Part shown: one piece after another, positions 1 through 42,294 of the stretch | Numbering within the stretch: the first letter of the stretch is position 1 | How the letters are laid out: each line of letters begins with the position of its first letter | UHGV virus genome: UHGV-2027207 | Direction: 5' to 3' (one strand) | Length of the DNA: 42,294 nt | Origin: a virus | Notes under the pieces: model-generated | Seen by the model: only the letters and a program-made list of their open reading frames with translations | Told to the model about the DNA's origin: nothing | Database searches by the model: none | Made by a program: the position numbers and the translations under genes

Positions 1-22
1 TAATTTATTTAAATTATTTTAT

Positions 23-1333
23 TTATTTCACAATATCCTCCATCATTTCATTCGTAAAGTCTTTGCCATTTGTAACTGTCTCAAAAATCTTTTTCTCAAT
101 AGGTGTATCAGGCACAATTGTGTAATACAATGGAGTTTTCTCTTGACCATGGCGATCAACTCTACCTTTTGCCTGTAAATACTCAGTTGAGCTTAATGGT
201 AAACTGTTGAAAATCATCACATTACTAATCACAAAATCATTTATCCCAGTTGAAGCGGACTTGTATTGCGCTAGGACAACCCCGTTTTCGTTGTCCTTAA
301 ATGGTTTCAAGTCTTTAACAGCTCCATTGTACGTGCCATACGGTCGTTTTAATTTGTCTAATAATCTACCTAACATCAACCCTTCCCATTTGTAATTATA
401 AAAGATTACAACACGTTCATTATTATGTGTCTCAAGAATGGCTTCTAATCGTTCAAACGGTTCTTTTGATACCTGTTTATTGATTCCGTATAGGAAACCA
501 TGACTGACTTGTCTTAATGAGTTAAATAGTTTAGAACTATTGTCTAGTTCAATTAGTTCTGGATTAAAAGGTGCTTCTTCTGCTTGATACATGCGCTGTT
601 TTTTCAACTTATTATACATTGCTGGCTTCTTCGTTTTGTAGACATAATCTTGAGGTAAATAGCCTTTGTCACGCTTATAGTTCACACTAGCTTCGTCAAT
701 CATCTGTTGAAGTAAGTGTTCATTTTGATAGCCAGTGATTTGGAGGAATCTAGCGCTTCCCATTTGACGCATTTGTTTTATGACAAATAGCTCTTCAAAC
801 TCTTTTTTAGGCTTTCTGAACACATTTGCGATATATAGTTGTGAGTACCAGTTCTCAAGCTTACCATTGCTTACAGGCGTTGCTGTGCATAGATACGTGT
901 ATTTTGCTTTCTTACTTACTTGCATGACAAACTTGGTCACTTTGGATTTAGATACACCTACTTTGTGTGACTCATCAATGATAATAAAACTATCTTCATC
1001 TACCCATTTCAACAACTCAGTCAAGCGCCAACTACTCTCAAAACTGATTGCCACATGGTTTGATTCTGCCAACAACTCTCTATTCTTTTTAGTACCGTTG
1101 TTTAGTGGTGTAATTTTCAAACCAAATGCTTCTCCATCTTCCACAAAATCTAACACTTTAGGAGCTAGACAAATAATTAATAGCTTATTACACTTACTTT
1201 TTACATATGAGCCAATACTCATGTATGACTTTCCAACACCCACATCACTAAGATTCAGTGGTTTTTCCTTAAATTGTTCAATTGCCTCTACTTGATAAGG
1301 AAATAGCTCTACTTTACCTATTTTATTCTGCAT
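23..1333 (-). CDS. SNF2/DEAD-like DNA helicase (start refined to Met41 of the track ORF)
   Basis: Motifs GVGKS, IIIDESH and LCTATP. AGGAGG lies upstream of the ATG at 1333; the longer ORF would overlap the HNH gene. Confidence 0.7.
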   Translation of the reverse strand: MQNKIGKVELFPYQVEAIEQFKEKPLNLSDVGVGKSYMSIGSYVKSKCNKLLIICLAPKVLDFVEDGEAFGLKITPLNNGTKKNRELLAESNHVAISFESSWRLTELLKWVDEDSFIIIDESHKVGVSKSKVTKFVMQVSKKAKYTYLCTATPVSNGKLENWYSQLYIANVFRKPKKEFEELFVIKQMRQMGSARFLQITGYQNEHLLQQMIDEASVNYKRDKGYLPQDYVYKTKKPAMYNKLKKQRMYQAEEAPFNPELIELDNSSKLFNSLRQVSHGFLYGINKQVSKEPFERLEAILETHNNERVVIFYNYKWEGLMLGRLLDKLKRPYGTYNGAVKDLKPFKDNENGVVLAQYKSASTGINDFVISNVMIFNSLPLSSTEYLQAKGRVDRHGQEKTPLYYTIVPDTPIEKKIFETVTNGKDFTNEMMEDIVK

Positions 1334-1835
1334 ATTCAAAAGTGTATCCTCCTGTTTGTTTATATCTACCTTGTAGAACTCTTGTGATAGTCGATTGATG
1401 TAGCCCCAATTGCCTTGCACATTCACGAGAGCCATAGAACTCTTGAAATTCACCAGTTTTTATATTAATTGCAATGATGGGAATACTTTTTGATTTACTG
1501 ATCACTTTACCTATTCTTTCATTACGTGTTCCATGATTTGAGTTTTCTTTTGCAGTAACCCATTCTAAATTTGAGACCACGTTGTTTGTTTTATCTTCGT
1601 CAATATGGTTCACTTGTGGTTTATTTTCATTATTTGGTATGAAAGCTTGCGCTACTAGACGGTGGATTTTAGTACTAGATACAATACTGTTTTTATATAA
1701 TGTAACTCCTAGATAGCCACCTGTAATTTTACAAGCTTTCAAAACCTTACCTGTTGTAGCTCTCTTCACTCTTCCCAAGTTACTCACTTGATATAATCCT
1801 TCGTACCCTGCAACATCTTTCCAAACTTCTTCCAT
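1323..1835 (-). CDS. HNH homing endonuclease (NUMOD4 + HNH_3)
   Basis: N-terminus EEVWKDVAGYEGLYQVSNLGRV, then HRLVAQAF and NHIDEDKTNN..NLEW. RBS GGGAGG before Met6. Confidence 0.85.
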   Translation of the reverse strand: MEEVWKDVAGYEGLYQVSNLGRVKRATTGKVLKACKITGGYLGVTLYKNSIVSSTKIHRLVAQAFIPNNENKPQVNHIDEDKTNNVVSNLEWVTAKENSNHGTRNERIGKVISKSKSIPIIAINIKTGEFQEFYGSRECARQLGLHQSTITRVLQGRYKQTGGYTFEYAE

Positions 1836-1944
1836 TATATAGCCTCCCATTTATATAATATTTTTACGAAATGCGTATATTCTTTAGTTGCTGCATATAC
1901 TGTTACCTGTTCCATATCTACTATTTTTGCTTCCATGATCCAGC

Positions 1945-2142
1945 TCATACTTCAAAGACCTCCTTGATATCTTGACAAGGTACTCTTAAATTATTAATTG
2001 CATAGTTGATAGCTTCTACAATATTCATTGCTGGTATAGTTAGTTCATGAACTGTTGTCTCAATATATTGAAAGCTTGGGTTACTAGCATATACTTTTTC
2101 TCGTTGTTCTTCTTCATAAATAATGCAATAATCTTTAATCAT
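1945..2142 (-). CDS. hypothetical protein (66 aa, start refined)
   Basis: GGAGGA lies 8 nt before ATG 2142. ATGATTAA overlap with the upstream gene. Confidence 0.5.
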   Translation of the reverse strand: MIKDYCIIYEEEQREKVYASNPSFQYIETTVHELTIPAMNIVEAINYAINNLRVPCQDIKEVFEV

Positions 2143-2485
2143 ATTCAATCTCCTCCAGTTTAATTTCTGGCAATTCTGGTTGTTTGTATTGTCTTTCAAT
2201 ACCATTTTCAATACAATATAACAAGACCTTGAGTTCTTGAAGTGTGTCACGTAGAATTAACCCAAAGCCACCTGCATCACGTATTTTTTGCAGATAGCTG
2301 ATTTGCAAAGGGTCTGCGGTATAGTGACCAACTTTTAATTCCAATGCAATGAAGTAACCTTTATAGCATACTAATAAATCAGATACACCAACTTTAGAAA
2401 ACATACCTCCTGTTTGGTTACTAACGATAGCACCTTTACTTTCTAGGTAAGTTGTTACTTCTCTTGAAAATTGTGATTCTTTCAT
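2135..2485 (-). CDS. VRR-NUC domain nuclease
   Basis: Pattern SDLLVCYKGYFIALELK..LQ.SYLQKIR.AGG. RBS GGGAGG before Met6. Confidence 0.65.
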   Translation of the reverse strand: MKESQFSREVTTYLESKGAIVSNQTGGMFSKVGVSDLLVCYKGYFIALELKVGHYTADPLQISYLQKIRDAGGFGLILRDTLQELKVLLYCIENGIERQYKQPELPEIKLEEIEYD

Positions 2486-2691
2486 TAATCTTCCTCCCAA
2501 TTCATGATATTAGTTGTAATGGCATCTTCTAAATAGCGTTTCACACGTTGTGCCTCTTTCAGAGTTAGTGGTACAACGGCACAGTATTCATAGTCTACTA
2601 ATGTAATAAAAACACCATTATCATACGTTGAAATACGTACTTTCTCATTAGTGTCTGTTGTTAGGTCTTTTCTATAATTCAGTTTCTCCAT
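2485..2691 (-). CDS. hypothetical protein
   Basis: ORF in tight operon packing. Confidence 0.45.
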   Translation of the reverse strand: MEKLNYRKDLTTDTNEKVRISTYDNGVFITLVDYEYCAVVPLTLKEAQRVKRYLEDAITTNIMNWEED

Positions 2692-2692
2692 A

Positions 2693-2875
2693 TTAAAATA
2701 CCCTCACTATTCTAATTTGATTATTTGCATATCCTTTTCTGTTGTAGTACTCAGATAATTTTTTTATACTAGCTATATCTATAGGGATATCATACATCTG
2801 TCTTACCCATTCTCCTTTATCAGTCAATACTTCCATAGCGTAAATATGATTTTTGTCTTTATATCCAGTTTCCAT
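2693..2875 (-). CDS. hypothetical protein
   Basis: ORF; its start abuts the stop of the upstream micro-ORF. Confidence 0.45.
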   Translation of the reverse strand: METGYKDKNHIYAMEVLTDKGEWVRQMYDIPIDIASIKKLSEYYNRKGYANNQIRIVRVF

Positions 2876-2879
2876 ATTA

Positions 2880-2969
2880 GTAGCCTTCCTCCTCCAACCA
2901 GTTAATCAGTACGCCCGCTGCGTAAATAACTAATCCAATAAAAAGTAATCCAATTGTCATAAATGTCAT
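2880..2969 (-). CDS. 29-aa hydrophobic micropeptide (MTFMTIGLLFIGLVIYAAGVLINWLEEEGY)
   Basis: Not in the ORF track (<60 aa). GAGGAGG lies 7 nt upstream. ATGA overlap with the upstream stop; its own stop abuts the next ATG. Confidence 0.45.
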
Positions 2970-3184
2970 TTTTCTTCCTCCTCTGTTTGTATAATCATCA
3001 TATCGTTATTGTAGTTCATTGTCAATAATTTTTGATTAATTTCTTTTGATATGTGATATTCGTCAATGTCATCTTTTCTACAGTAGAGTTCTTTATTGAC
3101 TAAACCATTTCTTATAGCCCATGTTGCAAAATCCATCTGAATATTTAATTGTTTATAAGTAATCCATAGCCATCTAAAATTCAT
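2966..3184 (-). CDS. hypothetical protein (start refined to MNFRWLW)
   Basis: AAGGAGGA lies 7 nt upstream of ATG 3184. The track Met1 falls inside the promoter -10. Confidence 0.5.
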   Translation of the reverse strand: MNFRWLWITYKQLNIQMDFATWAIRNGLVNKELYCRKDDIDEYHISKEINQKLLTMNYNNDMMIIQTEEEEK

Positions 3185-3213
3185 TTTAATTCCTCCTTTA
3201 TTTCTATAAGTTA

Positions 3214-3242
3214 ATAATATCATTATATAAAAAGAAAGTCAA
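3214..3242 (-). promoter_or_regulatory. sigma-A type promoter TTGACT-N17-TATTAT with a conserved leader (diverged copy of the module family)
   Basis: Seen on the reverse complement. The leader TAACTTATAG..AAAGGAGG resembles the other copies. Confidence 0.5.
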
Positions 3243-3268
3243 CTGTTTTAGTCAACTTTCTTTCAAAA
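3231..3268 (-). terminator. Rho-independent terminator overlapping the promoter -35
   Basis: Stem AAAGAAAG / CTTTCTTT with a U-rich tail on the minus strand. It follows the stop of 3272-3490. Confidence 0.5.
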
Positions 3269-3271
3269 ATA

Positions 3272-3490
3272 TTAAACTTTTTCTGAGGTGGTGATTGAAA
3301 CAATGCGATTCACGTTTAGTAGTACATTGTATCTATATGTTCCCATTCCAACTAGATCTTTTTTGTGTTGAATAACTAATGATTTGTCTCCAGATTGCAT
3401 TGCCTCTAAATATTTATCAATCAAATCTTCCTCAGTTTCTATCACAAATGGTTCTGTTGAATTGGTTGTGTAAATACTATATTTTTTCAT
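3272..3490 (-). CDS. hypothetical protein
   Basis: ORF. Confidence 0.45.
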   Translation of the reverse strand: MKKYSIYTTNSTEPFVIETEEDLIDKYLEAMQSGDKSLVIQHKKDLVGMGTYRYNVLLNVNRIVSITTSEKV

Positions 3491-4038
3491 TCTGTTTCCT
3501 CCTTTTCCACTGGCACAGCAAATGGCCAGTATCGTTCATCAATTGCTTTGATTTCAGCCTCCGTAAAAGTATTTTTCCATTTAGCCCCATAACGTTCTGT
3601 AGCCGCTGAGAAACACATATGAGTATCTCCGGGCATTAAAAAAGTTTGGATAAGGTAGTATGTTGCGCCTGGTATTTTTAGCTTCACATAATACAACGGC
3701 TCTTTCTCGATCTCGTAGCCGTCTATCCAAGCACGAGCAACTAATTCTTGATGGTCTGTTTCAAATAACCAATCTTCATCTTCTGTTATTCTTTTATATT
3801 GATCAACACCATACTTATACGAACCTGATAGACAACTAATTAAATCAGCTTTTTCTTTACATAGTTCTATCCATTCCGCCACAAACTTCGGCACAACCGG
3901 CTTCTGCGGTTCGTCTAGTTGTTCAATCAATTGTATAGCTTTAATAATTTTGACATATCTATCTTCTTCCCCAGTATAACATTCAGTACACCATGCACCT
4001 TTTTCTTTTAACTTTTCTTTAATTTCCTCTTTATTCAT
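3487..4038 (-). CDS. hypothetical replication-module protein (start refined to MNKEEIKE)
   Basis: AGGAGGA lies 8 nt before ATG 4038. Confidence 0.5.
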   Translation of the reverse strand: MNKEEIKEKLKEKGAWCTECYTGEEDRYVKIIKAIQLIEQLDEPQKPVVPKFVAEWIELCKEKADLISCLSGSYKYGVDQYKRITEDEDWLFETDHQELVARAWIDGYEIEKEPLYYVKLKIPGATYYLIQTFLMPGDTHMCFSAATERYGAKWKNTFTEAEIKAIDERYWPFAVPVEKEETE

Positions 4039-4051
4039 CACGTTCTTCCTC

Positions 4052-5638
4052 CTATTGTATATCATTGAAAATGTTCGCGTACTCTGTTCCTGCTAATGCG
4101 TTCATTAAATATGGTTTGATTGACTCATTGTCTCCGTTACGTGCAATCTTCAAACCAGTTAGCACACGTGCTTTACTTGTACGTTTTTCTTCAAATCCTT
4201 GCTTCAGCAGTAGTTCCTTCATGGTACGCCAATTCATTGATTTATTAATATTGTTTTCTTTTGTATATATATTAAAGATATTTTTTAGTAGGGTTAGGTT
4301 AACACTACCTTCTTTATCTTCAACAAGTACAGGTACTTCACTCAAAAACTCTTTAGATGGATCATTTGATTCAATATAGGCTTTCTTGAAGGCAATCATA
4401 TCTTCTGTCTCTGTGAATGGGTTTTCACCATTTGTACCAGCGTCTAAAATCTTTTTGAATTGCTGAATACAGAACCATGCAAATTTGCCTAGTTGTTCTT
4501 TTGACTCACGTTCTTCACGTTGTTTGTTAAACTCATTAATGCGTTCACGTGCTTCTGGTGTGTCAAGATTGGTGTTGAAATTTAAAATTAAAATACGTCT
4601 ATACCATCCATTGGTACGGTCATTAAATGCAGGTAGTTCGTTCATTGAAAACATCAATTTCGCATAGTTGGTAAAGCTAAATGCGTCCTTACCCTTTTTC
4701 TCAGCATGAACGGCATCAAGACCTCCTGAAAGCTTTTTCAGTGTTTCAGTACCCTTCACAAAGTTGGCGCTTGAATCCGCTTCAAAGTTCAATAGTTTAT
4801 GGTGTAGTGACGCTTTGTCAAAACGATTGTTTTTATCTGCTAAGCTGTCTAGACCAACTGCAGAACTGTTTTTGAAGCCAATCAATTTGTTCATAATAAA
4901 TCCACCTACGTAAGACTTACCATTTGAGCCATTACCTAAAAGGTACAATATTGATTGATATTTGTACTCTCTATAATACATATAACCAATATACTCATAT
5001 AATGTCTGCGCTTGATCTTTCAATAGATAATCAATCCATTGTTTAGCTAATAACTCATCTGTTTCATCTGTCTTAATCAATGGATATGGTAGTTGGAGTG
5101 TATGATAATCTTCTAATCTGGTTTCTCTAATATCATTGGTTTTAAAGTCATATGTGCCATTCTCAAAGGCGATAATGTTTGGATTAGGATTGTCACCTAG
5201 TGGGGCATGTTCACCACGTGTCATGGAGCGATTAGCCAATTCATTAGCTAGTTTCTTCATTTCTTTACGAATTTCATTCCCAAATTCTGGATTTCTAAAT
5301 TGTGGTGTAAATTTTGGCGCTAAAATGTTCTCAAAGTACCAATCAGCATATTTGTAACTACCTAGATTTACCTCAGACCAGATACGTGTGTCTGCATTAT
5401 ACACATATGGAGCGTTTAAGTTGGGGTGTGCATACACATAGGCTAACTGATTAAATTTATCAATAAATAATTCTTGTTGGATTTCAAATTTTGGCTGCGT
5501 ACCGTCTTTACCTCCGTAGTACATTCTTCCTAATTCTGAATTGAAATCTACAAACTCCTCACTTGGAAAGTGTTTATTTGAAACAGGTAACAACTCTTCA
5601 ACAGGTGCTGAATAGTCTATTTTCGTTAATTCATTCAT
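4052..5638 (-). CDS. D5/P4-family primase-helicase NTPase (VirE-like SF3 helicase)
   Basis: Walker A LLGNGSNGKS, Walker B-like LNFEAD, size 528 aa. RBS AGGGAGG. Confidence 0.65.
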   Translation of the reverse strand: MNELTKIDYSAPVEELLPVSNKHFPSEEFVDFNSELGRMYYGGKDGTQPKFEIQQELFIDKFNQLAYVYAHPNLNAPYVYNADTRIWSEVNLGSYKYADWYFENILAPKFTPQFRNPEFGNEIRKEMKKLANELANRSMTRGEHAPLGDNPNPNIIAFENGTYDFKTNDIRETRLEDYHTLQLPYPLIKTDETDELLAKQWIDYLLKDQAQTLYEYIGYMYYREYKYQSILYLLGNGSNGKSYVGGFIMNKLIGFKNSSAVGLDSLADKNNRFDKASLHHKLLNFEADSSANFVKGTETLKKLSGGLDAVHAEKKGKDAFSFTNYAKLMFSMNELPAFNDRTNGWYRRILILNFNTNLDTPEARERINEFNKQREERESKEQLGKFAWFCIQQFKKILDAGTNGENPFTETEDMIAFKKAYIESNDPSKEFLSEVPVLVEDKEGSVNLTLLKNIFNIYTKENNINKSMNWRTMKELLLKQGFEEKRTSKARVLTGLKIARNGDNESIKPYLMNALAGTEYANIFNDIQ

Positions 5639-5671
5639 TGTATTAAGTCCTCCCTCATATCTTATGCACTA

Positions 5672-5705
5672 AGTATAGCACAAATGAAAAGTTTGTGCTA
5701 TACTT
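5672..5705 (-). promoter_or_regulatory. TG-extended -10 promoter (TGCTATACT) embedded in a perfect 13-bp-arm palindrome
   Basis: AGTATAGCACAAA - 8 nt - TTTGTGCTATACT. The leader TAGTGCATAAG..AGGGAGG is conserved. Confidence 0.5.
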
Positions 5706-5710
5706 TTTAA

Positions 5711-5893
5711 CTAAAAATATTTAGCAATTGATTCCACTGAGTCTTTTACATCTAATTGAGTACCACCTAACAGTATGACAATAGTATATTCCCACGCTTT
5801 GCTGTGATAGAATGCTGCAATGTGATTGATGTTTACATATACTATGGTTTCATCAATTCTTGTTAATGTGATTAGTTCGTTCATTTTATTCAT
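5711..5893 (-). CDS. hypothetical protein (start probably MNKMNEL)
   Basis: ORF. The track Met1 is a TTG inside the upstream gene. Confidence 0.4.
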   Translation of the reverse strand: MNKMNELITLTRIDETIVYVNINHIAAFYHSKAWEYTIVILLGGTQLDVKDSVESIAKYF

Positions 5894-6065
5894 AATACAC
5901 CTCAAATTCTAATACTTGGTCTTTTTGAATATGGGTTTTTACTTTATTGGTATTATCATATAAAATTAAATAATCATCTTCAAAGTAATATTTATCAATG
6001 TAATTAAATTCAGTTACTTCTATACCTTCTCCAGCATTGTATTTTGTCACTAATACTTTAAACAT
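5886..6065 (-). CDS. hypothetical protein, 59 aa (MFKVLVTKYNAGEG...)
   Basis: Not in the track. AAGGAGGA lies 7 nt upstream of ATG 6065. Confidence 0.45.
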   Translation of the reverse strand: MFKVLVTKYNAGEGIEVTEFNYIDKYYFEDDYLILYDNTNKVKTHIQKDQVLEFEVYYE

Positions 6066-6079
6066 TATTTTTCCTCCTT

Positions 6080-6427
6080 TTATTTTGCAAAATATCCTTT
6101 TATGTATGCCAAGCGTTGTGCGTCATTGTCATACATGTTATAAGCTCTAAGAATTACTTTAGTAACTTCAAAGGGTGTGTACTTGCGTTCTACATCTTTT
6201 GATTTTAAATATTCCATAGTTGCTTTTTGAGGCGTCTCTTTTAGTTTAAATTGACAAGCAGTGTTCTTCAAATAATTAAGATACCATTTAGTGCCATTAT
6301 CATCAACTAAATATAGTTTGCCATGATTAGTTGATACTCCTTTATACTCCTTTCCTCTAGTCCACCATGGTTTATCTGACTTTGTACAAATATATGTTTG
6401 TCCTTCTTTTAAATGTAGTTTGTTCAT
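6080..6427 (-). CDS. hypothetical protein, paralog A of a tandem pair
   Basis: Shares N-terminus L.LKEGQTYICT..WWT.GKEYK and C-terminus YDND.QRLA..GYFAK with 6445-6756. Confidence 0.6.
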   Translation of the reverse strand: MNKLHLKEGQTYICTKSDKPWWTRGKEYKGVSTNHGKLYLVDDNGTKWYLNYLKNTACQFKLKETPQKATMEYLKSKDVERKYTPFEVTKVILRAYNMYDNDAQRLAYIKGYFAK

Positions 6428-6444
6428 TATTATTTGCCTCCTTT

Positions 6445-6756
6445 TTATTTTGCAAAATATCCTTCTAGAAAGGCTAATCGTTGTGAATCATTGTCATATT
6501 GTCTATATGCTTTGACAATTGCTTTGTTGATTTGTTGTTGTGTATACTTTGGTTCTGAATCATCTGTTTTTAATTTGAAGTCAGTTGACATATCAGATAC
6601 TTGAGGATTGAGCCACTTCTCACCGAAATCGTCTATGAGTGCAGGAGTTCCGTACTTAGTCAATACAACCTTATATTCTTTACCTACTGTCCACCATCTA
6701 TATTTTGTGTCAGTACAAATATATGTTTGTCCTTCTTTTAAATCTAAGTTGTTCAT
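6445..6756 (-). CDS. hypothetical protein, paralog B of a tandem pair
   Basis: See paralog A. The DNA at the 3' ends is also near-identical (TTTTATTTTGCAAAATATCCTT). Confidence 0.6.
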   Translation of the reverse strand: MNNLDLKEGQTYICTDTKYRWWTVGKEYKVVLTKYGTPALIDDFGEKWLNPQVSDMSTDFKLKTDDSEPKYTQQQINKAIVKAYRQYDNDSQRLAFLEGYFAK

Positions 6757-6791
6757 TATTATTTTCCTCCTATGTTATGATTACACTACTA

Positions 6792-6820
6792 AGTGTACGG
6801 TTTATTAGTTTATTTGTTAC
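6792..6820 (-). promoter_or_regulatory. weaker copy of the promoter module (GTAACA-N17-TACACT-TAGT..CATAAC..AGGAGG)
   Basis: Pattern match on the reverse complement. Confidence 0.3.
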
Positions 6821-6981
6821 TACCTATTGTAATTAGTTGCTTCCTTACAATCAATAATTTTATACTTCTTTTTGGGATATGTCAAGCGAAATTCATCAAT
6901 TGCTCCTCTCATAGTTTCAGCTAAATAGCTTAATTGAATAGTTTGCGTGTGTCTTTTTGCTAGAATAATAAATGTAGTCAT
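6820..6981 (-). CDS. hypothetical protein (start refined to MTTFIIL)
   Basis: AGGAGGA lies 8 nt upstream of ATG 6981. Confidence 0.4.
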   Translation of the reverse strand: MTTFIILAKRHTQTIQLSYLAETMRGAIDEFRLTYPKKKYKIIDCKEATNYNR

Positions 6982-7010
6982 TTTGTTTCCTCCTATTTGT
7001 ATGTTGATTG

Positions 7011-7334
7011 CTATTTCCATTCCTCCAATTGTTTTAGAATTGTGTTGTAGTGGTTTTGCTGCTTCTTATATGCTTCTGCTGCTTCATATAACCTTGTTTT
7101 CACGTCTAATTTTAACTTTTCTTGTGTGATACCATTATACTTTGTCCAAGTATCATAGTCCATAACTTTTACTTCCATTCCCAATAATGTTGTAGGTAAC
7201 TCGCTAGACAGTGGCATTTTCACGATATATGGATTTTGTGTGATTGGTACATTCAGTTTTACATTTGTTAAGTCTTCAAATAGTTCAGGTGTTACCATAA
7301 TATACTCTTCTGTTGCTAATAATAGTTTTTCCAT
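7011..7334 (-). CDS. hypothetical protein
   Basis: ORF. Confidence 0.45.
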   Translation of the reverse strand: MEKLLLATEEYIMVTPELFEDLTNVKLNVPITQNPYIVKMPLSSELPTTLLGMEVKVMDYDTWTKYNGITQEKLKLDVKTRLYEAAEAYKKQQNHYNTILKQLEEWK

Positions 7335-7346
7335 TGTTTCTTCCTC

Positions 7347-7577
7347 CTATTTAAGCAATTCTTCTTTCAGTTTATAAAACTCAACTTTATTATCTAAATA
7401 CATATGATAGTATGTTCCAACAATCAGACTTAGTTTACTCATAGCCTTTTGTCGTTCCGTTGTTAGAGGTGCTTGTTTTGCTAATTTCTCAAGATATTCA
7501 AGTAGTTCGCTTTCTTGACCTCCATTTTCAATAATTTCTATGATTTTCAACCTAAAGGTAATTGGTGTTAGACTCAT
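7347..7577 (-). CDS. hypothetical protein
   Basis: ORF. RBS AGGAGG. Confidence 0.45.
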   Translation of the reverse strand: MSLTPITFRLKIIEIIENGGQESELLEYLEKLAKQAPLTTERQKAMSKLSLIVGTYYHMYLDNKVEFYKLKEELLK

Positions 7578-7607
7578 TCTTTTTCCTCCTAGTTTTTAGT
7601 GTGATTA

Positions 7608-7823
7608 TTATTTCCACTCGTTCTTGGGTTCAATTAACATTACAATTAGTGCCACATTTAATGATACGGTAAACGCTACTATCACAATCAGTAGTGGTAT
7701 AGTTGTTAGTAGTGAGTATTGTAGTATGTCAATAATTAGTACAATCGCGACTAGATCAAGACATACCAGGAAGATAAGTAACAATGAAACCAGTGTTCTT
7801 AATATTTTATCTTCGTTTTTCAT
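7608..7823 (-). CDS. small membrane protein (two TM helices)
   Basis: Highly hydrophobic, LVSLLLIFLVCLDLVAIVLII... Confidence 0.45.
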   Translation of the reverse strand: MKNEDKILRTLVSLLLIFLVCLDLVAIVLIIDILQYSLLTTIPLLIVIVAFTVSLNVALIVMLIEPKNEWK

Positions 7824-7832
7824 TGTTTCCTC

Positions 7833-8159
7833 CTATTTTTGAATGTCCATCAACTTGATAATTTTCTGCAATAATTCTTCGTCTTTAGTGAGAAAATGAA
7901 AGCGTTCTTGGTGCAAGTGATCTAACCAATGAAACCGTTCATTCAACTCGTTTAACTCTTTGATTATGATACGCATTTCTTTCTCAGATTGTTCTATTTT
8001 GTTATGTGTCTGCCAGTAGTTTTGTGTTCCATGATTTGACATATTACCTGGTTCGTTCATCTTCATTAACCTTTCAGTTGCTTTATCATGAGACTTAGAG
8101 AGTCGCTTGAACTCTCTAAGTTGTATTTTCATGATATCAGTGTAGTACTTGTCTAGCAT
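7833..8159 (-). CDS. hypothetical protein
   Basis: ORF. Confidence 0.45.
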   Translation of the reverse strand: MLDKYYTDIMKIQLREFKRLSKSHDKATERLMKMNEPGNMSNHGTQNYWQTHNKIEQSEKEMRIIIKELNELNERFHWLDHLHQERFHFLTKDEELLQKIIKLMDIQK

Positions 8160-8383
8160 AGTAACATTCCTTTCAGTTTTGAGTAGTCAATGGCTAATTC
8201 AGCTAAAACTGTACTGTCATTTGTGTCAGCCCATTCTAAAATGGTTTCTATTTCGTTGTCTAACCAATTTGAAACTTTACTAAAATCTTCGTCACGTTCT
8301 TCAGCTTCTGCTGCTAAGTCAATAAAATCGCTGTAAAGCATGTCTATTTTCTTTTGTAGTTTGTTGTATTTTTCGTGTGTCAT
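8153..8383 (-). CDS. hypothetical protein (start refined to MTHEKYNK)
   Basis: GAGGAGGA lies 8 nt before ATG 8383. The track N-terminal extension is a translation of the conserved leader. Confidence 0.5.
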   Translation of the reverse strand: MTHEKYNKLQKKIDMLYSDFIDLAAEAEERDEDFSKVSNWLDNEIETILEWADTNDSTVLAELAIDYSKLKGMLLC

Positions 8384-8415
8384 ATTATACTTCCTCCTCT
8401 TTATCTTATGAACTA

Positions 8416-8444
8416 AGTATAGCATGATTAGAAACCAGTGTCAA
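8416..8444 (-). promoter_or_regulatory. consensus sigma-A promoter TTGACA-N17-TGCTATACT + leader TAGTTCATAAGATAAAGAGGAGG
   Basis: Exact -35 and -10 hexamers with a 17-bp spacer on the reverse complement. Confidence 0.7.
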
Positions 8445-8866
8445 CAGAAAAGATTAAAAAATGTCACTAATTTTGTGTTTTTGTCACTATATGACACTAA
8501 ATTGACGTTTTTAAAATCGCGGTATCCCTTGATACTCTAAGGATTAGACCAGTTTAATGACAAAATGACAAAAAAAGTACCATACTCTTTATATATACTA
8601 TAATACTACATTATAATGTAGTAACTTTATTTTTTAATTAATATATATAATATTTTGTCATTTTGTCATTATAAAAATAAGAATGTAGGTATATCAATGG
8701 ATACAGCGTTTTAAGGTGTCAAAATTAATGACAAAACGCTGACAAAAACAAGCGATTTAGTGACAAAATAACCATTTTAGGCTGACTTTTTGTCACTAAT
8801 AACTGGTTTACTTAACTCACACAGTATCCCTCATCTATGATATAATAGAAACAAAGAGGAGGAGAT
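8426..8866. promoter_or_regulatory. divergent control region with about 13 TGACAAAA/TTTTGTCA sites and a 115-bp perfect dyad (8556-8670) centred on palindrome TACTACATTATAATGTAGTA
   Basis: AATGACAAAATGACAAAA (8556-8573) is the exact reverse complement of 8653-8670. Central 20-bp palindrome at 8604-8623. AT-rich. Confidence 0.6.
8836..8849 (+). promoter_or_regulatory. TG-extended -10 promoter TATGATATAATAGA for the plus-arm early genes
   Basis: An identical 14-mer recurs at 10346-10359. Confidence 0.55.
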
Positions 8867-9070
8867 ATGATGAAAGATAATATTATTGATCTATTAAAAC
8901 TTGCACTTAGTATCTTACTACTTGTAATAAGTATCATTGGTCTCTGTTATATTGCTATCTATTTAGGTATGAAATTACCATATGAATTATTCCATCAAGG
9001 TGATTGGGGCTTTGCAATTGCACAACTGGTTATTGTGTGGAGCTGGCTATTAGGAGGTAAACGTAAATGA
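8867..9070 (+). CDS. small membrane protein
   Basis: RBS GAGGAGGAG. Two hydrophobic helices. Confidence 0.5.
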   Translation: MMKDNIIDLLKLALSILLLVISIIGLCYIAIYLGMKLPYELFHQGDWGFAIAQLVIVWSWLLGGKRK

Positions 9071-9255
9071 ACACTATTGAAATCACGTTAGATGAAGACA
9101 CTGGTATGTATTGTATTGACCAAAAATTTAAGGATAGTTATCAACAAGGAATACGCACCTATGATATTGAAGAAGCAAAAGAATATATTACTAATTTATT
9201 GGAGGACTTAAGTAATGAAGACAGACAAGCAACTATTAGCACTAAACAAAACTGA
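9067..9255 (+). CDS. hypothetical protein
   Basis: ATGA overlap with the upstream gene. Confidence 0.45.
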   Translation: MNTIEITLDEDTGMYCIDQKFKDSYQQGIRTYDIEEAKEYITNLLEDLSNEDRQATISTKQN

Positions 9256-9397
9256 TCTACTAAAAGAGTATCGTGAGTTAGAAAGTAAACTACAAAACGT
9301 AGCAACTAATAGTAAAGAACCAACACTTGACGAAGCTATTAAGATAGTACAGAGCCATGACATGATTGTACGTAAGAAACAAGACTATAACTTCTAG
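9215..9397 (+). CDS. hypothetical protein
   Basis: ORF with a GGAGGAC RBS. Overlaps the previous ORF in another frame. Confidence 0.35.
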   Translation: MKTDKQLLALNKTDLLKEYRELESKLQNVATNSKEPTLDEAIKIVQSHDMIVRKKQDYNF

Positions 9398-9467
9398 GAT
9401 GAACGAGTTATATGGTATCAATCATAAACTAAAGGATATGGGAATATAAGGAAAGGAGGTGGTTCTT

Positions 9468-9626
9468 TTGCCATACATGTTTTGCAACCACGAAGGATGT
9501 AATGAAACAGTTAAGCTACCAGCACAATACTGTGCCAAACATCAACCAGCAAAGCTATCTGACTCAATCAAAGTAGAACAACCTACAGATAAGATTGTTG
9601 TTAAAGCAAAGAAGACTACTAAATAA
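9468..9626 (+). CDS. 52-aa Cys-rich (zinc-ribbon-like) protein, paralogous to the N-terminus of the adjacent HNH endonuclease
   Basis: Not in the track. AAAGGAGGTGG lies 5 nt before TTG 9468. CNHEGCNETVKLPAQYCAKH versus CAVSSCRNKVELPERYCEAH. Confidence 0.45.
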   Translation: MPYMFCNHEGCNETVKLPAQYCAKHQPAKLSDSIKVEQPTDKIVVKAKKTTK

Positions 9627-9669
9627 TAGTAGTCTTTTCTTATATAAAATAGAAGGAAGGAGTAACACA

Positions 9670-10065
9670 ATGATCCAACGTAAGTGTGCAGTATCTTCAT
9701 GTCGTAATAAAGTAGAGTTACCAGAAAGATACTGTGAAGCACATCAAGGACACAACAACAGTCAGTACAATAAACATGTAAGATACAATGATGATAACAA
9801 GAAGTACAGTAACTTCTATCATTCAACCCAATGGAGGAATGCACGTAAAGCCAAGCTAATGGAGCAACCACTCTGCGAGGTATGCTTAGCACAAGGCAAG
9901 TACACCAACGCTGACATGGTTCACCATTGTAAATATGAATTAAGAAGTCCAAATGGATGGAAACATAGACTTGATTTAAATAACTTGGAGTCAATCTGTT
10001 ACGAGTGTCACAACAAGGAAGAACACAGCTACAGCTGGAAAAATAGAGGTAGGGAACAGCGCTAA
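9670..10065 (+). CDS. HNH endonuclease (terminase/cos-associated type)
   Basis: CEVCL...HH..Y.....N...NL..IC..CHN; located just upstream of terS. RBS GGAAGGAG. Confidence 0.75.
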   Translation: MIQRKCAVSSCRNKVELPERYCEAHQGHNNSQYNKHVRYNDDNKKYSNFYHSTQWRNARKAKLMEQPLCEVCLAQGKYTNADMVHHCKYELRSPNGWKHRLDLNNLESICYECHNKEEHSYSWKNRGREQR

Positions 10066-10413
10066 ATCAACAGCCACGCAGCCAAAATTATTTTAGGGAG
10101 AGCAAAAATGTTTTTACCCCCCTACCTTTTTATAACGAATTAATCGCTGACCCCTCCTCTTCGTACGAAATTCTAAAAATGAACTTTCAAAAACGCCCTT
10201 TTCCCTCGTAAAACGTCATTTACAACTGGTTTCTTGTGTTGAAAATTAAGGATTCCTGGTGCGTAGGTGGTGTTATTTCGCTTATACGATTGTTCCCCCT
10301 ATAAACATGATTGAACCCTGGTTTCTCTACACAGGATTCTTTTTATATGATATAATAGAGCTATATAAGGGAGTTAGCCGTTAACTCAAAAATAAAATAA
10401 GGGAGGTTATACA
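10066..10413. other. candidate cos/packaging site region
   Basis: 348-bp non-coding stretch with C-runs (CCCCCC, GACCCCTCCTCTTCG) between the HNH and terS-side genes, at the HK97-like position. Confidence 0.3.
10346..10359 (+). promoter_or_regulatory. TG-extended -10 promoter TATGATATAATAGA
   Basis: Exact repeat of 8836-8849. Confidence 0.5.
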
Positions 10414-10596
10414 ATGCCTGCACCAAAACCAGTGTACGTAAAAGATTTATCAACTGGGCAGACACGCAAATTCAAATCACAATTCGCAGCAGATGATTTC
10501 TATAATAAGAAGCGTGGCTACTTTAAGGATATTAAAACAAAATTAGGCGGACGCAATCGTCACTTTGAAATTACAGAAGCCCCAAAGGAGGGTTAA
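10414..10596 (+). CDS. small basic protein
   Basis: RBS GGGAGG. Confidence 0.45.
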   Translation: MPAPKPVYVKDLSTGQTRKFKSQFAADDFYNKKRGYFKDIKTKLGGRNRHFEITEAPKEG

Positions 10597-10598
10597 AC

Positions 10599-10889
10599 AT
10601 GATTTTATATTATATTGAAGATGGCTATACATCATTACCTATTGAACAAGTGGAATATAAGCGAATTGAAAACAAAACATATGCTCCTGAGTTTGTTATT
10701 GATGGTAAAGAATATGGGGTAGTCAACCTTATGGAGAGCTATAAAACATTTGGAGAAGAAGGACACCACCATATGTTAGTAGCTGATGTTGTTTCAGGAA
10801 ATAAAAATTATTTTGCAGAATATGAATTAACGATTGATTATGATGCTAGAGTAATTGTAATTAAATTCATCAAAGAAATTAAGGAGTGA
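10599..10889 (+). CDS. hypothetical protein
   Basis: RBS AAGGAGG. Confidence 0.45.
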   Translation: MILYYIEDGYTSLPIEQVEYKRIENKTYAPEFVIDGKEYGVVNLMESYKTFGEEGHHHMLVADVVSGNKNYFAEYELTIDYDARVIVIKFIKEIKE

Positions 10890-10893
10890 TAAC

Positions 10894-11358
10894 ATGGCAA
10901 GACCACGAAAACTATTAAACGCTCAGAGTGGTAACTTGACCACTCAGCAACGAGAAGAGCGTGAGAAGGAGGAAGAAGTACTTTATAACTACGAAAAGTT
11001 AGACTTTAGTTTTTATCCACCAGGTTTATTACCACAAGCATTCAATGAATGGGATCGCATTGGAGCATATGTTGGAGACTTACCTATTAGTGAGTTGGAT
11101 GTGAATACAGTCATTAGATATTGCAACTACAATTATCTATATGCAGAGGCAGTAGAGAAGGTGGCTCAAATGGGCGCTATTGACCCTGAGACAGGCAAAG
11201 CCAACCCTTGGGTTAATGCTATGAACTCATACTCAAAAGAGCTAAAAACGGCAACCAATGACCTGGGATTAACAATCAATTCAAGAATGAAGATTATTCT
11301 TCCAGCAGAGAAAGAAAAAGAAGTGATTGATCCATTTGCGAAAATGTTTGAGGGATAA
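10894..11358 (+). CDS. terS: terminase small subunit (P27-like)
   Basis: About 154 aa, lying between HNH/cos and terL. Confidence 0.65.
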   Translation: MARPRKLLNAQSGNLTTQQREEREKEEEVLYNYEKLDFSFYPPGLLPQAFNEWDRIGAYVGDLPISELDVNTVIRYCNYNYLYAEAVEKVAQMGAIDPETGKANPWVNAMNSYSKELKTATNDLGLTINSRMKIILPAEKEKEVIDPFAKMFEG

Positions 11359-11446
11359 CCTACACAAAACTAAAAGTTTATGATATACTATTTATAGCAA
11401 ATGAGTGGTAATCATTAGATACACCATTATCACAAAAGTCGGATTT

Positions 11447-11457
11447 TGTGATATAAT
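11447..11457 (+). promoter_or_regulatory. TG-extended -10 promoter TGTGATATAAT
   Basis: Drives the non-coding interval upstream of terL. Confidence 0.45.
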
Positions 11458-11464
11458 ACTTAGT

Positions 11465-11673
11465 AGAGGTTTACAGATCCTACCAAAACTGGCCTAATAG
11501 AGGATACACCACCTATCTAAAAATAAGTGCTCGCTACAGTGTCTAGCGAATGCGTGATAGTATGACCCTCTTTGACGACAAGCACGACAAAGCAGTTAGC
11601 CACATAACAGAGGGCGTGGAAACCTGCAGATACTAACATCCCACTAGTCTAGCTAACTAGTGGGTCTTTTTTT
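11465..11673 (+). ncRNA. candidate ~210-nt non-coding RNA bounded by its own promoter and terminator
   Basis: No credible ORF/RBS. Internal stems TCGCTA/TAGCGA and CCCTCT/AGAGGG. Terminator CCCACTAG..CTAGTGGG + T9 at 11640-11673. Confidence 0.35.
11640..11673 (+). terminator. intrinsic terminator
   Basis: 8-bp GC-rich stem followed by TCTTTTTTT. Confidence 0.7.
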
Positions 11674-11683
11674 GTGTTATAAT
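11674..11683 (+). promoter_or_regulatory. TG-extended -10 promoter TGTTATAAT for terL
   Basis: Immediately follows the terminator. Confidence 0.5.
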
Positions 11684-11715
11684 ATAAATGACTAGCATAA
11701 AAGGAGGATACATAT

Positions 11716-13488
11716 ATGTTTGATCCAGTACAAGATTATATAGACCTAATTGAAAAAGGATATGTTGAAGGTAAAAAATATATTGTTGAAGATGGTAAAT
11801 ACAAGACAATTAAAGTTGACATTCGTGTAGGTAAGAAAATACAAAAAGCGATTGAACGCCATCAAAGAGAAGTAGAATTATCTAAACTACCAGATTATCC
11901 ATATATTTATAGACCAGAAGAATCCATCCCAGTCATTAGGTTTATGGAAATGCTTCCTGATCCAAAAAGTCGTAAACCAATGAAGTTAGCAACCTTCCAA
12001 AAATTCATCATTGGTTTACTATATGGTTGGCGCAAAAAGAGAGACAATACTAGACGTTTTAGAAAGGCATATATATCCCTAGCACGTAAGAACGGTAAGT
12101 CGTTAATTGTGGCTGGCATTGCCCTATATGAGTTTTTGTTTGGTAAAAATCCAGCAGCAAGCCGTCAAGTAGTAGCGGCAGCGAACACAAAAGAGCAGGC
12201 AGGAATCGTTTTCAGAATGCTTAAATCTCAATTAATGGCACTACGCAGCGTATCAAAAGAAGTGAAGAAAAGAACCACTGTGCGTAGATATGACATTGAA
12301 GCGAGTGATGAATCAACAGTCAAGCCATTATCCAGTGACGCAGACACACTAGATGGCTTAGATGTTTTGTGTGGTATTTTAGATGAGTATGGTGAAGCTA
12401 AAGATACAAGTATTATTGAAGTATTAGAATCATCACAAGCCCAACAAGTAGAAGGTCTAATTTTAATGATATCTACGGCTACAAAAAACTTAAATGGTCC
12501 TATGTTCACAATAGATTACCAATTTGTTGATAAGCTACTCGATGAAGAAGTGAAAGCTGATGCCTATCTAGCACTATGCTGGGAGATGGATAATCTATCA
12601 GAAGTAGATGATGAAGCGAACTGGATAAAAGCCAATCCATTATTAGAAATACCAGAGGCTTATGAGTCAATGATGGAGCATAAACGCAACTCACTTGATG
12701 AATATAAAGGTAAAATGGATTTATCAGGATGGCTTACAAAAGAAGAAAATTTTTGGGTACAATCATCTAAAGATAGTTTTGTAACAAAAGAAGAATGGGA
12801 CGCAGTGAAAGCACCCAATCAGTATAACATTAAGGGTAGAAAAGTCTATATTGGCATTGACTTAGCAAGAACATCAGATATGACAGCCGTTTCATGGATT
12901 ATCCCAATAGAAGAAGAGCATAAGTTATTACTAGATACACATGGTTTTGTGTCTTCAGTTGGAGGTATAGACCATAAACAATCCATTGATAAAATACCAT
13001 ATAGACAGTATGAGTCAATGAACCTCATTCATATTTCCCAACGTGAAGATGGGTTAATTGATACAGAAGAAATGTGTGATTGGATACGTGATTTCATAGA
13101 TTATAATGATTTACAATTAGTTGGTATCTACTATGATCCATTTATGATGGATAAAGCTTTGATTAATCTAAGTAAGACCTACCCCAAAAAACTAATTGAA
13201 GTACCTCAGAAAATCAATTATTTATCTTCACCAACAAGAGCCTTGCGTGAGTTAATTCGTAGAGGTGAGGTAATGCACACCAATAATCCTTTATTGAATC
13301 GTGCAGCATACAATGCAATGATTAAAGAGTACAATGACAGCGTTGCAATTGATAAGCAAATAAACAGGAATAAAATTGACTCACTTGACGCCATAATAAA
13401 TGCAATGAGTGACGCTCAATATCATGATTATGACGCACCAACCTTGCAAGATTTACTAGATAGCGGTGAGTTTGGTTTTGGATACTAA
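11716..13488 (+). CDS. terL: terminase large subunit
   Basis: 590 aa, ATPase + nuclease architecture. RBS AAGGAGGA. Confidence 0.85.
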   Translation: MFDPVQDYIDLIEKGYVEGKKYIVEDGKYKTIKVDIRVGKKIQKAIERHQREVELSKLPDYPYIYRPEESIPVIRFMEMLPDPKSRKPMKLATFQKFIIGLLYGWRKKRDNTRRFRKAYISLARKNGKSLIVAGIALYEFLFGKNPAASRQVVAAANTKEQAGIVFRMLKSQLMALRSVSKEVKKRTTVRRYDIEASDESTVKPLSSDADTLDGLDVLCGILDEYGEAKDTSIIEVLESSQAQQVEGLILMISTATKNLNGPMFTIDYQFVDKLLDEEVKADAYLALCWEMDNLSEVDDEANWIKANPLLEIPEAYESMMEHKRNSLDEYKGKMDLSGWLTKEENFWVQSSKDSFVTKEEWDAVKAPNQYNIKGRKVYIGIDLARTSDMTAVSWIIPIEEEHKLLLDTHGFVSSVGGIDHKQSIDKIPYRQYESMNLIHISQREDGLIDTEEMCDWIRDFIDYNDLQLVGIYYDPFMMDKALINLSKTYPKKLIEVPQKINYLSSPTRALRELIRRGEVMHTNNPLLNRAAYNAMIKEYNDSVAIDKQINRNKIDSLDAIINAMSDAQYHDYDAPTLQDLLDSGEFGFGY

Positions 13489-13498
13489 TACAACACCT

Positions 13499-13527
13499 AA
13501 GGGTATGTTTAAACAGCATACCCTTTT
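13499..13527 (+). terminator. intrinsic terminator
   Basis: AAGGGTATG..CATACCCTT + TTTT. Confidence 0.6.
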
Positions 13528-13581
13528 CGTCTGTTTTGTGTTAAAATAGAGTTAGAAATATCGCAAAAGGAGCGTGAAAAC

Positions 13582-13758
13582 ATGAAATTTGTTGCGGTTA
13601 TTGTAGCTGTTTTGTATATAATTAGCGCAGTATTTATCGCTTTATCAGCATTTTTAGTATCAAATATCATAGGTTTATTCATCTGTGGTATATTATTCAT
13701 GATTCCAACAATTGTTTTATATCATGAAGCCACTAATTCAGGAGAAGGGAGGTCATAA
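13582..13758 (+). CDS. 58-aa membrane protein (two TM helices) between terL and portal
   Basis: Not in the track. AAGGAG 8 nt upstream. MKFVAVIVAVLYIISAVFIAL... Confidence 0.45.
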   Translation: MKFVAVIVAVLYIISAVFIALSAFLVSNIIGLFICGILFMIPTIVLYHEATNSGEGRS

Positions 13759-13761
13759 TAA

Positions 13762-14967
13762 ATGGGATTATTCATAAACAACGGAAACCCAGTAACAGAG
13801 CAACAAATAATTGATTATATCAATACTGGAACAGCGTACACTACCAATTTCACAGGTCTCAAAGCGTTGACAAACTCAGATATTTATACTGGGGTTAACA
13901 TTATTGCTGGGGATATTGCTCAGAGTCAATTTAAACCAGCAGCTACAACCTCAGTAGATGACAGTTTGTTATACTTGTTAAATAAAGAGCCAAAGGAAAA
14001 TCAATCACACTATACAATGATGTATGCAGTGGTTTCAAACCTTATTTTAACAGGAAACGCATATGTGCTCATTCATAGAAACAATGATGGTAGTGTGAAA
14101 GAGCTAGAGTTTGTAGAAACACAACAAGTTAACGTCATTAGAGACCTTATTACAGGCTTATACAGATACGAAGTTAATATGCCATATGGGAATATTATGT
14201 ATAAGTGTGACCCACGTGATATTTTACATTTCAAATTAAGCACTACAGATGGTTGGCTAGGACGCTCACCATTACTATCATTAAATGACGAAATATCATT
14301 ACAAACTAATGGACTAAAAGTACTAAATAATTTCTTTTCAAAAGGTGTCTTCTCTGGGGGTATTCTTAAGCTATTAAATGGTACAGTCAACAACAGTGCT
14401 AAGAAACAAATTAGAGACGACTTTGAAGCAGTGAATGGAAACGGTGGAGTTATCGTAATAGATGACTCGCAAGAGTTCACTGATAATAAAATCAATACAG
14501 AAGTACTAAAATTAATTCAAGCTAATAAATTTAGTACCCAGCAGATTGCTAAAGTATTAGGAATTCCAGTAAGTAGATTTGGACAAGAACTAGTTAACTC
14601 ATCTGACACCAGTCAGAATGACATCTATATTGCAAGTACTATTGCGATGTACGAATCATCTATCTGTGATGAGTTAAATCTAAAATTAGGAGTAGAGTTA
14701 GAGTTAGATTTATCTAAACTACGTCAAGATACTAAAGAAGATAGACTGCGTAGAATTGCAGAAGGAAGAGTGAAGTCTGAATTTGCCCAAGCCTTAACGG
14801 TAAATGACGCACGTGAGTATCTTGGATTTACTGATATTGAAGGAGGAGAAGCCTTGCTTGGTCAAAAATCAGAAACAAGTGAAAATAAAACAGAACAGGA
14901 TGTGAATGTTAATGAAGAAGAACTTGGAAATCAGAGCCCTACAGACACTGGAGAAGACAGAGGATAA
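13762..14967 (+). CDS. portal protein (HK97 family)
   Basis: Position and size. RBS GGGAGG. Confidence 0.8.
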   Translation: MGLFINNGNPVTEQQIIDYINTGTAYTTNFTGLKALTNSDIYTGVNIIAGDIAQSQFKPAATTSVDDSLLYLLNKEPKENQSHYTMMYAVVSNLILTGNAYVLIHRNNDGSVKELEFVETQQVNVIRDLITGLYRYEVNMPYGNIMYKCDPRDILHFKLSTTDGWLGRSPLLSLNDEISLQTNGLKVLNNFFSKGVFSGGILKLLNGTVNNSAKKQIRDDFEAVNGNGGVIVIDDSQEFTDNKINTEVLKLIQANKFSTQQIAKVLGIPVSRFGQELVNSSDTSQNDIYIASTIAMYESSICDELNLKLGVELELDLSKLRQDTKEDRLRRIAEGRVKSEFAQALTVNDAREYLGFTDIEGGEALLGQKSETSENKTEQDVNVNEEELGNQSPTDTGEDRG

Positions 14968-15463
14968 TGTAGTGGAAGGATATGCTCTAAAATTTAATAA
15001 AGAATCACGTAATTTAGGTGGATTTGTGGAGACCATTTCACCAGAAGCATTAGAAGGTGTAGACTTGACAGACGTACGGTGTTTCATGGATCATGATTCT
15101 AGTAAACTATTAGGACGCACCTCAAGTGGTACATTGGAACTGAATGTAGATGACATTGGTTTACATTTTCGTTGCGTACTTCCTGACACAAGTAATGGAC
15201 GTGACGCAATGGAACTAGTAAAACGTGGCGACTTAAACCAGTGCTCATTTGGTTTCACAGTGGCTAAAGACAAATGGACAAAAGGTAAAGACATTATGAA
15301 ACGTTCAATCAACAAGATTGGTTCATTATTAGAAATATCTCTAGTATCCATTCCAGCCTATGATGACACAGACGTACGAGTTGCAACACGCTCATTAGAA
15401 GAAGCTGTTAATGAATTAGAGAAACAACGCTTAGAAGTTGAATTAGAGCTGTTGGGCTTGTAA
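14912..15463 (+). CDS. prohead protease (HK97 family)
   Basis: Position between portal and capsid; overlaps the portal 3' end. Confidence 0.65.
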   Translation: MKKNLEIRALQTLEKTEDNVVEGYALKFNKESRNLGGFVETISPEALEGVDLTDVRCFMDHDSSKLLGRTSSGTLELNVDDIGLHFRCVLPDTSNGRDAMELVKRGDLNQCSFGFTVAKDKWTKGKDIMKRSINKIGSLLEISLVSIPAYDDTDVRVATRSLEEAVNELEKQRLEVELELLGL

Positions 15464-15488
15464 TTTAAAGCCCACAACTTCTAACATG

Positions 15489-15499
15489 TGTGCTATAAT
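15489..15499 (+). promoter_or_regulatory. TG-extended -10 promoter TGTGCTATAAT
   Basis: Upstream of the capsid gene. Confidence 0.4.
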
Positions 15500-15532
15500 T
15501 AAAACAGAAAGCTAGTGAAGGAGTGAGATTGA

Positions 15533-16768
15533 TTGAATCGTGAAGAGCAAATCAAAAAGGCACATGATTTATTGTCAGATGGCAAATTTGAAGAAGCACG
15601 TAGTTTAGTTGAAGCCATTAAAAAACAAGACGCAGAAGAGTTAGAAAAAAAAGCTTCTGACAAAAAGCCTGACGAAGATAAAACCGTTGAAGAAACAAAA
15701 GATGAAGAAAAAGAACAACCAAAAGAGCAAGAACCAGAAAAAAAAGAAGAAAAAGAACCAGAGAAGAAACAAAAAGATGAAGAAAAACGCTCATTAGAGC
15801 AAAAAGGAGAAGAAAAAAATATGGAAAAAGTAGTGTTAGATGGAAAAGAAATCTCTCAGCCAGAAACAGAAGTTCGTGGATTTTTAAAGTATGTGCGTTC
15901 TCATAACCCTAAAATGGACTTGCGAGCGCTTCCAGAAGGTGTAAAATCAACTGATGTTGGTGCAATCATCCCTGAAGATATTGTTACAAAAACAAAAATG
16001 TTACCTGAAACAGTAGTGGACTTACGTAACTTAGTTCAAACAGTGAAAGTAAACACAGCTACAGGTAAATACCCTATTTTGAAATCAACAGAAGCCGTGA
16101 TGCACAGTGTTGAAGAATTGAACGCAAATCCAGATTTGGATAAACCACAATTTGAAAATGTATTGTATGATGTTGATACTTATCGTGGACAAATTCCAGT
16201 TTCTCGTGAATCGTTAGATGATTCAGATGAAGATTTAGGAGCTTTAATTGCACGTCATATCCAACGTATTGTATTGAACACAGCAAACGCTAAAATTGTT
16301 GAAAATTTGAAAACAGCAACAGCTAAAACTGTTAAGAATTTGGATGAAATAAAAACAATCATCAATACTGAATTTGACCCAGCATACAACTTACAATTTG
16401 TAGTTTCTCAATCATTCTTCAATGAAGTAGACTTGATGAAAGACAATGAAGGACGTTACCTATTACAACCTTCAATTACAGCTCAATCTGGTAAATCTTT
16501 ACTTGGTTTGAACGTAACTGTGCTTTCTGATAAATTGTTAGCTGGAGAATCTGTCAATAAAAAAGTAGCATTCTTGGGAGATCCTGCTGGATTTACATCA
16601 TTCTTTGACCGTAATGAATTGGCAGTTCGCTGGCAAGAACACCAAAACTATGGAGAAATCCTAGCAGCAGCAATGCGTTTTGACGTTAAAACAGTAGACG
16701 CAGCAGCTGGTAAATTCTTAACTCTTGATACAGCGGCTGCAGCAGCTTCAGAAGGTCTAGGAGCATAA
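15533..16768 (+). CDS. major capsid protein with a KE-rich N-terminal scaffold-like (delta) domain
   Basis: TTG start with AAGGAG. The first ~100 aa are a low-complexity EK-rich coiled region. No separate scaffold gene. Confidence 0.75.
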   Translation: MNREEQIKKAHDLLSDGKFEEARSLVEAIKKQDAEELEKKASDKKPDEDKTVEETKDEEKEQPKEQEPEKKEEKEPEKKQKDEEKRSLEQKGEEKNMEKVVLDGKEISQPETEVRGFLKYVRSHNPKMDLRALPEGVKSTDVGAIIPEDIVTKTKMLPETVVDLRNLVQTVKVNTATGKYPILKSTEAVMHSVEELNANPDLDKPQFENVLYDVDTYRGQIPVSRESLDDSDEDLGALIARHIQRIVLNTANAKIVENLKTATAKTVKNLDEIKTIINTEFDPAYNLQFVVSQSFFNEVDLMKDNEGRYLLQPSITAQSGKSLLGLNVTVLSDKLLAGESVNKKVAFLGDPAGFTSFFDRNELAVRWQEHQNYGEILAAAMRFDVKTVDAAAGKFLTLDTAAAAASEGLGA

Positions 16769-16844
16769 TATAAACAGTCACGAAGAGGGGTGGGGCTCAT
16801 GCCTCATCTCTCTTTTATTATATGATAAAGGAGTGATAAAGTCA

Positions 16845-17192
16845 ATGTTAACAGTAGAAGAAATCAAAAATAATTTACGTATTGACTATGATGAGGACGA
16901 CACCTACTTAGAAATGTTGCTTGGTGCAGCACAACTCTATATTTTAGGTAGTATTGAAGTGACTGTATTACCAGATGACCCAAAAACAAACACACTAGTA
17001 TTCATGCTTGTGTCATTGTGGTATGAAAATCGTGTACCAGCTACAAACGCACTACAACAACAAGTACCTTTTACTATTACGGCAATGATTCATCAATTGA
17101 GGGGGTTAGCTCATGGCGAATATCAAAACATCCAAGCTGAATCAGCGGATTACACTACTAGTGAAGACACGCTCACGAAACGAGTTCTTTGA
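16845..17192 (+). CDS. head-tail connector (gp6-like)
   Basis: Position and size. Confidence 0.55.
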   Translation: MLTVEEIKNNLRIDYDEDDTYLEMLLGAAQLYILGSIEVTVLPDDPKTNTLVFMLVSLWYENRVPATNALQQQVPFTITAMIHQLRGLAHGEYQNIQAESADYTTSEDTLTKRVL

Positions 17193-17448
17193 GTGGATTG
17201 AAACATGGAATCCAGATAGGAAAATATGGTGTTCCGTCAAACAGCAGTATTTTAAAGACTATCAAGATACTTATGGAACAACGCTAGCTAATACAACAAA
17301 CTTTATTATTAGATACGACACAGGACAAATGGTTTCAAAATCTAATCGTATTGAGTTCAAAGGTAAGCAATACAGAATAGAAGACATTCTAGAGGGTTCA
17401 TTTGACAGAGATTTTACAACACTAGTCTGTAAACAAATGGAGGACTAA
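17113..17448 (+). CDS. head closure / head-tail adaptor
   Basis: RBS GAGGGGG 7 nt upstream. 80-nt overlap with the previous gene. Confidence 0.5.
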   Translation: MANIKTSKLNQRITLLVKTRSRNEFFEWIETWNPDRKIWCSVKQQYFKDYQDTYGTTLANTTNFIIRYDTGQMVSKSNRIEFKGKQYRIEDILEGSFDRDFTTLVCKQMED

Positions 17449-17449
17449 T

Positions 17450-17824
17450 ATGAAAAAGAATTATGTGGATTTTAGCTCAGCTTATAAAGCTATAGGGAAA
17501 ACAGAAAAAGAACTTGAGAAAGCAATGATCAAGTCTGTAGAAGCAGCTGGAGAATATGCGTCAAAACAGTTGAAGACACGGACACCAATTGATTATGATA
17601 CAAAAACACATATGAAAGACCATATTGTGTATAGTAAACCAACCGTAAATAAGCCAGTTTCTGAAGTTGGGTTTGATAAGCACGTAGCATGGCGCGCGTC
17701 ATTTGTGGAGTTTGGAACCATTAAGCAACCACCACAAGCCTTCATACAAAAAACAATGAGAGATATAGAGAGTAAAGTAGCAGATATTATTCAATCAGAA
17801 ATGCAAAGGAGACTATTGCACTAG
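17450..17824 (+). CDS. HK97 gp10-like tail component
   Basis: Position. Confidence 0.5.
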   Translation: MKKNYVDFSSAYKAIGKTEKELEKAMIKSVEAAGEYASKQLKTRTPIDYDTKTHMKDHIVYSKPTVNKPVSEVGFDKHVAWRASFVEFGTIKQPPQAFIQKTMRDIESKVADIIQSEMQRRLLH

Positions 17825-17864
17825 CTACTAAAGTATGATCTACTATACAATAAGGAGGATGGAT

Positions 17865-18554
17865 ATGATTAATAAAACTTACACCGTATATATGCATAAG
17901 AATAAAAGTAATGGTAAAGTATATGTGGGTATTACTAGTCAGAAGCCAGAACATAGGTGGCGTAATGGTAATGGATATCGTGGAATGATGTTCATGAATG
18001 CTATTAAGAAGTATGGGTGGGATAATTTTGAACATTTAATATTACATGAAGGATTGACACGTGAAGAAGCAATTAGTAAAGAGATTGAAACTATTGATAA
18101 GTATCAGTCAAGAAATAGACTTTTTGGATATAATAGGGATATTGGTGGAGGTTGCAATCTACATTCATTAGATACTCGCAAACTGATTGGTAGTTACCAT
18201 GTGGGTAAGACACTTGATGATGAACATAAAGAAATCTTACGTAAGATACATTCACTAGACAACTATTCTAATTGGTCAGAGGCTAAAAAGAAATATCACG
18301 CTAAGGGTAAATCAGGAGCTAATAATCCTAATTATGGTAACTCAGCAAGCGTTGAAAGTAGGATTAAAATGAGGAACGCCAAGAAGAGTGTTCCGTTTTA
18401 TGCCATAGATTCTGATGGTAATATTACAGAGTGGAATTATCTACGTGAGTGTGCAAGTGCATTAAATTTACAACATACTAATATAAGTAGATGCCTACGT
18501 GGATTAAGTAGAAAACACAAAGGTTATACTTTTAAATATAAGGAGAGTGAATGA
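17865..18554 (+). CDS. GIY-YIG homing endonuclease
   Basis: YTVYMHKNKSNGKVYVGIT...RW.NG.GY. AAGGAGG 6 nt upstream. Inserted between tail genes. Confidence 0.8.
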   Translation: MINKTYTVYMHKNKSNGKVYVGITSQKPEHRWRNGNGYRGMMFMNAIKKYGWDNFEHLILHEGLTREEAISKEIETIDKYQSRNRLFGYNRDIGGGCNLHSLDTRKLIGSYHVGKTLDDEHKEILRKIHSLDNYSNWSEAKKKYHAKGKSGANNPNYGNSASVESRIKMRNAKKSVPFYAIDSDGNITEWNYLRECASALNLQHTNISRCLRGLSRKHKGYTFKYKESE

Positions 18555-18921
18555 AGTGAAATTACCAATTCTAATGATTGCGGAAGTATTAGAAGAATCC
18601 ATTCCAGAAATAAACTGGTTTGTCAATCAAATTGAAGAAGAAGACCAAGTAAACCCCCCTTATCCACTAGGACGTATTGTAGAGTTATCTGGTGACTATG
18701 TAGATTATGCCTCAGAGCAACCTAATTATTTAACAACAACGGTTCAAGTGGATGTATGGGTGCGTGATGTACAAGAATCAAACAAATACTACTTTCTACT
18801 TGATAAAGTTATGCGAGAGCAAGGTATTCAATGTGCATATACAGAAGAAACACAAGACCAGGATTTGAAAGAAGGACGTAGAATTATTAAGCGTTATGTG
18901 TTATCACAGCGTGTCTTGTAA
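18547..18921 (+). CDS. tail completion protein
   Basis: Position. Confidence 0.45.
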   Translation: MNEVKLPILMIAEVLEESIPEINWFVNQIEEEDQVNPPYPLGRIVELSGDYVDYASEQPNYLTTTVQVDVWVRDVQESNKYYFLLDKVMREQGIQCAYTEETQDQDLKEGRRIIKRYVLSQRVL

Positions 18922-18982
18922 TCAAACACAAACACATAATAATATGTTATAATTACTATAGAAACAAAATAAAACAAAGGAC

Positions 18983-19558
18983 GTGATTATTATCGCTTTA
19001 GTCGGATTCGAGAAAGCCATTATCTCTGTACCAAAAGAAGGCGGAGTAGGCGTAGACCAATTAGTAATTGATAAAACAGGTGGAGGTACAATTGAAGCAA
19101 GTATCTCAGGAATTTCACCAGACCAAACAACCGTATATGCGTCAAATGTACCAATTTGGGTATCCGCAAAAGGTGTGGGTGAGTTAACAGCTTCATTAAA
19201 CGTATTTGACCTTTACAAAAACAACGTTTATGAGCGTATTATGGGTATCACACGTGACGCAGATGGTGTAGCAATGGTTGGACAAGATACAGAAGCACCA
19301 TATGTATCAGTAGTATTTGTATCAAGCACAGCAGATGGGAAGAAGATGTTTCTTGGCTTGACAAAAGGACGTTTCTCACATCCAGAATTAGCATTAAATA
19401 CTACAGAATCAGGTGGAACAGAACCAAACACAGAAACAATTGAAGGTTCATTTGTAACGGACTCACGTGGTATTGCGTATATGAGTGGTGTGGAAGATGG
19501 TACTACGTTAACACTAGAAAAATTCATTAACAAAGTTAATAATGTATCAGAAGGTTAA
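18983..19558 (+). CDS. major tail protein
   Basis: Position upstream of the chaperones. GTG start. Confidence 0.6.
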   Translation: MIIIALVGFEKAIISVPKEGGVGVDQLVIDKTGGGTIEASISGISPDQTTVYASNVPIWVSAKGVGELTASLNVFDLYKNNVYERIMGITRDADGVAMVGQDTEAPYVSVVFVSSTADGKKMFLGLTKGRFSHPELALNTTESGGTEPNTETIEGSFVTDSRGIAYMSGVEDGTTLTLEKFINKVNNVSEG

Positions 19559-19564
19559 CCACTA

Positions 19565-19594
19565 AACCTAGTCTTAATTGACTAGGTTTTTTAT
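19565..19594 (+). terminator. intrinsic terminator followed by promoter TGATATAAT (19616-19624)
   Basis: AACCTAGTC..GACTAGGTT + T8. Confidence 0.65.
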
Positions 19595-19662
19595 TTACAC
19601 ACTTGAGGGATTATATGATATAATGAAGTAGTAAAGATAAATAAAACATTGGAGGAACGAAA

Positions 19663-19992
19663 ATGATTACACTAAAATTAGAAATTGACGGAAAAACAAA
19701 AGAGTTTAAACAAAAATCAGTTAAGGTGCGCTCAATGCGTGAAATGATGAAATTCCAAGCACATATGGAAAAGGTACAATCTGGAGAGGAACAAATGTCA
19801 CCCTTAGAACAAATTGACGCAATGGTTATGTTAGTGGCGGATGTATTTGACAATCCAGAAGTAAACTTTGAAACCATCATTGATGGAGTTGAAGCAGATA
19901 AACTAGAAGAAGTACTTGGTGGCGTATTTGAAGCAATTGGTGGTGGACAAGCAGCACCAGCAAAAAAGGAGAAAAAGACCTCTCAGAAATAA
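19663..19992 (+). CDS. tail assembly chaperone (G)
   Basis: Position; contains slippery site A_AAA_AAG at 19962-19968. Confidence 0.7.
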   Translation: MITLKLEIDGKTKEFKQKSVKVRSMREMMKFQAHMEKVQSGEEQMSPLEQIDAMVMLVADVFDNPEVNFETIIDGVEADKLEEVLGGVFEAIGGGQAAPAKKEKKTSQK

Positions 19993-20222
19993 GTTGGGAG
20001 GAACATCTTGAAGCAATGGATAAAATGTACACAGACCTTCTATCAAGCGAGTCTGGGACATGGTCTCTATCAGAAATTAACAATGCAGATTACAACTTAC
20101 TAATGGAACTATTTACAAAAGATAATAAACCTAAAAAAGAAAAACTGCAAGACCCAGTAGATTTCTTTGGTACATTTATGAGTCCACAAGATATGGCAAA
20201 AGTAAAAGGTGAGACACTTTAG
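19663..20222 (+). CDS. tail assembly chaperone G-T fusion made by -1 programmed frameshift at 19962-19968
   Basis: The zero-frame heptamer A AAA AAG sits 24 nt before the G stop. The downstream ORF is in the -1 frame. Confidence 0.6.
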
Positions 20223-20247
20223 CACACAGCTAGAGTGTCTCTTTTTA
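20211..20247 (+). terminator. intrinsic terminator followed by promoter TATGTTATAATAGAT (20246-20260)
   Basis: GAGACACT..AGTGTCTC + TTTTT. Confidence 0.6.
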
Positions 20248-20289
20248 TGTTATAATAGATTAAGAAAGTAAGTAAAAGGAGTGAAATGC

Positions 20290-23200
20290 ATGGCACAAGA
20301 TAGACCTATAGGGAATATGCGATTCGGCGTGGGATTCGATGGTGTAGATGAATCTTTAAACACATTAGATAAGTTAAATAGAGCCTTAAAACAATCAGAG
20401 TCAAGTATGAAGGCAACTATGTCAACATTTGATAAGGCTGGCCCTTCTGTTGAAGACTTATCACGCAAACAACAAGGATTAATTGATACTACAGAATTAC
20501 AATCAAAGAAAATACAATTGTTGGAAAAACGTAGAGAGGAATATATTCAGACCTACGGAAAAGAATCTAAACAAGTGGCGAACGTTACAACTCAAATTAA
20601 CACCGCTACTGTTAAATACAATAAGCTATCAAAAGAGCTTGATTCAACGAAACAAGCTTACATTCTAGCTAGTACTGGTGTGGATAAATACGCGTCAGCA
20701 ATCAAAGACAACGAAAAGGCAATGAATGATGAAATTAAAGCATTCAAAGAAGCTGGTGATAAAGCTGGAGAGCTTGAAGCCAAACAACGTGGACTAACAA
20801 AACAAGCAGAGTTGACAGAGCAAGCCATTGAATCACAAAAACAAGCAATAAACAAAATGGCTCAAGAGTTTGGTGAATCATCTACACAAGTAGCACAAGC
20901 ACAGGCTAAATTAGAAGAGTTCAAACGTTCAGCAAAAAACACAGATACACGTTTAGATGGAGTAACTAGCGCACTGTCTGAGTTGAAAAAAGAAGCTTCT
21001 AATGTAGACGATAAAGTAGATAAAGCTGGAGACGCACTTGAAGAAGCAGGTAAACAAGGCAATAAAGCGGAAGCTGGTTTTAAAAACGCCACCAAAGAAT
21101 TTAGTGCCTTAGCCACAGGTTTAGCTGTTGCCATATCAACAAAAGCACTGGATATGGCAATTGAGGCAGCCAACTCTCTGAAAGAATCATTTGAGGAAGT
21201 AGTAGAAGCCTCAAATAAATTTCAAGGTAAAATGGGAATTACGAAAGGTGAATCTAAACAATTCCTAAACTTTGCGAATGATTTAGTAAAATCAGGAATG
21301 GTAGACTCATTGGAAGAAGCCCAAGAGGCTATTACACAGGTCTATCAAACAGCGGGTAAAAAAGTCACACCAGAAGGATTGAAACAATTAACCAAGTACG
21401 CCATTTCATTCAGTAAAACATTTGATACAGATGTAAATGAGACAATGCGTGGTGCGTCACGTATGATGGAAAACTATGGAATTAGTGCTGAAGAAGCTTT
21501 TGACTTACTGACAGCTGGTGCACAAAAGGGATTGAATCAATCAGATGAACTAGCAGATAATATGGCGGAATACTCTCAATTATTTGGTCAAATGGGATTT
21601 ACAGCAGAGGAAACATTTAGTTTACTTGAAGCTGGTTTAGATGGTGGAGCATATAACTTAGATAAAGTAAATGATTTAATTAAAGAAATGGGTATATCCT
21701 TAACAGATGGACGTTTCGAAGAAAATGCAGACATGTTCAGCGAATCCACAAGGAACTTATTCAATGAGTGGAAAAACGGAAAAGCCACTCAGGGTGAAGT
21801 AGTTAAGGCTATGATGAATGACTTTGCGAATATGGAAGGTGGATATGACGCTCTAAACAGAGCGGGTACAGTGTGGTCTGCTCTAGGTGAAGATAACTCA
21901 CTTAAAGTCATCAAAGCAATGGCTGGGGCTAGTACTTCCTTTGGTGATACTAAAGGTAAGGCAGAAGAGCTGAATAAAACTGTGGAGAATACTACAGCAT
22001 GGGAAGCCTTCACTAATGGAGTGAAAGGAACGGTTAATTCAATAGCAATCTGGGCACAAGAGTTTACAAGTGGGATGATCCAACCAATTGAGAATTTCTT
22101 TAACAAAACATTGCCCAATACTTTTAAACCACTAGACGGGTTTCTAAATCAGGTTGGTACATTCGCATCAAACTTAAAAGATGTGATTGGTAAAATGTGG
22201 AGTGGAACGGACACAGTAAGTGATCAAAGTATTTTAAATAAGATGGGGTTCAGCTGGGAAAGTATCTGGGCGTTAGATGATTTCATCACACAGGTTAAAG
22301 AGAAAGGTGATACATTAATTCAGTATATTAAAGGCTTCTGGGAACTAGTTACAGGTAATGAAGCTCAGCAATTGGATGGCTACTCACTGCTGAGACAGTT
22401 AGGTATGAGTCCTGAAAGTATTGCAAAACTTGAAGAAGTTAAAAACACATTACTAAACACGTTTAAATCAATCAAAGAAAACTACTCTAAATATTTAGGA
22501 ACCGTGCTTGATGTTGCTGGTAAAACATTGAGTACAATCTTTGATTTCATCATGACAAACGTGGTGCCAATAGTATTACCCGCACTAATAAGCATTATGC
22601 AATCAGTAGGTTCAGCATTCAAAGACGTATTCGGATTTCTATCAACATGGTGGGATAAGAATGGCGATAGAATTATGAAAGCATTTCAAAATTTACTGAT
22701 TATCTTATCACCACTAATTGCAATAGCAATTGAATTAGTTAAGTCATTTGTCAATTCAGTGATTGGACTAATTAAAGGATTAGTTAAAGTGGTAACCGGG
22801 ATTATTGATGTGTTTAGTGCATTATTAACTGGCGATTTCAGCGGTATGTGGGAGTCAATCAAAAACATTTTCTTTGGTGCTATTGAAGTTGTTTGGAACT
22901 ACATTAACATCATGTTCATTGGAAAGATATTCAAAGCAGTTGGTGCATTTGGTGGTAGTATTAAAACACTATTTACTGGAATGTGGACTGGTATTAAAAA
23001 CATCTTTAGTGGCAGTATAACTTCAGTTAATGGCTCCATTTCAGGATTTGTAACAAAAGCATGGAACTTCTTTAAATCACTTGGAAGTAACTTAGGTAGT
23101 ACTGTATCTAACATGTGGACTGGTATTAAAAACATCTTTAGTGGCAGTATAACTTCAGTTAATGGTTTCATTTCAGGGTTCGTATCAAAAACATGGAACT

Positions 23201-25056
23201 TCTTTAAATCACTTGGAAAGAACTTAGGTGATACAGTATCCAACATGTGGACAGGCATTAAAAATACATTTAGTGGTGGGATTGATACTGTACTTAAGTG
23301 GGTTAAGGATTTACCTTCTAATCTAGGTAAAGCTATCTCAGATGGAGCGCATTTTGTTAAGGATGCCTTTAAAGGTATGTTTAATGCAGCATTAAAAGCT
23401 GTTGGCGGACCAGTTAACGGAATTATTGGTGGTGCAAACTGGGTACTAGAAAAACTGGGTGCAGAACCTCTACAAGAATGGGACGTACCGCAATACGCAA
23501 AAGGAACGCCAAAAGGTGGGCACCCAATCAATGGCCCAATGATGGTTAATGATGGACGTGGAGCAGAAACAGTTATCACACCAGATGGTAGAGCATTCAT
23601 CCCTAAAGGACGCAACGTTGTTCTAAATGCACCAAAAGGAACGCATGTCTTGACCGCAGAAGAGACTGCACAACTTCAAGGTTCAAAAGCTCCTCGTTAC
23701 CGTTATAAGAAAGGTACTAACTTCTTTGGTAACATGTGGGATAGTGTGAAACATGTTGCTGGTAATGTAGGAAACACACTGAAAAACGTAGTAGGTGATG
23801 TGTGGGACTTCATTTCAGACCCTGGAGCATTAGCTAGAAAAGTACTTGGTGGCTTAGATGTATTAGGTGGATTAACTAAGTATCCTTTAGAAGTAGGTAA
23901 AGGTATTCTATCAAAAGCAACAAAGGCCTTAACTGATAAGATTACTGATCTGTTCTCATCTGGTAACTTAGATACCTCCATAGGAACAAATGGTGTTTAT
24001 AAATATTTAGCAGATGTTGCTAAGTCTGTGATGAAGAAATTCCCAGGATTCATGGTAACCTCAGGATATCGTGAAGGAGATCAATATTCCCATGGTAAAC
24101 GTAACGCCATTGATATTGCCATACCAGGTGTCACAGGTGGCTCACCACGCTACACAGAAGCCGCCAACTATGCGTTTGACAAATTCGCTTCCAAGATTGG
24201 TTACGTAATAACTAATGGTAAAGTTCGTGACCGTTCAGGACAATCAGGTACAGGTATTCATGATGATTGGAGACCATGGCCACCTGGAGACCACTACGAC
24301 CACGTGCATTTAAACGGTATAAAAGACCCACAAAACACGCAAATATCAGGCGATAGCGTTGGTGGGAGTGGCGTAGAACGCTGGCGTAATGTAGCCATTA
24401 GAGCGTTAAAAATGACTGGTCAATACAGTGCAGGAAATCTAAATGCATTACTAAATCAAATGCGTACAGAGTCAAATGGTAATCCTAAAGCGATTAACTT
24501 GTGGGATCCAAACGCTATGAAGGGTACACCATCAAAAGGACTACTCCAAGTGATTGACCCAACATTCAGACAGTACGCAATGCCAGGCTTCAATAGTAAT
24601 ATTTATGACCCATTATCTAACATTCTAGCTTCAATCAGATATGCGCTTGCGACATATGGTTCATTGGGAAGAGCATATCGTGGAGTTGGTTATGAAAACG
24701 GTGGAATCATCACGAAAGAACACATTGCAAGAGTTGGAGAAGGTAACAAGGAAGAAGTAGTTATTCCACTAACTGGTACTGGGTTAAAACGTTCAAGAGC
24801 TATGCAACTATTAGCATATGCAAATGAGAAGTTGAATAAACAGAGTACTTCAACATCGGTCACTACAGGTAACTCTACCTCTAACTCTGACTTACAAGTT
24901 ATCATTGCTCTAATGCAACAACAAAATGATCTACTAATTCAACTCTTAGAAAAGAACACTGATGTTCTATTAGATGGTAAGAAATTAAATCGTGAATTGC
25001 AGAAGATAAACAAAACTGAACAAAGAAATACGAATCGTTCACTAGGGTTAATTTAA
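20290..25056 (+). CDS. tail tape measure protein with C-terminal peptidase M15 (LAS)-like and lytic transglycosylase (SLT) domains
   Basis: 1589 aa. SYHGKRNAIDI...DHVH (H-x6-D, HxH) and ESNGNP..GLLQV. Confidence 0.85.
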   Translation: MAQDRPIGNMRFGVGFDGVDESLNTLDKLNRALKQSESSMKATMSTFDKAGPSVEDLSRKQQGLIDTTELQSKKIQLLEKRREEYIQTYGKESKQVANVTTQINTATVKYNKLSKELDSTKQAYILASTGVDKYASAIKDNEKAMNDEIKAFKEAGDKAGELEAKQRGLTKQAELTEQAIESQKQAINKMAQEFGESSTQVAQAQAKLEEFKRSAKNTDTRLDGVTSALSELKKEASNVDDKVDKAGDALEEAGKQGNKAEAGFKNATKEFSALATGLAVAISTKALDMAIEAANSLKESFEEVVEASNKFQGKMGITKGESKQFLNFANDLVKSGMVDSLEEAQEAITQVYQTAGKKVTPEGLKQLTKYAISFSKTFDTDVNETMRGASRMMENYGISAEEAFDLLTAGAQKGLNQSDELADNMAEYSQLFGQMGFTAEETFSLLEAGLDGGAYNLDKVNDLIKEMGISLTDGRFEENADMFSESTRNLFNEWKNGKATQGEVVKAMMNDFANMEGGYDALNRAGTVWSALGEDNSLKVIKAMAGASTSFGDTKGKAEELNKTVENTTAWEAFTNGVKGTVNSIAIWAQEFTSGMIQPIENFFNKTLPNTFKPLDGFLNQVGTFASNLKDVIGKMWSGTDTVSDQSILNKMGFSWESIWALDDFITQVKEKGDTLIQYIKGFWELVTGNEAQQLDGYSLLRQLGMSPESIAKLEEVKNTLLNTFKSIKENYSKYLGTVLDVAGKTLSTIFDFIMTNVVPIVLPALISIMQSVGSAFKDVFGFLSTWWDKNGDRIMKAFQNLLIILSPLIAIAIELVKSFVNSVIGLIKGLVKVVTGIIDVFSALLTGDFSGMWESIKNIFFGAIEVVWNYINIMFIGKIFKAVGAFGGSIKTLFTGMWTGIKNIFSGSITSVNGSISGFVTKAWNFFKSLGSNLGSTVSNMWTGIKNIFSGSITSVNGFISGFVSKTWNFFKSLGKNLGDTVSNMWTGIKNTFSGGIDTVLKWVKDLPSNLGKAISDGAHFVKDAFKGMFNAALKAVGGPVNGIIGGANWVLEKLGAEPLQEWDVPQYAKGTPKGGHPINGPMMVNDGRGAETVITPDGRAFIPKGRNVVLNAPKGTHVLTAEETAQLQGSKAPRYRYKKGTNFFGNMWDSVKHVAGNVGNTLKNVVGDVWDFISDPGALARKVLGGLDVLGGLTKYPLEVGKGILSKATKALTDKITDLFSSGNLDTSIGTNGVYKYLADVAKSVMKKFPGFMVTSGYREGDQYSHGKRNAIDIAIPGVTGGSPRYTEAANYAFDKFASKIGYVITNGKVRDRSGQSGTGIHDDWRPWPPGDHYDHVHLNGIKDPQNTQISGDSVGGSGVERWRNVAIRALKMTGQYSAGNLNALLNQMRTESNGNPKAINLWDPNAMKGTPSKGLLQVIDPTFRQYAMPGFNSNIYDPLSNILASIRYALATYGSLGRAYRGVGYENGGIITKEHIARVGEGNKEEVVIPLTGTGLKRSRAMQLLAYANEKLNKQSTSTSVTTGNSTSNSDLQVIIALMQQQNDLLIQLLEKNTDVLLDGKKLNRELQKINKTEQRNTNRSLGLI
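22981..23290 (+). repeat. 132-bp (44-aa) tandem direct repeat, 2.3 copies, inside the TMP gene
   Basis: ATGTGGACTGGTATTAAAAACATCTTTAGTGG recurs at 22981 and 23113, with a partial copy at 23245. Confidence 0.8.
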
Positions 25057-25064
25057 TATTTACA

Positions 25065-25094
25065 AATAACGGTGGTTCACAACCACCGTTATTT
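25065..25094 (+). terminator. terminator hairpin followed by promoter TGTGTTATAAT (25094-25104)
   Basis: AAATAACGGTGGTT-CAC-AACCACCGTTATTT. Confidence 0.6.
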
Positions 25095-25126
25095 GTGTTA
25101 TAATGAATGCAAAAGGAGGAATCAGC

Positions 25127-25654
25127 ATGGAAGAAATTTGGAAAGATATTAAAGGATATGACGGTATTTATCAAGTTAGTACTATGGGAAGGGTGAAGAG
25201 CCTAAAGCATTCTAAGGAAGGTAAGCTACTCAAAGGACGAGTTACAGGTAAAGGTTATTTATCAGTAGTCTTATTTAGAAATTCAGTTAGAAAATCAAAT
25301 AGTATCCATCGTTTAGTAGCTCAAGCTTTCATACCAAACCCTGAAAATAAACCTGAGGTTAATCACATTGACGAAAATAAACTTAATAATGATGTAAGCA
25401 ATTTAGAATGGGTTACCTCAAAAGAAAATAGTAATCATGGAACTAGAAACCTCAGAATACATCAAAACAAAGCTGTAACATACAATAGGAAACCTATTGT
25501 ATGTGTAACAAATGGTTTAACATATGCAAGCTTAACTGATGCTTGCAAAAGTTTAGGAGTAACAAAACCCCATGTATGTTCAGTATTAAAAGGTAAACGT
25601 AAGACAACAAAAGGATATATTTTTAAATACTTAAATGAAGGAGATAATAAATAA
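25127..25654 (+). CDS. HNH homing endonuclease (NUMOD4 + HNH_3)
   Basis: MEEIWKDIKGYDGIYQVSTMGRV...HRLVAQAF...NHIDENK.NN..NLEW. AAGGAGG 7 nt upstream. Confidence 0.85.
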   Translation: MEEIWKDIKGYDGIYQVSTMGRVKSLKHSKEGKLLKGRVTGKGYLSVVLFRNSVRKSNSIHRLVAQAFIPNPENKPEVNHIDENKLNNDVSNLEWVTSKENSNHGTRNLRIHQNKAVTYNRKPIVCVTNGLTYASLTDACKSLGVTKPHVCSVLKGKRKTTKGYIFKYLNEGDNK

Positions 25655-27807
25655 TGAGCCAAAATTATGATTTTCTACGATCCTTTACGTTTAACGGAAA
25701 AGAAACAAAACACTTGTTTCAAATTGCTAAATTGAATATCCCGTTTTTATCAAAAGAGAACGAGTTTTTTCAAGTAGGCAATACTGATGGAAAAAAATTT
25801 AGAAACACAAGATTGGGAGACTATAGTATTTCAATTGATGGATTCATCATTAAAGATAATACAGGAGTAGATGTTTCAACCGCTCTAGACCAGTTAAAGT
25901 TAATTATTAACAGTGATGAACCCAAAAAACTGATTTTTGACATCTTCCCAGATAGATATTTTAATGCTATTTTTTCAGGAGTACAGGAGTATGACGCAAC
26001 GGATCTACGATACACGCCTCTAACACTGGTTTTTGATGTACCTGACGGATTAGCTCATCAAATAGAACCTAATACTTATACAAACGTATATTCTACGTCA
26101 AGAAACCTTGTTTTAGATTCTGAATATCATAAAAAAGATGTGTATTTACATCAAGGGGTTAAGTTAGCGGAAGAAAAATACAACGGCTCATCTATCGTTT
26201 ACGTAGATTATAGAGAGGGTATCCCTTACGGAGGTTCAGCACAGGATGAATACGTGTGGTTGCCCATACAATCTATGAATAGACGTAACTTGCCAGAATT
26301 AAAAGTGGGTCAGGATGTAAACTTTTCAATAGAGGCTAAAGTATTAGCTATTGATGAAGATGATGAGAGACCGGAAGCAGGTAACCTAGTTTTAGAAGAA
26401 TGGTCTGTCAATCCATCAAAAGTTTTGCGTACGCACTTTATTAATATACCCAAAGAAGTAGGAGACTTCAAAAAATATGGTAAGGTGATTAAAATTACAG
26501 ACCCTAACACCAAAGCGCTAAATCTGAACTATGGTATTACTGGATTAGATACTATTATTCACTGGTCTAAACCAATGATGTCACTATTACCACCACTGGG
26601 GGCAACCGTTAACGCTCCATCAAATAATTCAAATGAATATAATTTGGACTATGACCCAAGTTACTACCAAACAATTAACTATGAAGCATCAACGACTGGT
26701 ATTTCAGACCTAATAAAAGTAAAAAACAATGGTACTTACAAAACAACCCCTCGTTTCATTTTTACAACACAAGGTGAAAATGGTCTGGTTGCGTTAGCTA
26801 AAGATGATGGCTCTATTTTACAGTTTGGAAATCCTGAGGAAGTTGACAATGTAACAAACGTGGTTAGTCAACAAGTGGTTTCGTGGAGCTTTTATGGTAG
26901 CCAGTTACCAACAAATATGGAAGTGAATGTACCCATTGGTTCAAGCTATCCATATATGTCAAACAATCACAATACTCCAAATATCATACAAGGCTCTTGG
27001 AATATGGACTTAGATGTTGACAGTGCGCTACCTGTTTGGAAACCAGGGGAAACAAAAGAAGTGTGGCATGGTCCTACATTAAGACACGCAATTCCATTGG
27101 ATTCAGTAGGTAATAGAAACGGAGAATTTAGTACACACAATCGCTTTAGATTCTATACGCCAAATCAGAAACATAGAGGACGTATAGAGTATGTTATTTC
27201 AGATGATAATGTTGAAAATTATCTAGGTTTTGTACTAAGAGACTCAGCTACAACGAACACCAACATGGTTATGGAGTGCTGGTATAAAGGTAAACTATTG
27301 AAATCAATAACGATATCACGTAAAGACTTTACAAAAGACTTCTTTGAAATAAACATGTATCGTTATAAAAAATCGTTACACTGGAGACTTGTTCAAGTAA
27401 AAGGAATAACCAACAGAAACACAGTTATTATAGACAAACAAGTTGAGTTTAATTATAATTTGGACGAAGAGGACACTACACCAATTAAGTATTGGGGTGT
27501 TTGGACTGAACGCTATCAAAACTCAAACTATATAAGACCATTCGTCACTGATACACAATTTCGTTGGATAAGTACCCATGTAGTTCAAAATATTAGAAAT
27601 TATTTCCAAGAAGGAGATATAATTGAAATAGATGTTAAGTCTAGACAAATTCTAGTAAATGGTGTGGTAAATAATGAACTCAACGTGGTGGGTAATCAAT
27701 GGGAGAAATTCGTATTAGATATAGGAGAAACAACGATACAACCTATTGTTTCAAGTTGGGCAAATCCTGCGGAAGTTATTTGTATTGTTGAAGAAAGTTA
27801 TTTGTAG
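25654..27807 (+). CDS. distal tail protein (Dit), long/evolved form
   Basis: Siphovirus Dit-like N-terminus; 717 aa implies inserted domains. Confidence 0.6.
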   Translation: MSQNYDFLRSFTFNGKETKHLFQIAKLNIPFLSKENEFFQVGNTDGKKFRNTRLGDYSISIDGFIIKDNTGVDVSTALDQLKLIINSDEPKKLIFDIFPDRYFNAIFSGVQEYDATDLRYTPLTLVFDVPDGLAHQIEPNTYTNVYSTSRNLVLDSEYHKKDVYLHQGVKLAEEKYNGSSIVYVDYREGIPYGGSAQDEYVWLPIQSMNRRNLPELKVGQDVNFSIEAKVLAIDEDDERPEAGNLVLEEWSVNPSKVLRTHFINIPKEVGDFKKYGKVIKITDPNTKALNLNYGITGLDTIIHWSKPMMSLLPPLGATVNAPSNNSNEYNLDYDPSYYQTINYEASTTGISDLIKVKNNGTYKTTPRFIFTTQGENGLVALAKDDGSILQFGNPEEVDNVTNVVSQQVVSWSFYGSQLPTNMEVNVPIGSSYPYMSNNHNTPNIIQGSWNMDLDVDSALPVWKPGETKEVWHGPTLRHAIPLDSVGNRNGEFSTHNRFRFYTPNQKHRGRIEYVISDDNVENYLGFVLRDSATTNTNMVMECWYKGKLLKSITISRKDFTKDFFEINMYRYKKSLHWRLVQVKGITNRNTVIIDKQVEFNYNLDEEDTTPIKYWGVWTERYQNSNYIRPFVTDTQFRWISTHVVQNIRNYFQEGDIIEIDVKSRQILVNGVVNNELNVVGNQWEKFVLDIGETTIQPIVSSWANPAEVICIVEESYL

Positions 27808-27818
27808 GAGGATGTAAT

Positions 27819-29219
27819 ATGGATTTTTATATAACTGATAGGAAGTTTAAACTTAAAACAATTGTTAGTACACATGGAAGTACACCTGTGAGTGTGATTG
27901 ATGCAGTAGACACTAGTGTGTTGAGTACTGCATCAAGAAATTTAAAGTTAACGTTAGGGTTTAATAAAAAAGATAGTAAACTAATCAAGAGACTGGTTTC
28001 TGTAGGTGATTATGTTTTATATGTAGACCCTCAAAACAATTATACTTGGCAAACCATTATGTCAGTAGAACACAATCCTCTAATGAACACACGTACTGTT
28101 GAATGCGAAAGTGCCTCTATTGATTTAATAAATGAAACAGTTAGTGAGTATAAAGCAACTCAACCCTATACAATACAAGCATATATAGAACGCTTTGTGT
28201 ATGATAGCGGTTGGGTAATTGGTATCAATGAAATACCAAATTTAACACGCACATTAGAGTGGGAAGGCGAAGCTACGTGCTTAGAACGCATCTTATCAGT
28301 AGCAACGCAGTTTGACAATGCTGAATTAGAGTTTTCGTTTGAATTTAATGGTAATAATTTAATACAACGTAAAATAAACATTTTAAAAAAACGAGGGCGT
28401 AAAACTGATATTAAATTGTATATTAATAAGGATATAAACTCAATTATAACTAAAGAAAATATTTATGACTTACACAACGCCTTGATTATAAAAGGCGGTG
28501 TTCCTGAAGGTAGTGACAAGCCAGTAGATTTAAAAGGCTATAAATGGACTGATCCAGATGGAAGATTTTTACTACGCCAGAATGACGGTATGTTGTTTGA
28601 TTTAGAAAATGTGCAATATTGGTCAAGAACAAATACCAAATCTAATTGGATAGTTAGATACAAAACATATACTTCAACAGATAAACGAAGTTTATTAAAT
28701 GATGGTATTTCAGAATTAAAAAAATATAGTAGTCCTATTACAGAGTATGAAGTTGATATTGCAAATATTGATGTACCTATTAATCTAGGGGATACGTTAA
28801 ACATTGTGGATGAATACGAAGAATTATTTATATCTAGTAGGTGTCAAAAAATAGAATATAATTACACCACAAGCAGTATTAATGTTGAACTGTCTGATTT
28901 CAAAATTATTGACTCAGGTCTATCAAAAGAATTACAGGATTTGGCAAATTCATTTAAAGATGAAATGAATAAAAACAAGGTATACACTGTGGAAATCACA
29001 CCATCTCAACCATTCTTTGTTAACGGAGAAGGTGTAATTACTTTAAGTGCTACGGTTAAAGAAAATGGATATGATGTTACCAGTTCATTTACAGAATTTA
29101 AATGGAGTAGATATAAACTGGATGGTACATTAGATGATTGGTCAACTACAGGGCAGACAATCAATATAACAGCAGATACAGAACTGCGCTACACATACAA
29201 TTGTGTAGCTTCAAATTAG
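27819..29219 (+). CDS. tail-associated protein (Tal N-terminal structural domain)
   Basis: Position after Dit. RBS GGAGGA. Confidence 0.55.
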   Translation: MDFYITDRKFKLKTIVSTHGSTPVSVIDAVDTSVLSTASRNLKLTLGFNKKDSKLIKRLVSVGDYVLYVDPQNNYTWQTIMSVEHNPLMNTRTVECESASIDLINETVSEYKATQPYTIQAYIERFVYDSGWVIGINEIPNLTRTLEWEGEATCLERILSVATQFDNAELEFSFEFNGNNLIQRKINILKKRGRKTDIKLYINKDINSIITKENIYDLHNALIIKGGVPEGSDKPVDLKGYKWTDPDGRFLLRQNDGMLFDLENVQYWSRTNTKSNWIVRYKTYTSTDKRSLLNDGISELKKYSSPITEYEVDIANIDVPINLGDTLNIVDEYEELFISSRCQKIEYNYTTSSINVELSDFKIIDSGLSKELQDLANSFKDEMNKNKVYTVEITPSQPFFVNGEGVITLSATVKENGYDVTSSFTEFKWSRYKLDGTLDDWSTTGQTINITADTELRYTYNCVASN

Positions 29220-29229
29220 GAGGGTTATC

Positions 29230-30165
29230 GTGGAAGTTAGTGGTAAAATAGTAATAAACAACATGTCAATAAAAACAAGTCAAGGTGTAGTATCATGGCA
29301 AGAGGAAGAGCCAAGTAACCCTGTAAATGGTGACACGTGGTTTAAAGTAGTTAATGGCGTAGCGGTAAACGCTTATAATCGTAAAAATAATGCTTGGGTT
29401 GAAGTTGAATTTGCAAGTCAAATTATAGCAGAGGAATTAATAGGTAAGATAATAACTGGTTCTGAGATTAATGGTAGTGTTATTAACGGTGGTGAGTTTA
29501 ATAACACATTTACAGAACCAGTTGGCACTAATGCAACTTTAACAGGTAATACCACCATTCAACGTGGAATCATTGAAACACAGTACGATATCAATGATAG
29601 TACAACAAGCGCATTATTGTCTAGCGGTCGTCAAACATGGAATGGGGTAAATATTGAGTCAGTACAAAAAGGTGCGGATAACTTACCGCTTGCAAGTTCT
29701 ACATTTGGAGCAAAAGGAATAGACATATATAACAAAGAACACCATAGTCAATTCGGAATGGTTCATCTAGGATATCAAGATCTGATGACCTTACCAAAAA
29801 AAGAGATTGTTGAATATAGTGCAGACTTTGCACCATATTCAGTTGGTCAAGAACCATCAGCAGAACGATATATGAGAACAGTACAATTGTATGGTGCTTT
29901 TACAAACAAGAAAAAAATACCAGCCAACGTTGGTCACGAACCACTATATATGGGAACTCTACCTTTTGGATATAGACCTTCTGGAACAGTACGTTTTGTA
30001 GTACCTGGTAGTGGTGTCACTAGATATGTATTACAAATAAATAGTAATGGTAGAATGTATATGTATAACATGGGTGGCTGGAACGGTTCTTCATATACTA
30101 TCGTTGACGTTAACCCAGGCTCATGGTTAAATGTACAATGTAATTTTATTGCTGGAAATATTTAG
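29230..30165 (+). CDS. tail fibre / receptor-binding protein candidate
   Basis: Position. GTG start with AGGAGGG RBS. Confidence 0.45.
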   Translation: MEVSGKIVINNMSIKTSQGVVSWQEEEPSNPVNGDTWFKVVNGVAVNAYNRKNNAWVEVEFASQIIAEELIGKIITGSEINGSVINGGEFNNTFTEPVGTNATLTGNTTIQRGIIETQYDINDSTTSALLSSGRQTWNGVNIESVQKGADNLPLASSTFGAKGIDIYNKEHHSQFGMVHLGYQDLMTLPKKEIVEYSADFAPYSVGQEPSAERYMRTVQLYGAFTNKKKIPANVGHEPLYMGTLPFGYRPSGTVRFVVPGSGVTRYVLQINSNGRMYMYNMGGWNGSSYTIVDVNPGSWLNVQCNFIAGNI

Positions 30166-30175
30166 GAGGTTTAAA

Positions 30176-30445
30176 ATGGAGATTAGAGAATTATTTAAAC
30201 AGGAGTATATTAATAGATGTTTAGAAAACAATGAACCGCTGACTGGATATATTAAAGAATTATTCGACAAGTGTCTTATAGAAGTGTGTCATAACTCACC
30301 ATTTGAAATGGATAAATTTTTACAATCTATCGTTAGTGATTGGCAAGAAGTTAATGCTACAAATAATGAGACTGACCTAAAACAACAAGTAGAAGACTTA
30401 ACTAAACGTGTTGAAGAGCTTACTAATACTATAAATCAAAAATAG
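30176..30445 (+). CDS. hypothetical protein
   Basis: GGAGG RBS before MEIRELFK. Confidence 0.45.
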   Translation: MEIRELFKQEYINRCLENNEPLTGYIKELFDKCLIEVCHNSPFEMDKFLQSIVSDWQEVNATNNETDLKQQVEDLTKRVEELTNTINQK

Positions 30446-30466
30446 CCCTCATTTGAGGGCTTTTTA
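30445..30466 (+). terminator. intrinsic terminator
   Basis: GCCCTCATTTGAGGGC + TTTTT. Confidence 0.7.
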
Positions 30467-30552
30467 TTTGCTTTTAAACGCATAATCACCCACCTAACAA
30501 AATTTAAATGCCTTAGAATGCTCGTGAGAGACACACTATTTCGCTTATATAG

Positions 30553-30562
30553 ATGTTATAAT
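30553..30562 (+). promoter_or_regulatory. TG-extended -10 promoter TGTTATAAT of the lysis cassette
   Basis: Pattern match. Confidence 0.4.
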
Positions 30563-30611
30563 GATTACAGACCTAGGAAATGAGGTGATAAATGAATAGG
30601 AGTGTTTTGCT

Positions 30612-30890
30612 ATGAACTTAAACGATAAGGAGTTTGTGTCATTAAAGGAACAGTTAGCAAGAATTGAGGTTATGCTTGAAGATATACCTGAGATTAAAGC
30701 TGACTTAAAAGAGTATGGAACTCGCTTAGAGCGTCAATCTGAAAAAGCAGATAAGGCGTACACCATGTCCATGCAGAATAGAGAAGCACTAGCTGACCTT
30801 AAAAACAGCTACACATGGTTAACTCGTACAACTGTTGGCGCAGTTATTGGAGCATTAATTAGTATTGGTTTATCCTTATTTATGAATTAG
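30612..30890 (+). CDS. XhlA-like / holin-associated protein with a single C-terminal TM segment
   Basis: Coiled N-terminus; C-terminus TTVGAVIGALISIGLSLF. Confidence 0.45.
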   Translation: MNLNDKEFVSLKEQLARIEVMLEDIPEIKADLKEYGTRLERQSEKADKAYTMSMQNREALADLKNSYTWLTRTTVGAVIGALISIGLSLFMN

Positions 30891-30902
30891 GAGTGATGTA
30901 GA

Positions 30903-31184
30903 ATGAAAAAAATCAACTGGAAAGTTCGTTTTAGCAAAGACAACCTAACATTTATCTTGCGTTTTATTGGCGCATTAGCAGTACCTATCCTAGCATACTT
31001 TGGTTTGAAGTTTGAGGATATTACATCCTTTGACACATTATTGGATGTATTGGTCAGAGCAGTAAGTAACCCTTACGTATTAGGCTTAACTGTGATTAAC
31101 GCATTAAATATGATTCCAGACCCAACAACTAAAGGTATTACAGATAGTGAAAAAGCATTAAACTATACAGAACCAAAGAAATAA
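30903..31184 (+). CDS. holin (Staphylococcus phage phage_holin_1 type)
   Basis: INWKVRF...DPTTKGITDS..AL.Y..P matches the S. aureus phage holin pattern. Confidence 0.8.
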   Translation: MKKINWKVRFSKDNLTFILRFIGALAVPILAYFGLKFEDITSFDTLLDVLVRAVSNPYVLGLTVINALNMIPDPTTKGITDSEKALNYTEPKK

Positions 31185-31200
31185 GAAAGAGAGTGATAAA

Positions 31201-32226
31201 ATGGTAGAGGTTATTAACAAAACAGTCACACGTGGAGTAGCTGGACGTAGACCAGGTGCAGTAAAAGGCGTGGTATTCCACAACACATGGGGTAACTCAA
31301 CAGCTAAACAAGAGGCTAATCGTTTAGCAGCAATGAACAATAATCAGTTAGCTGCTGGATTTGCGCATTATTATATTGACAAGAATACAATCTGGCGTAC
31401 TGAGGATACTTACAATGCAGCTTGGCATACAGCTAACTCTGATGGTAATACAAACTATATTGGTTATGAAGTGTGTGGTAACGATCAAACACCATTGAAA
31501 GACTTCTTGCAAGCTGAAGAAAATACTTTTTGGCAAATTGCGCAAGATTTGAAATACTATGGTCTACCAGTTAATCGTAATACAGTACGTTTACATCATG
31601 AATTTTCAGCCACACAATGTCCTAAACGTTCGTTAATTATTCACACTGGCTTCAACTCAACACAGGCACAGCCAGCTAATGTAACTAACGCAATGAAGGA
31701 CTATGTGATTAAAAACGTTCTTAAGTATTACAATAACCCTAGTTTAAAACCAGATGGTAAAGCACCATCCACTGGTGGACAAACACCTCCAAGTGGTGCT
31801 AACGTAACACCTTCAACACCTAGCCAACATGATAAAGCCGTTGCTAATACAAAACCTAAACATCAAGGTAATGCATGGGGTAAACTTGACTACTTTAATG
31901 GTCATGGTAAAGATCAGATTCGTGTGGCTGGTTGGTTAGTTCCTGATAAACCACAAGGACCAATTGGAACATATGCTTATGTAATCTTCATGCAACATGG
32001 AACAAACAAAGAAGTGACACGTGTTCAGTCTGCTGGTATTAAACGCCCAGACGTGAAGAAAGCATATGGCTATCAAGGTGGGCAAGAGCTTGGATTTGAC
32101 GTAACTGTTAAGAAAGCTCAGTTCAAAGGTAAAAAAGTTGATGTTATCTTGCGTAGAGCGAATAAAGCTAATGGTGAAGACGCAGTAAATGATGTACGAA
32201 TTGACTCAATCTATTTGAGTCTATAA
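31201..32226 (+). CDS. endolysin: N-acetylmuramoyl-L-alanine amidase (amidase_2) + C-terminal wall-binding domain
   Basis: FHNTW...LHHEFSATQCP zinc-ligand pattern; Pro/Ser/Thr linker. Confidence 0.75.
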   Translation: MVEVINKTVTRGVAGRRPGAVKGVVFHNTWGNSTAKQEANRLAAMNNNQLAAGFAHYYIDKNTIWRTEDTYNAAWHTANSDGNTNYIGYEVCGNDQTPLKDFLQAEENTFWQIAQDLKYYGLPVNRNTVRLHHEFSATQCPKRSLIIHTGFNSTQAQPANVTNAMKDYVIKNVLKYYNNPSLKPDGKAPSTGGQTPPSGANVTPSTPSQHDKAVANTKPKHQGNAWGKLDYFNGHGKDQIRVAGWLVPDKPQGPIGTYAYVIFMQHGTNKEVTRVQSAGIKRPDVKKAYGYQGGQELGFDVTVKKAQFKGKKVDVILRRANKANGEDAVNDVRIDSIYLSL

Positions 32227-32264
32227 TAAAAAAAACCACTGGGTTAACCTAGTGGTTTTTTTTG
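32227..32264. terminator. bidirectional terminator where the two arms converge
   Basis: A9-AACCACTGGGTTAACCTAGTGGTT-T9. Confidence 0.8.
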
Positions 32265-32298
32265 TTTTTAAATGGGTAATCAACACTACTCTTCCTCT

Positions 32299-32520
32299 TT
32301 ATTTAAATTCTTCCCATTTGTTTGGTGCAAACCCCATGCTTACAAACTCACCATCTTTAAACACTACAGGTAGTGTTCTTAGGTTCATAGTAAGTAATTC
32401 ATTTAACCCATCTAGGTTGTCATCTACATTCACCTCAGTAAATGTATGTCCTTTTCCTTTAAACCAGTTCTTTGCCATTTTGCAGGGCATGCAGTTGTTT
32501 TTAGTATAAATTTTAATCAT
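32299..32520 (-). CDS. nrdH: NrdH/glutaredoxin-like redoxin
   Basis: N-terminal CMPC active site; 73 aa. Confidence 0.75.
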   Translation of the reverse strand: MIKIYTKNNCMPCKMAKNWFKGKGHTFTEVNVDDNLDGLNELLTMNLRTLPVVFKDGEFVSMGFAPNKWEEFK

Positions 32521-32521
32521 T

Positions 32522-33241
32522 TTAAATTCCTCCTCTTACTTTAAATAATTTTTCAACTCTTTTGTTATTTGCCATAGAGCCGTTGGCGTTGAGTGTAACT
32601 TTAACCTCTTTACTCCAGATACATTCAAATTTGTCTTCTGGCATTTCATATTCGCTTATTAATACAGTGTTGTTTTTAGCTAGTTCAATAGCCCACTTAT
32701 CAAATTCTTCATATGGAAATCCGCCAGTTGAATAAGATAATGTTTTTCTATATGGTGGGTCTAAATAGAAAACACAATTTTTATAGTCTAATGGGTTATA
32801 ATCTGAAAAGGATTTACATTCAAAGGTAATATCTTGAATATTTGGTGATTGACGTTTTATTGAGCGTATCATTTGTGCTGGTACATCAGAACACTTTTTA
32901 GATTGAGGATAAGCGGAAAAATATATTGATCCAAAACTGCAGAAACCAGTCAGTCCTACGTACCAGTCAGGATAGCTTGTTTTGTTGTTTTTTACGTTGT
33001 TCCATTCTTCTTTGGTGAACGTATCTGGAATATGTGTTACATGTTTCTTATTATAGTTGTGTAACGCAATCAACTCTTTGTGTAAATCACTACCTATTTT
33101 ATTATGATGTTTAATTTTATCAATCATATTTGCCCCACCTACAAATGGTTCTATATATGCTACTGTTTCATCTGTGATGTAGCTTTGGATAATTGGTGCT
33201 AATTCTTTACTAAGTCTGTTTTTACTTCCTACATATTGCAT
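32522..33241 (-). CDS. DNA N6-adenine methyltransferase (Dam/D12 class)
   Basis: DPPY motif (FYLDPPY) and N-terminal FxGxxN motif. Confidence 0.8.
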   Translation of the reverse strand: MQYVGSKNRLSKELAPIIQSYITDETVAYIEPFVGGANMIDKIKHHNKIGSDLHKELIALHNYNKKHVTHIPDTFTKEEWNNVKNNKTSYPDWYVGLTGFCSFGSIYFSAYPQSKKCSDVPAQMIRSIKRQSPNIQDITFECKSFSDYNPLDYKNCVFYLDPPYRKTLSYSTGGFPYEEFDKWAIELAKNNTVLISEYEMPEDKFECIWSKEVKVTLNANGSMANNKRVEKLFKVRGGI

Positions 33242-33274
33242 ATTCCTTATTTCCTCCTTTAACTTTATGAATTA

Positions 33275-33303
33275 AGTATAACACCTCAGTTAAGAGGTGT
33301 CAA
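33275..33303 (-). promoter_or_regulatory. consensus promoter TTGACA-N17-TGTTATACT with a palindromic spacer (ACACCTC..GAGGTGT)
   Basis: The -35 overlaps the HNH stop. Same module as 42265-42293. Confidence 0.65.
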
Positions 33304-33836
33304 TGGCTTTTATTTAATATAATAAATCTTTTATTCTCACCACCCCTTTGATCTAGATTATTAAAGTATGCTGAATTTAGATTGAAAAAATGTGTTGCTT
33401 CAATAAGCGATTCAAATTCATATTCTTTCTTGTTTGATTTATCCAGTATATTAATATTAATCTTGTTGTAATCTTTATTGATTGACTGTTCTAACATCGT
33501 AGCCCATCTTAAATTTTCAACTCTATTATCTATTTTATTACGATTAATATGATCAACGGTTGGTTTGTTATCTGGATTAGGTATAAAAGATTCTGCTACT
33601 AAGCGATGAACTTTCATATTTTGATTTTTACTGCCACTGTGTACCATATGGTATCCGTATGCATCCATACGATTTTTCAATGTCCTGTGACGAGTAATGT
33701 TTCGCACTATACCTAATGTTGATATAGTGTATTTATCACCATATGAGTTACTATATTTTAACCTTTTACTCAATATAGTTTTTGACTTCTGGGAATGTAT
33801 ATCCAAGTTTTTTAAATTTACGGTGAGCCTCCTCAA
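33300..33836 (-). CDS. HNH homing endonuclease (NUMOD4-like + HNH_3), TTG start, overlapping the DNA polymerase 3' end by 71 nt
   Basis: HRLVAESFIPNPDNKPTVDHINRNKIDNRVENLRW. GGAGGA 6 nt before the TTG. Confidence 0.75.
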   Translation of the reverse strand: MRRLTVNLKNLDIHSQKSKTILSKRLKYSNSYGDKYTISTLGIVRNITRHRTLKNRMDAYGYHMVHSGSKNQNMKVHRLVAESFIPNPDNKPTVDHINRNKIDNRVENLRWATMLEQSINKDYNKININILDKSNKKEYEFESLIEATHFFNLNSAYFNNLDQRGGENKRFIILNKSH

Positions 33837-36057
33837 TTCTAATCCTCCATTCTATACCTAACCACAGTTCCAGTGTATCTTCCACTTGGTTTATATAGTA
33901 CTCTTTATCAACATCATCAATAGTTATCCATCCTTCACCAATGGCTTCATTGTCAATAGCATAATACTCAGGTGCATTAGGCAAGCCTTTAGTGTAAGAA
34001 TCATTTCCAACAATTGTAGTACCTTCCTCTTCAATAACAGCTCCACGTTTTACTTTAAATATTTCAACAGCTTTATTAGGGTCTTTAATTGCAAAAACAC
34101 GATTCACTTTTTGTGCTTTCCGTTCATTACCATAAACATCACGTACAATAGTATCATCAAAAGTATATCCTGTTTTAGTAATCATTTGGAATTGACGTAG
34201 TTCATCACATTCGTTGATAAACTCTTTATAATCTTTACCAGCAACTACATAGTTAATGAACGCATTTGAAACAATCGCTTTAGAAACTTTCAATCCATTT
34301 GTTAGACCAATAGCGCCTTTAAACTTCACTTTACCGTCTGATGTAACTGCCAAGTAATTATTGACGTCCTTCTGGAAAATGGCTTTAAAAGGATCATCAT
34401 CTAAGGTGTAACCTGTTCGTTTCATCCAATCATTTGCGATCTCATCAATGGCGTTCTCATCTTCTTCACTAAATGGGATATAATAATGAGCGTCTGTATT
34501 TGATTGAATGATAGTAGCATGGTCTTCAATCTTTTCTAGTAAATCCCACATTGCCATTTGACCTGTGATACAAACAAGTAATCGCATGCGTGGATCATAC
34601 AATTTGTTAAACTCAGCTCCCATTGCTCCATATTTAGTATTTAGAGGTAGTTTATAACCATTAATTAATAGCTTGGTTGGAATTTTTACCCCTTTAATTT
34701 CAGTAAATTCCTTATTTGAGTATTTAGCCTCCATACGTTCATCAAGTAACATTTGATAAATATGCCGTTTGTCTTCTGGAATGTTTCGTGATAAGTAGTC
34801 AAATAAAACCATCGTATTAGGATAAAGTGAACCTACGTCACGTGCGTGGAAGTTACCTACATGAATAAATGACTCTTTTGCACCATGGATACCACCTACT
34901 CCCAAAACCTCTGTTACGTCTCTACGTGGCACATCTAATGAAATACTTGCATGACCTTTATCATTAGCTTCAAACTCATTTTTCATAAATGCCTGACGAA
35001 TGGTCTCTGACTCAATTGTGAACCCTTCTGGTAATTCATACTTATCTAATTCGTCACCTCTGTCAGGTGTCTTTTCAGCACCTAATAGTTCAGCAGTCAA
35101 GTTTGCGTTTGTCATTGATAGAGCCATTTTATCTAAACCAAAGTATAGTGCAATTGCAGCCTTAGCTACTAGCATCCCTATGTTTTGTTCAAAACGTTTT
35201 TCAGTAGCTAACACGTCATTTTTACAATATAGCTCATTCAACACTTGCTCTTCTTCAGTTAATTCTCTGTCTAAATCAAAGTCTACTTCAGTTTCTTTAA
35301 TATTAATACCCATGAAAGCACTATGTTCTTTCAAACTAAAACCTCTATTGTCTTGATACAAATCCATTCCAAAAAGTGGTGTTTTCTTAGTATCAAACAT
35401 TTTATATACTAACGCTCTATCGTCACTTTCAATGATTGCTTTTGACACATGAAATGGGTTTTTACCTTGTAAATAAGCACGCATGACATTTGAGTCATAT
35501 GAGTGTGAGTTATAACCTACAAACAAGGAATCTCTATTTGCTAGATAGAACTTGCGTAAAGCATCTAAATCATTATGAATAACTGTCCATTCTTTAGTGA
35601 AGTAATCTCTAAAGACAAATAAATTATCTTTTTTAAATACTTCAATGTCATAAATATAAATCGTTTGATTCGTTAATGCTTTGTTTGGTTTTTCAGGTAA
35701 GTTGTCAACAACTCCTCCTTTCTGATTGATGGTTACATTTGGAAAACCATTGTTGTATTTTAGAGTAATATTTAACTCCTGGCCTACTTGAATATCTTTC
35801 CATATTTCCCAATCTTGTTTGCGGAACTTCATAATATAAAATGTAGCGTCACGCCCATCATTTGTGCTACGTACTTTGATCTCTTTCATTTTTTTACCTT
35901 TTGCAGATAAGCGTTCCTCTGCTTTAATCACTACCACTTGATGAACGCCTTCTACTAGTGGATCAAAACTTTTTCCATTACCTGCAAGTGCTGCAAATAT
36001 TTCTAACAATTTACTTGCTAACTTCTCAGCACCTTGAAATTCTGCAATATTTTTCAT
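33766..36057 (-). CDS. family B DNA polymerase (3'-5' exonuclease + polymerase)
   Basis: Exo I YDIE; motif A DVGSLYPNTM; motif B K...N..YG; motif C NTDA. Confidence 0.8.
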   Translation of the reverse strand: MKNIAEFQGAEKLASKLLEIFAALAGNGKSFDPLVEGVHQVVVIKAEERLSAKGKKMKEIKVRSTNDGRDATFYIMKFRKQDWEIWKDIQVGQELNITLKYNNGFPNVTINQKGGVVDNLPEKPNKALTNQTIYIYDIEVFKKDNLFVFRDYFTKEWTVIHNDLDALRKFYLANRDSLFVGYNSHSYDSNVMRAYLQGKNPFHVSKAIIESDDRALVYKMFDTKKTPLFGMDLYQDNRGFSLKEHSAFMGINIKETEVDFDLDRELTEEEQVLNELYCKNDVLATEKRFEQNIGMLVAKAAIALYFGLDKMALSMTNANLTAELLGAEKTPDRGDELDKYELPEGFTIESETIRQAFMKNEFEANDKGHASISLDVPRRDVTEVLGVGGIHGAKESFIHVGNFHARDVGSLYPNTMVLFDYLSRNIPEDKRHIYQMLLDERMEAKYSNKEFTEIKGVKIPTKLLINGYKLPLNTKYGAMGAEFNKLYDPRMRLLVCITGQMAMWDLLEKIEDHATIIQSNTDAHYYIPFSEEDENAIDEIANDWMKRTGYTLDDDPFKAIFQKDVNNYLAVTSDGKVKFKGAIGLTNGLKVSKAIVSNAFINYVVAGKDYKEFINECDELRQFQMITKTGYTFDDTIVRDVYGNERKAQKVNRVFAIKDPNKAVEIFKVKRGAVIEEEGTTIVGNDSYTKGLPNAPEYYAIDNEAIGEGWITIDDVDKEYYINQVEDTLELWLGIEWRIRIEEAHRKFKKLGYTFPEVKNYIE

Positions 36058-36089
36058 GTGTTACTTCCTCTCTCGTTTGAATATAATAT

Positions 36090-36118
36090 AGTATATTACA
36101 TCTACTGCTAATACACAA
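36090..36118 (-). promoter_or_regulatory. possible promoter TTGTGT-N17-TATACT for the polymerase operon
   Basis: Pattern only; lacks the conserved leader. Confidence 0.3.
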
Positions 36119-36158
36119 GTGCAAAATATAAACTCTATGAAACTCTCTATTGTGTGTC

Positions 36159-36365
36159 TCATTGGAACATTCTAAACTGTCTTGGATGACCTTGTGTTTG
36201 CATATACAAGATATTATCTAACTTATAAACAGCAATAGTTTTCTTCTTGTTTGAGATCATCATTTGCGTTGGATCAATCTTTATATATACCTCATTAAAA
36301 TGTCGATTAATGATGACACCATCTTCATCTTTGACTGTTAAAATTAAGTTGTCTACTAACAGCAT
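36159..36365 (-). CDS. hypothetical protein
   Basis: ORF. Confidence 0.4.
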   Translation of the reverse strand: MLLVDNLILTVKDEDGVIINRHFNEVYIKIDPTQMMISNKKKTIAVYKLDNILYMQTQGHPRQFRMFQ

Positions 36366-36379
36366 TTTAAAGTTCCTCC

Positions 36380-36628
36380 TTATACATAGAACGTTATTCC
36401 ATCTAGAGCAATACCATCAGTGGTTATAACATTTGGACTCAATGCTGTTACTTCTAAATCCAGTAATCCATTTTTTAATTCAATCCACTCATCATATAAA
36501 TAGTATACTTTACTAGCACGTTCAAATAGTAACGTTTCTTCTGTTTTATTGTCTACAATCTCAATATAATACTTATCATCATGGTCAGGCATATTATCTA
36601 GTAATTCAATAATGTTTGCAATTTTCAT
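36380..36628 (-). CDS. hypothetical protein (start refined to MKIANIIEL); N-terminal paralog of 36664-36876
   Basis: GAGGAGGA upstream. N-termini MKIANIIELLDN versus MNVGNIIELKRDN. Confidence 0.5.
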   Translation of the reverse strand: MKIANIIELLDNMPDHDDKYYIEIVDNKTEETLLFERASKVYYLYDEWIELKNGLLDLEVTALSPNVITTDGIALDGITFYV

Positions 36629-36660
36629 TTTAATATTCCTCCTCTTTATCTTATGAGTTA

Positions 36661-36689
36661 ATCTTACCACGCAAAATTCACCTTGTCAA
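36661..36689 (-). promoter_or_regulatory. promoter module copy TTGACA-N17-TAAGAT + leader TAACTCATAAGATAAAGAGGAGG
   Basis: Lies inside the 3' end of the upstream ORF. The leader is near-identical to the one at 8396-8415. Confidence 0.45.
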
Positions 36690-36876
36690 TAGTTTTTGTT
36701 GCTAATATTAAATCTTTTTCTAGGAAGGCTTCTGTTGAGCCACTGAACAACTTGACCATTATTTCATATCCATCAACTGGTTTATAAAGCTTGTACAGAA
36801 TCACTCCTTTGTCACCTTTACAGCCTAATCCGTTTAAATTATCTCGTTTTAATTCTATTATATTTCCAACATTCAT
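36664..36876 (-). CDS. hypothetical protein
   Basis: RBS AGGAGG. Confidence 0.5.
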   Translation of the reverse strand: MNVGNIIELKRDNLNGLGCKGDKGVILYKLYKPVDGYEIMVKLFSGSTEAFLEKDLILATKTIDKVNFAW

Positions 36877-36906
36877 GATTATTTCCTCCTATTAACTTAT
36901 GTACTA

Positions 36907-36935
36907 AGTATAGCATGATAAAAGAAAAGAGTCAA
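36907..36935 (-). promoter_or_regulatory. promoter module TTGACT-N17-TGCTATACT + leader TAGTACATAAG..AGGAGG
   Basis: Pattern match with an exact 17-bp spacer. Confidence 0.6.
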
Positions 36936-36955
36936 CCATTTAGGCTAACTCTTTT
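36925..36955 (-). terminator. terminator-like hairpin after 36965-37657
   Basis: AAAAGAGT..ACTCTTTT with U-rich flanks. Confidence 0.35.
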
Positions 36956-36964
36956 TAATTTATT

Positions 36965-37657
36965 TTAAAATGGTAACTCTTCTTCTGATACTGATTCTTT
37001 TTGGTCATATGGGTCTAATGGTTGTGCTTCTAACCATCCATATGGTGATTTAGGGTCTAACATATTTTTATTCACAGTGCAGTCTACAACCATTCCAATT
37101 GCCATATCTGCTGTATCCCAGGTTACATTTACGTCTTCAAATAATTCATTAAATCTCGCTTTTGCTTTTGCAAGTTTAGCTTGGTTAGGAATAAATTTGT
37201 TCAATTTCTCAATATATACTCCTGAGTTGAAGTTGAAAGAGTAGTATTTACCTTCATGTTCTACAACTACCGCACGTCCTTTGGCACTGTCTTTAATTTC
37301 AACAATTGGAACTTGTTTTAACCGTTTTAGTGAGACCAGTGGCTTCTCAATCTTTTTGAATGATGTACCTTCTTCAAAGTAGGCTTTACCTGTTTCTTCA
37401 TCTACATACATTTCTAATTCTTTATCTTCAAGATTATCAAACGATCCACCTAACATTTCTAAGGCTTTAGCTAATCGTTCTTTAGCTTTTGTATCTTCAT
37501 CTGTGAACTCTCTCCATGTTTTAGAGTCTTTATCATATGATTTTTTGAATACTGCAGCGTCATAGATAGCGCTATAATCTTCGCTGGCTACCTGTAATTT
37601 CACACTAATATCATCTTCCTCTGCGCTAACAATAATTACTTTTTTCAATTCTGACAT
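36965..37657 (-). CDS. SSB-like / DUF2815-like protein candidate with an acidic C-terminal tip (SEEELPF)
   Basis: The C-terminal tail resembles the SSB DDDIPF partner-binding tip. Sits beside a DUF1351-like gene. Has its own promoter. Confidence 0.35.
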   Translation of the reverse strand: MSELKKVIIVSAEEDDISVKLQVASEDYSAIYDAAVFKKSYDKDSKTWREFTDEDTKAKERLAKALEMLGGSFDNLEDKELEMYVDEETGKAYFEEGTSFKKIEKPLVSLKRLKQVPIVEIKDSAKGRAVVVEHEGKYYSFNFNSGVYIEKLNKFIPNQAKLAKAKARFNELFEDVNVTWDTADMAIGMVVDCTVNKNMLDPKSPYGWLEAQPLDPYDQKESVSEEELPF

Positions 37658-37702
37658 TTTAATTCCTCCAATTAATTTGTTTTATTCTCGTTTACAAAAT
37701 CT

Positions 37703-37713
37703 ATTATAACATA
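37703..37713 (-). promoter_or_regulatory. TG-extended -10 promoter TATGTTATAATAGAT on the minus strand (identical 15-mer to the TMP promoter)
   Basis: Reverse complement of 37699-37713. Confidence 0.45.
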
Positions 37714-37733
37714 TATTCCCTTACTTGTGTATA

Positions 37734-38543
37734 TTATTTTAAAACCTCATACTCAATTTTAATTTTCTTCAAGTCTTCTTTCTTCACCTTGATTGTTACA
37801 TACTCAACGGGTTTAAGAGCCTCCTGTTTTTGCTCGTTTCCAGTGATGATAACAATGTCAGGCACTTTGGTTTCTTTTACTCTAGCTTGTTCTTTTTCAA
37901 GACGTTCTTTCTCTGCGATCATACTTGCATAGTCTAAAATAGCCTCTTGCATGTTAAAGCCGTTTTTAGAGTAGGCAATTAAAATGGCTGAACGATCATC
38001 CTTGTCAGGATAGGTTTGTTTTAATTGTTCATAATCATTCTTGAATGTATCAAAATAAGAAACCACCGCTTCACGTATCTTTTTGGCACTTGTAGCCTTG
38101 TTGGTTATAAGTGTTGGATTTTTGGCAATAAACTTATCAAAAGTAAGCCACTGTGGAGCGTTATATGACTTCTGATATTTTTTAAATAAGTCTTTGATTT
38201 GTAATTTCCTTTGTTCCTGTTCACGTGCAGTAATCTCCTTAATTTGAGCATTGATATGCCCCTCTCCTTCACCCAGGACTTCCTTCAATAGTTTAATCTT
38301 TTCATTGAGTTCGTCATAAGGGGTCATGATTTGCCGTTTGACAGCAAGACGTTCTGAATCTAATTTTTTAATCTCTTTACGAATTTCAGCAAGAAGTTTT
38401 TTATTTTCTATAATGTTTTCCTCATTCACTTCTTGCTCTTTCATTCTTTCAGCTAACCTCCTTACATCTTCAAGTGTTTTTTCGTAACCAATAAACTGTA
38501 TTTCATGTTTACCTGTAGATTTAATTGATAGTTCAAATGCCAT
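37734..38543 (-). CDS. DUF1351-like coiled-coil protein (recombination module)
   Basis: About 270 aa, K/E-rich coiled coil. Confidence 0.4.
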   Translation of the reverse strand: MAFELSIKSTGKHEIQFIGYEKTLEDVRRLAERMKEQEVNEENIIENKKLLAEIRKEIKKLDSERLAVKRQIMTPYDELNEKIKLLKEVLGEGEGHINAQIKEITAREQEQRKLQIKDLFKKYQKSYNAPQWLTFDKFIAKNPTLITNKATSAKKIREAVVSYFDTFKNDYEQLKQTYPDKDDRSAILIAYSKNGFNMQEAILDYASMIAEKERLEKEQARVKETKVPDIVIITGNEQKQEALKPVEYVTIKVKKEDLKKIKIEYEVLK

Positions 38544-38700
38544 TCTCTTCATCCTTCATTTTAAGACGTTTATATTCTACAGCAAAGATTTCATCAATTG
38601 TATAATTGATTTTCAAAAGCCATTTGTATTTTTCAATTAGATCAAACAACTGGTTTTCAGTATAACCATAGTCTAATTTTAAAAGTGTTTTATAGTTCAT
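38536..38700 (-). CDS. 54-aa hypothetical protein (MNYKTLLKLDYGYTENQ...)
   Basis: Not in the track. ATGA overlaps with both neighbours. Confidence 0.4.
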
Positions 38701-38921
38701 ACTCTATCACCTTCCAATTCAATTGTCATTCCTTCATCTCCATCTCCTAGGGTTGGTGTAATCCATGTAACAACTCGTTCTCCATACTTACCAACAAGCT
38801 CATCTATTGTATATCTAGGTGTGTCATAATAAAACCTCGTATCATTTCCAAATATAACTTCTATTAACCCATTATCCTCTAGCAGATGTGCTACATCATT
38901 CACTGTAAGTTTCTTAGTCAT
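38697..38921 (-). CDS. hypothetical protein
   Basis: RBS GGAGGAG. Confidence 0.45.
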   Translation of the reverse strand: MTKKLTVNDVAHLLEDNGLIEVIFGNDTRFYYDTPRYTIDELVGKYGERVVTWITPTLGDGDEGMTIELEGDRV

Positions 38922-38922
38922 T

Positions 38923-39150
38923 TTATAACTCCTCCTTCAGTAACTCTAAATCATCATCACTTAAGCGATCAATTAATTCAATGTCTTCTTCACGTACATC
39001 CTCAAAGCGTGCTGCGAATTCTCCTGTTTCAACCAAGACAAGAATGTTTCCAAACTTGTCTACATGCTGCACAGTACCTTCATCCCCTTGTGCTGCGTGC
39101 ATTCCATAATTATTTGTGAATCTAACTAAATCTCCATATTGGTATTTCAT
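38923..39150 (-). CDS. hypothetical protein (start refined to MKYQYGDLVRF)
   Basis: GAGGAGGA 7 nt upstream of ATG 39150. Confidence 0.45.
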   Translation of the reverse strand: MKYQYGDLVRFTNNYGMHAAQGDEGTVQHVDKFGNILVLVETGEFAARFEDVREEDIELIDRLSDDDLELLKEEL

Positions 39151-39185
39151 TTTTCTTCCTCCTCTATATTTATGTTTTAATTGTA

Positions 39186-39950
39186 TCATCTTATTAGCCA
39201 TTTGTCAACATCCTTTTTGGTAATTTTTCCTTTTGATTTTTTAATCAACCCCTCAAATGTTCTGTATGTTTCTGACTGGTGTAGCTCTACATTAATCATA
39301 TCATGTTTACCAAATTTGTCAACAAATAACTCCCGATCTGTTGTACTTAAGTGGCGATATGAACCTGAGCTGAACACATCATATCCAGTGTGTGTTTTCG
39401 TTGATTCATAAAACTCAATTACTTTAGGGTCATAATTAGCTTCTAAAAGAATAATATCAAGTTTTAACTCATTTGTCAATAGATAAGTTTCATAATCTAC
39501 TAAAGTACTCAAATCAGTAGCATAAATTAAAGTTTGTGAAGGACTCTCTAGAATGAAACCATGTGTTTCTGTGTAGTCTTCAGCTGCACCATGATAATTC
39601 TGAAGTGTTGTGAATTTTATATCTCCAATTTGAAACTGGAAATCATCTTTGAATGTTATGTCTACACTACTAAGTTTGCGTTTTAGTAGTTCATTGTTAA
39701 CAGTTTCGTTAGATAATATTTTAATGTGGGGAAAGTTTTCTCTAATCTTTTTGTATGTTGTATATACAAGGTGATCCTGGTGTTTATGGGTAATAAATAC
39801 AAATTGTTTATCATATAAATATGGCTCAATATATTTGTATGGCTTTCCAATATCAATTAGGAACCCAATGTTCTCATAATAAATTGACGCTGAGTTTCCT
39901 TTTGAACCGCTAAAATGTATTTTAAAAGTGAATGACGTATTCAAATACAT
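39186..39950 (-). CDS. MBL-fold metallo-hydrolase (putative nuclease)
   Basis: HKHQDH (HxHxDH) motif; N-terminal FSGSKGNS. Confidence 0.7.
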   Translation of the reverse strand: MYLNTSFTFKIHFSGSKGNSASIYYENIGFLIDIGKPYKYIEPYLYDKQFVFITHKHQDHLVYTTYKKIRENFPHIKILSNETVNNELLKRKLSSVDITFKDDFQFQIGDIKFTTLQNYHGAAEDYTETHGFILESPSQTLIYATDLSTLVDYETYLLTNELKLDIILLEANYDPKVIEFYESTKTHTGYDVFSSGSYRHLSTTDRELFVDKFGKHDMINVELHQSETYRTFEGLIKKSKGKITKKDVDKWLIR

Positions 39951-40458
39951 AACCTCCTGTTTGTTTTAATTTACCTTTTAAAACTTTTGTAATACTTGAG
40001 GGGTCTAATCCCAATTGTCTACCACATTCTTTAGTACTATAAAAAGTTTTGGTTTCACCAGTTTTGAGATTAGTTGTTAGAATTGGGATACTTAGCGTTT
40101 TACTCATTCTTTCATTATGCGTTCCATAATTAACATTTTCCTTTGCTGTAACCCATTCCAGATTTGAAACCCTGTTGTTTGTTTTATCCTCGTCAATATG
40201 ATTTACCTGTGGTTTATTATCAGGGTTTAGGATAAACGCCTGAGCTACTAGACGATGTACTCTAAATGTTTTTAATTTTGACTTTATTGATAACGTTACT
40301 ATTGGATATCCCCAATCATTCAGATAATTCTTTAAAACCTTACCTTTACGTACTCTACCTAACTTATCTATACTATCATAACTTCTAACTCTTCCTAAAT
40401 TACTAACTTGATAAATACCTTCATACCCTTTAATATCTTTCCAAATTTCTCCAATCAT
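39922..40458 (-). CDS. HNH homing endonuclease (NUMOD4 + HNH_3)
   Basis: MIGEIWKDIKGYEGIYQVSNLGRV...HRLVAQAF...NHIDEDKTNN..NLEW. Confidence 0.85.
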   Translation of the reverse strand: MIGEIWKDIKGYEGIYQVSNLGRVRSYDSIDKLGRVRKGKVLKNYLNDWGYPIVTLSIKSKLKTFRVHRLVAQAFILNPDNKPQVNHIDEDKTNNRVSNLEWVTAKENVNYGTHNERMSKTLSIPILTTNLKTGETKTFYSTKECGRQLGLDPSSITKVLKGKLKQTGGYVFEYVIHF

Positions 40459-40919
40459 TTATTCCTGTCCTCCCACCGATTTCCTTCTAATTCCCAAAGC
40501 TCTCTACCAAGCTTATTAGCTTCTTTCCAGTTTTGTTGCTCACATGCATCTCCAATAGCTACAATTAACGCATGACGCTTAGGCTCTACTTTCTTTCTGA
40601 AAGGACGTGCCACACGCTCTACCCCTTCTTTTGGATTAATAGCGTAACCAATATTAGTGTAGTGACTATTTTGTACATTACCATCTTTAAAATATAAATA
40701 TCCTAAGTTGTGTTCATTTTTAACAAACATATCTGCTACTAATTGAGAGACGTAGAATTTACGTGACTTCGTATGTGAGCCTTCAAGTACTACATACATT
40801 TTTCCATTCTTTGGATCAACTAATTCAGTTTCATATCGTTCTTTGTCTAAATGAAACACATGACCTTCATCCGTTATGGCATACATATCGTAAGGCTCAT
40901 TTAATGGTTCAAATCTCAT
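40455..40919 (-). CDS. divergent NUMOD4/HNH-like protein, possibly degenerate
   Basis: YDMYAITDEGHVF and KFYVSQLVADMFV echo NUMOD4 and the HRLVAQAF motif. ATGA overlap with the neighbouring HNH. Confidence 0.4.
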   Translation of the reverse strand: MRFEPLNEPYDMYAITDEGHVFHLDKERYETELVDPKNGKMYVVLEGSHTKSRKFYVSQLVADMFVKNEHNLGYLYFKDGNVQNSHYTNIGYAINPKEGVERVARPFRKKVEPKRHALIVAIGDACEQQNWKEANKLGRELWELEGNRWEDRNK

Positions 40920-41148
40920 TATATTTTTCCTCCAGTTTGATTAATTGATCTACATAGACTTTCACTTTCTTTAAATCTTCAACGCCATTCTTTTGTTTAT
41001 AACGTTTTAAATATTTAATTGTATTTCCTAAGTAGAAACCTGTGACTTGTTCGTATGTCAATAGGTCATCTTCAAAAATATCAAAGAGTTGTTTTCCTGA
41101 ATTGGTTTTGTAACGTGTTGTATTTTCTAATTCTTCAACTGTAGTCAT
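40909..41148 (-). CDS. DUF3310-like phage protein
   Basis: GNTIKYLKRYKQKNGVEDLKK..VYVDQLI motif. Confidence 0.5.
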   Translation of the reverse strand: MTTVEELENTTRYKTNSGKQLFDIFEDDLLTYEQVTGFYLGNTIKYLKRYKQKNGVEDLKKVKVYVDQLIKLEEKYNEI

Positions 41149-41179
41149 TATATCAAATCCTCTCTTTGTTTATATATTT

Positions 41180-41208
41180 ATACTATCATATAGTATCTTA
41201 CTTGTCAA
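41180..41208 (-). promoter_or_regulatory. promoter TTGACA-N17-TAGTAT
   Basis: Exact -35 and a plausible -10 upstream of 40909-41148. Confidence 0.4.
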
Positions 41209-41224
41209 CACAAAACTTTTATTT

Positions 41225-41299
41225 TATGCTATAATAAAGTATAGGGATTCCTCCTCCCTCCTCTCGTTAAGACTAGCCAAGTGGCTAGTCTTTTTGTTT
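41225..41299 (+). ncRNA. candidate ~55-nt C-rich sRNA: TG-extended -10 (TATGCTATAAT, 41225-41235) to a strong terminator (41269-41299)
   Basis: Transcribed sequence AGGGAUUCCUCCUCCCUCCUCUCG + 10-bp stem AAGACUAGCC/GGCUAGUCUU + U-tract. No ORF. Confidence 0.35.
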
Positions 41300-41485
41300 A
41301 TAGTTTTGAATATCTGATAAATATCCAAATACCTCGCGCGCTGTATGAAAATCAACTCTATGAGTATCTTGTGGTTCATTAACATGAAAAACCTCTACAT
41401 AATATTTTAACTCAAATCTGGATTGACTAACTACTGTCGCACAGTATCCATTTGTAAACTCTGTGCTAAATAATTGTTTATCCAT
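41285..41485 (-). CDS. hypothetical protein
   Basis: ORF. Confidence 0.4.
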   Translation of the reverse strand: MDKQLFSTEFTNGYCATVVSQSRFELKYYVEVFHVNEPQDTHRVDFHTAREVFGYLSDIQNYKQKD

Positions 41486-42234
41486 CAGTTGTCCTCCATT
41501 CTACGTAGTTCACGCTTACGCACACTTTCATATGTTTGCATTACTTCATCCTCTGACAGCGGTGGAACACACCCTATCTGATTAACATACAGAGACCACA
41601 CACGTACCTCATCATGATTCAGTCCTGTAGCAAATAATTTACCAATTTGGGTGGTTAGCCAGATATTTCTTCCTCCTTCCCCACTACCTGCAATTATATC
41701 ACCTAATAGGGTTGCTGTCCACTTTCTCTCTCTCTTCTTATTCTTTTTTGTAATTGTTTTATCTGTGAACATCTCTAACCATTTCTCAGGTAGTTCTGCC
41801 ATTTCTACATCACGTGCTACCTCATAATATGTTCCATCAATTTTGCTAGGTGGTGCTAATATTATTCTGCCGTGTGTTTGAAAATCAACACCTTTTAGTT
41901 GAGGATGATTTTGAATGAATTGAGTGTCATTGTATTTCTCATCAAGTTTAAAATAATAATGGTAACCTCCACTTGGTGTCTTAACAACCTTAGTTTTTGG
42001 TAACTCAATGCCATAAGTATCCAAGAACTCTTTTAAGTTACCAAGACCATCTACTCCATTATGGTTGTCAATGTCAATGACTGCAATACCACTTGTTTTA
42101 CCAGTAGCATATGCAACATTTCCTCCTTCTGCTATCCATTGGTCAACTATTTTATCATCTTCTCCTCCAAATGCTCCTGCGACTAATGGTGCTTTACCAT
42201 TTTTCTTAATGCGTAGTCTTTTAATTTCTTTCAA
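41485..42234 (-). CDS. bifunctional primase-polymerase (AEP Prim-Pol domain)
   Basis: IAVIDIDNH...GYHYYF pattern. TTG start with AGGAGGA RBS. Confidence 0.65.
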   Translation of the reverse strand: MKEIKRLRIKKNGKAPLVAGAFGGEDDKIVDQWIAEGGNVAYATGKTSGIAVIDIDNHNGVDGLGNLKEFLDTYGIELPKTKVVKTPSGGYHYYFKLDEKYNDTQFIQNHPQLKGVDFQTHGRIILAPPSKIDGTYYEVARDVEMAELPEKWLEMFTDKTITKKNKKRERKWTATLLGDIIAGSGEGGRNIWLTTQIGKLFATGLNHDEVRVWSLYVNQIGCVPPLSEDEVMQTYESVRKRELRRMEDN

Positions 42235-42264
42235 AATAATATCCTCCTCTTAACTTATGAACTA

Positions 42265-42293
42265 AGTATAACACCCCAATTAAGGGGCGTCAA
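42265..42293 (-). promoter_or_regulatory. promoter TTGACG-N17-TGTTATACT + leader TAGTTCATAAG..AGGAGG with a palindromic spacer (ACACCCC..GGGGCGT)
   Basis: Near-duplicate of the 33275-33303 module. Confidence 0.6.
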
Positions 42294-42294
42294 G

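Follow-up and report, generated by a model that had tools for sequence, protein, structure and literature searches.

Repeated minus-strand modules in the genome of an Enterococcus siphophage are probably strong early promoters, each with a start-site motif at a constant distance and a short leader for ribosome binding

Why would the repeated promoters of one phage share sequence beyond the -10 box? The window analysed here is a stretch of 42,294 nucleotides (viral genome UHGV-2027207) and is essentially the complete genome of a lytic Enterococcus siphophage of the Efemquintavirus/Efquatrovirus group, with 92% identity to EF36P2/EF36P3. Its minus strand carries the early and replication genes, and the modules on this strand were originally predicted to combine a promoter with a conserved leader, which might be a binding site for a phage regulator or an RNA-level control element. 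Judging from the sequence, we consider it probable that the repeats are strong early promoters read by host RNA polymerase, each followed by a start-site motif at a fixed position and by a short leader that serves ribosome binding. This would be a tidy, ordinary phage design and not a new control element.

The family itself is real. The pattern TTGAC-N15-TGN-TANNNT-N5-YATAAR, with at most one mismatch, had nine matches in the window, all nine on the minus strand, against 0.01 expected, and the strict 17-mer TATACTTANTNCATAAG, also with at most one mismatch, had five (5/5 minus strand) against 0.03 expected. The general-pattern match at 39479-39440, one of the nine, is intragenic and a doubtful member. 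At least seven near-identical copies had been proposed, and this list needs revision: five copies are near-identical (8444, 5677, 42293, 36935, 33303), two are degenerate (36689, 3242), and two clear copies (41208, 39208) and a weaker candidate (3025) were absent from it. The full predicted architecture, namely TTGAC[A/T/G], a 17-nt spacer ending in TGN, TATACT, TA[G/A]T[T/A]CATAA[G/A], 4-6 nt and AGGAGG, was borne out at 8416-8444, 36907-36935, 42265-42293 and 33275-33303. The copies at 36661-36689 and 3214-3242 are members with deviating -10 boxes, the former as given in Table 1 and the latter TATTAT followed by TAACTTATAG. The copy at 5672-5700 contains TGCTATACT and TAGTGCATAAG and has a perfect 14-bp inverted repeat instead of TTGAC. 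The supposed weaker copy at 6792..6820 (minus strand) was rejected as a family member, as it has TACACT only and lacks the -35, the TG and YATAAR at offset 5.

As predicted, the copies are of the sigma-A type with an extended -10, and lie in the same orientation as the early and replication genes. That they drive every minus-strand operon is approximately right: about ten modules split about 18 kb of early genes. The N-terminal extensions MLYLVHKIKRR and VVRLTHKIKRR in the ORF list are, as had been proposed, translated promoter and leader and not real protein; translation really starts at ATG 8383 and ATG 36628, both preceded by AGGAGG.

Table 1. Predicted early promoter modules of the window and the hairpins that overlap them
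Feature	Coordinates	Strand	Elements	Predicted +1	Start codon	Context
P3025 (weaker candidate)	2967..3025 (motif 3025-2997)	-	TTGACA-17-TATGAT, no TG, GATTA TACAAA, SD		ATG 2969	leads to 30-aa ORF
P3242 (degenerate)	3182..3264	-	-35 TTGACT 3242-3237, -10 TATTAT 3219-3214, TAACTTATAGA	3207	ATG 3184	
P3242 hairpin	3264-3230	-	15 bp, terminator-like; -35 inside 3' arm; T-run spacer as tail			
P5677	5636..5705	-	no -35; -10 5677-5672, then TAGTGCATAAG; SD GGGAGG	5665	ATG 5638	DNA primase gene
P5677 hairpin	5705-5671	-	perfect 14 bp, -20.5 kcal/mol; 3' arm is extended -10 TGCTATACT			
P8444	8381..8444	-	-35 TTGACA 8444-8439, TGC, -10 TATACT 8421-8416, discriminator TAGTTC			first module beside divergent early/late intergenic region
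P8444 start	CATAAG 8410-8405	-	26-nt 5'UTR with AGGAGG	A 8409	ATG 8383	
P33303	33239..33303	-	TTGACA, -10 TATACT 33280-33275, TAATTCATAAAG	33268	ATG 33241	DNA methyltransferase gene
P33303 hairpin	33302-33279	-	9 bp, arms TGACACCTC / GAGGTGTTA, one G-T included			
P36689	36626..36689	-	TTGACA-17 (TGG)-TAAGAT, TAACTCATAAG	36654	ATG 36628	
P36935	36874..36955	-	-35 TTGACT, -10 TATACT 36912-36907, TAGTACATAAG	36900	ATG 36876	
P36935 hairpin	36955-36925	-	13 bp, terminator-like, -19.9 kcal/mol; -35 in 3' arm; CTTTTCTTTT spacer as tail			
P39208	39148..39208 (core 39208-39169)	-	TTGACA-17 (TGA)-TACAAT, TAAAA CATAAA	39173	ATG 39150	-35 in 3' end of metal-hydrolase gene
P41208	41146..41208 (core 41208-41169)	-	TTGACA-17 (TGA)-TAGTAT, AAATA TATAAA	41173	ATG 41148	
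P42293	42232..42293	-	TTGACG, -10 TATACT 42270-42265, TAGTTCATAAG	42258	TTG 42234	primase-polymerase gene; module cut at window end; in relatives it sits after the helicase gene, whose end is here at window position 23

Sequence conservation does extend beyond the -10, and the suggested motif search of related phages showed how far. We collected 199 unique promoter candidates from 24 related phages, selected only by TTGAC-N18-TAnnnT plus SD/ATG. Information peaked at the UP tract, -35, TG and -10 and then at -1 to +5, with the spacer near 0 bit. Beyond the -10, YATAAR (-1 to +5) was the sole conserved block, with A(+1) in 91% and T(+2) in 89% of the candidates. YATAR stood exactly 5 nt past the -10 in 158 of the 199 (79%; chance is 1% per offset), whereas the start of the SD varied from +4 to +23. 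The position of the block thus follows the geometry of RNA polymerase and not the ribosome site. Divergence per site within promoter groups, which were clustered by spacer and upstream similarity with single linkage and are over-inclusive, was 0.19 at -1 to +5, 0.36 in the spacer, 0.36 in the discriminator and 0.45 at +6 to +11. Recent duplication does not account for this, because inter-copy spacers in the window are wholly different and the block after the -10 is retained.

Since YATAAR is locked to the -10 and the SD distance varies, the "leader" would be a discriminator, a CAT-type start site, an unstructured 5'UTR of 21-27 nt and an SD. By position, TAGTTC would be the untranscribed discriminator and CA the -1/+1 start dinucleotide. 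In E. faecalis, mapped transcription start sites (TSSs) lie 5-9 bp past the end of the -10 box, and the -35 is found in only about 21% of host promoters (PMC4408782). The +1 predicted here from spacing is consistent with these TSS-mapped promoters and with those of Listeria phage CKA15. Meanwhile, late-type promoters did not carry the block (0/6 in the window, 0/15 in relatives), so the host polymerase does not need it at every promoter. An early-only block fits an aid to escape from tightly bound promoters, and equally fits an early-specific regulatory target.

With somewhat better than even confidence, we read the family as the early promoter set of a strictly lytic Enterococcus siphophage, which unmodified host sigma-A RNA polymerase would transcribe right after infection. 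Each compact cassette begins with an UP-like A-rich tract and a -35 of consensus sequence (TTGACA); a 17-nt spacer ending in the TG of an extended -10, a TATACT-like -10 and a 5-nt AT-rich discriminator come next. The start-site block Y(-1)A(+1)T(+2)AAR would be an extended form of the classical CAT start triplet; after it come about 10 nt of purine-rich, unstructured leader and then a strong Shine-Dalgarno with the start codon. Conservation after the -10 would thus be mostly core-promoter and initial-transcribed sequence. The block may fix initiation at the A seven nt past the -10, and the A/T-rich initial transcript may give quick clearance of tightly bound near-consensus promoters, as reported for coliphage T5 PN25. 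The transcript would begin with pppAU and carry its SD no more than about 10-13 nt from the 5' end. This reading does not account for the C at position 5 of the -10 (TATACT vs TATAAT) or for the discriminator preference.

Hairpins are a further part of the modules. The inverted repeats noticed earlier in the spacers at 33303 and 42293 are real, and belong to 9-bp hairpins running from the -35 to TGT. Hairpins of -14 to -20 kcal/mol overlap five of the approximately ten modules, and about half of the cassettes carry a fused hairpin overlapping the -35 or spacer. At 3242 and 36935 the hairpin with its T-run is terminator-like, and could separate one short early transcription unit from the next. 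A terminator role is uncertain for the hairpins at 33303, 42293 and 5677, as these have no proper U-tract.

The block might instead act in RNA: a fixed 5' end pppAUAAR with a strong SD close to it would shield early mRNAs from decay that depends on the 5' end (RppH, RNase J1) and maximise their translation. The predicted 5'UTRs are short, purine-rich and unstructured (MFE 0 to -3 kcal/mol per 60 nt), AGGAGG starts at +10 to +13 in most copies, and U occupies +2 in 89% of the 199 promoters, against only 6% with G; RppH of B. subtilis favours transcripts with G at position 2, and phage SP82 has an SD-like polypurine element that reportedly acts as a 5' stabiliser. However, the block keeps its distance to the -10 and not to the SD, it is also present where the leader is long, late mRNAs of this phage are without it, and neither structure nor an Rfam family was found. 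The same short length, lack of structure and Rfam result speak against the proposed RNA control element. We regard an RNA-level role as unlikely, though it is compatible with the sigma-A early-promoter explanation and does not exclude it. An operator, formed by YATAAR and the overlapping -10, at which a phage or host protein shuts down (or turns on) the early promoters when early transcription gives way to late, seems very improbable to us. The block is specific for the early class, the strongest copies have ACTTA-N5-TAAGT, a 5-bp dyad spanning the -10 and start site, and a regulator could hide among the small early ORFs, most of which have no known function. Across the 199 promoters, however, the dyad showed no covariation above the independent-column expectation (-8/+5, 49 vs 48.1; -6/+3, 105 vs 105.8; -5/+2, 126 vs 127.6), and a 4-bp dyad was intact in only 38. 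Six conserved bases are also few for a specific operator. No repressor, activator, sigma or anti-sigma annotation was found with PHROG among 40 ORFs (37 early and 3 late-strand), and matches to "HTH DNA binding protein" were secondary only, on the C-termini of two HNH endonucleases. In addition, the -10 plus start block matched 153 Enterococcus phage records and is shared by Enterococcus phages unrelated to this one, namely podophage Ef6.3 (18 kb) and an unclassified phage type. Its presence in unrelated phages and in T5 PN25 would demand a shared factor. The regulator-binding site of the original prediction is not upheld.

We also give little chance to the view that the downstream conservation is functionless and that the cassettes are recombination linkers, like the promoter-early stem-loop (PeSL) cassettes, homogenised by exchange within or between co-infecting phages. 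A hairpin, UP tract, consensus promoter and SD repeated among small ORFs of unknown function fit the PeSL description (Arbiol et al. 2010, PMC2839356; Comeau et al. 2014, PMC4122927), a podophage that shares the host but is otherwise unrelated has a near-identical cassette, and 26% of homology breakpoints against the 24 relatives fall no more than 60 nt from a module, against 6.3% at random. Compared with other gene junctions, however, the excess was not significant (8.7 vs 6.0 loci per junction, p = 0.06). Moreover, the -35/-10 spacers are unrelated and -1 to +5 is kept, which would need homogenisation on 6-nt tracts, and the offset is exact in 79% of the 199 promoters.

The early-promoter reading has several known counterparts. 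The -10 plus start block also stands at many promoters on Bacillota chromosomes, with tRNA and T-box-like leader promoters among the matches listed. Coliphage T5 PN25 (TATAAT-AGATTC-ATAAATTTGAGAGAGGAG, compared with TATACT-TAGTTC-ATAAGTTAAGAGGAGG in the window) shares TTCATAA around the start, an A/T-rich initial transcribed sequence and, about 10 nt further downstream, a polypurine SD, and its transcribed region reportedly adds to promoter strength and escape. PN25 belongs to an unrelated phage of another host phylum and has a weaker -35, and functional equivalence would be an analogy. The lytic, P100-like Listeria phage CKA15, mapped by ONT-cappable-seq, has an early motif of TTGACTT and ATGxTATACTTAA (-16 to about -4) with a UP element, and a late motif TGYTATAWTA (PMC12282133). 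Both phages have an AT-rich UP element and a -35 TTGAC(T/A), the commonest extended -10 of CKA15, ATGxTATACTTAA, equals TGnTATACT-TA(A/G) of the window modules, and both have a late class with the extended -10 only (in the window at 8838, 10348, 11449, 11675, 13686 and 20248). CKA15 differs in host genus and phage family (large myovirus), its published motif ends at about -4 without describing the YATAAR block, and it encodes predicted sigma and anti-sigma factors, unlike the 40 window ORFs. PeSL cassettes of T4-type phages likewise combine a repeated stem-loop terminator/attenuator, AT-rich tract, consensus sigma-70-type early promoter, SD and start codon between small, mostly unknown early genes, and a strong hairpin occurs in five of about ten window modules. 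PeSL hairpins are upstream, whereas those of the window overlap the -35, spacer or -10; the window phage is a siphophage of a Gram-positive host, sequence homology is absent, and a role of its modules in modular shuffling is not borne out by the breakpoint counts. A further counterpart is the relative vB_EfaS_LM99 (Efquatrovirus, MH355583). Its annotation is prediction only and does not cover the start-site block, leader, hairpins or late class, but its GenBank record already marks the orthologous 29-bp -35 to -10 segments as "promoter, discovered using phiSITE", ten on the early strand of a 12-kb stretch and one on the opposite strand.

The conservation that extends past the -10 box of the minus-strand early promoters is best read as a start-site and initial-transcribed element together with a ribosome-binding site, and as neither a leader RNA nor a demonstrated operator. 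The original prediction had listed seven near-identical promoter-leader copies and a weaker one at 6792-6820. Read on the minus strand, four of these eight sites (8444, 36935, 42293 and 33303) were exact and the other four deviated. The copies at 36689 and 3242 have the -10 boxes TAAGAT and TATTAT, respectively, with degenerate sequence downstream in both. The copy at 5672-5700 (module 5677; modules are named by position) has TGCTATACT-TAGTGCATAAG but carries a perfect 14-bp inverted repeat in place of the -35, and 6792-6820 is not a member of the promoter family. Two further sites of this design, at 41208 and 39208, came out of an unbiased scan (TTGA(C/T)N, 16-18 nt, TAnnnT), together with a weaker site at 3025. 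The strict 17-mer TATACTTANTNCATAAG with at most one mismatch gave five matches, on the minus strand only, against 0.03 expected. The pattern TTGAC-N15-TGN-TANNNT-N5-YATAAR, which includes the conserved block YATAAR 5 nt after the -10, gave nine matches where 0.01 would be expected, and all nine are on the minus strand. Of the 10 modules, 5677 alone lacks the -35 TTGAC(A/T/G), and the spacer is exactly 17 nt wherever there is a -35. TGN stands directly before the -10 in 9 of 10, and the -10 hexamers are TATACT, TAAGAT, TATTAT, TAGTAT, TACAAT and TATGAT. On this sequence evidence, the modules are putative sigma-A-type early promoters with extended -10, serving as standard cassettes of a lytic Enterococcus phage.

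All modules lie on the minus strand, co-oriented with genes having a Shine-Dalgarno (SD) sequence, and the true gene starts are found 21-27 nt past the predicted +1, behind AGGAGG. The N-terminal extensions of the ORFs, MLYLVHKIKRRKYN-M and VVRLTHKIKRRNIK-M, are translated promoter and leader, as had been predicted. Mapped 5' triphosphate ends in E. faecalis lie 5-9 bp past the end of the -10 box, and a recognisable -35 is present in only about 21% of the host's promoters (PMC4408782). In Listeria phage CKA15, the early promoters mapped by cappable-seq have an AT-rich element upstream, TTGACTT at the -35 and the motif ATGxTATACTTAA from -16 to about -4 (PMC12282133). With this spacing applied here, TAGTTC would be the discriminator and the A of CATAAG the +1, and transcription from the modules is predicted to be started by the host sigma-A holoenzyme. 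CAT is a textbook start triplet, and the start in CATAAG matches it. The leader had also been proposed as an RNA-level control element. This is unlikely, because the predicted 5'UTRs are only 21-27 nt, are essentially unstructured (MFE 0 to -3 kcal/mol over 60 nt) and have no match in Rfam, where no family was found in the window at the gathering threshold. Positions +6 to +11 are also poorly conserved, and no transcribed, structured and conserved element was found between the start site and the SD.

Early regions of 24 related phages were taken from IMG/VR with the helicase as anchor. They contain 199 unique promoter candidates, 8-15 per phage, each defined as TTGAC-N18-TAnnnT with an SD and a start codon no more than 45 nt downstream. 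The information profile shows an A-rich, UP-like tract at -45 to -40, G at -36 and then the -35; T(-15) is found in 85% and G(-14) in 80%, and the fifth -10 position is C or A. The spacer is near 0 bit and the discriminator just 0.2-0.5 bit. A separate block then stands at -1 to +5: Y (C 53%, T 42%), A 91%, T 89%, A 87%, A 83% and R (G 48%, A 46%), after which +6 to +11 is weak and the SD comes next. The distance from the -10 to YATAR is exactly 5 nt in 158 of the 199 candidates (chance 1% per offset) and differs from this in only five, and the start of the SD core varies from +4 to +23. The conserved element is thus a family-wide hexamer tied to the -10, and the 11-mer of the original prediction is its local, best-conserved version.

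Several explanations of the block could be compared in this family. Simple recent duplication is ruled out because the spacers are unrelated while the adjoining block is conserved. Within promoter groups, which were clustered by spacer and upstream similarity with single linkage and are hence over-inclusive, the divergence per site is 0.19 at -1 to +5, against 0.36 in the spacer, 0.36 in the discriminator and 0.45 at +6 to +11. A sigma-dependent pause element (-10-like TAAGAT at +2 to +7) was dropped, as +6 and +7 are nearly informationless (0.03 and 0.33 bit). The leader had further been considered as a binding site of a phage regulator, and the strongest copies do contain the dyad ACTTA-N5-TAAGT. 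This palindromic operator was rejected on covariation: the dyad is intact in just 38 of 199 promoters, its symmetry is not maintained across copies, and the complementarity of mirrored columns equals the expectation under independence (49 vs 48.1, 105 vs 105.8 and 126 vs 127.6). Among 37 ORFs of the early region and 3 of the late strand, many of them without known function, PHROG scans gave no annotated transcription regulator and no integrase, repressor, sigma, anti-sigma or antiterminator; the sole HTH-type matches were secondary ones on two HNH endonucleases.

The late promoters bear on what the block does. This second class, TGNTATAWTA without a -35, has 8 matches in all, against 2.66 expected, and six of them are late promoters (see the table). 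No late promoter carries the YATAAR block (window, 0 of 6 sites; relatives, 0 of 15 unique sites). This absence fits a block that aids escape and is required by very tightly bound promoters alone. It fits an early-specific regulatory target, a less likely rival, equally well. YATAAR at -1 to +5 may be a dedicated early-class element, a handle through which early transcription is timed or shut off by a host or phage factor or by the ATP/UTP status of the cell, as opposed to a passive start-site optimum; the block is common to unrelated Enterococcus phages and missing from their late promoters. We regard this handle as improbable.

The distribution outside the window argues for a property of polymerase and start site over a phage-specific factor. 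A 34-nt query (TG, -10, block, SD) matched 153 Enterococcus phage records, usually at 2-5 places each. One of these records, that of Efquatrovirus LM99 in GenBank, already lists the -35/-10 parts as promoters, with the remark "discovered using phiSITE". Matches of this query in Staphylococcus, Listeria and Bacillus phages were discounted as evidence (E-values 0.01-0.4). TATACT-TAGTTCATAAG-GTTAAGGGAGG is also present in the unrelated 18-kb podophage Ef6.3, and variants of it are found at several places in another phage type; the sole database match of this type is an 87-bp stretch in common with a 91-kb Enterococcus phage. The IMG/VR scan with the 17-mer gave mostly chance matches, and only the subset having a -35 is informative. 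In bacterial genomes, TTGAC-N18-TATAMT-TANTNCATAAG (40 nt, 20 bases: -35, -10 and block) had at least 120 matches. Among the matches listed, nearly all were in Bacillota, upstream of tRNA genes, T-box-like leaders and ordinary genes. Examples are a tRNA promoter that is conserved in about 10 Gemella genomes, and T-box-like leader promoters in uncultured Bacilli. These chromosomal matches mean that the start-site block is not phage-specific. Judging by geometry, by conservation and by the analogy to T5 PN25 and CKA15, we favour a start-site function in which the block would fix initiation on A and would ease clearance of near-consensus promoters, and the 5'-proximal SD may in addition benefit mRNA stability and translation.

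The window is a 42-kb Enterococcus siphophage. When 32000-42294 was compared with phage genomes by Megablast, 99 records matched, 98 named Enterococcus phage and one spelled "Enteroccous". The best matches were EF36P2 and EF36P3 of E. gallinarum (92% identical across 92% of the query), and then IME-EFm1, IME-EFm5, RG1, Aramis and dArtagnan. RG1 and IME-EFm5 belong to the genus Efemquintavirus (PMC12572221). Judging by ORFs and strand composition, the minus strand carries the genes of 1-8444 and 32522-42294, and the plus strand those of 8867-32509. By PHROG scans, the minus-strand block is the early/replication region, encoding helicase, primase, primase-polymerase, DNA polymerase, methyltransferase, four HNH endonucleases and many unknown small ORFs. 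The helicase gene ends at position 23, and the -35 of module 42293 begins at 42293, so the record ends (42294/1) fall inside this promoter. Because the helicase gene precedes this right-end module in relatives, the window is a circular permutation of the complete genome, opened inside a promoter.

Five HNH homing-endonuclease-like genes are present, one of them between the DNA polymerase gene and module 33303. Their borders coincide with several homology breakpoints against relatives (e.g. 1846, 1321 and 40466), which suggests mobile insertions. A 30-aa ORF (MTFMTIGLLFIG...), under the usual ORF cut-offs, has its own SD and the promoter candidate 3025; in relatives, a start with the same MTFM N-terminus has a module ahead of it.

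At the early/late junction, the first early promoter and the first late gene diverge from an intergenic region, 8445-8866, in which RTGACAAAA occurs in 8 exact and 2 one-mismatch copies in both orientations, most densely at 8479-8796; elsewhere in the 42 kb there is one exact copy only. The same cluster (8-10 copies per 400 nt) is found in Efemquintavirus-like relatives and is missing from those resembling Efquatrovirus. The cluster resembles an iteron array and would be either a replication origin or a set of binding sites for a regulator at the early/late switch region. In three late promoters, ACACAG precedes the TG, by 13 nt at 8838 and 10348 and by 18 nt at 20248, and the one at 11449 has TCACAA at 13 nt. 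This element might be a candidate target of a putative late activator.

Coordinates of late promoters, hairpins at the early modules, and other genes in the window
Feature	Position	Strand	Remarks
Late promoters, TG(A/T/G)TATA(A/T)TA	8838, 10348, 11449, 11675, 13686, 20248	plus	no TTGACA; directly upstream of late genes
Hairpin at module 3242	3230-3264	minus	3' arm holds -35; T-rich spacer as tail
Hairpin at module 36935	36925-36955	minus	3' arm holds -35; T-rich spacer as tail
Hairpin at module 33303	33279-33302	minus	9-bp stem from -35 to TGT, with G-T pair(s)
Hairpin at module 42293	42267-42292	minus	9-bp stem from -35 to TGT, with G-T pair(s)
Hairpin at module 5677	5671-5705	minus	14-bp stem ending in -10 (3' arm); replaces -35
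HNH gene	1326-1850	minus	
HNH gene	33303-33836	minus	
HNH gene	39925-40458	minus	
HNH gene	40458-40919	minus	
HNH gene	9595-10062	plus	
30-aa ORF	2877-2969	minus	

Strong hairpins (-14 to -20 kcal/mol) overlap five modules and are merged with the promoter elements. Those at 3242 and 36935 look like intrinsic terminators by sequence, and of these two a consensus terminator scan picked up only 36935. The hairpins at 33303, 42293 and 5677 have no proper U-tract; the G-T pairs in the stems of 33303 and 42293 would be G-U in RNA.

We found no paper on promoters or transcript maps of Efemquintavirus or Efquatrovirus. The promoters themselves were already predicted in the record of LM99, and the exact-offset, early-specific YATAAR appears to be undescribed, a modest addition. 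It opens no new kind of regulation, and as a clean testable case it could show how an initial transcribed sequence tunes very strong promoters in a Gram-positive host. Annotation in this group of phages is corrected: early transcription units number about 10, the true starts of genes are found behind the leader, and a separate late class has an extended -10 only. As an expression cassette for Enterococcus, the module (UP, -35, TG, -10, CATAAG, about 10 nt and AGGAGG) is compact and naturally optimised, and it could be of use in therapeutic phage engineering.

The modules resemble the promoter-early stem-loop (PeSL) cassettes of T4-type phages (PMC2839356, PMC4122927), which combine a stem-loop, an AT-rich tract, a consensus early promoter and an SD. 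The same architecture is found here, with hairpins at five modules, the A-rich tract at -45 to -40 across the family and an SD in every copy. PeSL is an element of the hyperplastic regions of T4-type myoviruses, whereas the present phage is a 42-kb Enterococcus siphophage, so the likeness is an analogy only. Homology breakpoints against the 24 relatives fell within 60 nt of a module in 26%, against 6.3% at random (4-fold), but the excess over other gene junctions was not significant (8.7 vs 6.0 loci per junction, p = 0.06). At the start site, PN25 of coliphage T5 (TATAAT-AGATTC-ATAAATTTGAGAGAGGAG) and the present modules (TATACT-TAGTTC-ATAAGTTAAGAGGAGG) are strikingly alike.

Follow-up and report, generated by a model that had tools for sequence, protein, structure and literature searches.

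The alpha protein of satellite phage P4, a primase-helicase of the P4 family, binds to repeated octamers at the origin through its C-terminal winged-helix domain; its primase resides in the same polypeptide, and P4 requires a second repeat cluster (crr) located approximately 4.5 kb away. The ori of lactococcal phage c2, flanked by divergent early and late promoters, requires a transcript and does not use iterons recognised by a helicase; Streptococcus thermophilus phage Sfi21 has a non-coding ori beside a P4-like primase gene. The Rep or PriRep proteins of the staphylococcal pathogenicity islands (SaPIs), among them SaPI1, SaPIbov1 and SaPI5, are self-loading SF3 helicases whose C-terminal winged-helix domain reads 6–12 iterons in an island-specific manner; their origins have an AT-rich centre flanked on both sides by two or more iterons, those of one side oriented opposite to those of the other, and a hexamer is assumed to load at each flank with no loader (PMC9371898). 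[quoted passage not shown] The SaPI-type origin design is already known and the Abitsa proposal precedes the one made here; what appears to be added by the present analysis is a group-wide pairing between the tail of the helicase and the class of iteron, which was not found in the Abitsa paper (PMC13517437), and no other paper on the subject was found.

The window analysed here, that is, the whole stretch of DNA of 42,294 nucleotides, belongs to a 42.3-kb Enterococcus siphophage of the IME-EFm1/IME-EFm5 group, related to Efquatrovirus and so of a lineage common to it and Abitsa; its closest public relatives are EF36P1-3, from E. gallinarum. To the left of a divergent intergenic gap the genes run leftward, and this arm resumes at the other end of the window and holds the replication genes, which encode an SNF2-like helicase (23-1339), a D5-type helicase (4052-5638), a Prim-Pol (41485-42234) and a family-B polymerase (33766-36057). 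The genes to the right run rightward and comprise small genes, HNH, terminase, head, tail and lysis genes. The gap is probably the bidirectional replication origin of the phage, of SaPI type and read by its own SF3 helicase, a reading which draws on comparison of sequences and in which the following features are central:

8385..8866, no strand: divergent intergenic region, non-coding, 482 bp, proposed origin region with promoters
4052..5638, minus strand: SF3 helicase gene (528 aa; Pfam D5_N and DUF5906), proposed self-loading initiator
4139..4405, minus strand: predicted winged-helix C-terminal domain of the helicase (approximately residues 412-500), proposed determinant of iteron specificity

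An earlier note on this DNA had recognised the gap as extending over 440 bp (8426-8866); it is non-coding, and its true limits are 8385-8866, since the left gene starts at ATG 8384, which is accompanied by a ribosome-binding site. All the relatives fetched have a gap of approximately 470–570 bp in the corresponding position, in most records without an annotated gene; those of KEN22 and IME-EFm5 carry short hypothetical gene calls inside it. The cumulative GC skew reaches its minimum at 8-9 kb, i.e. at the gap, which agrees with an origin at this place, though the signal is fully confounded by gene orientation, which flips there too. Neither a DnaA-dependent origin nor an iteron-plasmid (Rep_3-type) origin is supported: no DnaA box (allowing at most one mismatch) occurs in 8385-8866 and no Rep_3-like (RepA-type) initiator was found among the proteins scanned.

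The repeats are arranged symmetrically about an AT-rich core, as follows:

8459..8502, no strand: left outer iteron cluster, with a perfect TAGTGACAAAA at 8479-8489 (minus strand) and two degenerate sites (TGTCA at 8462-8466, TGACA at 8492-8496)
8526..8542, plus strand: short inverted repeat CCCTTGATACTCTAAGG, independent of iteron class
8555..8573, plus strand: left inner iteron pair TAATGACAAAATGACAAAA, two sites 8 bp apart facing the core, left arm of the inverted repeat
8574..8652, no strand: AT-rich core, 79 bp, 14% G+C, proposed DNA-unwinding element
8653..8671, minus strand: right inner iteron pair, mirror image of 8555-8573, facing the core
8717..8798, no strand: right outer iteron cluster, four sites and a weak TGTCA at 8717-8721
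8726-8736, plus strand: TAATGACAAAA, right outer site
8737-8747, plus strand: CGCTGACAAAA, right outer site
8758-8768, plus strand: TAGTGACAAAA, right outer site
8788-8798, minus strand: TAGTGACAAAA, right outer site

Counted on both strands of the whole window, TGACAAAA occurs 12 times against 4.7 expected, a number that was reached in none of 100 shuffles, and nine of the twelve copies fall within 317 bp (8479-8795). The region 8439-8795 contains 13 TGACA/TGTCA cores, approximately one being expected per 360 bp, and over the whole genome TGACA is no commoner than expected (118 observed against 120). The iteron-dense, dyad-symmetric region described in the earlier note is therefore real, as are its repeats, several of which had been placed 1-2 positions away from their true starts (8558, 8566, 8729, 8740 and 8761 for TGACAAAA; 8479, 8653, 8661 and 8788 for TTTTGTCA); GTCACTA(A/T)T occurs in the gap twice (8463 and 8792) and not three times. 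The inverted pair flanking the AT-rich core is perfect, as had been claimed, and measures 19 nt instead of 18: its arms (8555-8573 and 8653-8671) are 100% complementary, lie 79 nt apart and hold two repeats each, and the longest inverted repeat obtained among 300 shuffles of the gap was 12 nt.

The extended iteron consensus is TARTGACAAAA (11 bp), six of whose seven perfect copies in the genome sit in the gap, and the gap holds in total approximately 10-13 sites of the sequence class RTGACR, compared with the seven 10-bp repeats of Abitsa. In contrast with P4, the window has a single cluster, plus one stray perfect iteron outside the gap at 6042-6052. A scan of bacterial genomes with the 18-bp arm gave only unrelated chance matches among the matches listed. 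Boxes related to CCCTTGATACTCTAAGG occur in relatives of four iteron classes out of five, none having been found in phage 9184, and may lie left or right of the core and on the plus or the minus strand; the boxes CCTTG-N-AAGG, GTATCCCT and ACCAGT are conserved regardless of iteron class.

In eight window-like relatives, fully conserved columns make up 81% of iteron positions versus 47% of the other gap positions and 41% of the AT-rich core. Spacing within clusters is kept (8, 11 and 21 bp), the distances between successive sites of the right outer cluster (11 and 21 bp) being identical in these relatives, whereas the distance across the core varies between 87 and 99 bp. The left inner pair is likewise kept in window-like relatives, and the right inner pair is invariant across 10 aligned relatives. 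Since the iterons are conserved above the surrounding gap and their spacing is maintained, the sites appear to be under selection. The earlier note had named absence of the repeats from otherwise syntenic relatives as part of what would count against its reading; they are present there, with their spacing conserved.

More distant members of the group preserve the layout and not the sequence of the repeats. In IME-EFm1 and LG62, most of whose proteins are 80-99% identical to those of the window, the gap has the same architecture and a different repeat, GGTACMCAAAA; the repeat of phage 9184 is YTGACAAG, that of E. faecalis phage EfaCPT1 is RARAACA and that of IME_EF3 is AAGCRTWACA. All repeat families share two oppositely oriented repeat groups around an AT-rich core, which is found at the equivalent position in every iteron class. 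Repeats of a gap's own family are 5- to 100-fold over shuffles and those of other families are near zero (0-2 per gap). Own-family counts, for which the pattern of each class was taken from a single member and applied to the remaining ones, and for which the loci are phylogenetically non-independent, amount to 4-18 per gap and lie far above shuffles in nearly every gap, the weakest cases being DELF1 and a SANTOR1-type locus (L038). Second repeat families are also present in the gaps of SANTOR1-type phages and of phage 9184.

A comparison of 67 proteins of the window with six whole genomes singled out the SF3 helicase as the one protein that tracks the repeat class, its identity being 95-98% in genomes with RTGACR repeats versus 29-31% in the others. 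Phage 9184 differs from the window in its helicase and in its gap, yet the genes that separate the two are conserved (75-82% for ORFs 5711-5893 and 7833-8159), which means that helicase and gap did not change as a single linked block. The products of 10414-10596, 36965-37657 and 7011-8383, which the earlier note had put forward as candidate binders, show no co-variation with repeat type and were rejected, being either conserved whatever the repeat class or absent from close relatives.

Natural chimeras allow the co-varying part of the helicase to be narrowed down further. The helicases of EfaCPT1 and IME_EF3 are approximately 98.6% identical over residues 1-428 and approximately 50-60% identical in the last ~100 residues, and the repeats of the two phages differ completely. 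Across every ORF of 17 E. faecalis-phage loci, in a scan of EfaCPT1-type versus IME_EF3-type phages which covered a 19-kb locus, only helicase residues 426-526 have an identity within types (at least 96%) above that between types (at most 62%). Finally, among 39 loci from phage records and IMG/VR, five clusters of helicase C-terminal sequence correspond to five repeat families with zero exceptions, and a metagenome helicase 82% identical to that of the window is paired with a drifted repeat, TGACA/TAGACA.

One apparent exception concerned the whole helicase allele: EfaCPT1-type phages have near-identical helicases and seemingly different repeats (TGTAGACA versus GAAGAACA). The gaps of SANTOR1-type phages keep RARAACA sites next to the core and carry in addition a second, 13-bp repeat family (TGTAGACA), with the helicase unchanged. 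As the RARAACA iterons are kept, the rule linking helicase and iteron holds and the exception was rejected; the extra repeat family accompanying an unchanged helicase suggests in turn that other proteins also bind gap arrays in some phages. Within the window's own class, no consistent candidate was found for a protein specific to the TARTGACAAAA sub-type (ORF 38697-38921 being a weak and imperfect lead), and no helicase difference is fixed between the two class A sub-types.

Taken together, the product of 4052-5638 (minus strand) is the likely iteron binder; the co-variation points to the iteron sequence and the C-terminal domain of the helicase being cognate, and we propose that iteron specificity maps to the helicase tail.

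The structure predicted for this protein is compatible with such a role. Annotated as a "DNA primase", the helicase matches SaPI5 PriRep5 in a sequence comparison with the PDB (7ola_A, E = 3e-10), and its AlphaFold model (mean pLDDT 70, medium confidence) has the same protein as its best Foldseek match (7OLA, E = 5e-11, approximately 440 aligned columns), with a TM-score of 0.55-0.62 when normalised by the target. Its distant homologues include Streptococcus phages. Modelled alone, the tail (residues 400-528) has an H-H-E-H-H-E-E topology, predicted to be that of a winged helix, with a pLDDT of approximately 80-87 in the core of the domain. The Foldseek matches of the tail are all weak, with E of at least 0.02: the best are to the corresponding segment of the D5-type primase-helicase of ASFV, and the others are mostly winged-helix DNA-binding proteins (RFX, MarR, TubR and MecI).

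From these data a mechanism can be proposed in which the iterons (core RTGACR, mostly TARTGACAAAA) would be recognised by the predicted C-terminal winged-helix domain of the helicase, and the inner pairs at 8555-8573 and 8653-8671, which are in opposite orientation, would place one helicase hexamer on each flank of the core. The 79-bp AT-rich core, in which 60-bp windows drop to 10-12% G+C, would then melt and the helicases would load themselves, after which the Prim-Pol (41485-42234) and the family-B polymerase (33766-36057) may start synthesis in both directions. The outer clusters (8459-8502 and 8717-8798) may contribute cooperative binding. The data show the anatomy of the gap, the conservation of its sites, the one-to-one correspondence of iteron family and helicase C-terminal domain, and the relation in fold to SaPI5 PriRep5; that the helicase binds the sites, that the core melts and that the gap acts as an origin is what we infer.

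Transcription has to be considered alongside replication, because the gap also separates divergent promoters:

8416..8444, minus strand: leftward promoter P_L, TTGACA (8444..8439), 17-nt spacer, TATACT (8421..8416), TG before the -10
8697..8668, minus strand: internal leftward promoter-like site, TTGATA-18-TATAAT, 11 of 12 matches in the promoter scan
8838..8846, plus strand: rightward promoter P_R, extended -10 TGATATAAT, read directly from the sequence

P_L likewise has 11 of 12 matches in the promoter scan, and its hexamers are conserved in relatives; the stretch of P_R, just upstream of which lies the GTATCCCT box (8824-8831), is invariant in relatives, including those of other iteron classes. 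The earlier note had placed the promoters outside the dyad, which is confirmed for P_L, but a strong promoter-like site, at 8697..8668 (minus strand), lies inside it. The -10 of this internal site overlaps the right inner iteron pair and its predicted direction of transcription crosses the AT-rich core, so that transcription from it could help the core to open. As the iterons overlap elements of the divergent promoters, initiator binding and transcription probably influence each other, and a regulatory role could explain part of the conservation of the iterons.

The same overlap could be read as meaning that the repeats are mainly operators, by which a phage protein, possibly the helicase as its own regulator, switches P_L, the internal leftward promoter and P_R, with replication starting elsewhere or without a fixed origin. 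In favour of this are the position of the right inner pair on the -10 of the site at 8697..8668, the presence of a TGACA core as the -35 element of P_L, and the placing of the right outer cluster approximately 45-120 bp upstream of P_R; the extra repeat families that accompany an unchanged helicase in some relatives indicate other DNA-binding activities in the gap. We nevertheless regard this reading as unlikely, because the sole co-varying protein is the SF3 helicase tail, which is not repressor-like, none of the earlier candidate proteins co-varies, the small proteins encoded nearby that were scanned gave no match to an HTH family, and inverted iteron pairs around a core of 14% G+C are the anatomy of an origin.

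The core itself gives rise to another explanation, in which the dyad would encode one or two short convergent transcripts (primer or antisense RNA, for instance) that start at two TTGATA-type promoter-like sites and end at a central hairpin with a T-run, the repeats being parts of the RNA, on the lines of the transcript-dependent origin of c2. A perfect 20-bp palindrome at the centre, as described in the earlier note, was confirmed (TACTACATTATAATGTAGTA at 8604-8623, centre 8613/8614); it is followed by a T-rich run, CTTTATTTTTT, and two promoter-like sites face each other across it (TTGATA-18-TTTAAT at 8529-8558 on the plus strand and TTGATA-18-TATAAT at 8697..8668 on the minus strand). A palindrome arm of equal length was obtained in 71 of 5000 shuffles of the AT-rich core, however, and is only modestly unexpected; as single-stranded DNA the core does not fold more stably than shuffles (z = -0.88), and in relatives the palindrome does not persist as a strong hairpin. 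A scan for terminators gave no hit, only chance-level Rfam matches were obtained over 8200-9000 (best E = 0.37), and the tracking of the helicase tail by the repeats would be left unexplained, all of which makes an RNA element very improbable.

A packaging site, at which the small terminase subunit would bind the repeats as a cos or pac, was considered since the gap lies 2 kb upstream of the terminase genes and the public record of vB_EhiS_268 starts inside the dyad, at the equivalent of window position 8657. The ends of the linear records of IME-EFm1 and Aramis, on the other hand, fall 1.3 kb further right, at window 10144-10154, and IME-EFm1 has a small terminase subunit 99% identical to that of the window despite its different repeats, so that the subunit does not co-vary with them; HK97-like cohesive ends reported for the genus also count against such a site (PMC13517437). 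On these grounds the packaging site was excluded, and we give it practically no credence.

The preferred reading, that of an origin served by the phage's own helicase, had been one of those offered in the earlier note, and is supported by the co-variation of the helicase tail, by the SaPI-like layout and by the conservation of the repeats and their spacing. The anatomy of the gap agrees in every point with the layout published for SaPI origins: nine perfect TGACAAAA sites and weaker cores lie in it, with pairs flanking the 79-bp AT-rich core, and the proposed initiator is an SF3 helicase (D5/P4-type) whose best match is SaPI5 PriRep5. There are also differences. The element belongs to a virulent phage and not to a satellite; its iterons are longer (11-bp consensus) and overlap promoter elements; and its primase is a separate Prim-Pol gene located far from the helicase gene. 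The SaPI origin lies immediately 3' of the helicase gene, whereas that of the window lies 2.75 kb upstream of it (5638 versus 8385), in a divergent promoter region, with approximately ten small genes between the start of the helicase gene and the gap. This gene is near the gap in IME-EFm1 and LG62 (directly adjacent in LG62), where the gap is still upstream of it. A likeness to the dairy phages can also be seen, in that non-coding origins occur in phages of lactic acid bacteria, that of c2 in a divergent promoter gap and that of Sfi21 with a P4-type primase-helicase gene, although no sequence similarity was found between these two origins and the region of the window.

A wider interpretation, which joins the origin with regulation and exchange, is rather unlikely. 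If it were true, the array would be at once an origin and a set of operators by which the helicase-initiator times the switch from leftward early to rightward transcription, and the at least five classes of iteron and winged helix, some of which differ only in the helicase tail, would constitute replicon specificity groups. Such groups could let co-infecting phages avoid competing for initiators, and swapping between them could provide an escape from satellites or from defences aimed at the origin. The class-independent boxes (CCTTG-N-AAGG, GTATCCCT and ACCAGT) and the second repeat families would then mark further binding partners.

In conclusion, the finding locates the probable replication start of Enterococcus phages that are candidates for therapy and names a protein-DNA pair that may act there. 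An origin fragment could be used for phage-derived vectors or for origin-decoy resistance, as known from dairy phages, and natural chimeras which differ only in the last ~100 residues of the helicase offer a ready system for studying how SF3 self-loading helicases read their origins. For the phages themselves, the pairing of helicase tail and iteron class may explain modular exchange, and possibly replicon incompatibility, among the members of this group.

Several boxes within the divergent gap proposed as the replication origin are kept in relatives across nearly all iteron classes, namely:

8526-8542, inverted repeat CCCTTG-N7-8-AAGG
8522-8529, 8697-8704 and 8824-8831, three copies of GTATCC(C/A)T
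8546-8552 and 8803-8808, ACCAGT/ACTGGT

One of the GTATCC(C/A)T copies sits immediately upstream of the -10 element of the rightward promoter P_R. As the boxes are common to nearly all iteron classes, the C-terminal tail of the helicase, which is proposed to recognise the iterons, is probably not their reader.

Second repeat families are found in the equivalent gap of some relatives, such as the SANTOR1-type locus L038 (890-1910), where RARAACA iterons are joined by eight copies of AAAAGTGTAGACA, the same being true of L042 and L049; the SANTOR1-type helicase is unchanged. The equivalent gap of phage 9184 (L016, 41515-42292) is longer, at 778 bp, and contains five tandem copies of GAGATACATTTGTT alongside YTGACAAG iterons; the ORF annotated within it (41571-41873) may be spurious. 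Beyond the gap of the window, the sole perfect TARTGACAAAA iteron lies at 6042-6052(-), within ORF 5886-6065, on the stretch that runs from the origin to the helicase gene, and may be either a chance occurrence or an auxiliary site.

The ends of the linear records of IME-EFm1 and Aramis map approximately 1.3 kb to the right of the origin region:

10144-10154, mapped record ends, between the HNH gene (9670-10065) and ORF 10259-10384

Because the mapped ends are separated by about 9 nt (10145-10153), their positions fit a cohesive-end (cos) site. Position 1 of another public record, vB_EhiS_268 (L008), corresponds to window position 8657, within the right inner iteron pair; the record probably starts there because its assembly broke at the inverted repeat, and not because the DNA molecule ends at this point.

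Elsewhere in the window, the following ORFs were compared with those of relatives:

38697-38921(-), ORF of 74 aa, no family match
1323-1835, 17865-18554, 25127-25654, 33300-33836 and 39922-40458, HNH/NUMOD-type homing-endonuclease ORFs

The first is found in most relatives with regular TARTGACAAAA arrays and is absent from the IME-EFm5-like sub-type, the exceptions being its absence from L029 and its presence in phage 9184 (47% identity); this distribution is a weak lead towards a protein tied to the TARTGACAAAA sub-type. The presence of the homing-endonuclease ORFs varies among close relatives, and one of them is located amid head-tail genes.

The class-B helicase gene adjoins the origin gap in IME-EFm1 (L012, 38650-40689) and in LG62 (L013, 36070-37749), directly so in the latter, and helicase and origin thus form one contiguous cassette in both phages; in the window, 2.75 kb separate the helicase gene from the origin. 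This contiguity suggests that the helicase-origin module was inserted or moved as one unit.

Follow-up and report, generated by a model that had tools for sequence, protein, structure and literature searches.

In the 42,294-nt phage genome analyzed here (UHGV-2027207, hereafter the window), the genes terS (10894-11358) and terL (11716-13488) are separated by 357 bp, as a preliminary description of this DNA had reported. The gap, at 11359-11715, contains two tandem promoter matches, a series of hairpins, an intrinsic terminator and the leader of terL (Table 1). Every relative examined has a terS-terL gap of 357 to 785 bp, whereas in Streptococcus phage Javan445 terS and terL have one small ORF between them and no such gap. 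In published phage records, the terS-terL stretch is mostly blank or holds implausible 30-aa ORFs, six of them in KEN21.

Table 1. Sequence features of the terS-terL gap, with positions numbered along the window
Feature	Position	Strand	Description
Promoter P0	11361-11389	+	TACACA-17-TATACT with TG; scan match and exact match to the family ACACAAA-N12-TGnTATAMT
Promoter P1	11429-11457	+	ATCACA-17-TATAAT, extended -10 TGTGATATAAT; scan match and match to the same family
Variable 5' module	11464-11497	+	Weak hairpin around GAGGUUUACAGAUCCU
Hairpin H1	11498-11519	+	UAGAGG, loop AUACACCA, CCU(AU)CUA; A-rich linker downstream
Hairpin Pa	11531-11549	+	UCGCUA/UAGCGA (11531-11536/11544-11549), 7-nt loop; covariation and RNAalifold
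Hairpin Pb	11552-11587	+	(G)CGUG/CACG(A), 26-nt loop; covariation and RNAalifold
PK1	11566-11614	+	Loop-loop pairing of CCCUCU (11566-11571) with AGAGGG (11609-11614), Pb loop with Pd loop
Hairpin Pd	11592-11627	+	GCAGUUAGCCAC/GUGGAAACCUGC; covariation and RNAalifold
PK2	11538-11634	+	Pa loop AGUGUC (11538-11543) with GAUACU (11629-11634); closes the domain
Intrinsic terminator	11640-11673	+	CCCACUAGU, loop CUAGCUA, ACUAGUGGG, then UCUUUUUUU
P2 and terL leader	11675-11715	+	Extended -10 TGTTATAAT (11675-11683) without a -35 box; RBS GGAGG (11703-11707), ATG at 11716

P0 lies directly 3' of the terS stop codon and would initiate transcription at about 11396, giving a predicted RNA of ~278 nt, whereas initiation from P1, at about 11464, would yield an RNA of ~210 nt. 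As sequence matches, both have the features of sigma-A extended -10 promoters (a TGnTATAAT-type element spaced 17 bp from a -35-like hexamer). Both also belong to a promoter family, ACACAAA-N12-TGnTATAMT, that is represented by 10 copies in the window against 0.81 expected; a generic promoter scan showed no enrichment in the region (19 matches versus 18.5 expected). The TG-extended -10 that the preliminary description had placed at 11447-11457 was indeed found there, as part of P1, but the upstream promoter P0 had been overlooked. Among 13 relatives, the -35-like and -10 boxes of P0 are kept and the spacer between them varies. The same contrast of constant boxes and changing spacers holds for the promoter pair as a whole. 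A perfect dyad of 10 bp (11428-11437/11444-11453), with GTCGGA as its invariant spacer, overlaps P1; relatives preserve this dyad through paired changes (ATCACAAAA/TTTTGTGAT versus AACACAAAA/TTTTGTGTT), and a block conserved among the relatives (block A) ends exactly at the P1 -10 box.

At the other end of the gap, the strong terminator described earlier consists of a hairpin at 11640-11664 (9 pairs, 5 of them G-C, with a loop of 7) and a T-run at 11667-11673. This hairpin is present in both the MFE and centroid folds, its stem is 100% paired in the 27 aligned sequences considered below, its outer pairs covary (C-G/U-A and A-U/C-G) and its interior, ACTAGTCTAGCTAACTAGT, is nearly invariant. 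A generic terminator scan gave no enrichment in the region (4 versus 2.6 expected). The terL promoter that had been placed at 11674-11683 has the sequence reported, at slightly different coordinates. A TGnTATAAT element just after the terminator T-run is kept in all relatives and also in phages of the sister genus Efquatrovirus, and in phage EF36P1 the segment comprising P2 and the terL leader stays beside terL despite inserted cassettes. P2 is a candidate third extended -10 promoter, serving terL, although it lacks a -35 box. A hairpin around the P2 -10 element (ATGCUA/UAGCAU) had looked wobble-preserved, and we dropped it because it is broken in the terL-proximal copy of EF36P1.

The preliminary description had proposed folding the RNA in silico and searching for covariation in related phages. 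We aligned 27 distinct copies of a ~105-nt core (11531-11634) from related Enterococcus phages. Base pairing was maintained in 93.2% of the cells, compared to 26-47% in slid controls, 14 pairs were changed on both sides (1-2 in slid controls), and the covariation score was 0.265 (0.03-0.06 in slid controls). RNAalifold independently recovered Pa, Pb, Pd, and the terminator. As the 27 sequences are close relatives that represent largely two haplotypes, several of these covariations are single events. Over the aligned pairs, we counted ~33 G-U cells and 3 A-C cells; since G-U cells are far commoner, the plus strand corresponds to the RNA. Folding energy was no better than that of shuffled sequences (z of -0.57), z-scores being uninformative on both strands. 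Judged by its covariation, the core is a real structured RNA composed of three hairpins tied by two loop pairings.

The individual elements differ in how they vary. In Pa, 3 of the 6 pairs are changed on both sides (for example, C-G in 18 copies and U-A in 9); this is the TCGCTA/TAGCGA stem of the preliminary description, which exists but had been given slightly shifted coordinates (11530-11548). Pb shows one covarying pair (U-A in 17 copies, C-G in 10), and its loop holds CCCUCU together with the invariant segments GAUAGUAUGA and UUGACGAC. Half of the 12 pairs of Pd are changed on both sides, single positions showing as many as four pair types, and the internal mismatch patch that Pd carries in the window is fully paired in other variants. 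The pairing of CCCTCT with AGAGGG had been correctly positioned but taken for a simple stem, whereas it forms a loop-loop pseudoknot between two hairpins (PK1); 98.8% of its cells are paired, and two adjacent pairs switch together from CU/AG to AC/GU. The second pseudoknot, PK2, had escaped notice. It is 100% paired in the 27 sequences, with one compensatory change from A-U to G-C and an alternation of A-U and G-U. A long-range helix, AGUAU/AUACU, was disfavored relative to PK2, as it is broken by this same compensatory change.

Upstream of the core, the stem of H1 covaries among relatives (AGAGG/CCUCU versus AGUGG/CCACU), as read by eye and outside the formal count. The 5' module of the window is common only to EF36P1 and KEN18, and a similar sequence, GAGGTTTACA, occurs in one Efquatrovirus phage. 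An apparent resemblance of this module (GUUUACAGAUCCUACCAAAAC) to the 3' half of an Enterococcus type II-A CRISPR repeat was set aside, a 9-mer match being near chance level.

We considered whether the gap encodes a small protein. Two ORFs exist, one of 28 aa on the plus strand (11550-11636) and one of 40 aa on the minus strand (11517-11639), but neither has a Shine-Dalgarno sequence at the proper spacing, in agreement with the reported lack of an ORF preceded by an RBS. Moreover, the ATG of the plus-strand ORF is missing in 17 of the 27 aligned copies, which have GATAGTG in place of GAATGCG, and the minus-strand ORF starts in a variable linker. A coding function is therefore extremely improbable.

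A second possibility is that the gap acts as DNA and has no RNA function, being a cosB or pac site, an operator array or the decayed remains of a mobile element. Homing HNH genes are inserted around the locus in relatives, a perfect dyad overlaps P1, and the two ACTAGT palindromes of the terminator interior are invariant and lie at the -35 position of P2. However, the compensatory changes, whose intermediates are G-U and not A-C, indicate that a plus-strand RNA is under selection, and the core is better conserved than the neighboring genes. In addition, the cohesive end of phage IME-EFm1 has been mapped experimentally (PMC4445525), and its sequence, GGGTCAGCG, taken with the adjoining sequence, has a unique match in the window at 10136-10153, which puts cos at 10145-10153, with direct repeats adjoining. 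We therefore rejected the gap as a cos or packaging site, and with it the packaging recognition element that the preliminary description had listed as an alternative; a DNA-level element of any of these kinds is very unlikely.

Absence of the interval from close relatives, which the preliminary description had named as evidence that would speak against an independent RNA, was not observed, since the RNA is kept in 22 of 22 related phage records and in 13 IMG/VR contigs. Identity between the window and phage SSBHU is 99% for the core, 93% for terS and 73% for terL. By this measure the core is conserved at least as well as the flanking genes, and it is near-invariant in phages of E. faecium, E. 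faecalis, E. gallinarum, and E. hirae. In the relatives, the same 3' domain is preceded by 100-600 nt of interchangeable hairpin modules. Within the clade, these 5' modules are gained, lost, and duplicated while the 3' domain stays constant; shuffling and duplication of modules are seen in KEN21 and in contigs L027 and L254, and in L027 the RNA array sits behind a different gene. From these comparisons, the RNA of the window is the minimal form of a modular RNA family located at the terS-terL junction of IME-EFm1-like Enterococcus siphophages. A covariance model (R1) had a single match in the window and did not recognize the Efquatrovirus loci, whose 3' module therefore differs. As far as sequence can tell, the terS-terL RNA locus of Efquatrovirus phages is thus analogous but carries another 3' module.

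The arrangement in two relatives bears on the relation between the RNA and terL. In EF36P1, a cassette made up of a promoter, an ORF and a terminator separates the RNA terminator from the terL leader, and in DELF1 an HNH gene lies between the RNA terminator and terL, so the RNA unit is separable from terL. Placed, with its own promoter and terminator, between two conserved late genes that other phages keep side by side, the unit resembles a moron. The variable presence typical of morons applies to the 5' modules alone, the 3' domain being found in all 22 records. Our scans of genomes and metagenomic contigs relied on a degenerate core pattern of 17 bases, which proved too permissive: of the 232 loci that it returned, nearly all were chance matches. 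When these loci were screened with nhmmer, L254 was the only true metagenomic contig left, and no bacterial genome remained. We thus saw no copy in hosts, the pattern of the genome scan being strict, and a BLAST comparison of plasmids with an 816-nt RNA from a relative gave no match. A 15-mer from the loop of another module (M4) gave mostly chance matches to sequences coding for ELETL in IMG/VR.

All computational tests run agree with the independent, structured, non-coding transcript that the preliminary description had proposed, its discrete species of ~210 and ~280 nt being predictions. We conclude that the terS-terL gap very probably contains an inserted, autonomous, moron-like gene for a non-coding RNA. 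The RNA polymerase of the host would start at the tandem promoters P0 and P1 and stop at the intrinsic terminator, producing RNAs of ~280 and ~210 nt, and transcription of terL would be restarted from P2, which abuts the terminator T-run. The segment 11531-11634 would fold into a compact domain in which Pa, Pb, and Pd are locked by two 6-bp tertiary pairings, one between the loops of Pb and Pd and the other between the Pa loop and the 3' tail, leaving the invariant unpaired GAUAGUAUGA and UUGACGAC exposed.

The main rival to an autonomous RNA gene is control in cis of terL and the late operon, with the folded domain deciding whether the terminator at 11640-11673 is obeyed. The domain could be an attenuator, a riboswitch, or a put- or EAR-like RNA that makes polymerase resistant to termination (compare the pR'-6S RNA-tR' region of lambda). 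The element always stands first in the structural operon of ~20 kb, immediately ahead of a strong terminator and terL, its core is universal in the clade, and the domain is compact, pseudoknotted, and aptamer-like, with invariant unpaired bases. Furthermore, in 8 of the 27 copies there is an additional hairpin (CACCCACU/AGUGGUG), and its 3' arm could base-pair, in an attenuator-like manner, with the 5' arm of the terminator. Yet the linker between core and terminator is free in sequence and in length (varying by 5-40 nt) and accommodates an insertion of 29 nt, which is not typical of a tuned expression platform, and neither an antiterminator pairing in the window nor an Rfam match to EAR or any riboswitch was found. 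A gene controlled by a terminating riboswitch or attenuator would lie immediately downstream and lack its own promoter, whereas the conserved TGnTATAAT stands here between terminator and terL. This element and the autonomous cassettes that separate the RNA from terL in EF36P1 and DELF1 also weaken the terL leader that the preliminary description had suggested as an alternative, and 5' modules are swapped among near-identical phages. We consider control in cis unlikely, while giving it appreciable weight. If the domain does control read-through into terL, it would constitute a new RNA-based regulator of late genes in phages.

Alternatively, the RNA might act in trans in a role unrelated to defense, as a cofactor or scaffold of a phage protein or as a sponge for a conserved host factor. 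It sits inside the packaging module, and its near-invariant core across hosts suggests a conserved partner. Its two complementary 6-nt loops covary and might pair within or between molecules; one possibility is a packaging RNA similar to the pRNA of phi29, with CCCUCU/AGAGGG pairing between molecules into multimers. Against this, the phage is a cos/TerS/TerL siphophage, and to our knowledge cos/HNH/TerS/TerL packaging systems (HK97-like) need no RNA. The haplotypes of the core do not track terL or terS types, the RNA unit behaves as a swappable accessory cassette, and no partner was identifiable. A trans-acting role outside defense seems improbable. In a separate search of the phage genome for antisense targets of the invariant loops, only 9- to 10-mers at chance level were returned.

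The relatives provided a lead toward defense systems. Module M1, as found in phiSHEF4, matches the abiF motif (RF03085) over its full length (positions 1-37) with 31.1 bits, the gathering threshold being 37. M1 also has the shape by which we defined the motif, a hairpin whose outer and inner stems (6 and 3 bp) are separated by an internal loop and which ends in a conserved loop of 11 nt, CCUCUnAACnAU. RNAs with the abiF motif are antitoxins that bind AbiF (PMC12373285), and phage-encoded mimics of RNA antitoxins, a documented means of escape, as well as a hairpin in the cos region of phage sk1 that inhibits AbiF, provide precedents (PMC13064643). The relatives carry M1 as an orphan hairpin, with further RNA modules and then terL downstream of it. 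The exact 17-nt core of M1 was present in at least 103 distinct viral contexts, and in 4 of these an Abi_2 gene comes directly after it. That orphan hairpins of the AbiF-antitoxin type are frequent among viral contigs points toward widespread RNA counter-defense. In the window, an abiF-type hairpin was found neither in the gap nor anywhere else at up to 2 mismatches, and the gene beside the RNA is terL, not an Abi_2/AbiF gene.

Since relatives carry an abiF-type hairpin in the same predicted transcript, the RNA may act in trans as a late protein-binding decoy, most plausibly against a host abortive-infection or toxin protein. Made late, it would neutralize an RNA-gated protein of this kind, paralleling mimics of type III antitoxins. 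As the window lacks an abiF-type module, an anti-defense role for its RNA is guilt by association. Besides, the universality and near-invariance of the core across phages of four host species fit a housekeeping or cis function better than an accessory of an arms race. We therefore put forward decoy action only tentatively, and rate the full explanation, a moron-like RNA gene together with decoy action in trans, at somewhat less than an even chance.

A broader and equally tentative proposal is that the terS-terL gap is a modular RNA anti-defense island in IME-EFm1-like and Efquatrovirus phages, in which one late transcript would carry independent decoys swapped by recombination. The abiF-type hairpin would be the one recognizable module of this island, and the double-pseudoknot 3' domain, which would be the sole functional module remaining in the window, may be a new class of RNA inhibitor directed against an Enterococcus immune effector. 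It is equally possible that the 3' domain may be a new ligand-sensing or catalytic RNA fold. A decoy island would broaden RNA counter-defense, from single cases such as pseudo-ToxI and the sk1 hairpin, into a strategy that is modular and widespread, and could help to predict host range. The siphophages concerned are therapy candidates against vancomycin-resistant E. faecium and E. faecalis. Independently of its role, a double-pseudoknot RNA supported by covariation and without an Rfam match represents a new RNA fold and an unannotated gene in a well-sampled phage group.

Comparison with known families gave no direct counterpart. At the gathering threshold, Rfam 15 had no match in the window or in the loci of 13 relatives, and in E-value mode it gave only chance-level matches in 11300-11760. 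A tRNA/tmRNA search found none, and we found no description in the literature of an RNA at a terS-terL locus. Among large ornate RNAs, GOLLD and ROOL are likewise multi-hairpin RNAs of unknown function with loop-loop contacts, encoded by Firmicute phages and found in phages and prophages of Lactobacillales, and relatives of the window RNA reach 400-800 nt. In contrast to their fixed architecture, however, the present RNA consists of modules arranged like beads on a string and swapped between close relatives; in the window it is only ~210 nt long and lies at terS-terL, and neither Rfam model matches it or its relatives. The pRNA of phi29 is also a structured phage RNA (~120-170 nt) tied to packaging genes and has two complementary, covarying loops. 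It forms a ring at the portal of a protein-primed podophage by intermolecular pairing, whereas the loops described here could pair within or between molecules, and phi29-like phages package protein-primed DNA without TerS or cos, whereas the phage of the window has HNH, TerS, TerL, and a mapped cos.

The pR'-6S RNA-tR' region of lambda shares with the locus a constitutive-looking promoter, a transcript of ~200 nt and a strong terminator ahead of the late genes, and the EAR element of Bacillus similarly lies between genes inside a long operon and contains a pseudoknot. Unlike these RNAs and HK022 put, the present locus has a separate conserved promoter element after the terminator, a variable linker and intervening cassettes, with no sequence or model match and no identified Q-like factor. 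Type III-like RNA antitoxins and their mimics (RCd22 with AbiF, pseudo-ToxI of PhiTE) differ from the window RNA in that it has no abiF hairpin, repeat array, or similarity to antitoxins, and its core has no known cognate toxin and is fixed rather than variable in the clade. Nevertheless, they are likewise short, structured, and often pseudoknotted RNAs with a strong promoter and an intrinsic terminator, the antitoxins act by binding protein, and relatives of the window phage carry an abiF-type hairpin in the same predicted transcript.

The 357-bp gap between terS and terL (11359-11715) had been read in the preliminary description as a promoter- and terminator-bounded noncoding transcript, and we found all of the elements described there. 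A promoter scan recovered the TG-extended -10 box, TGTGATATAAT at 11447-11457 (promoter P1, read as ATCACA-17-TATAAT with TG upstream), together with an overlooked upstream promoter-like site, P0. The intrinsic terminator was confirmed, as was the terL promoter box behind it (P2). Generic promoter and terminator consensus matches were not enriched in the gap region. The motif common to P0 and P1, ACACAAA-N12-TGnTATAMT, had 10 occurrences in the window (0.81 expected), 9 of them on the plus strand, and several sites stand shortly before ORF starts. In 13 relatives, the P0 and P1 boxes were kept with a variable spacer, the pattern expected of real promoters.

The -35-like CACAA and extended -10 TTGTG of this promoter family make a dyad, and a dimeric regulator could recognize the ACACAAA-N12-TGnTATAAT sites. 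A perfect 10-bp inverted repeat, TATCACAAAA-GTCGGA-TTTTGTGATA (11428-11453), spans P1 from -35 to -10. Its spacer is invariant in all relatives bearing shared block A and its arms covary (ATCAC/GTGAT vs AACAC/GTGTT); the repeat may serve as an operator or, in transcripts starting at P0, fold into a hairpin. Inside the terminator hairpin, ACTAGTCTAGCTAACTAGT (11642-11662) consists of two ACTAGT palindromes and is almost invariant in 27 copies of shared block B, in which the outer stem pairs covary. It occupies the would-be -35 position of P2 and may double as an activator binding site for the terL promoter.

Coordinates of the features discussed (window positions unless a locus is named)
Feature	Position	Strand	Detail
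HNH endonuclease gene	9595-10065
34-nt direct repeats	10201-10234, 10293-10326		71% identical, 92 bp apart, just downstream of cos
terS	10894-11358
Block A	11359-11458		shared; ends exactly at P1 -10 box
P0	11361-11389		TACACA-17-TATACT with TG, directly past terS stop codon
Block B	~11529-11714		shared
Pa (hairpin)	11531-11536/11544-11549		TCGCTA/TAGCGA
Pb (hairpin)	11552-11556/11583-11587
Pd (hairpin)	11592-11603/11616-11627
PK1 (pseudoknot)	11566-11571/11609-11614		CCCUCU/AGAGGG; Pb loop to Pd loop
PK2 (pseudoknot)	11538-11543/11629-11634		Pa loop/GAUACU
Terminator	11640-11664		9-bp stem, 7-nt loop, then UCUUUUUUU to 11673
P2 extended -10	11675-11683		TGTTATAAT; upstream of GGAGG RBS (11703-11707), then terL ATG
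terL	11716-13488
Promoter family sites	8819, 10329, 11362, 11430, 15472, 18926, 19597, 25077, 41208	+
Promoter family site	37703	-
Second unit, promoter	41208-41235	+	CAACACAAAACTTTTATTTTATGCTATAAT, ACACAAA-N12-TGnTATAMT family
Second unit, terminator	41269-41292 plus T-run	+	intrinsic
Extra hairpin of relatives	alignment columns 124-152		e.g., L003 1415-1450
Efquatrovirus analogous loci	L260 2756-2949; L262 630-1007; L263 1494-2089
5' module M1 of relatives	L263 1524-1559; L262 661-694; L005 1730-1748; L010 1538-1556		phiSHEF4; IME196; dArtagnan; 268

The window is approximately a complete ~42-kb Enterococcus siphophage genome of the IME-EFm1/IME-EFm5/EF36P1 type. BLAST matched the gap to 22 phage records, every one Enterococcus, with EF36P1 the nearest, and a pattern scan found the core in 13 IMG/VR contigs. 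TerL was at least 80% identical in 21 records, a count that, compared as totals, matches that of the gap sequence. The gap measured 357 to 785 bp in every relative examined, the window's being the shortest. Block B was present in all relatives and at least as conserved as the flanking genes (99% identity to SSBHU, vs 93% for terS and 73% for terL; 94% to BUCT630, vs 74% and 77%). Thus, the absence from close relatives named at the outset as evidence against an RNA was not what we found.

Covariation, proposed earlier as a check on the fold, was evaluated in an alignment of 27 distinct block B copies, with the structure read from the sequences and compared with controls in which partners were slid by 1 to 3 columns. 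Standard pairs made up 93.2% of cells (26 to 47% in controls), and the covariation score was 0.265 (0.03 to 0.06 in controls). Fourteen pairs were changed on both sides, compared with 1 or 2 in controls, several of them single events, since the copies come from close relatives, largely of two haplotypes. As many as four pair types occurred at single positions of Pd, and RNAalifold independently predicted Pa, Pb, Pd, and the terminator. Of the two stems noted earlier, TCGCTA/TAGCGA (Pa) is present but one base off the 11530-11548 assigned to it, and CCCTCT...AGAGGG keeps its positions but joins the loops of two hairpins (PK1). PK2 was paired in 27 of 27 copies, with A-U/G-U alternation and a single double change from A-U to G-C; a rival helix, AGUAU/AUACU, was disfavored, as the latter change breaks it. 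By minimum free energy, the sequence folded no more stably than its shuffles (z = -0.57). By our own tally, ~33 cells were G-U and 3 were A-C, which points to selection on the plus-strand RNA rather than on DNA or the opposite strand. The small ORFs of the region were not conserved, a 28-aa ORF lacking its ATG in 17 of the 27 copies. We consider it unlikely that the gap is explained at the DNA level, as junk, or as coding sequence.

An additional hairpin, CACCCACU-CUUU-AGUGGUG, stands just 5' of the terminator in eight of the 27 copies, the window's not among them. Pairing of its 3' arm with the terminator 5' arm (CCCACU) would give an attenuator-like four-segment layout, and in KEN21 one C-to-U/G-to-A change is common to all four segments.

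Relatives carry 100 to 600 nt of extra, GC-richer hairpin modules between P1 and block B. The module stems covary (e.g., GACGG...CCGUC, GUGAG...CUCAC, and GGAG...CUCC with its constant 15-nt loop), and module presence, order, and copy number vary among phages with near-identical flanks. Two block B copies were found in KEN21 and in contigs L027 and L254, one copy being truncated in both contigs. The core domains of KEN21 (L007 2404-2741) are tandem copies of different haplotypes, and in Aramis (L013) the terminator-P2-RBS segment is duplicated (61 nt). The locus is a hotspot of insertion and duplication (EF36P1, DELF1, KEN21, and Aramis). In KEN21 (L007 2036-2702) and KEN18 (L002 2502-2986), the RNA region is annotated on either strand as 30- to 130-aa "hypothetical proteins," which are almost certainly spurious gene calls.

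Efquatrovirus phages of E. faecalis (PricklyPear, IME196, and phiSHEF4), with TerL ~64% identical, are laid out alike: terS, then a TGnTATAAT promoter, hairpin modules totaling 150 to 550 nt, a conserved terminator, TGTGCTATAAT, and terL. Their gaps span 194 to 596 bp; the 3' module differs from that of the window, and some 5' modules are shared. An internal second promoter lies within the phiSHEF4 RNA locus. The modular relatives and the Efquatrovirus layout indicate that the window holds the minimal member of a broader terS-terL RNA class, its predicted RNA consisting of a short variable 5' segment, a 5' hairpin (H1, 11498-11519), and a constant double-pseudoknot domain.

Several features favored an independent unit over a terL leader. 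The TGnTATAAT box right behind the terminator T-run was kept across both phage groups. Between the RNA terminator and the terL leader, EF36P1 (L001 2815-3220) has a cassette of promoter, 86-aa ORF, and terminator, and in DELF1 (L012 2261-2800) the place is taken by an HNH homing-endonuclease gene. Contig L027 has the RNA array behind a methyltransferase-like gene instead of terS. Finally, the core-to-terminator linker varies from ~5 to 40 nt and accepts an inserted hairpin. As far as sequence analysis goes, these results support the independent structured RNA with terL restart proposed earlier, and the gap very probably holds an autonomous gene for a conserved, double-pseudoknotted noncoding RNA. 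A role in cis, regulating terL or late transcription, would fit the compact, aptamer-like domain, its constant position ahead of a strong terminator where the structural operon begins, and the attenuator-like hairpin of some copies. We regard such a role as the main rival reading, though rather unlikely, since the linker variability is unlike a riboswitch expression platform, the conserved box stands between terminator and terL, and the EF36P1 and DELF1 insertions separate the RNA from terL.

A packaging recognition element had also been considered. The 9-nt cohesive end of IME-EFm1, determined by experiment, is GGGTCAGCG (PMC4445525). With adjoining IME-EFm1 sequence, it matched one unique place in the window (10136-10153), placing cos at ~10145-10153, in the interval that separates the HNH gene from the ORF at 10414; the plus strand there reads CGCTGACCC, equivalent to GGGTCAGCG. 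The gap was therefore rejected as the packaging site. The 34-nt repeats are better candidates for TerS-binding (cosB-like) sites than anything in the gap.

Neither the window nor the relatives gave any Rfam match at gathering score, permissive Rfam searches of the gap gave chance-level matches only, and no tRNA or tmRNA gene was found in the window; the putative RNA falls outside the catalogued families. When a covariance model was trained on the 27 copies, its sole match within the window was 11518-11673 (174 bits), and the Efquatrovirus loci gave no match. The core pattern was too loose for bacterial genome and metagenome scans, and its matches were screened afterwards: metagenomic contig L254 was the only further true copy, none came from bacterial genomes, and BLAST gave no match in plasmids. 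As far as we have seen, the RNA is confined to the IME-EFm1-type Enterococcus phage group.

A second tiny promoter-to-terminator unit lies at 41208-41300 (plus strand) amid minus-strand early or replication genes, its promoter followed by ~35 nt with a CU-rich, anti-Shine-Dalgarno-like tract, CCUCCUCCCUCCUCUC. Its 116-bp region was 90 to 99% identical in 111 of 119 Enterococcus phage records, which annotate it, where at all, within a hypothetical protein. This unit is conserved more widely than the terS-terL RNA.

A lead to function came from M1, a 5' module of relatives that the window lacks. M1 of phiSHEF4 matched the Rfam abiF motif over its whole length at 31.1 bits (gathering score, 37); those of dArtagnan, 268, and IME196 gave weaker or partial matches. 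RNA of the abiF motif functions as an antitoxin, binding AbiF (PMC12373285). The exact 17-nt core of M1, CGCCUCUUAACAAUGCG, occurred in at least 120 IMG/VR stretches (L264-L383), representing at least 103 distinct contexts, in most of which, read by eye and uncounted, the flanks form an outer stem whose sequence differs by context. An Abi_2 (PF07751) gene starts at most 60 nt downstream in 4 of the at least 103 contexts, which marks it as the genuine AbiF-associated hairpin. The remaining contexts are orphan, some by tRNA genes, terminators, or structural genes; CGCCUCUUAACAAUGCG adjoins tRNA T-loops in 10 contexts, and in one it precedes a gpA-type terL by 57 nt. In many relatives, the terS-terL RNA opens with an orphan hairpin of the AbiF-antitoxin type. 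With the contexts above, this suggests that phage-borne anti-AbiF RNA decoys are widespread.

We rated the gap RNA as falling among phage-encoded structured noncoding RNAs, or noncoding RNA morons, a kind already known. The abiF match of M1, the Abi_2-linked contexts, and published precedents make a decoy model the best available for the whole locus, whose RNAs would be made late and would decoy RNA-gated abortive-infection toxins. By association, the window RNA may tentatively be assigned a role as a trans-acting, protein-binding antidefense decoy; that it has another role in trans is quite improbable. Precedents for such a decoy are the cos-region hairpin of lactococcal phage sk1, which inhibits AbiF, and the RNA antitoxin mimics by which phages escape ToxIN (reviewed in PMC13064643).

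What the first reader, a model, noticed from the sequence alone, without database searches (positions are those of the whole stretch)
41225..41299. Candidate C-rich phage sRNA with an anti-Shine-Dalgarno seed
On the plus strand, inside the minus-strand replication arm, a TG-extended -10 (TATGCTATAAT, same family as the plus-arm promoters) is followed about 10 nt later by AGGGATTCCTCCTCCCTCCTCTCG. A strong terminator follows (10-bp stem AAGACTAGCC/GGCTAGTCTT, loop AAGT, then TTTTTGTTT). The predicted transcript of about 55 nt has no ORF. Its single-stranded 5' half, CCUCCUCCCUCCUC, is complementary to the GGAGG/AGGAGG ribosome-binding sites used by essentially every gene here and in the host. 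This resembles the UCCC seed logic of staphylococcal sRNAs. The transcript is also antisense to the 3' end of the 41285-41485 mRNA.
Basis: partly seen in the sequence, partly recalled or inferred. Interest (0 to 1): 0.65.

Follow-up and report, generated by a model that had tools for sequence, protein, structure and literature searches.

The report
Conserved enterococcal-phage small RNA, anti-Shine-Dalgarno loop
A short non-coding RNA gene sits backwards inside the replication genes of this Enterococcus phage and about 120 sequenced relatives; it always displays the sequence UCCUCC, the mirror image of a ribosome-binding site, so it probably switches off translation of a set of phage (and perhaps host) genes.

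Summary
At 41207-41299 (+) there is an extended -10 promoter (AACACA-17-TGcTATAAT), a 5-bp hairpin with loop UUCCUCC (41243-41259), a CU-rich linker, and a 10-bp intrinsic terminator.

The window is an E. faecium siphophage (IME-EFm1/9184 group). The same module occurs once per genome, at the same syntenic spot, in about 121 GenBank Enterococcus phages and in all 33 informative primase-polymerase-anchored IMG/VR loci. Stems, linkers and terminators have been replaced many times (at least 8 apical stems, 5 terminators; 14-15 of 20 pairs covary). The promoter and the loop core UCCUCC stay invariant. No Rfam family, GenBank ncRNA annotation or paper describes it.

I conclude it is a genuine, undescribed phage sRNA family. 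The likely mechanism, inferred and not shown, is chaperone-independent pairing of the loop with Shine-Dalgarno sequences. Its exact complement GGAGGAA is the ribosome-binding-site flavour of the replication (early) arm: 18/39 genes versus 2/30 in the structural arm here, and 21/41 versus 4/25 in LM99. The sRNA promoter belongs to the structural-arm promoter class. This suggests an RNA counterpart of T4 RegB. Expression, timing and targets are untested.

The parts
41207..41235 (+). sRNA promoter: weak -35 AACACA (41207-12), 17-nt spacer, extended -10 TGcTATAAT (41227-35)
   Evidence: Sequence. It belongs to the CACA-N14-TGnTATAAT class, found 11 times against 0.81 expected. A 32-34 nt block is identical in phages whose primase-polymerase is only 57-70% identical. 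Only the N of TGnTATAAT varies (C/G/A/T), as expected for a real extended -10.
41241..41299 (+). Predicted sRNA transcript, about 55-59 nt. The 5' end is inferred from -10 spacing and the 3' end from the U-tract.
   Evidence: Covariance model R1 hit at 41241-41296, 53.6 bits, E about 4e-11, the only strong hit in the window. MFE -21.1 kcal/mol, z -3.85. No ORF.
41243..41259 (+). Hairpin 1: stem AGGGA/UCCCU with apical loop UUCCUCC (41248-41254), the anti-Shine-Dalgarno motif
   Evidence: Every one of 21+ distinct variants folds on its own with the motif in a hairpin loop. At least 8 unrelated apical stems surround the invariant loop core. Loop columns are the only invariant block of the alignment.
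41255..41268 (+). CU-rich 3' arm plus unpaired linker UCCCUCCUCUCGUU. This is a second potential anti-SD site (CCUCCUCU), specific to the E. faecium-phage type.
   Evidence: Present in all type-E and L195-type variants. Complementary to AGAGGAGG / GAGAGGA ribosome-binding sites of several minus-arm genes.
41269..41299 (+). Intrinsic terminator: 10-bp stem AAGACUAGCC/GGCUAGUCUU, loop AAGU, then a U-tract
   Evidence: Terminator scan. 97.6-97.9% of cells are paired, and 6-7 of 10 pairs change on both sides. Counts are 168 Watson-Crick, 18 G-U and 0 A-C, so the + strand is the RNA strand.
41180..41208 (-). Back-to-back sigma-A promoter of the next minus-strand operon (TTGACA-17-TAGTAT with TG). 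Its -35 overlaps the sRNA -35 by 2 nt.
   Evidence: Promoter scan. Annotated as a promoter in phage LM99. Conserved together with the sRNA module.
41285..41485 (-). 66-aa ORF of unknown function. Its last about 12-15 nt overlap the sRNA terminator and U-tract.
   Evidence: ORF list. No Pfam hit. The overlap is not conserved in Efquatrovirus.
41485..42234 (-). Primase-polymerase gene, used as the synteny anchor upstream on the opposite strand
   Evidence: Pfam Prim-Pol and PriCT_1. All 33 relatives with downstream sequence carry the sRNA antisense, about 0.2-1 kb downstream.
40909..41148 (-). DUF3310 gene, first gene of the divergent operon. Its ribosome-binding site is GAGAGGA.
   Evidence: Pfam DUF3310. 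The first gene differs among relatives, while the 5'UTR and SD stay with the module.

Best explanation
This is a gene for a small non-coding RNA of about 55-59 nt here and 65-75 nt in Efquatrovirus relatives. It is conserved in a large group of virulent Enterococcus siphophages.

Host sigma-A RNA polymerase is predicted to start at about 41241-41243 from an extended -10 promoter and to stop at the intrinsic terminator at about 41295-41299. The RNA consists of a 5' hairpin whose apical loop displays (A/C)UUCCUCC, a linker, and the terminator hairpin. In this phage type the linker is itself CU-rich.

Shown by sequence comparison:
- The promoter, both helices and the loop sequence are under selection.
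- The + strand is the RNA strand.

Inferred:
- The loop, and here also the linker, base-pairs without a chaperone with GGAGGA(A) Shine-Dalgarno sequences. This keeps 30S subunits off those mRNAs.
- GGAGGAA is the ribosome-binding-site flavour of the replication/early arm and is rare in the structural arm, and the sRNA uses the structural-arm type of promoter.
- The most likely role is therefore to damp or shut off translation of early-arm mRNAs, and possibly of host mRNAs with the same SD flavour, while sparing late mRNAs.
- A secondary effect follows automatically: pairing with read-through transcripts of the primase-polymerase operon, to which the sRNA is fully complementary.
For: **Identity of the window**
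- It is an Enterococcus phage related to IME-EFm1/9184.

**Distribution**
- The module is present in 121-125 GenBank records, all Enterococcus phages.
- A promoter-only pattern found 23 IMG/VR contigs, all carrying the loop hairpin.
- All 33 primase-polymerase-anchored loci that have downstream sequence contain it.
- In the metagenome scan, every pattern match with the family's module layout carried the loop hairpin.
- There is one copy per genome.

**Structure**
- Every variant folds into the same two hairpins with the motif in a loop.
- 91.9% of cells are paired against 72.6% in shuffles. 14-15 of 20 pairs change on both sides. 0 of 500 shuffles reach this, and slid controls give 28-51%.
- The terminator has 18 G-U and 0 A-C pairs. 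Types A, C and D fold 3-10 kcal/mol better on the + strand.

**Selection on the loop**
- TTCCTCC is the only invariant transcribed block.
- In Phi_Eg_SY1 the same AUUCCUCC loop has moved into the terminator hairpin.

**Selection on the promoter**
- TG and TATAAT are invariant and the N is free.

**Target logic**
- GGAGGAA occurs in 18/39 early-arm versus 2/30 late-arm ribosome-binding sites in the window (p = 0.0004).
- In LM99 the figures are 21/41 versus 4/25 (p = 0.005; with GenBank starts 21/39 versus 4/25). In SY1 they are 10/32 versus 2/21, the same direction.
- Predicted loop-TIR duplexes are stronger for early genes (p = 0.0005-0.01). The 16S tail binds neither arm's TIRs clearly better: no significant difference in most tests, and where there is one it slightly favours the late arm (p = 0.023 in LM99 with the neutral caller).
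- The promoter is of the structural-arm class.

**Precedents**
- LhrC, RsaE and RNAIII use UCCC loops that bind SDs without Hfq (PMC4132741).
- The 6C sRNA acts through C-rich loops (PMC6486639).
- Enterococci lack Hfq and ProQ (PMC10117718).
- T4 RegB inactivates early mRNAs at GGAG-plus-A-rich SDs and spares late mRNAs (PMC3014915).
Against: - There are no expression data of any kind. The transcription start, abundance and timing are all inferred.
- The conserved seed is only 6-7 nt and matches a generic SD. No specific target could be singled out. A genome-wide duplex scan gave no extended trans site.
- The adjacent divergent gene is not a conserved perfect target.
- The SD-flavour asymmetry could exist for reasons unrelated to the sRNA. 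I did not test a phage lacking the sRNA, nor the host genome.
- The three genomes tested are related, so the tests are not independent. In SY1 the result is not significant.
- In LM99 the CACA -35 signature is rare in the structural arm, so the shared 'late class' rests mainly on the extended -10 with a weak -35.
- That extended -10 promoters act late is itself an inference.
- Type-E hairpins are symmetric, so they fold equally well on the minus strand.
- The 5-bp stem here is weak.
Confidence: 0.5

Rival explanations
1. It acts in cis, as an antisense or transcriptional-interference element in the manner of lambda OOP RNA. The short convergent transcript pairs with, or its polymerase collides with, read-through transcripts from the primase-polymerase operon. 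This triggers RNase III cleavage or insulates the downstream operon, and the loop sequence is incidental.
For: - The gene always lies antisense between two minus-strand operons.
- No convincing minus-strand terminator precedes it, so read-through RNA would be perfectly complementary to it.
- Its -35 overlaps the -35 of the divergent promoter, so the two polymerases should compete.
- The terminator overlaps the end of the upstream ORF in this phage.
Against: - A purely cis antisense RNA is complementary whatever its sequence. That cannot explain why UCCUCC is invariant, and always in a loop, while all stems, linkers and terminators are replaced.
- The overlap with the upstream ORF is about 12-15 nt here and close to nil in Efquatrovirus. 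OOP overlaps cII by about 55 nt (my own knowledge).
Confidence: 0.2
2. The hairpin loop is a binding site or decoy for a protein or ribonucleoprotein rather than for mRNAs. Candidates are a phage RNA-binding protein, a host nuclease or defence sensor, or a ribosomal component. The resemblance to an anti-SD would then be coincidental or a form of mimicry of the 16S 3' end.
For: - An invariant loop on variable stems is the classic signature of a protein-recognised hairpin.
- Relocation of the loop to another hairpin in SY1 keeps only the loop.
Against: - No conserved neighbouring protein gene travels with the module.
- The motif is exactly the SD complement, and its complement is strongly enriched in one gene class of the same genomes. 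A protein-site model does not predict this.
Confidence: 0.1
3. There is no function for the RNA itself. The conserved block is an A/T-rich UP element plus bidirectional terminators serving the flanking minus-strand operons, and any + strand transcript is a by-product.
For: - The A/T-rich block lies at -36 to -62 of the strong minus-strand promoter.
- The complement of hairpin 1 is followed by a moderately U-rich stretch on the minus strand.
Against: - TG and TATAAT are invariant while the intervening N is free. That is a promoter signature, not a UP-element one.
- G-U pairs and the U-tract are on the + strand.
- The invariance of the loop sequence is left unexplained.
Confidence: 0.07
4. It is a replication primer or origin-activating transcript next to the primase-polymerase gene.
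For: It is located inside the replication module, and a strong promoter drives a very short transcript.
Against: - There are no iterons or repeated boxes in 41100-41350.
- There is no local GC-skew switch.
- An efficient intrinsic terminator and a conserved hairpin loop are not features of primer RNAs.
Confidence: 0.05

Closest known systems
UCCC / CU-rich-loop sRNAs of Firmicutes: Listeria LhrC, staphylococcal RsaE, RNAIII and SprD, Bacillus RoxS and FsrA
   Same: - Short RNAs with their own promoter and an intrinsic terminator.
[quoted passage not shown]
- They bind the G-rich SD region and block translation, independently of Hfq (PMC4132741).
- Type E here even has the LhrC-like layout of loop plus linker.
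   Different: - There is no sequence or structure homology: no Rfam family reaches its threshold.
- It is encoded by virulent phages, not by the bacterial chromosome. A promoter-pattern scan of 185,579 species genomes found none.
- The motif is the full SD complement UUCCUCC rather than UCCC.
- It has a single invariant loop.
Actinobacterial 6C sRNA
   Same: C-rich hairpin loops pair with G-rich ribosome-binding sites of many mRNAs without a chaperone (PMC6486639).
   Different: It belongs to a different phylum, is a different and larger RNA with several loops, and is chromosomal. There is no homology.
Alphaproteobacterial ar14/NfeR1-type RNAs and the Betaproteobacteria toxic sRNA (Rfam RF02344, RF02278)
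   Same: They carry CCUCCUCCC anti-SD motifs in loops. The window RNA contains exactly CCUCCUCCC, which is why weak cmscan hits appear. Their reported action on SDs is from my own knowledge.
   Different: Scores are 19-20 bits against thresholds of 50-59, so this is convergence and not membership. The hosts and architectures differ.
Lambda OOP RNA
   Same: It is a phage-encoded RNA of about 77 nt with its own promoter and intrinsic terminator. It is transcribed against the flow of an early operon, next to replication genes (my own knowledge).
   Different: OOP works through long perfect overlap with the 3' end of cII. Here the coding overlap is minimal and not conserved, and a short loop motif is the conserved element.
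T4 RegB endoribonuclease (and the RegA repressor): functional analogue, protein not RNA
   Same: It selectively inactivates early mRNAs by recognising GGAG followed by A-rich sequence in their ribosome-binding sites, while late mRNAs escape (PMC3014915). This is the same SD-flavour logic as the GGAGGAA asymmetry found here.
   Different: RegB is a protein nuclease helped by S1. Here the recognising agent would be an RNA loop acting by base pairing. The timing and the effect are untested.

Membership tests
Any Rfam 15 family (including Ref84, ctRNA_pND324, Lacto-phage-1, ar14, Betaproteobacteria toxic sRNA, ncr1241) | Covariance-model score at or above the family's gathering threshold | tested here: not met
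   There are no hits at gathering thresholds in the whole window. The best sub-threshold hits are 14-25 bits against thresholds of 45-80. Nothing relevant was found in LM99.
C-rich-loop, SD-masking sRNAs of Gram-positive bacteria (a functional class) | Independent transcription unit: own promoter plus Rho-independent terminator, and no ORF | tested here: met
   Met in silico only. Extended -10 promoter and terminator. Conserved and covarying. No ORF. Expression has not been measured.
C-rich-loop, SD-masking sRNAs of Gram-positive bacteria (a functional class) | C-rich motif exposed in a hairpin loop or unpaired stretch | tested here: met
   UUCCUCC is in the apical loop in every variant's own MFE fold. 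Type E also has a CU-rich linker.
C-rich-loop, SD-masking sRNAs of Gram-positive bacteria (a functional class) | Base-pairs with the SD of target mRNAs and inhibits translation initiation | not testable with these tools
   Only complementarity and predicted duplex energies are available. The loop binds early-arm TIRs better than late-arm TIRs, whereas 16S-tail binding differs little between the arms and, if anything, slightly favours the late arm.
C-rich-loop, SD-masking sRNAs of Gram-positive bacteria (a functional class) | Homology to a named member (RsaE/RoxS, LhrC, RNAIII) | tested here: not met
   No Rfam match. The resemblance is one of mechanism, not of descent.
Lambda OOP-type cis-antisense RNA | Short convergent transcript with its own promoter and intrinsic terminator inside an early operon | tested here: met
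Lambda OOP-type cis-antisense RNA | Extensive overlap with the coding 3' end of the opposite-strand gene as the functional target | tested here: not met
   The overlap is about 12-15 nt here. In LM99 the ORF's stop codon lies in the U-tract, so the overlap is only about 2 nt.
Lambda OOP-type cis-antisense RNA | RNase III-dependent cleavage of the sense mRNA | not testable with these tools
   No experimental data.
Replication origin or primer transcript | Iterons or repeated binding sites, an AT-rich unwinding element, and a skew switch | tested here: not met
   Only promoter symmetry and the terminator are found. GC skew follows the two arms only.
New family defined here (model R1) | Extended -10 promoter, a hairpin with a (A/C)U(U/C)CCUCC loop, an intrinsic terminator, and a position antisense downstream of the primase-polymerase gene | tested here: met
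   Window hit at 41241-41296, 53.6 bits (the window sequence is in the training set). Independent loci score 53-77 bits, while unrelated loci score 26 bits or less.

The most novel reading that the evidence does not exclude
The sRNA is an RNA counterpart of T4 RegB/RegA. Under this reading a 55-75 nt transcript is made from the -35-independent promoter class that drives the structural genes. It recognises the GGAGGAA flavour of Shine-Dalgarno sequence that marks the early/replication arm, and possibly host mRNAs. It thereby switches translation from early to late messages. This would be temporal control of a lytic cycle by SD-flavour discrimination through a single RNA loop, conserved across more than 100 therapeutic-candidate Enterococcus phages.
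Probability: 0.27. Interest if true: 0.85.

Novelty: new member of a known kind. Interest (0 to 1): 0.68.

Why it matters
Regulatory RNAs of virulent Gram-positive phages are almost unexplored. None is annotated in the roughly 120 sequenced Enterococcus phages that carry this module, and many of those phages are being developed for therapy against VRE.

The family gives a compact, strongly covarying and easily mutated RNA. Its invariant 7-nt loop yields a clear hypothesis: SD masking in hosts that lack Hfq and ProQ.

If the early-versus-late SD asymmetry is its target logic, phages would be able to time translation with an RNA that reads ribosome-binding-site flavour. Until now that principle has been known only for a protein, T4 RegB.

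On the practical side:
- The module marks a strong constitutive-type promoter and terminator pair usable in Enterococcus.
- Deleting or over-expressing the RNA could alter burst timing in therapeutic phages.

Tried and rejected
- **Known RNA families.** Rfam at gathering and at permissive thresholds, on the window and on LM99, gave only chance-level hits.
- **The adjacent divergent gene as a specific co-evolving target.** It is attractive in Efquatrovirus, where the neighbour's SD is UUAGGAGGAAUU. But type-E phages have GAGAGGAUUU, IME-EFm5 mixes the two types, L004 has a linker change with no matching SD change, and SY1 has AAGGAAG. Rejected as the conserved target.
- **An extended trans target in the phage.** A genome-wide duplex scan found only SD-like 7-9 nt matches, apart from the trivial antisense site.
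- **A second C-rich RNA at 10066-10330 (+).** The region has no structure (z +0.26). It coincides with the genome ends of the IME-EFm1, Aramis and dArtagnan records, so it is most likely the cos/terminus region.
- **A minus-strand reading (decoy SD or mini-ORF after GGAGGAA).** No start codon or peptide is conserved among variants (read directly from the sequences). The G-U pattern favours the + strand.
- **An origin or primer role.** No iterons and no skew change.
- **Host or prophage copies.** A promoter-pattern scan of 185,579 species genomes found only 3 unrelated hits. This was a pattern search, not a structure search, so divergent copies could be missed.
- **Literature.** Searches for Enterococcus phage sRNAs, Efquatrovirus, and anti-SD phage sRNAs returned nothing on this element.
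- **Not done.** I did not run a negative-control phage lacking the sRNA, and I did not analyse SD usage in the host genome.

Full report
**1. What is in the sequence**

The finding lies in the 136-nt gap between two minus-strand genes. One is a 66-aa ORF (41285-41485) that follows a Prim-Pol/PriCT_1 primase-polymerase gene (41485-42234). The other is a DUF3310 gene (40909-41148).

On the + strand the gap contains, in order:
- a weak -35, AACACA (41207-12);
- a 17-nt spacer;
- a perfect extended -10, TGcTATAAT (41227-35);
- seven bases later, AGGGA-UUCCUCC-UCCCU (41243-59);
- CCUCUCGUU (41260-68);
- a 10-bp hairpin AAGACUAGCC-AAGU-GGCUAGUCUU (41269-92) followed by UUUGUUU.

The terminator is the best terminator-like site in 38000-42294. 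The 59-nt RNA folds into exactly these two hairpins at -21.1 kcal/mol, z = -3.85, with 0 of 200 dinucleotide shuffles as stable. No plausible ORF exists.

A canonical minus-strand promoter, TTGACA-17-TAGTAT (41208-41180), lies back-to-back with it. The two -35 hexamers overlap by two bases.

The C-rich tract is partly a hairpin that presents UUCCUCC as a loop. The overlap with the upstream ORF is only about 12-15 nt.

**2. Where the window comes from and how widespread the element is**

blastn identifies the window as an Enterococcus faecium siphophage of the IME-EFm1/9184 group, at 82-89% identity.

About 100 E. faecalis phages of the genus Efquatrovirus share only a 75-90 nt piece of the query, namely the promoter region, in the same syntenic gap. 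Further searches gave the following.
- A promoter-only pattern found 23 IMG/VR contigs.
- A primase-polymerase protein search found 34 loci. All 33 that have downstream sequence contain the element, always antisense and about 0.2-1 kb downstream.
- A metagenome scan added more members.
- blastn with an Efquatrovirus version hit 121 GenBank records, all Enterococcus phages. The features annotated under the match are 'none', 'hypothetical protein', 'promoter' or 'terminator', and never an RNA gene.
- A promoter-pattern scan of one genome from each of 185,579 bacterial and archaeal species gave no family member.
- Literature searches found no description.

**3. Evidence that it is a structured RNA gene on the + strand**

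The transcribed part exists in many versions that share almost no stem sequence.

Apical stems of the first hairpin:
- AUGCUG/CAGCAU
- AGGUG/CACCU
- GGGUA/UACCC
- AUGGUA/UACCAU
- AGGGA/UCCCU
- AGGGAGA/UCUUCCU
- GGGGG.../...CCC
- GGAAGU/ACUUCC

Efquatrovirus versions add a basal stem that also covaries: GUUACU/AGUGAC, AUAG/CUAU or UGGU/ACCA.

There are five unrelated terminators. Within one type there are compensatory changes: GCC/GGC to GUC/GAC, and AAGACUAG to AACUCUAG with the matching 3' change.

Each of the 21+ distinct sequences folds on its own into the same architecture.

On a 17-sequence MAFFT alignment with the structure I specified:
- 91.9% of cells are paired, against 72.6% in column shuffles (0 of 500 reach the observed value);
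- 14 of 20 pairs change on both sides;
- sliding the partners gives only 28-51% paired.

A model-fitted alignment of 23 hits gives the same picture.

The terminator helix has 168 Watson-Crick, 18 G-U and no A-C cells. The U-tract is on the + strand, and types A, C and D fold 3-10 kcal/mol better on the + strand.

In the promoter, TG and TATAAT never change, while the intervening base takes all four values. That is the signature of an extended -10 element rather than of a mere A/T-rich UP element.

Covariance model R1 finds exactly one strong hit per phage at 53-77 bits. The window hit is 41241-41296, 53.6 bits. Nothing above 26 bits appears in about 100 unrelated loci.

**4. What is actually conserved**

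The only invariant transcribed block is UUCCUCC. It is always in a hairpin loop of 7-9 nt. One lineage (DELF1, EhiS_268, L195) has ACUCCUCC, which leaves UCCUCC as the core.

In the more distant E. gallinarum phage Phi_Eg_SY1 the module is remodelled. It keeps the same TTTTATGGTATAAT promoter and the same synteny upstream of the HNH and metallo-beta-lactamase genes. But it has a CU-rich unstructured 5' part and a single hairpin, ACACCUAGUGG-AUUCCUCC-CCAUUAGGUGU, followed by the U-tract. The motif has moved into the terminator loop.

Selection therefore acts on 'UCCUCC in a loop', not on any particular helix. A purely cis-antisense RNA would not be constrained in this way.

**5. Inferred mechanism**

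UUCCUCC is the exact complement of GGAGGAA, that is, the SD core plus two A's.

I tabulated ribosome-binding sites by genome arm.

| Genome | Start calls | Replication (early) arm | Structural (late) arm | Fisher p |
|---|---|---|---|---|
| Window | neutral caller (start chosen by 16S complementarity) | 18/39 | 2/30 | 0.0004 |
| LM99 | GenBank starts | 21/39 | 4/25 | 0.0036 |
| LM99 | neutral caller | 21/41 | 4/25 | 0.005 |
| Phi_Eg_SY1 | neutral caller | 10/32 | 2/21 | 0.095 |

An earlier, cruder call for the window gave 19/33 versus 2/22.

Gene-agnostic k-mer counts on the coding strand agree: 25 versus 5 in the window and 23 versus 4 in LM99.

Predicted duplexes between the loop and the 22 nt upstream of start codons are stronger for early-arm genes. 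In one search the means are -11.5 versus -9.7 kcal/mol in the window (p = 0.0005) and -10.7 versus -8.1 in LM99 (p = 0.002). The 3' tail of 16S rRNA does not favour the early arm: the arms are indistinguishable in most tests, and where they differ (LM99, neutral caller, p = 0.023) the late arm is slightly favoured. The 16S tail sequence is from my own knowledge.

In this phage type the 3' arm and linker (CCUCCUCUC) add a second site. It is complementary to the AGAGGAGG/GAGAGGA sites of several early genes, including the primase-polymerase gene and DUF3310.

The sRNA promoter belongs to the same class as the structural-arm promoters. CACA-N14-TGnTATAAT occurs 11 times against 0.81 expected, 8 of them in the plus arm. 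The replication arm instead uses canonical TTGACA promoters. In LM99 the shared trait is a weaker one: an extended -10 with a poor -35.

Enterococci lack Hfq and ProQ (PMC10117718). A GC-rich seed pre-displayed in a loop is what chaperone-independent sRNAs such as LhrC and 6C use (PMC4132741, PMC6486639).

My best model is therefore that the sRNA masks GGAGGA(A) ribosome-binding sites. These belong preferentially to early-arm mRNAs, and perhaps to host mRNAs as well.

T4 offers a protein precedent for this logic. RegB cuts GG*AGRAYARAA in early ribosome-binding sites and spares late mRNAs (PMC3014915).

Steps that are shown: conservation, structure, strand, motif invariance, SD asymmetry. Steps that are inferred: transcription, timing, pairing, and the effect on translation.

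**6. Rivals**

- *OOP-like cis antisense or collision insulator.* The RNA is automatically complementary to read-through transcripts, and the two promoters should compete. This may well be a secondary effect, but it does not explain the invariant loop.
- *Protein-binding hairpin or 16S-tail mimic.* This is possible. No partner gene travels with the module.
- *By-product of a UP element plus terminators.* The promoter signature and the + strand G-U pairs argue against it.
- *Origin or primer.* There are no iterons and no skew change.

**7. Comparison with known systems and novelty**

No Rfam family is matched. The weak ar14 and 'toxic sRNA' hits arise only from the shared CCUCCUCCC motif, so they reflect convergence.

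In mechanism it belongs with the C-rich-loop, SD-masking sRNAs. In descent it is a new family, restricted to virulent Enterococcus phages as far as I searched.

I rate it a new member of a known kind. There is a roughly one-in-four chance that it embodies something more novel, namely SD-flavour-based temporal control by an RNA.

**8. Limits**

- There are no transcriptomic data.
- Target prediction with a 7-nt seed is inherently non-specific.
- The three genomes used for the SD test are related.
- The host genome and sRNA-free control phages were not analysed.
- The window sequence is part of the training set of R1.
- E-values from the shortened calibration are rough.

Noticed in passing
window, whole (promoter hits at e.g. 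8820, 10330, 11431, 15473, 18927, 19598, 25078 on +; 42293, 41208, 39479, 39322, 39208 on -): There are two promoter classes, segregated by genome arm. The structural (+) arm uses CACA-N14-TGnTATAAT, an extended -10 with a weak -35. The replication (-) arm uses canonical TTGACA-17-TAnnnT. This hints at a temporal switch that depends on -35 recognition, as with T4 AsiA (my own knowledge). One CACA-class promoter sits on the minus strand at 37703-37729.
   Followed up: partly
window, all translation-initiation regions; also L205 (LM99) and L212 (Phi_Eg_SY1): Ribosome-binding-site flavour differs by arm. GGAGGAA dominates the replication arm, while the structural arm uses AAGGAG(G/A)(T/G). Predicted 16S binding is similar in the two arms (slightly stronger for the structural arm, if anything).
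   Followed up: yes
window 10066-10330: This is a 260-nt non-coding stretch with several C-rich blocks on the + strand (ACCCCCCUACC, GACCCCUCCUCUUCG, CGCCCUUUUCCCUCG, GUUCCCCCUAUAA). It has no predicted structure (z +0.26). The IME-EFm1, Aramis and dArtagnan GenBank records begin at window position ~10154, so this is probably the cos/terminus region upstream of the terminase genes.
   Followed up: partly
window 41203-41212: The -35 hexamers of the sRNA promoter (AACACA, +) and of the divergent operon promoter (TTGACA, -) overlap by 2 nt. The two RNA polymerases should therefore exclude each other. This looks like a compact bidirectional switch and may matter independently of the RNA.
   Followed up: no
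L212 (Phi_Eg_SY1, OQ623132.1) 8690-8795, minus strand: This is a remodelled family member. It has the same extended -10 promoter, a CU-rich unstructured 5' part (UCUCCCU), and the AUUCCUCC loop carried by the terminator hairpin itself. Model R1 scores it at only 22 bits, so a structure-blind search would miss such versions.
   Followed up: yes
window 40909-41148 and relatives (L001, L003, L011, L040, L053, L099): The first gene after the divergent promoter is mosaic among close relatives: DUF3310-type MTTVEEL..., MFKVGDKV..., or others. The 5'UTR and ribosome-binding site stay with the intergenic module, so recombination breakpoints sit at the start codon.
   Followed up: partly
window 39922-40458 (and the ORF at 40455-40919): A NUMOD4/HNH_3/I-HmuI-like homing endonuclease gene lies in the replication arm. 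Close relatives differ by insertions here: blastn matches are split into two pieces, and IME-EFm1 has an extra HNH gene.
   Followed up: no
GenBank records hit (e.g. IME_EF3, phiNASRA1, IME196): In many records a 'hypothetical protein' CDS is annotated under the 112-nt promoter-plus-sRNA query. These CDSs may be flanking ORFs that merely overlap the U-tract end, or spurious calls across the RNA gene. I did not check them individually.
   Followed up: no
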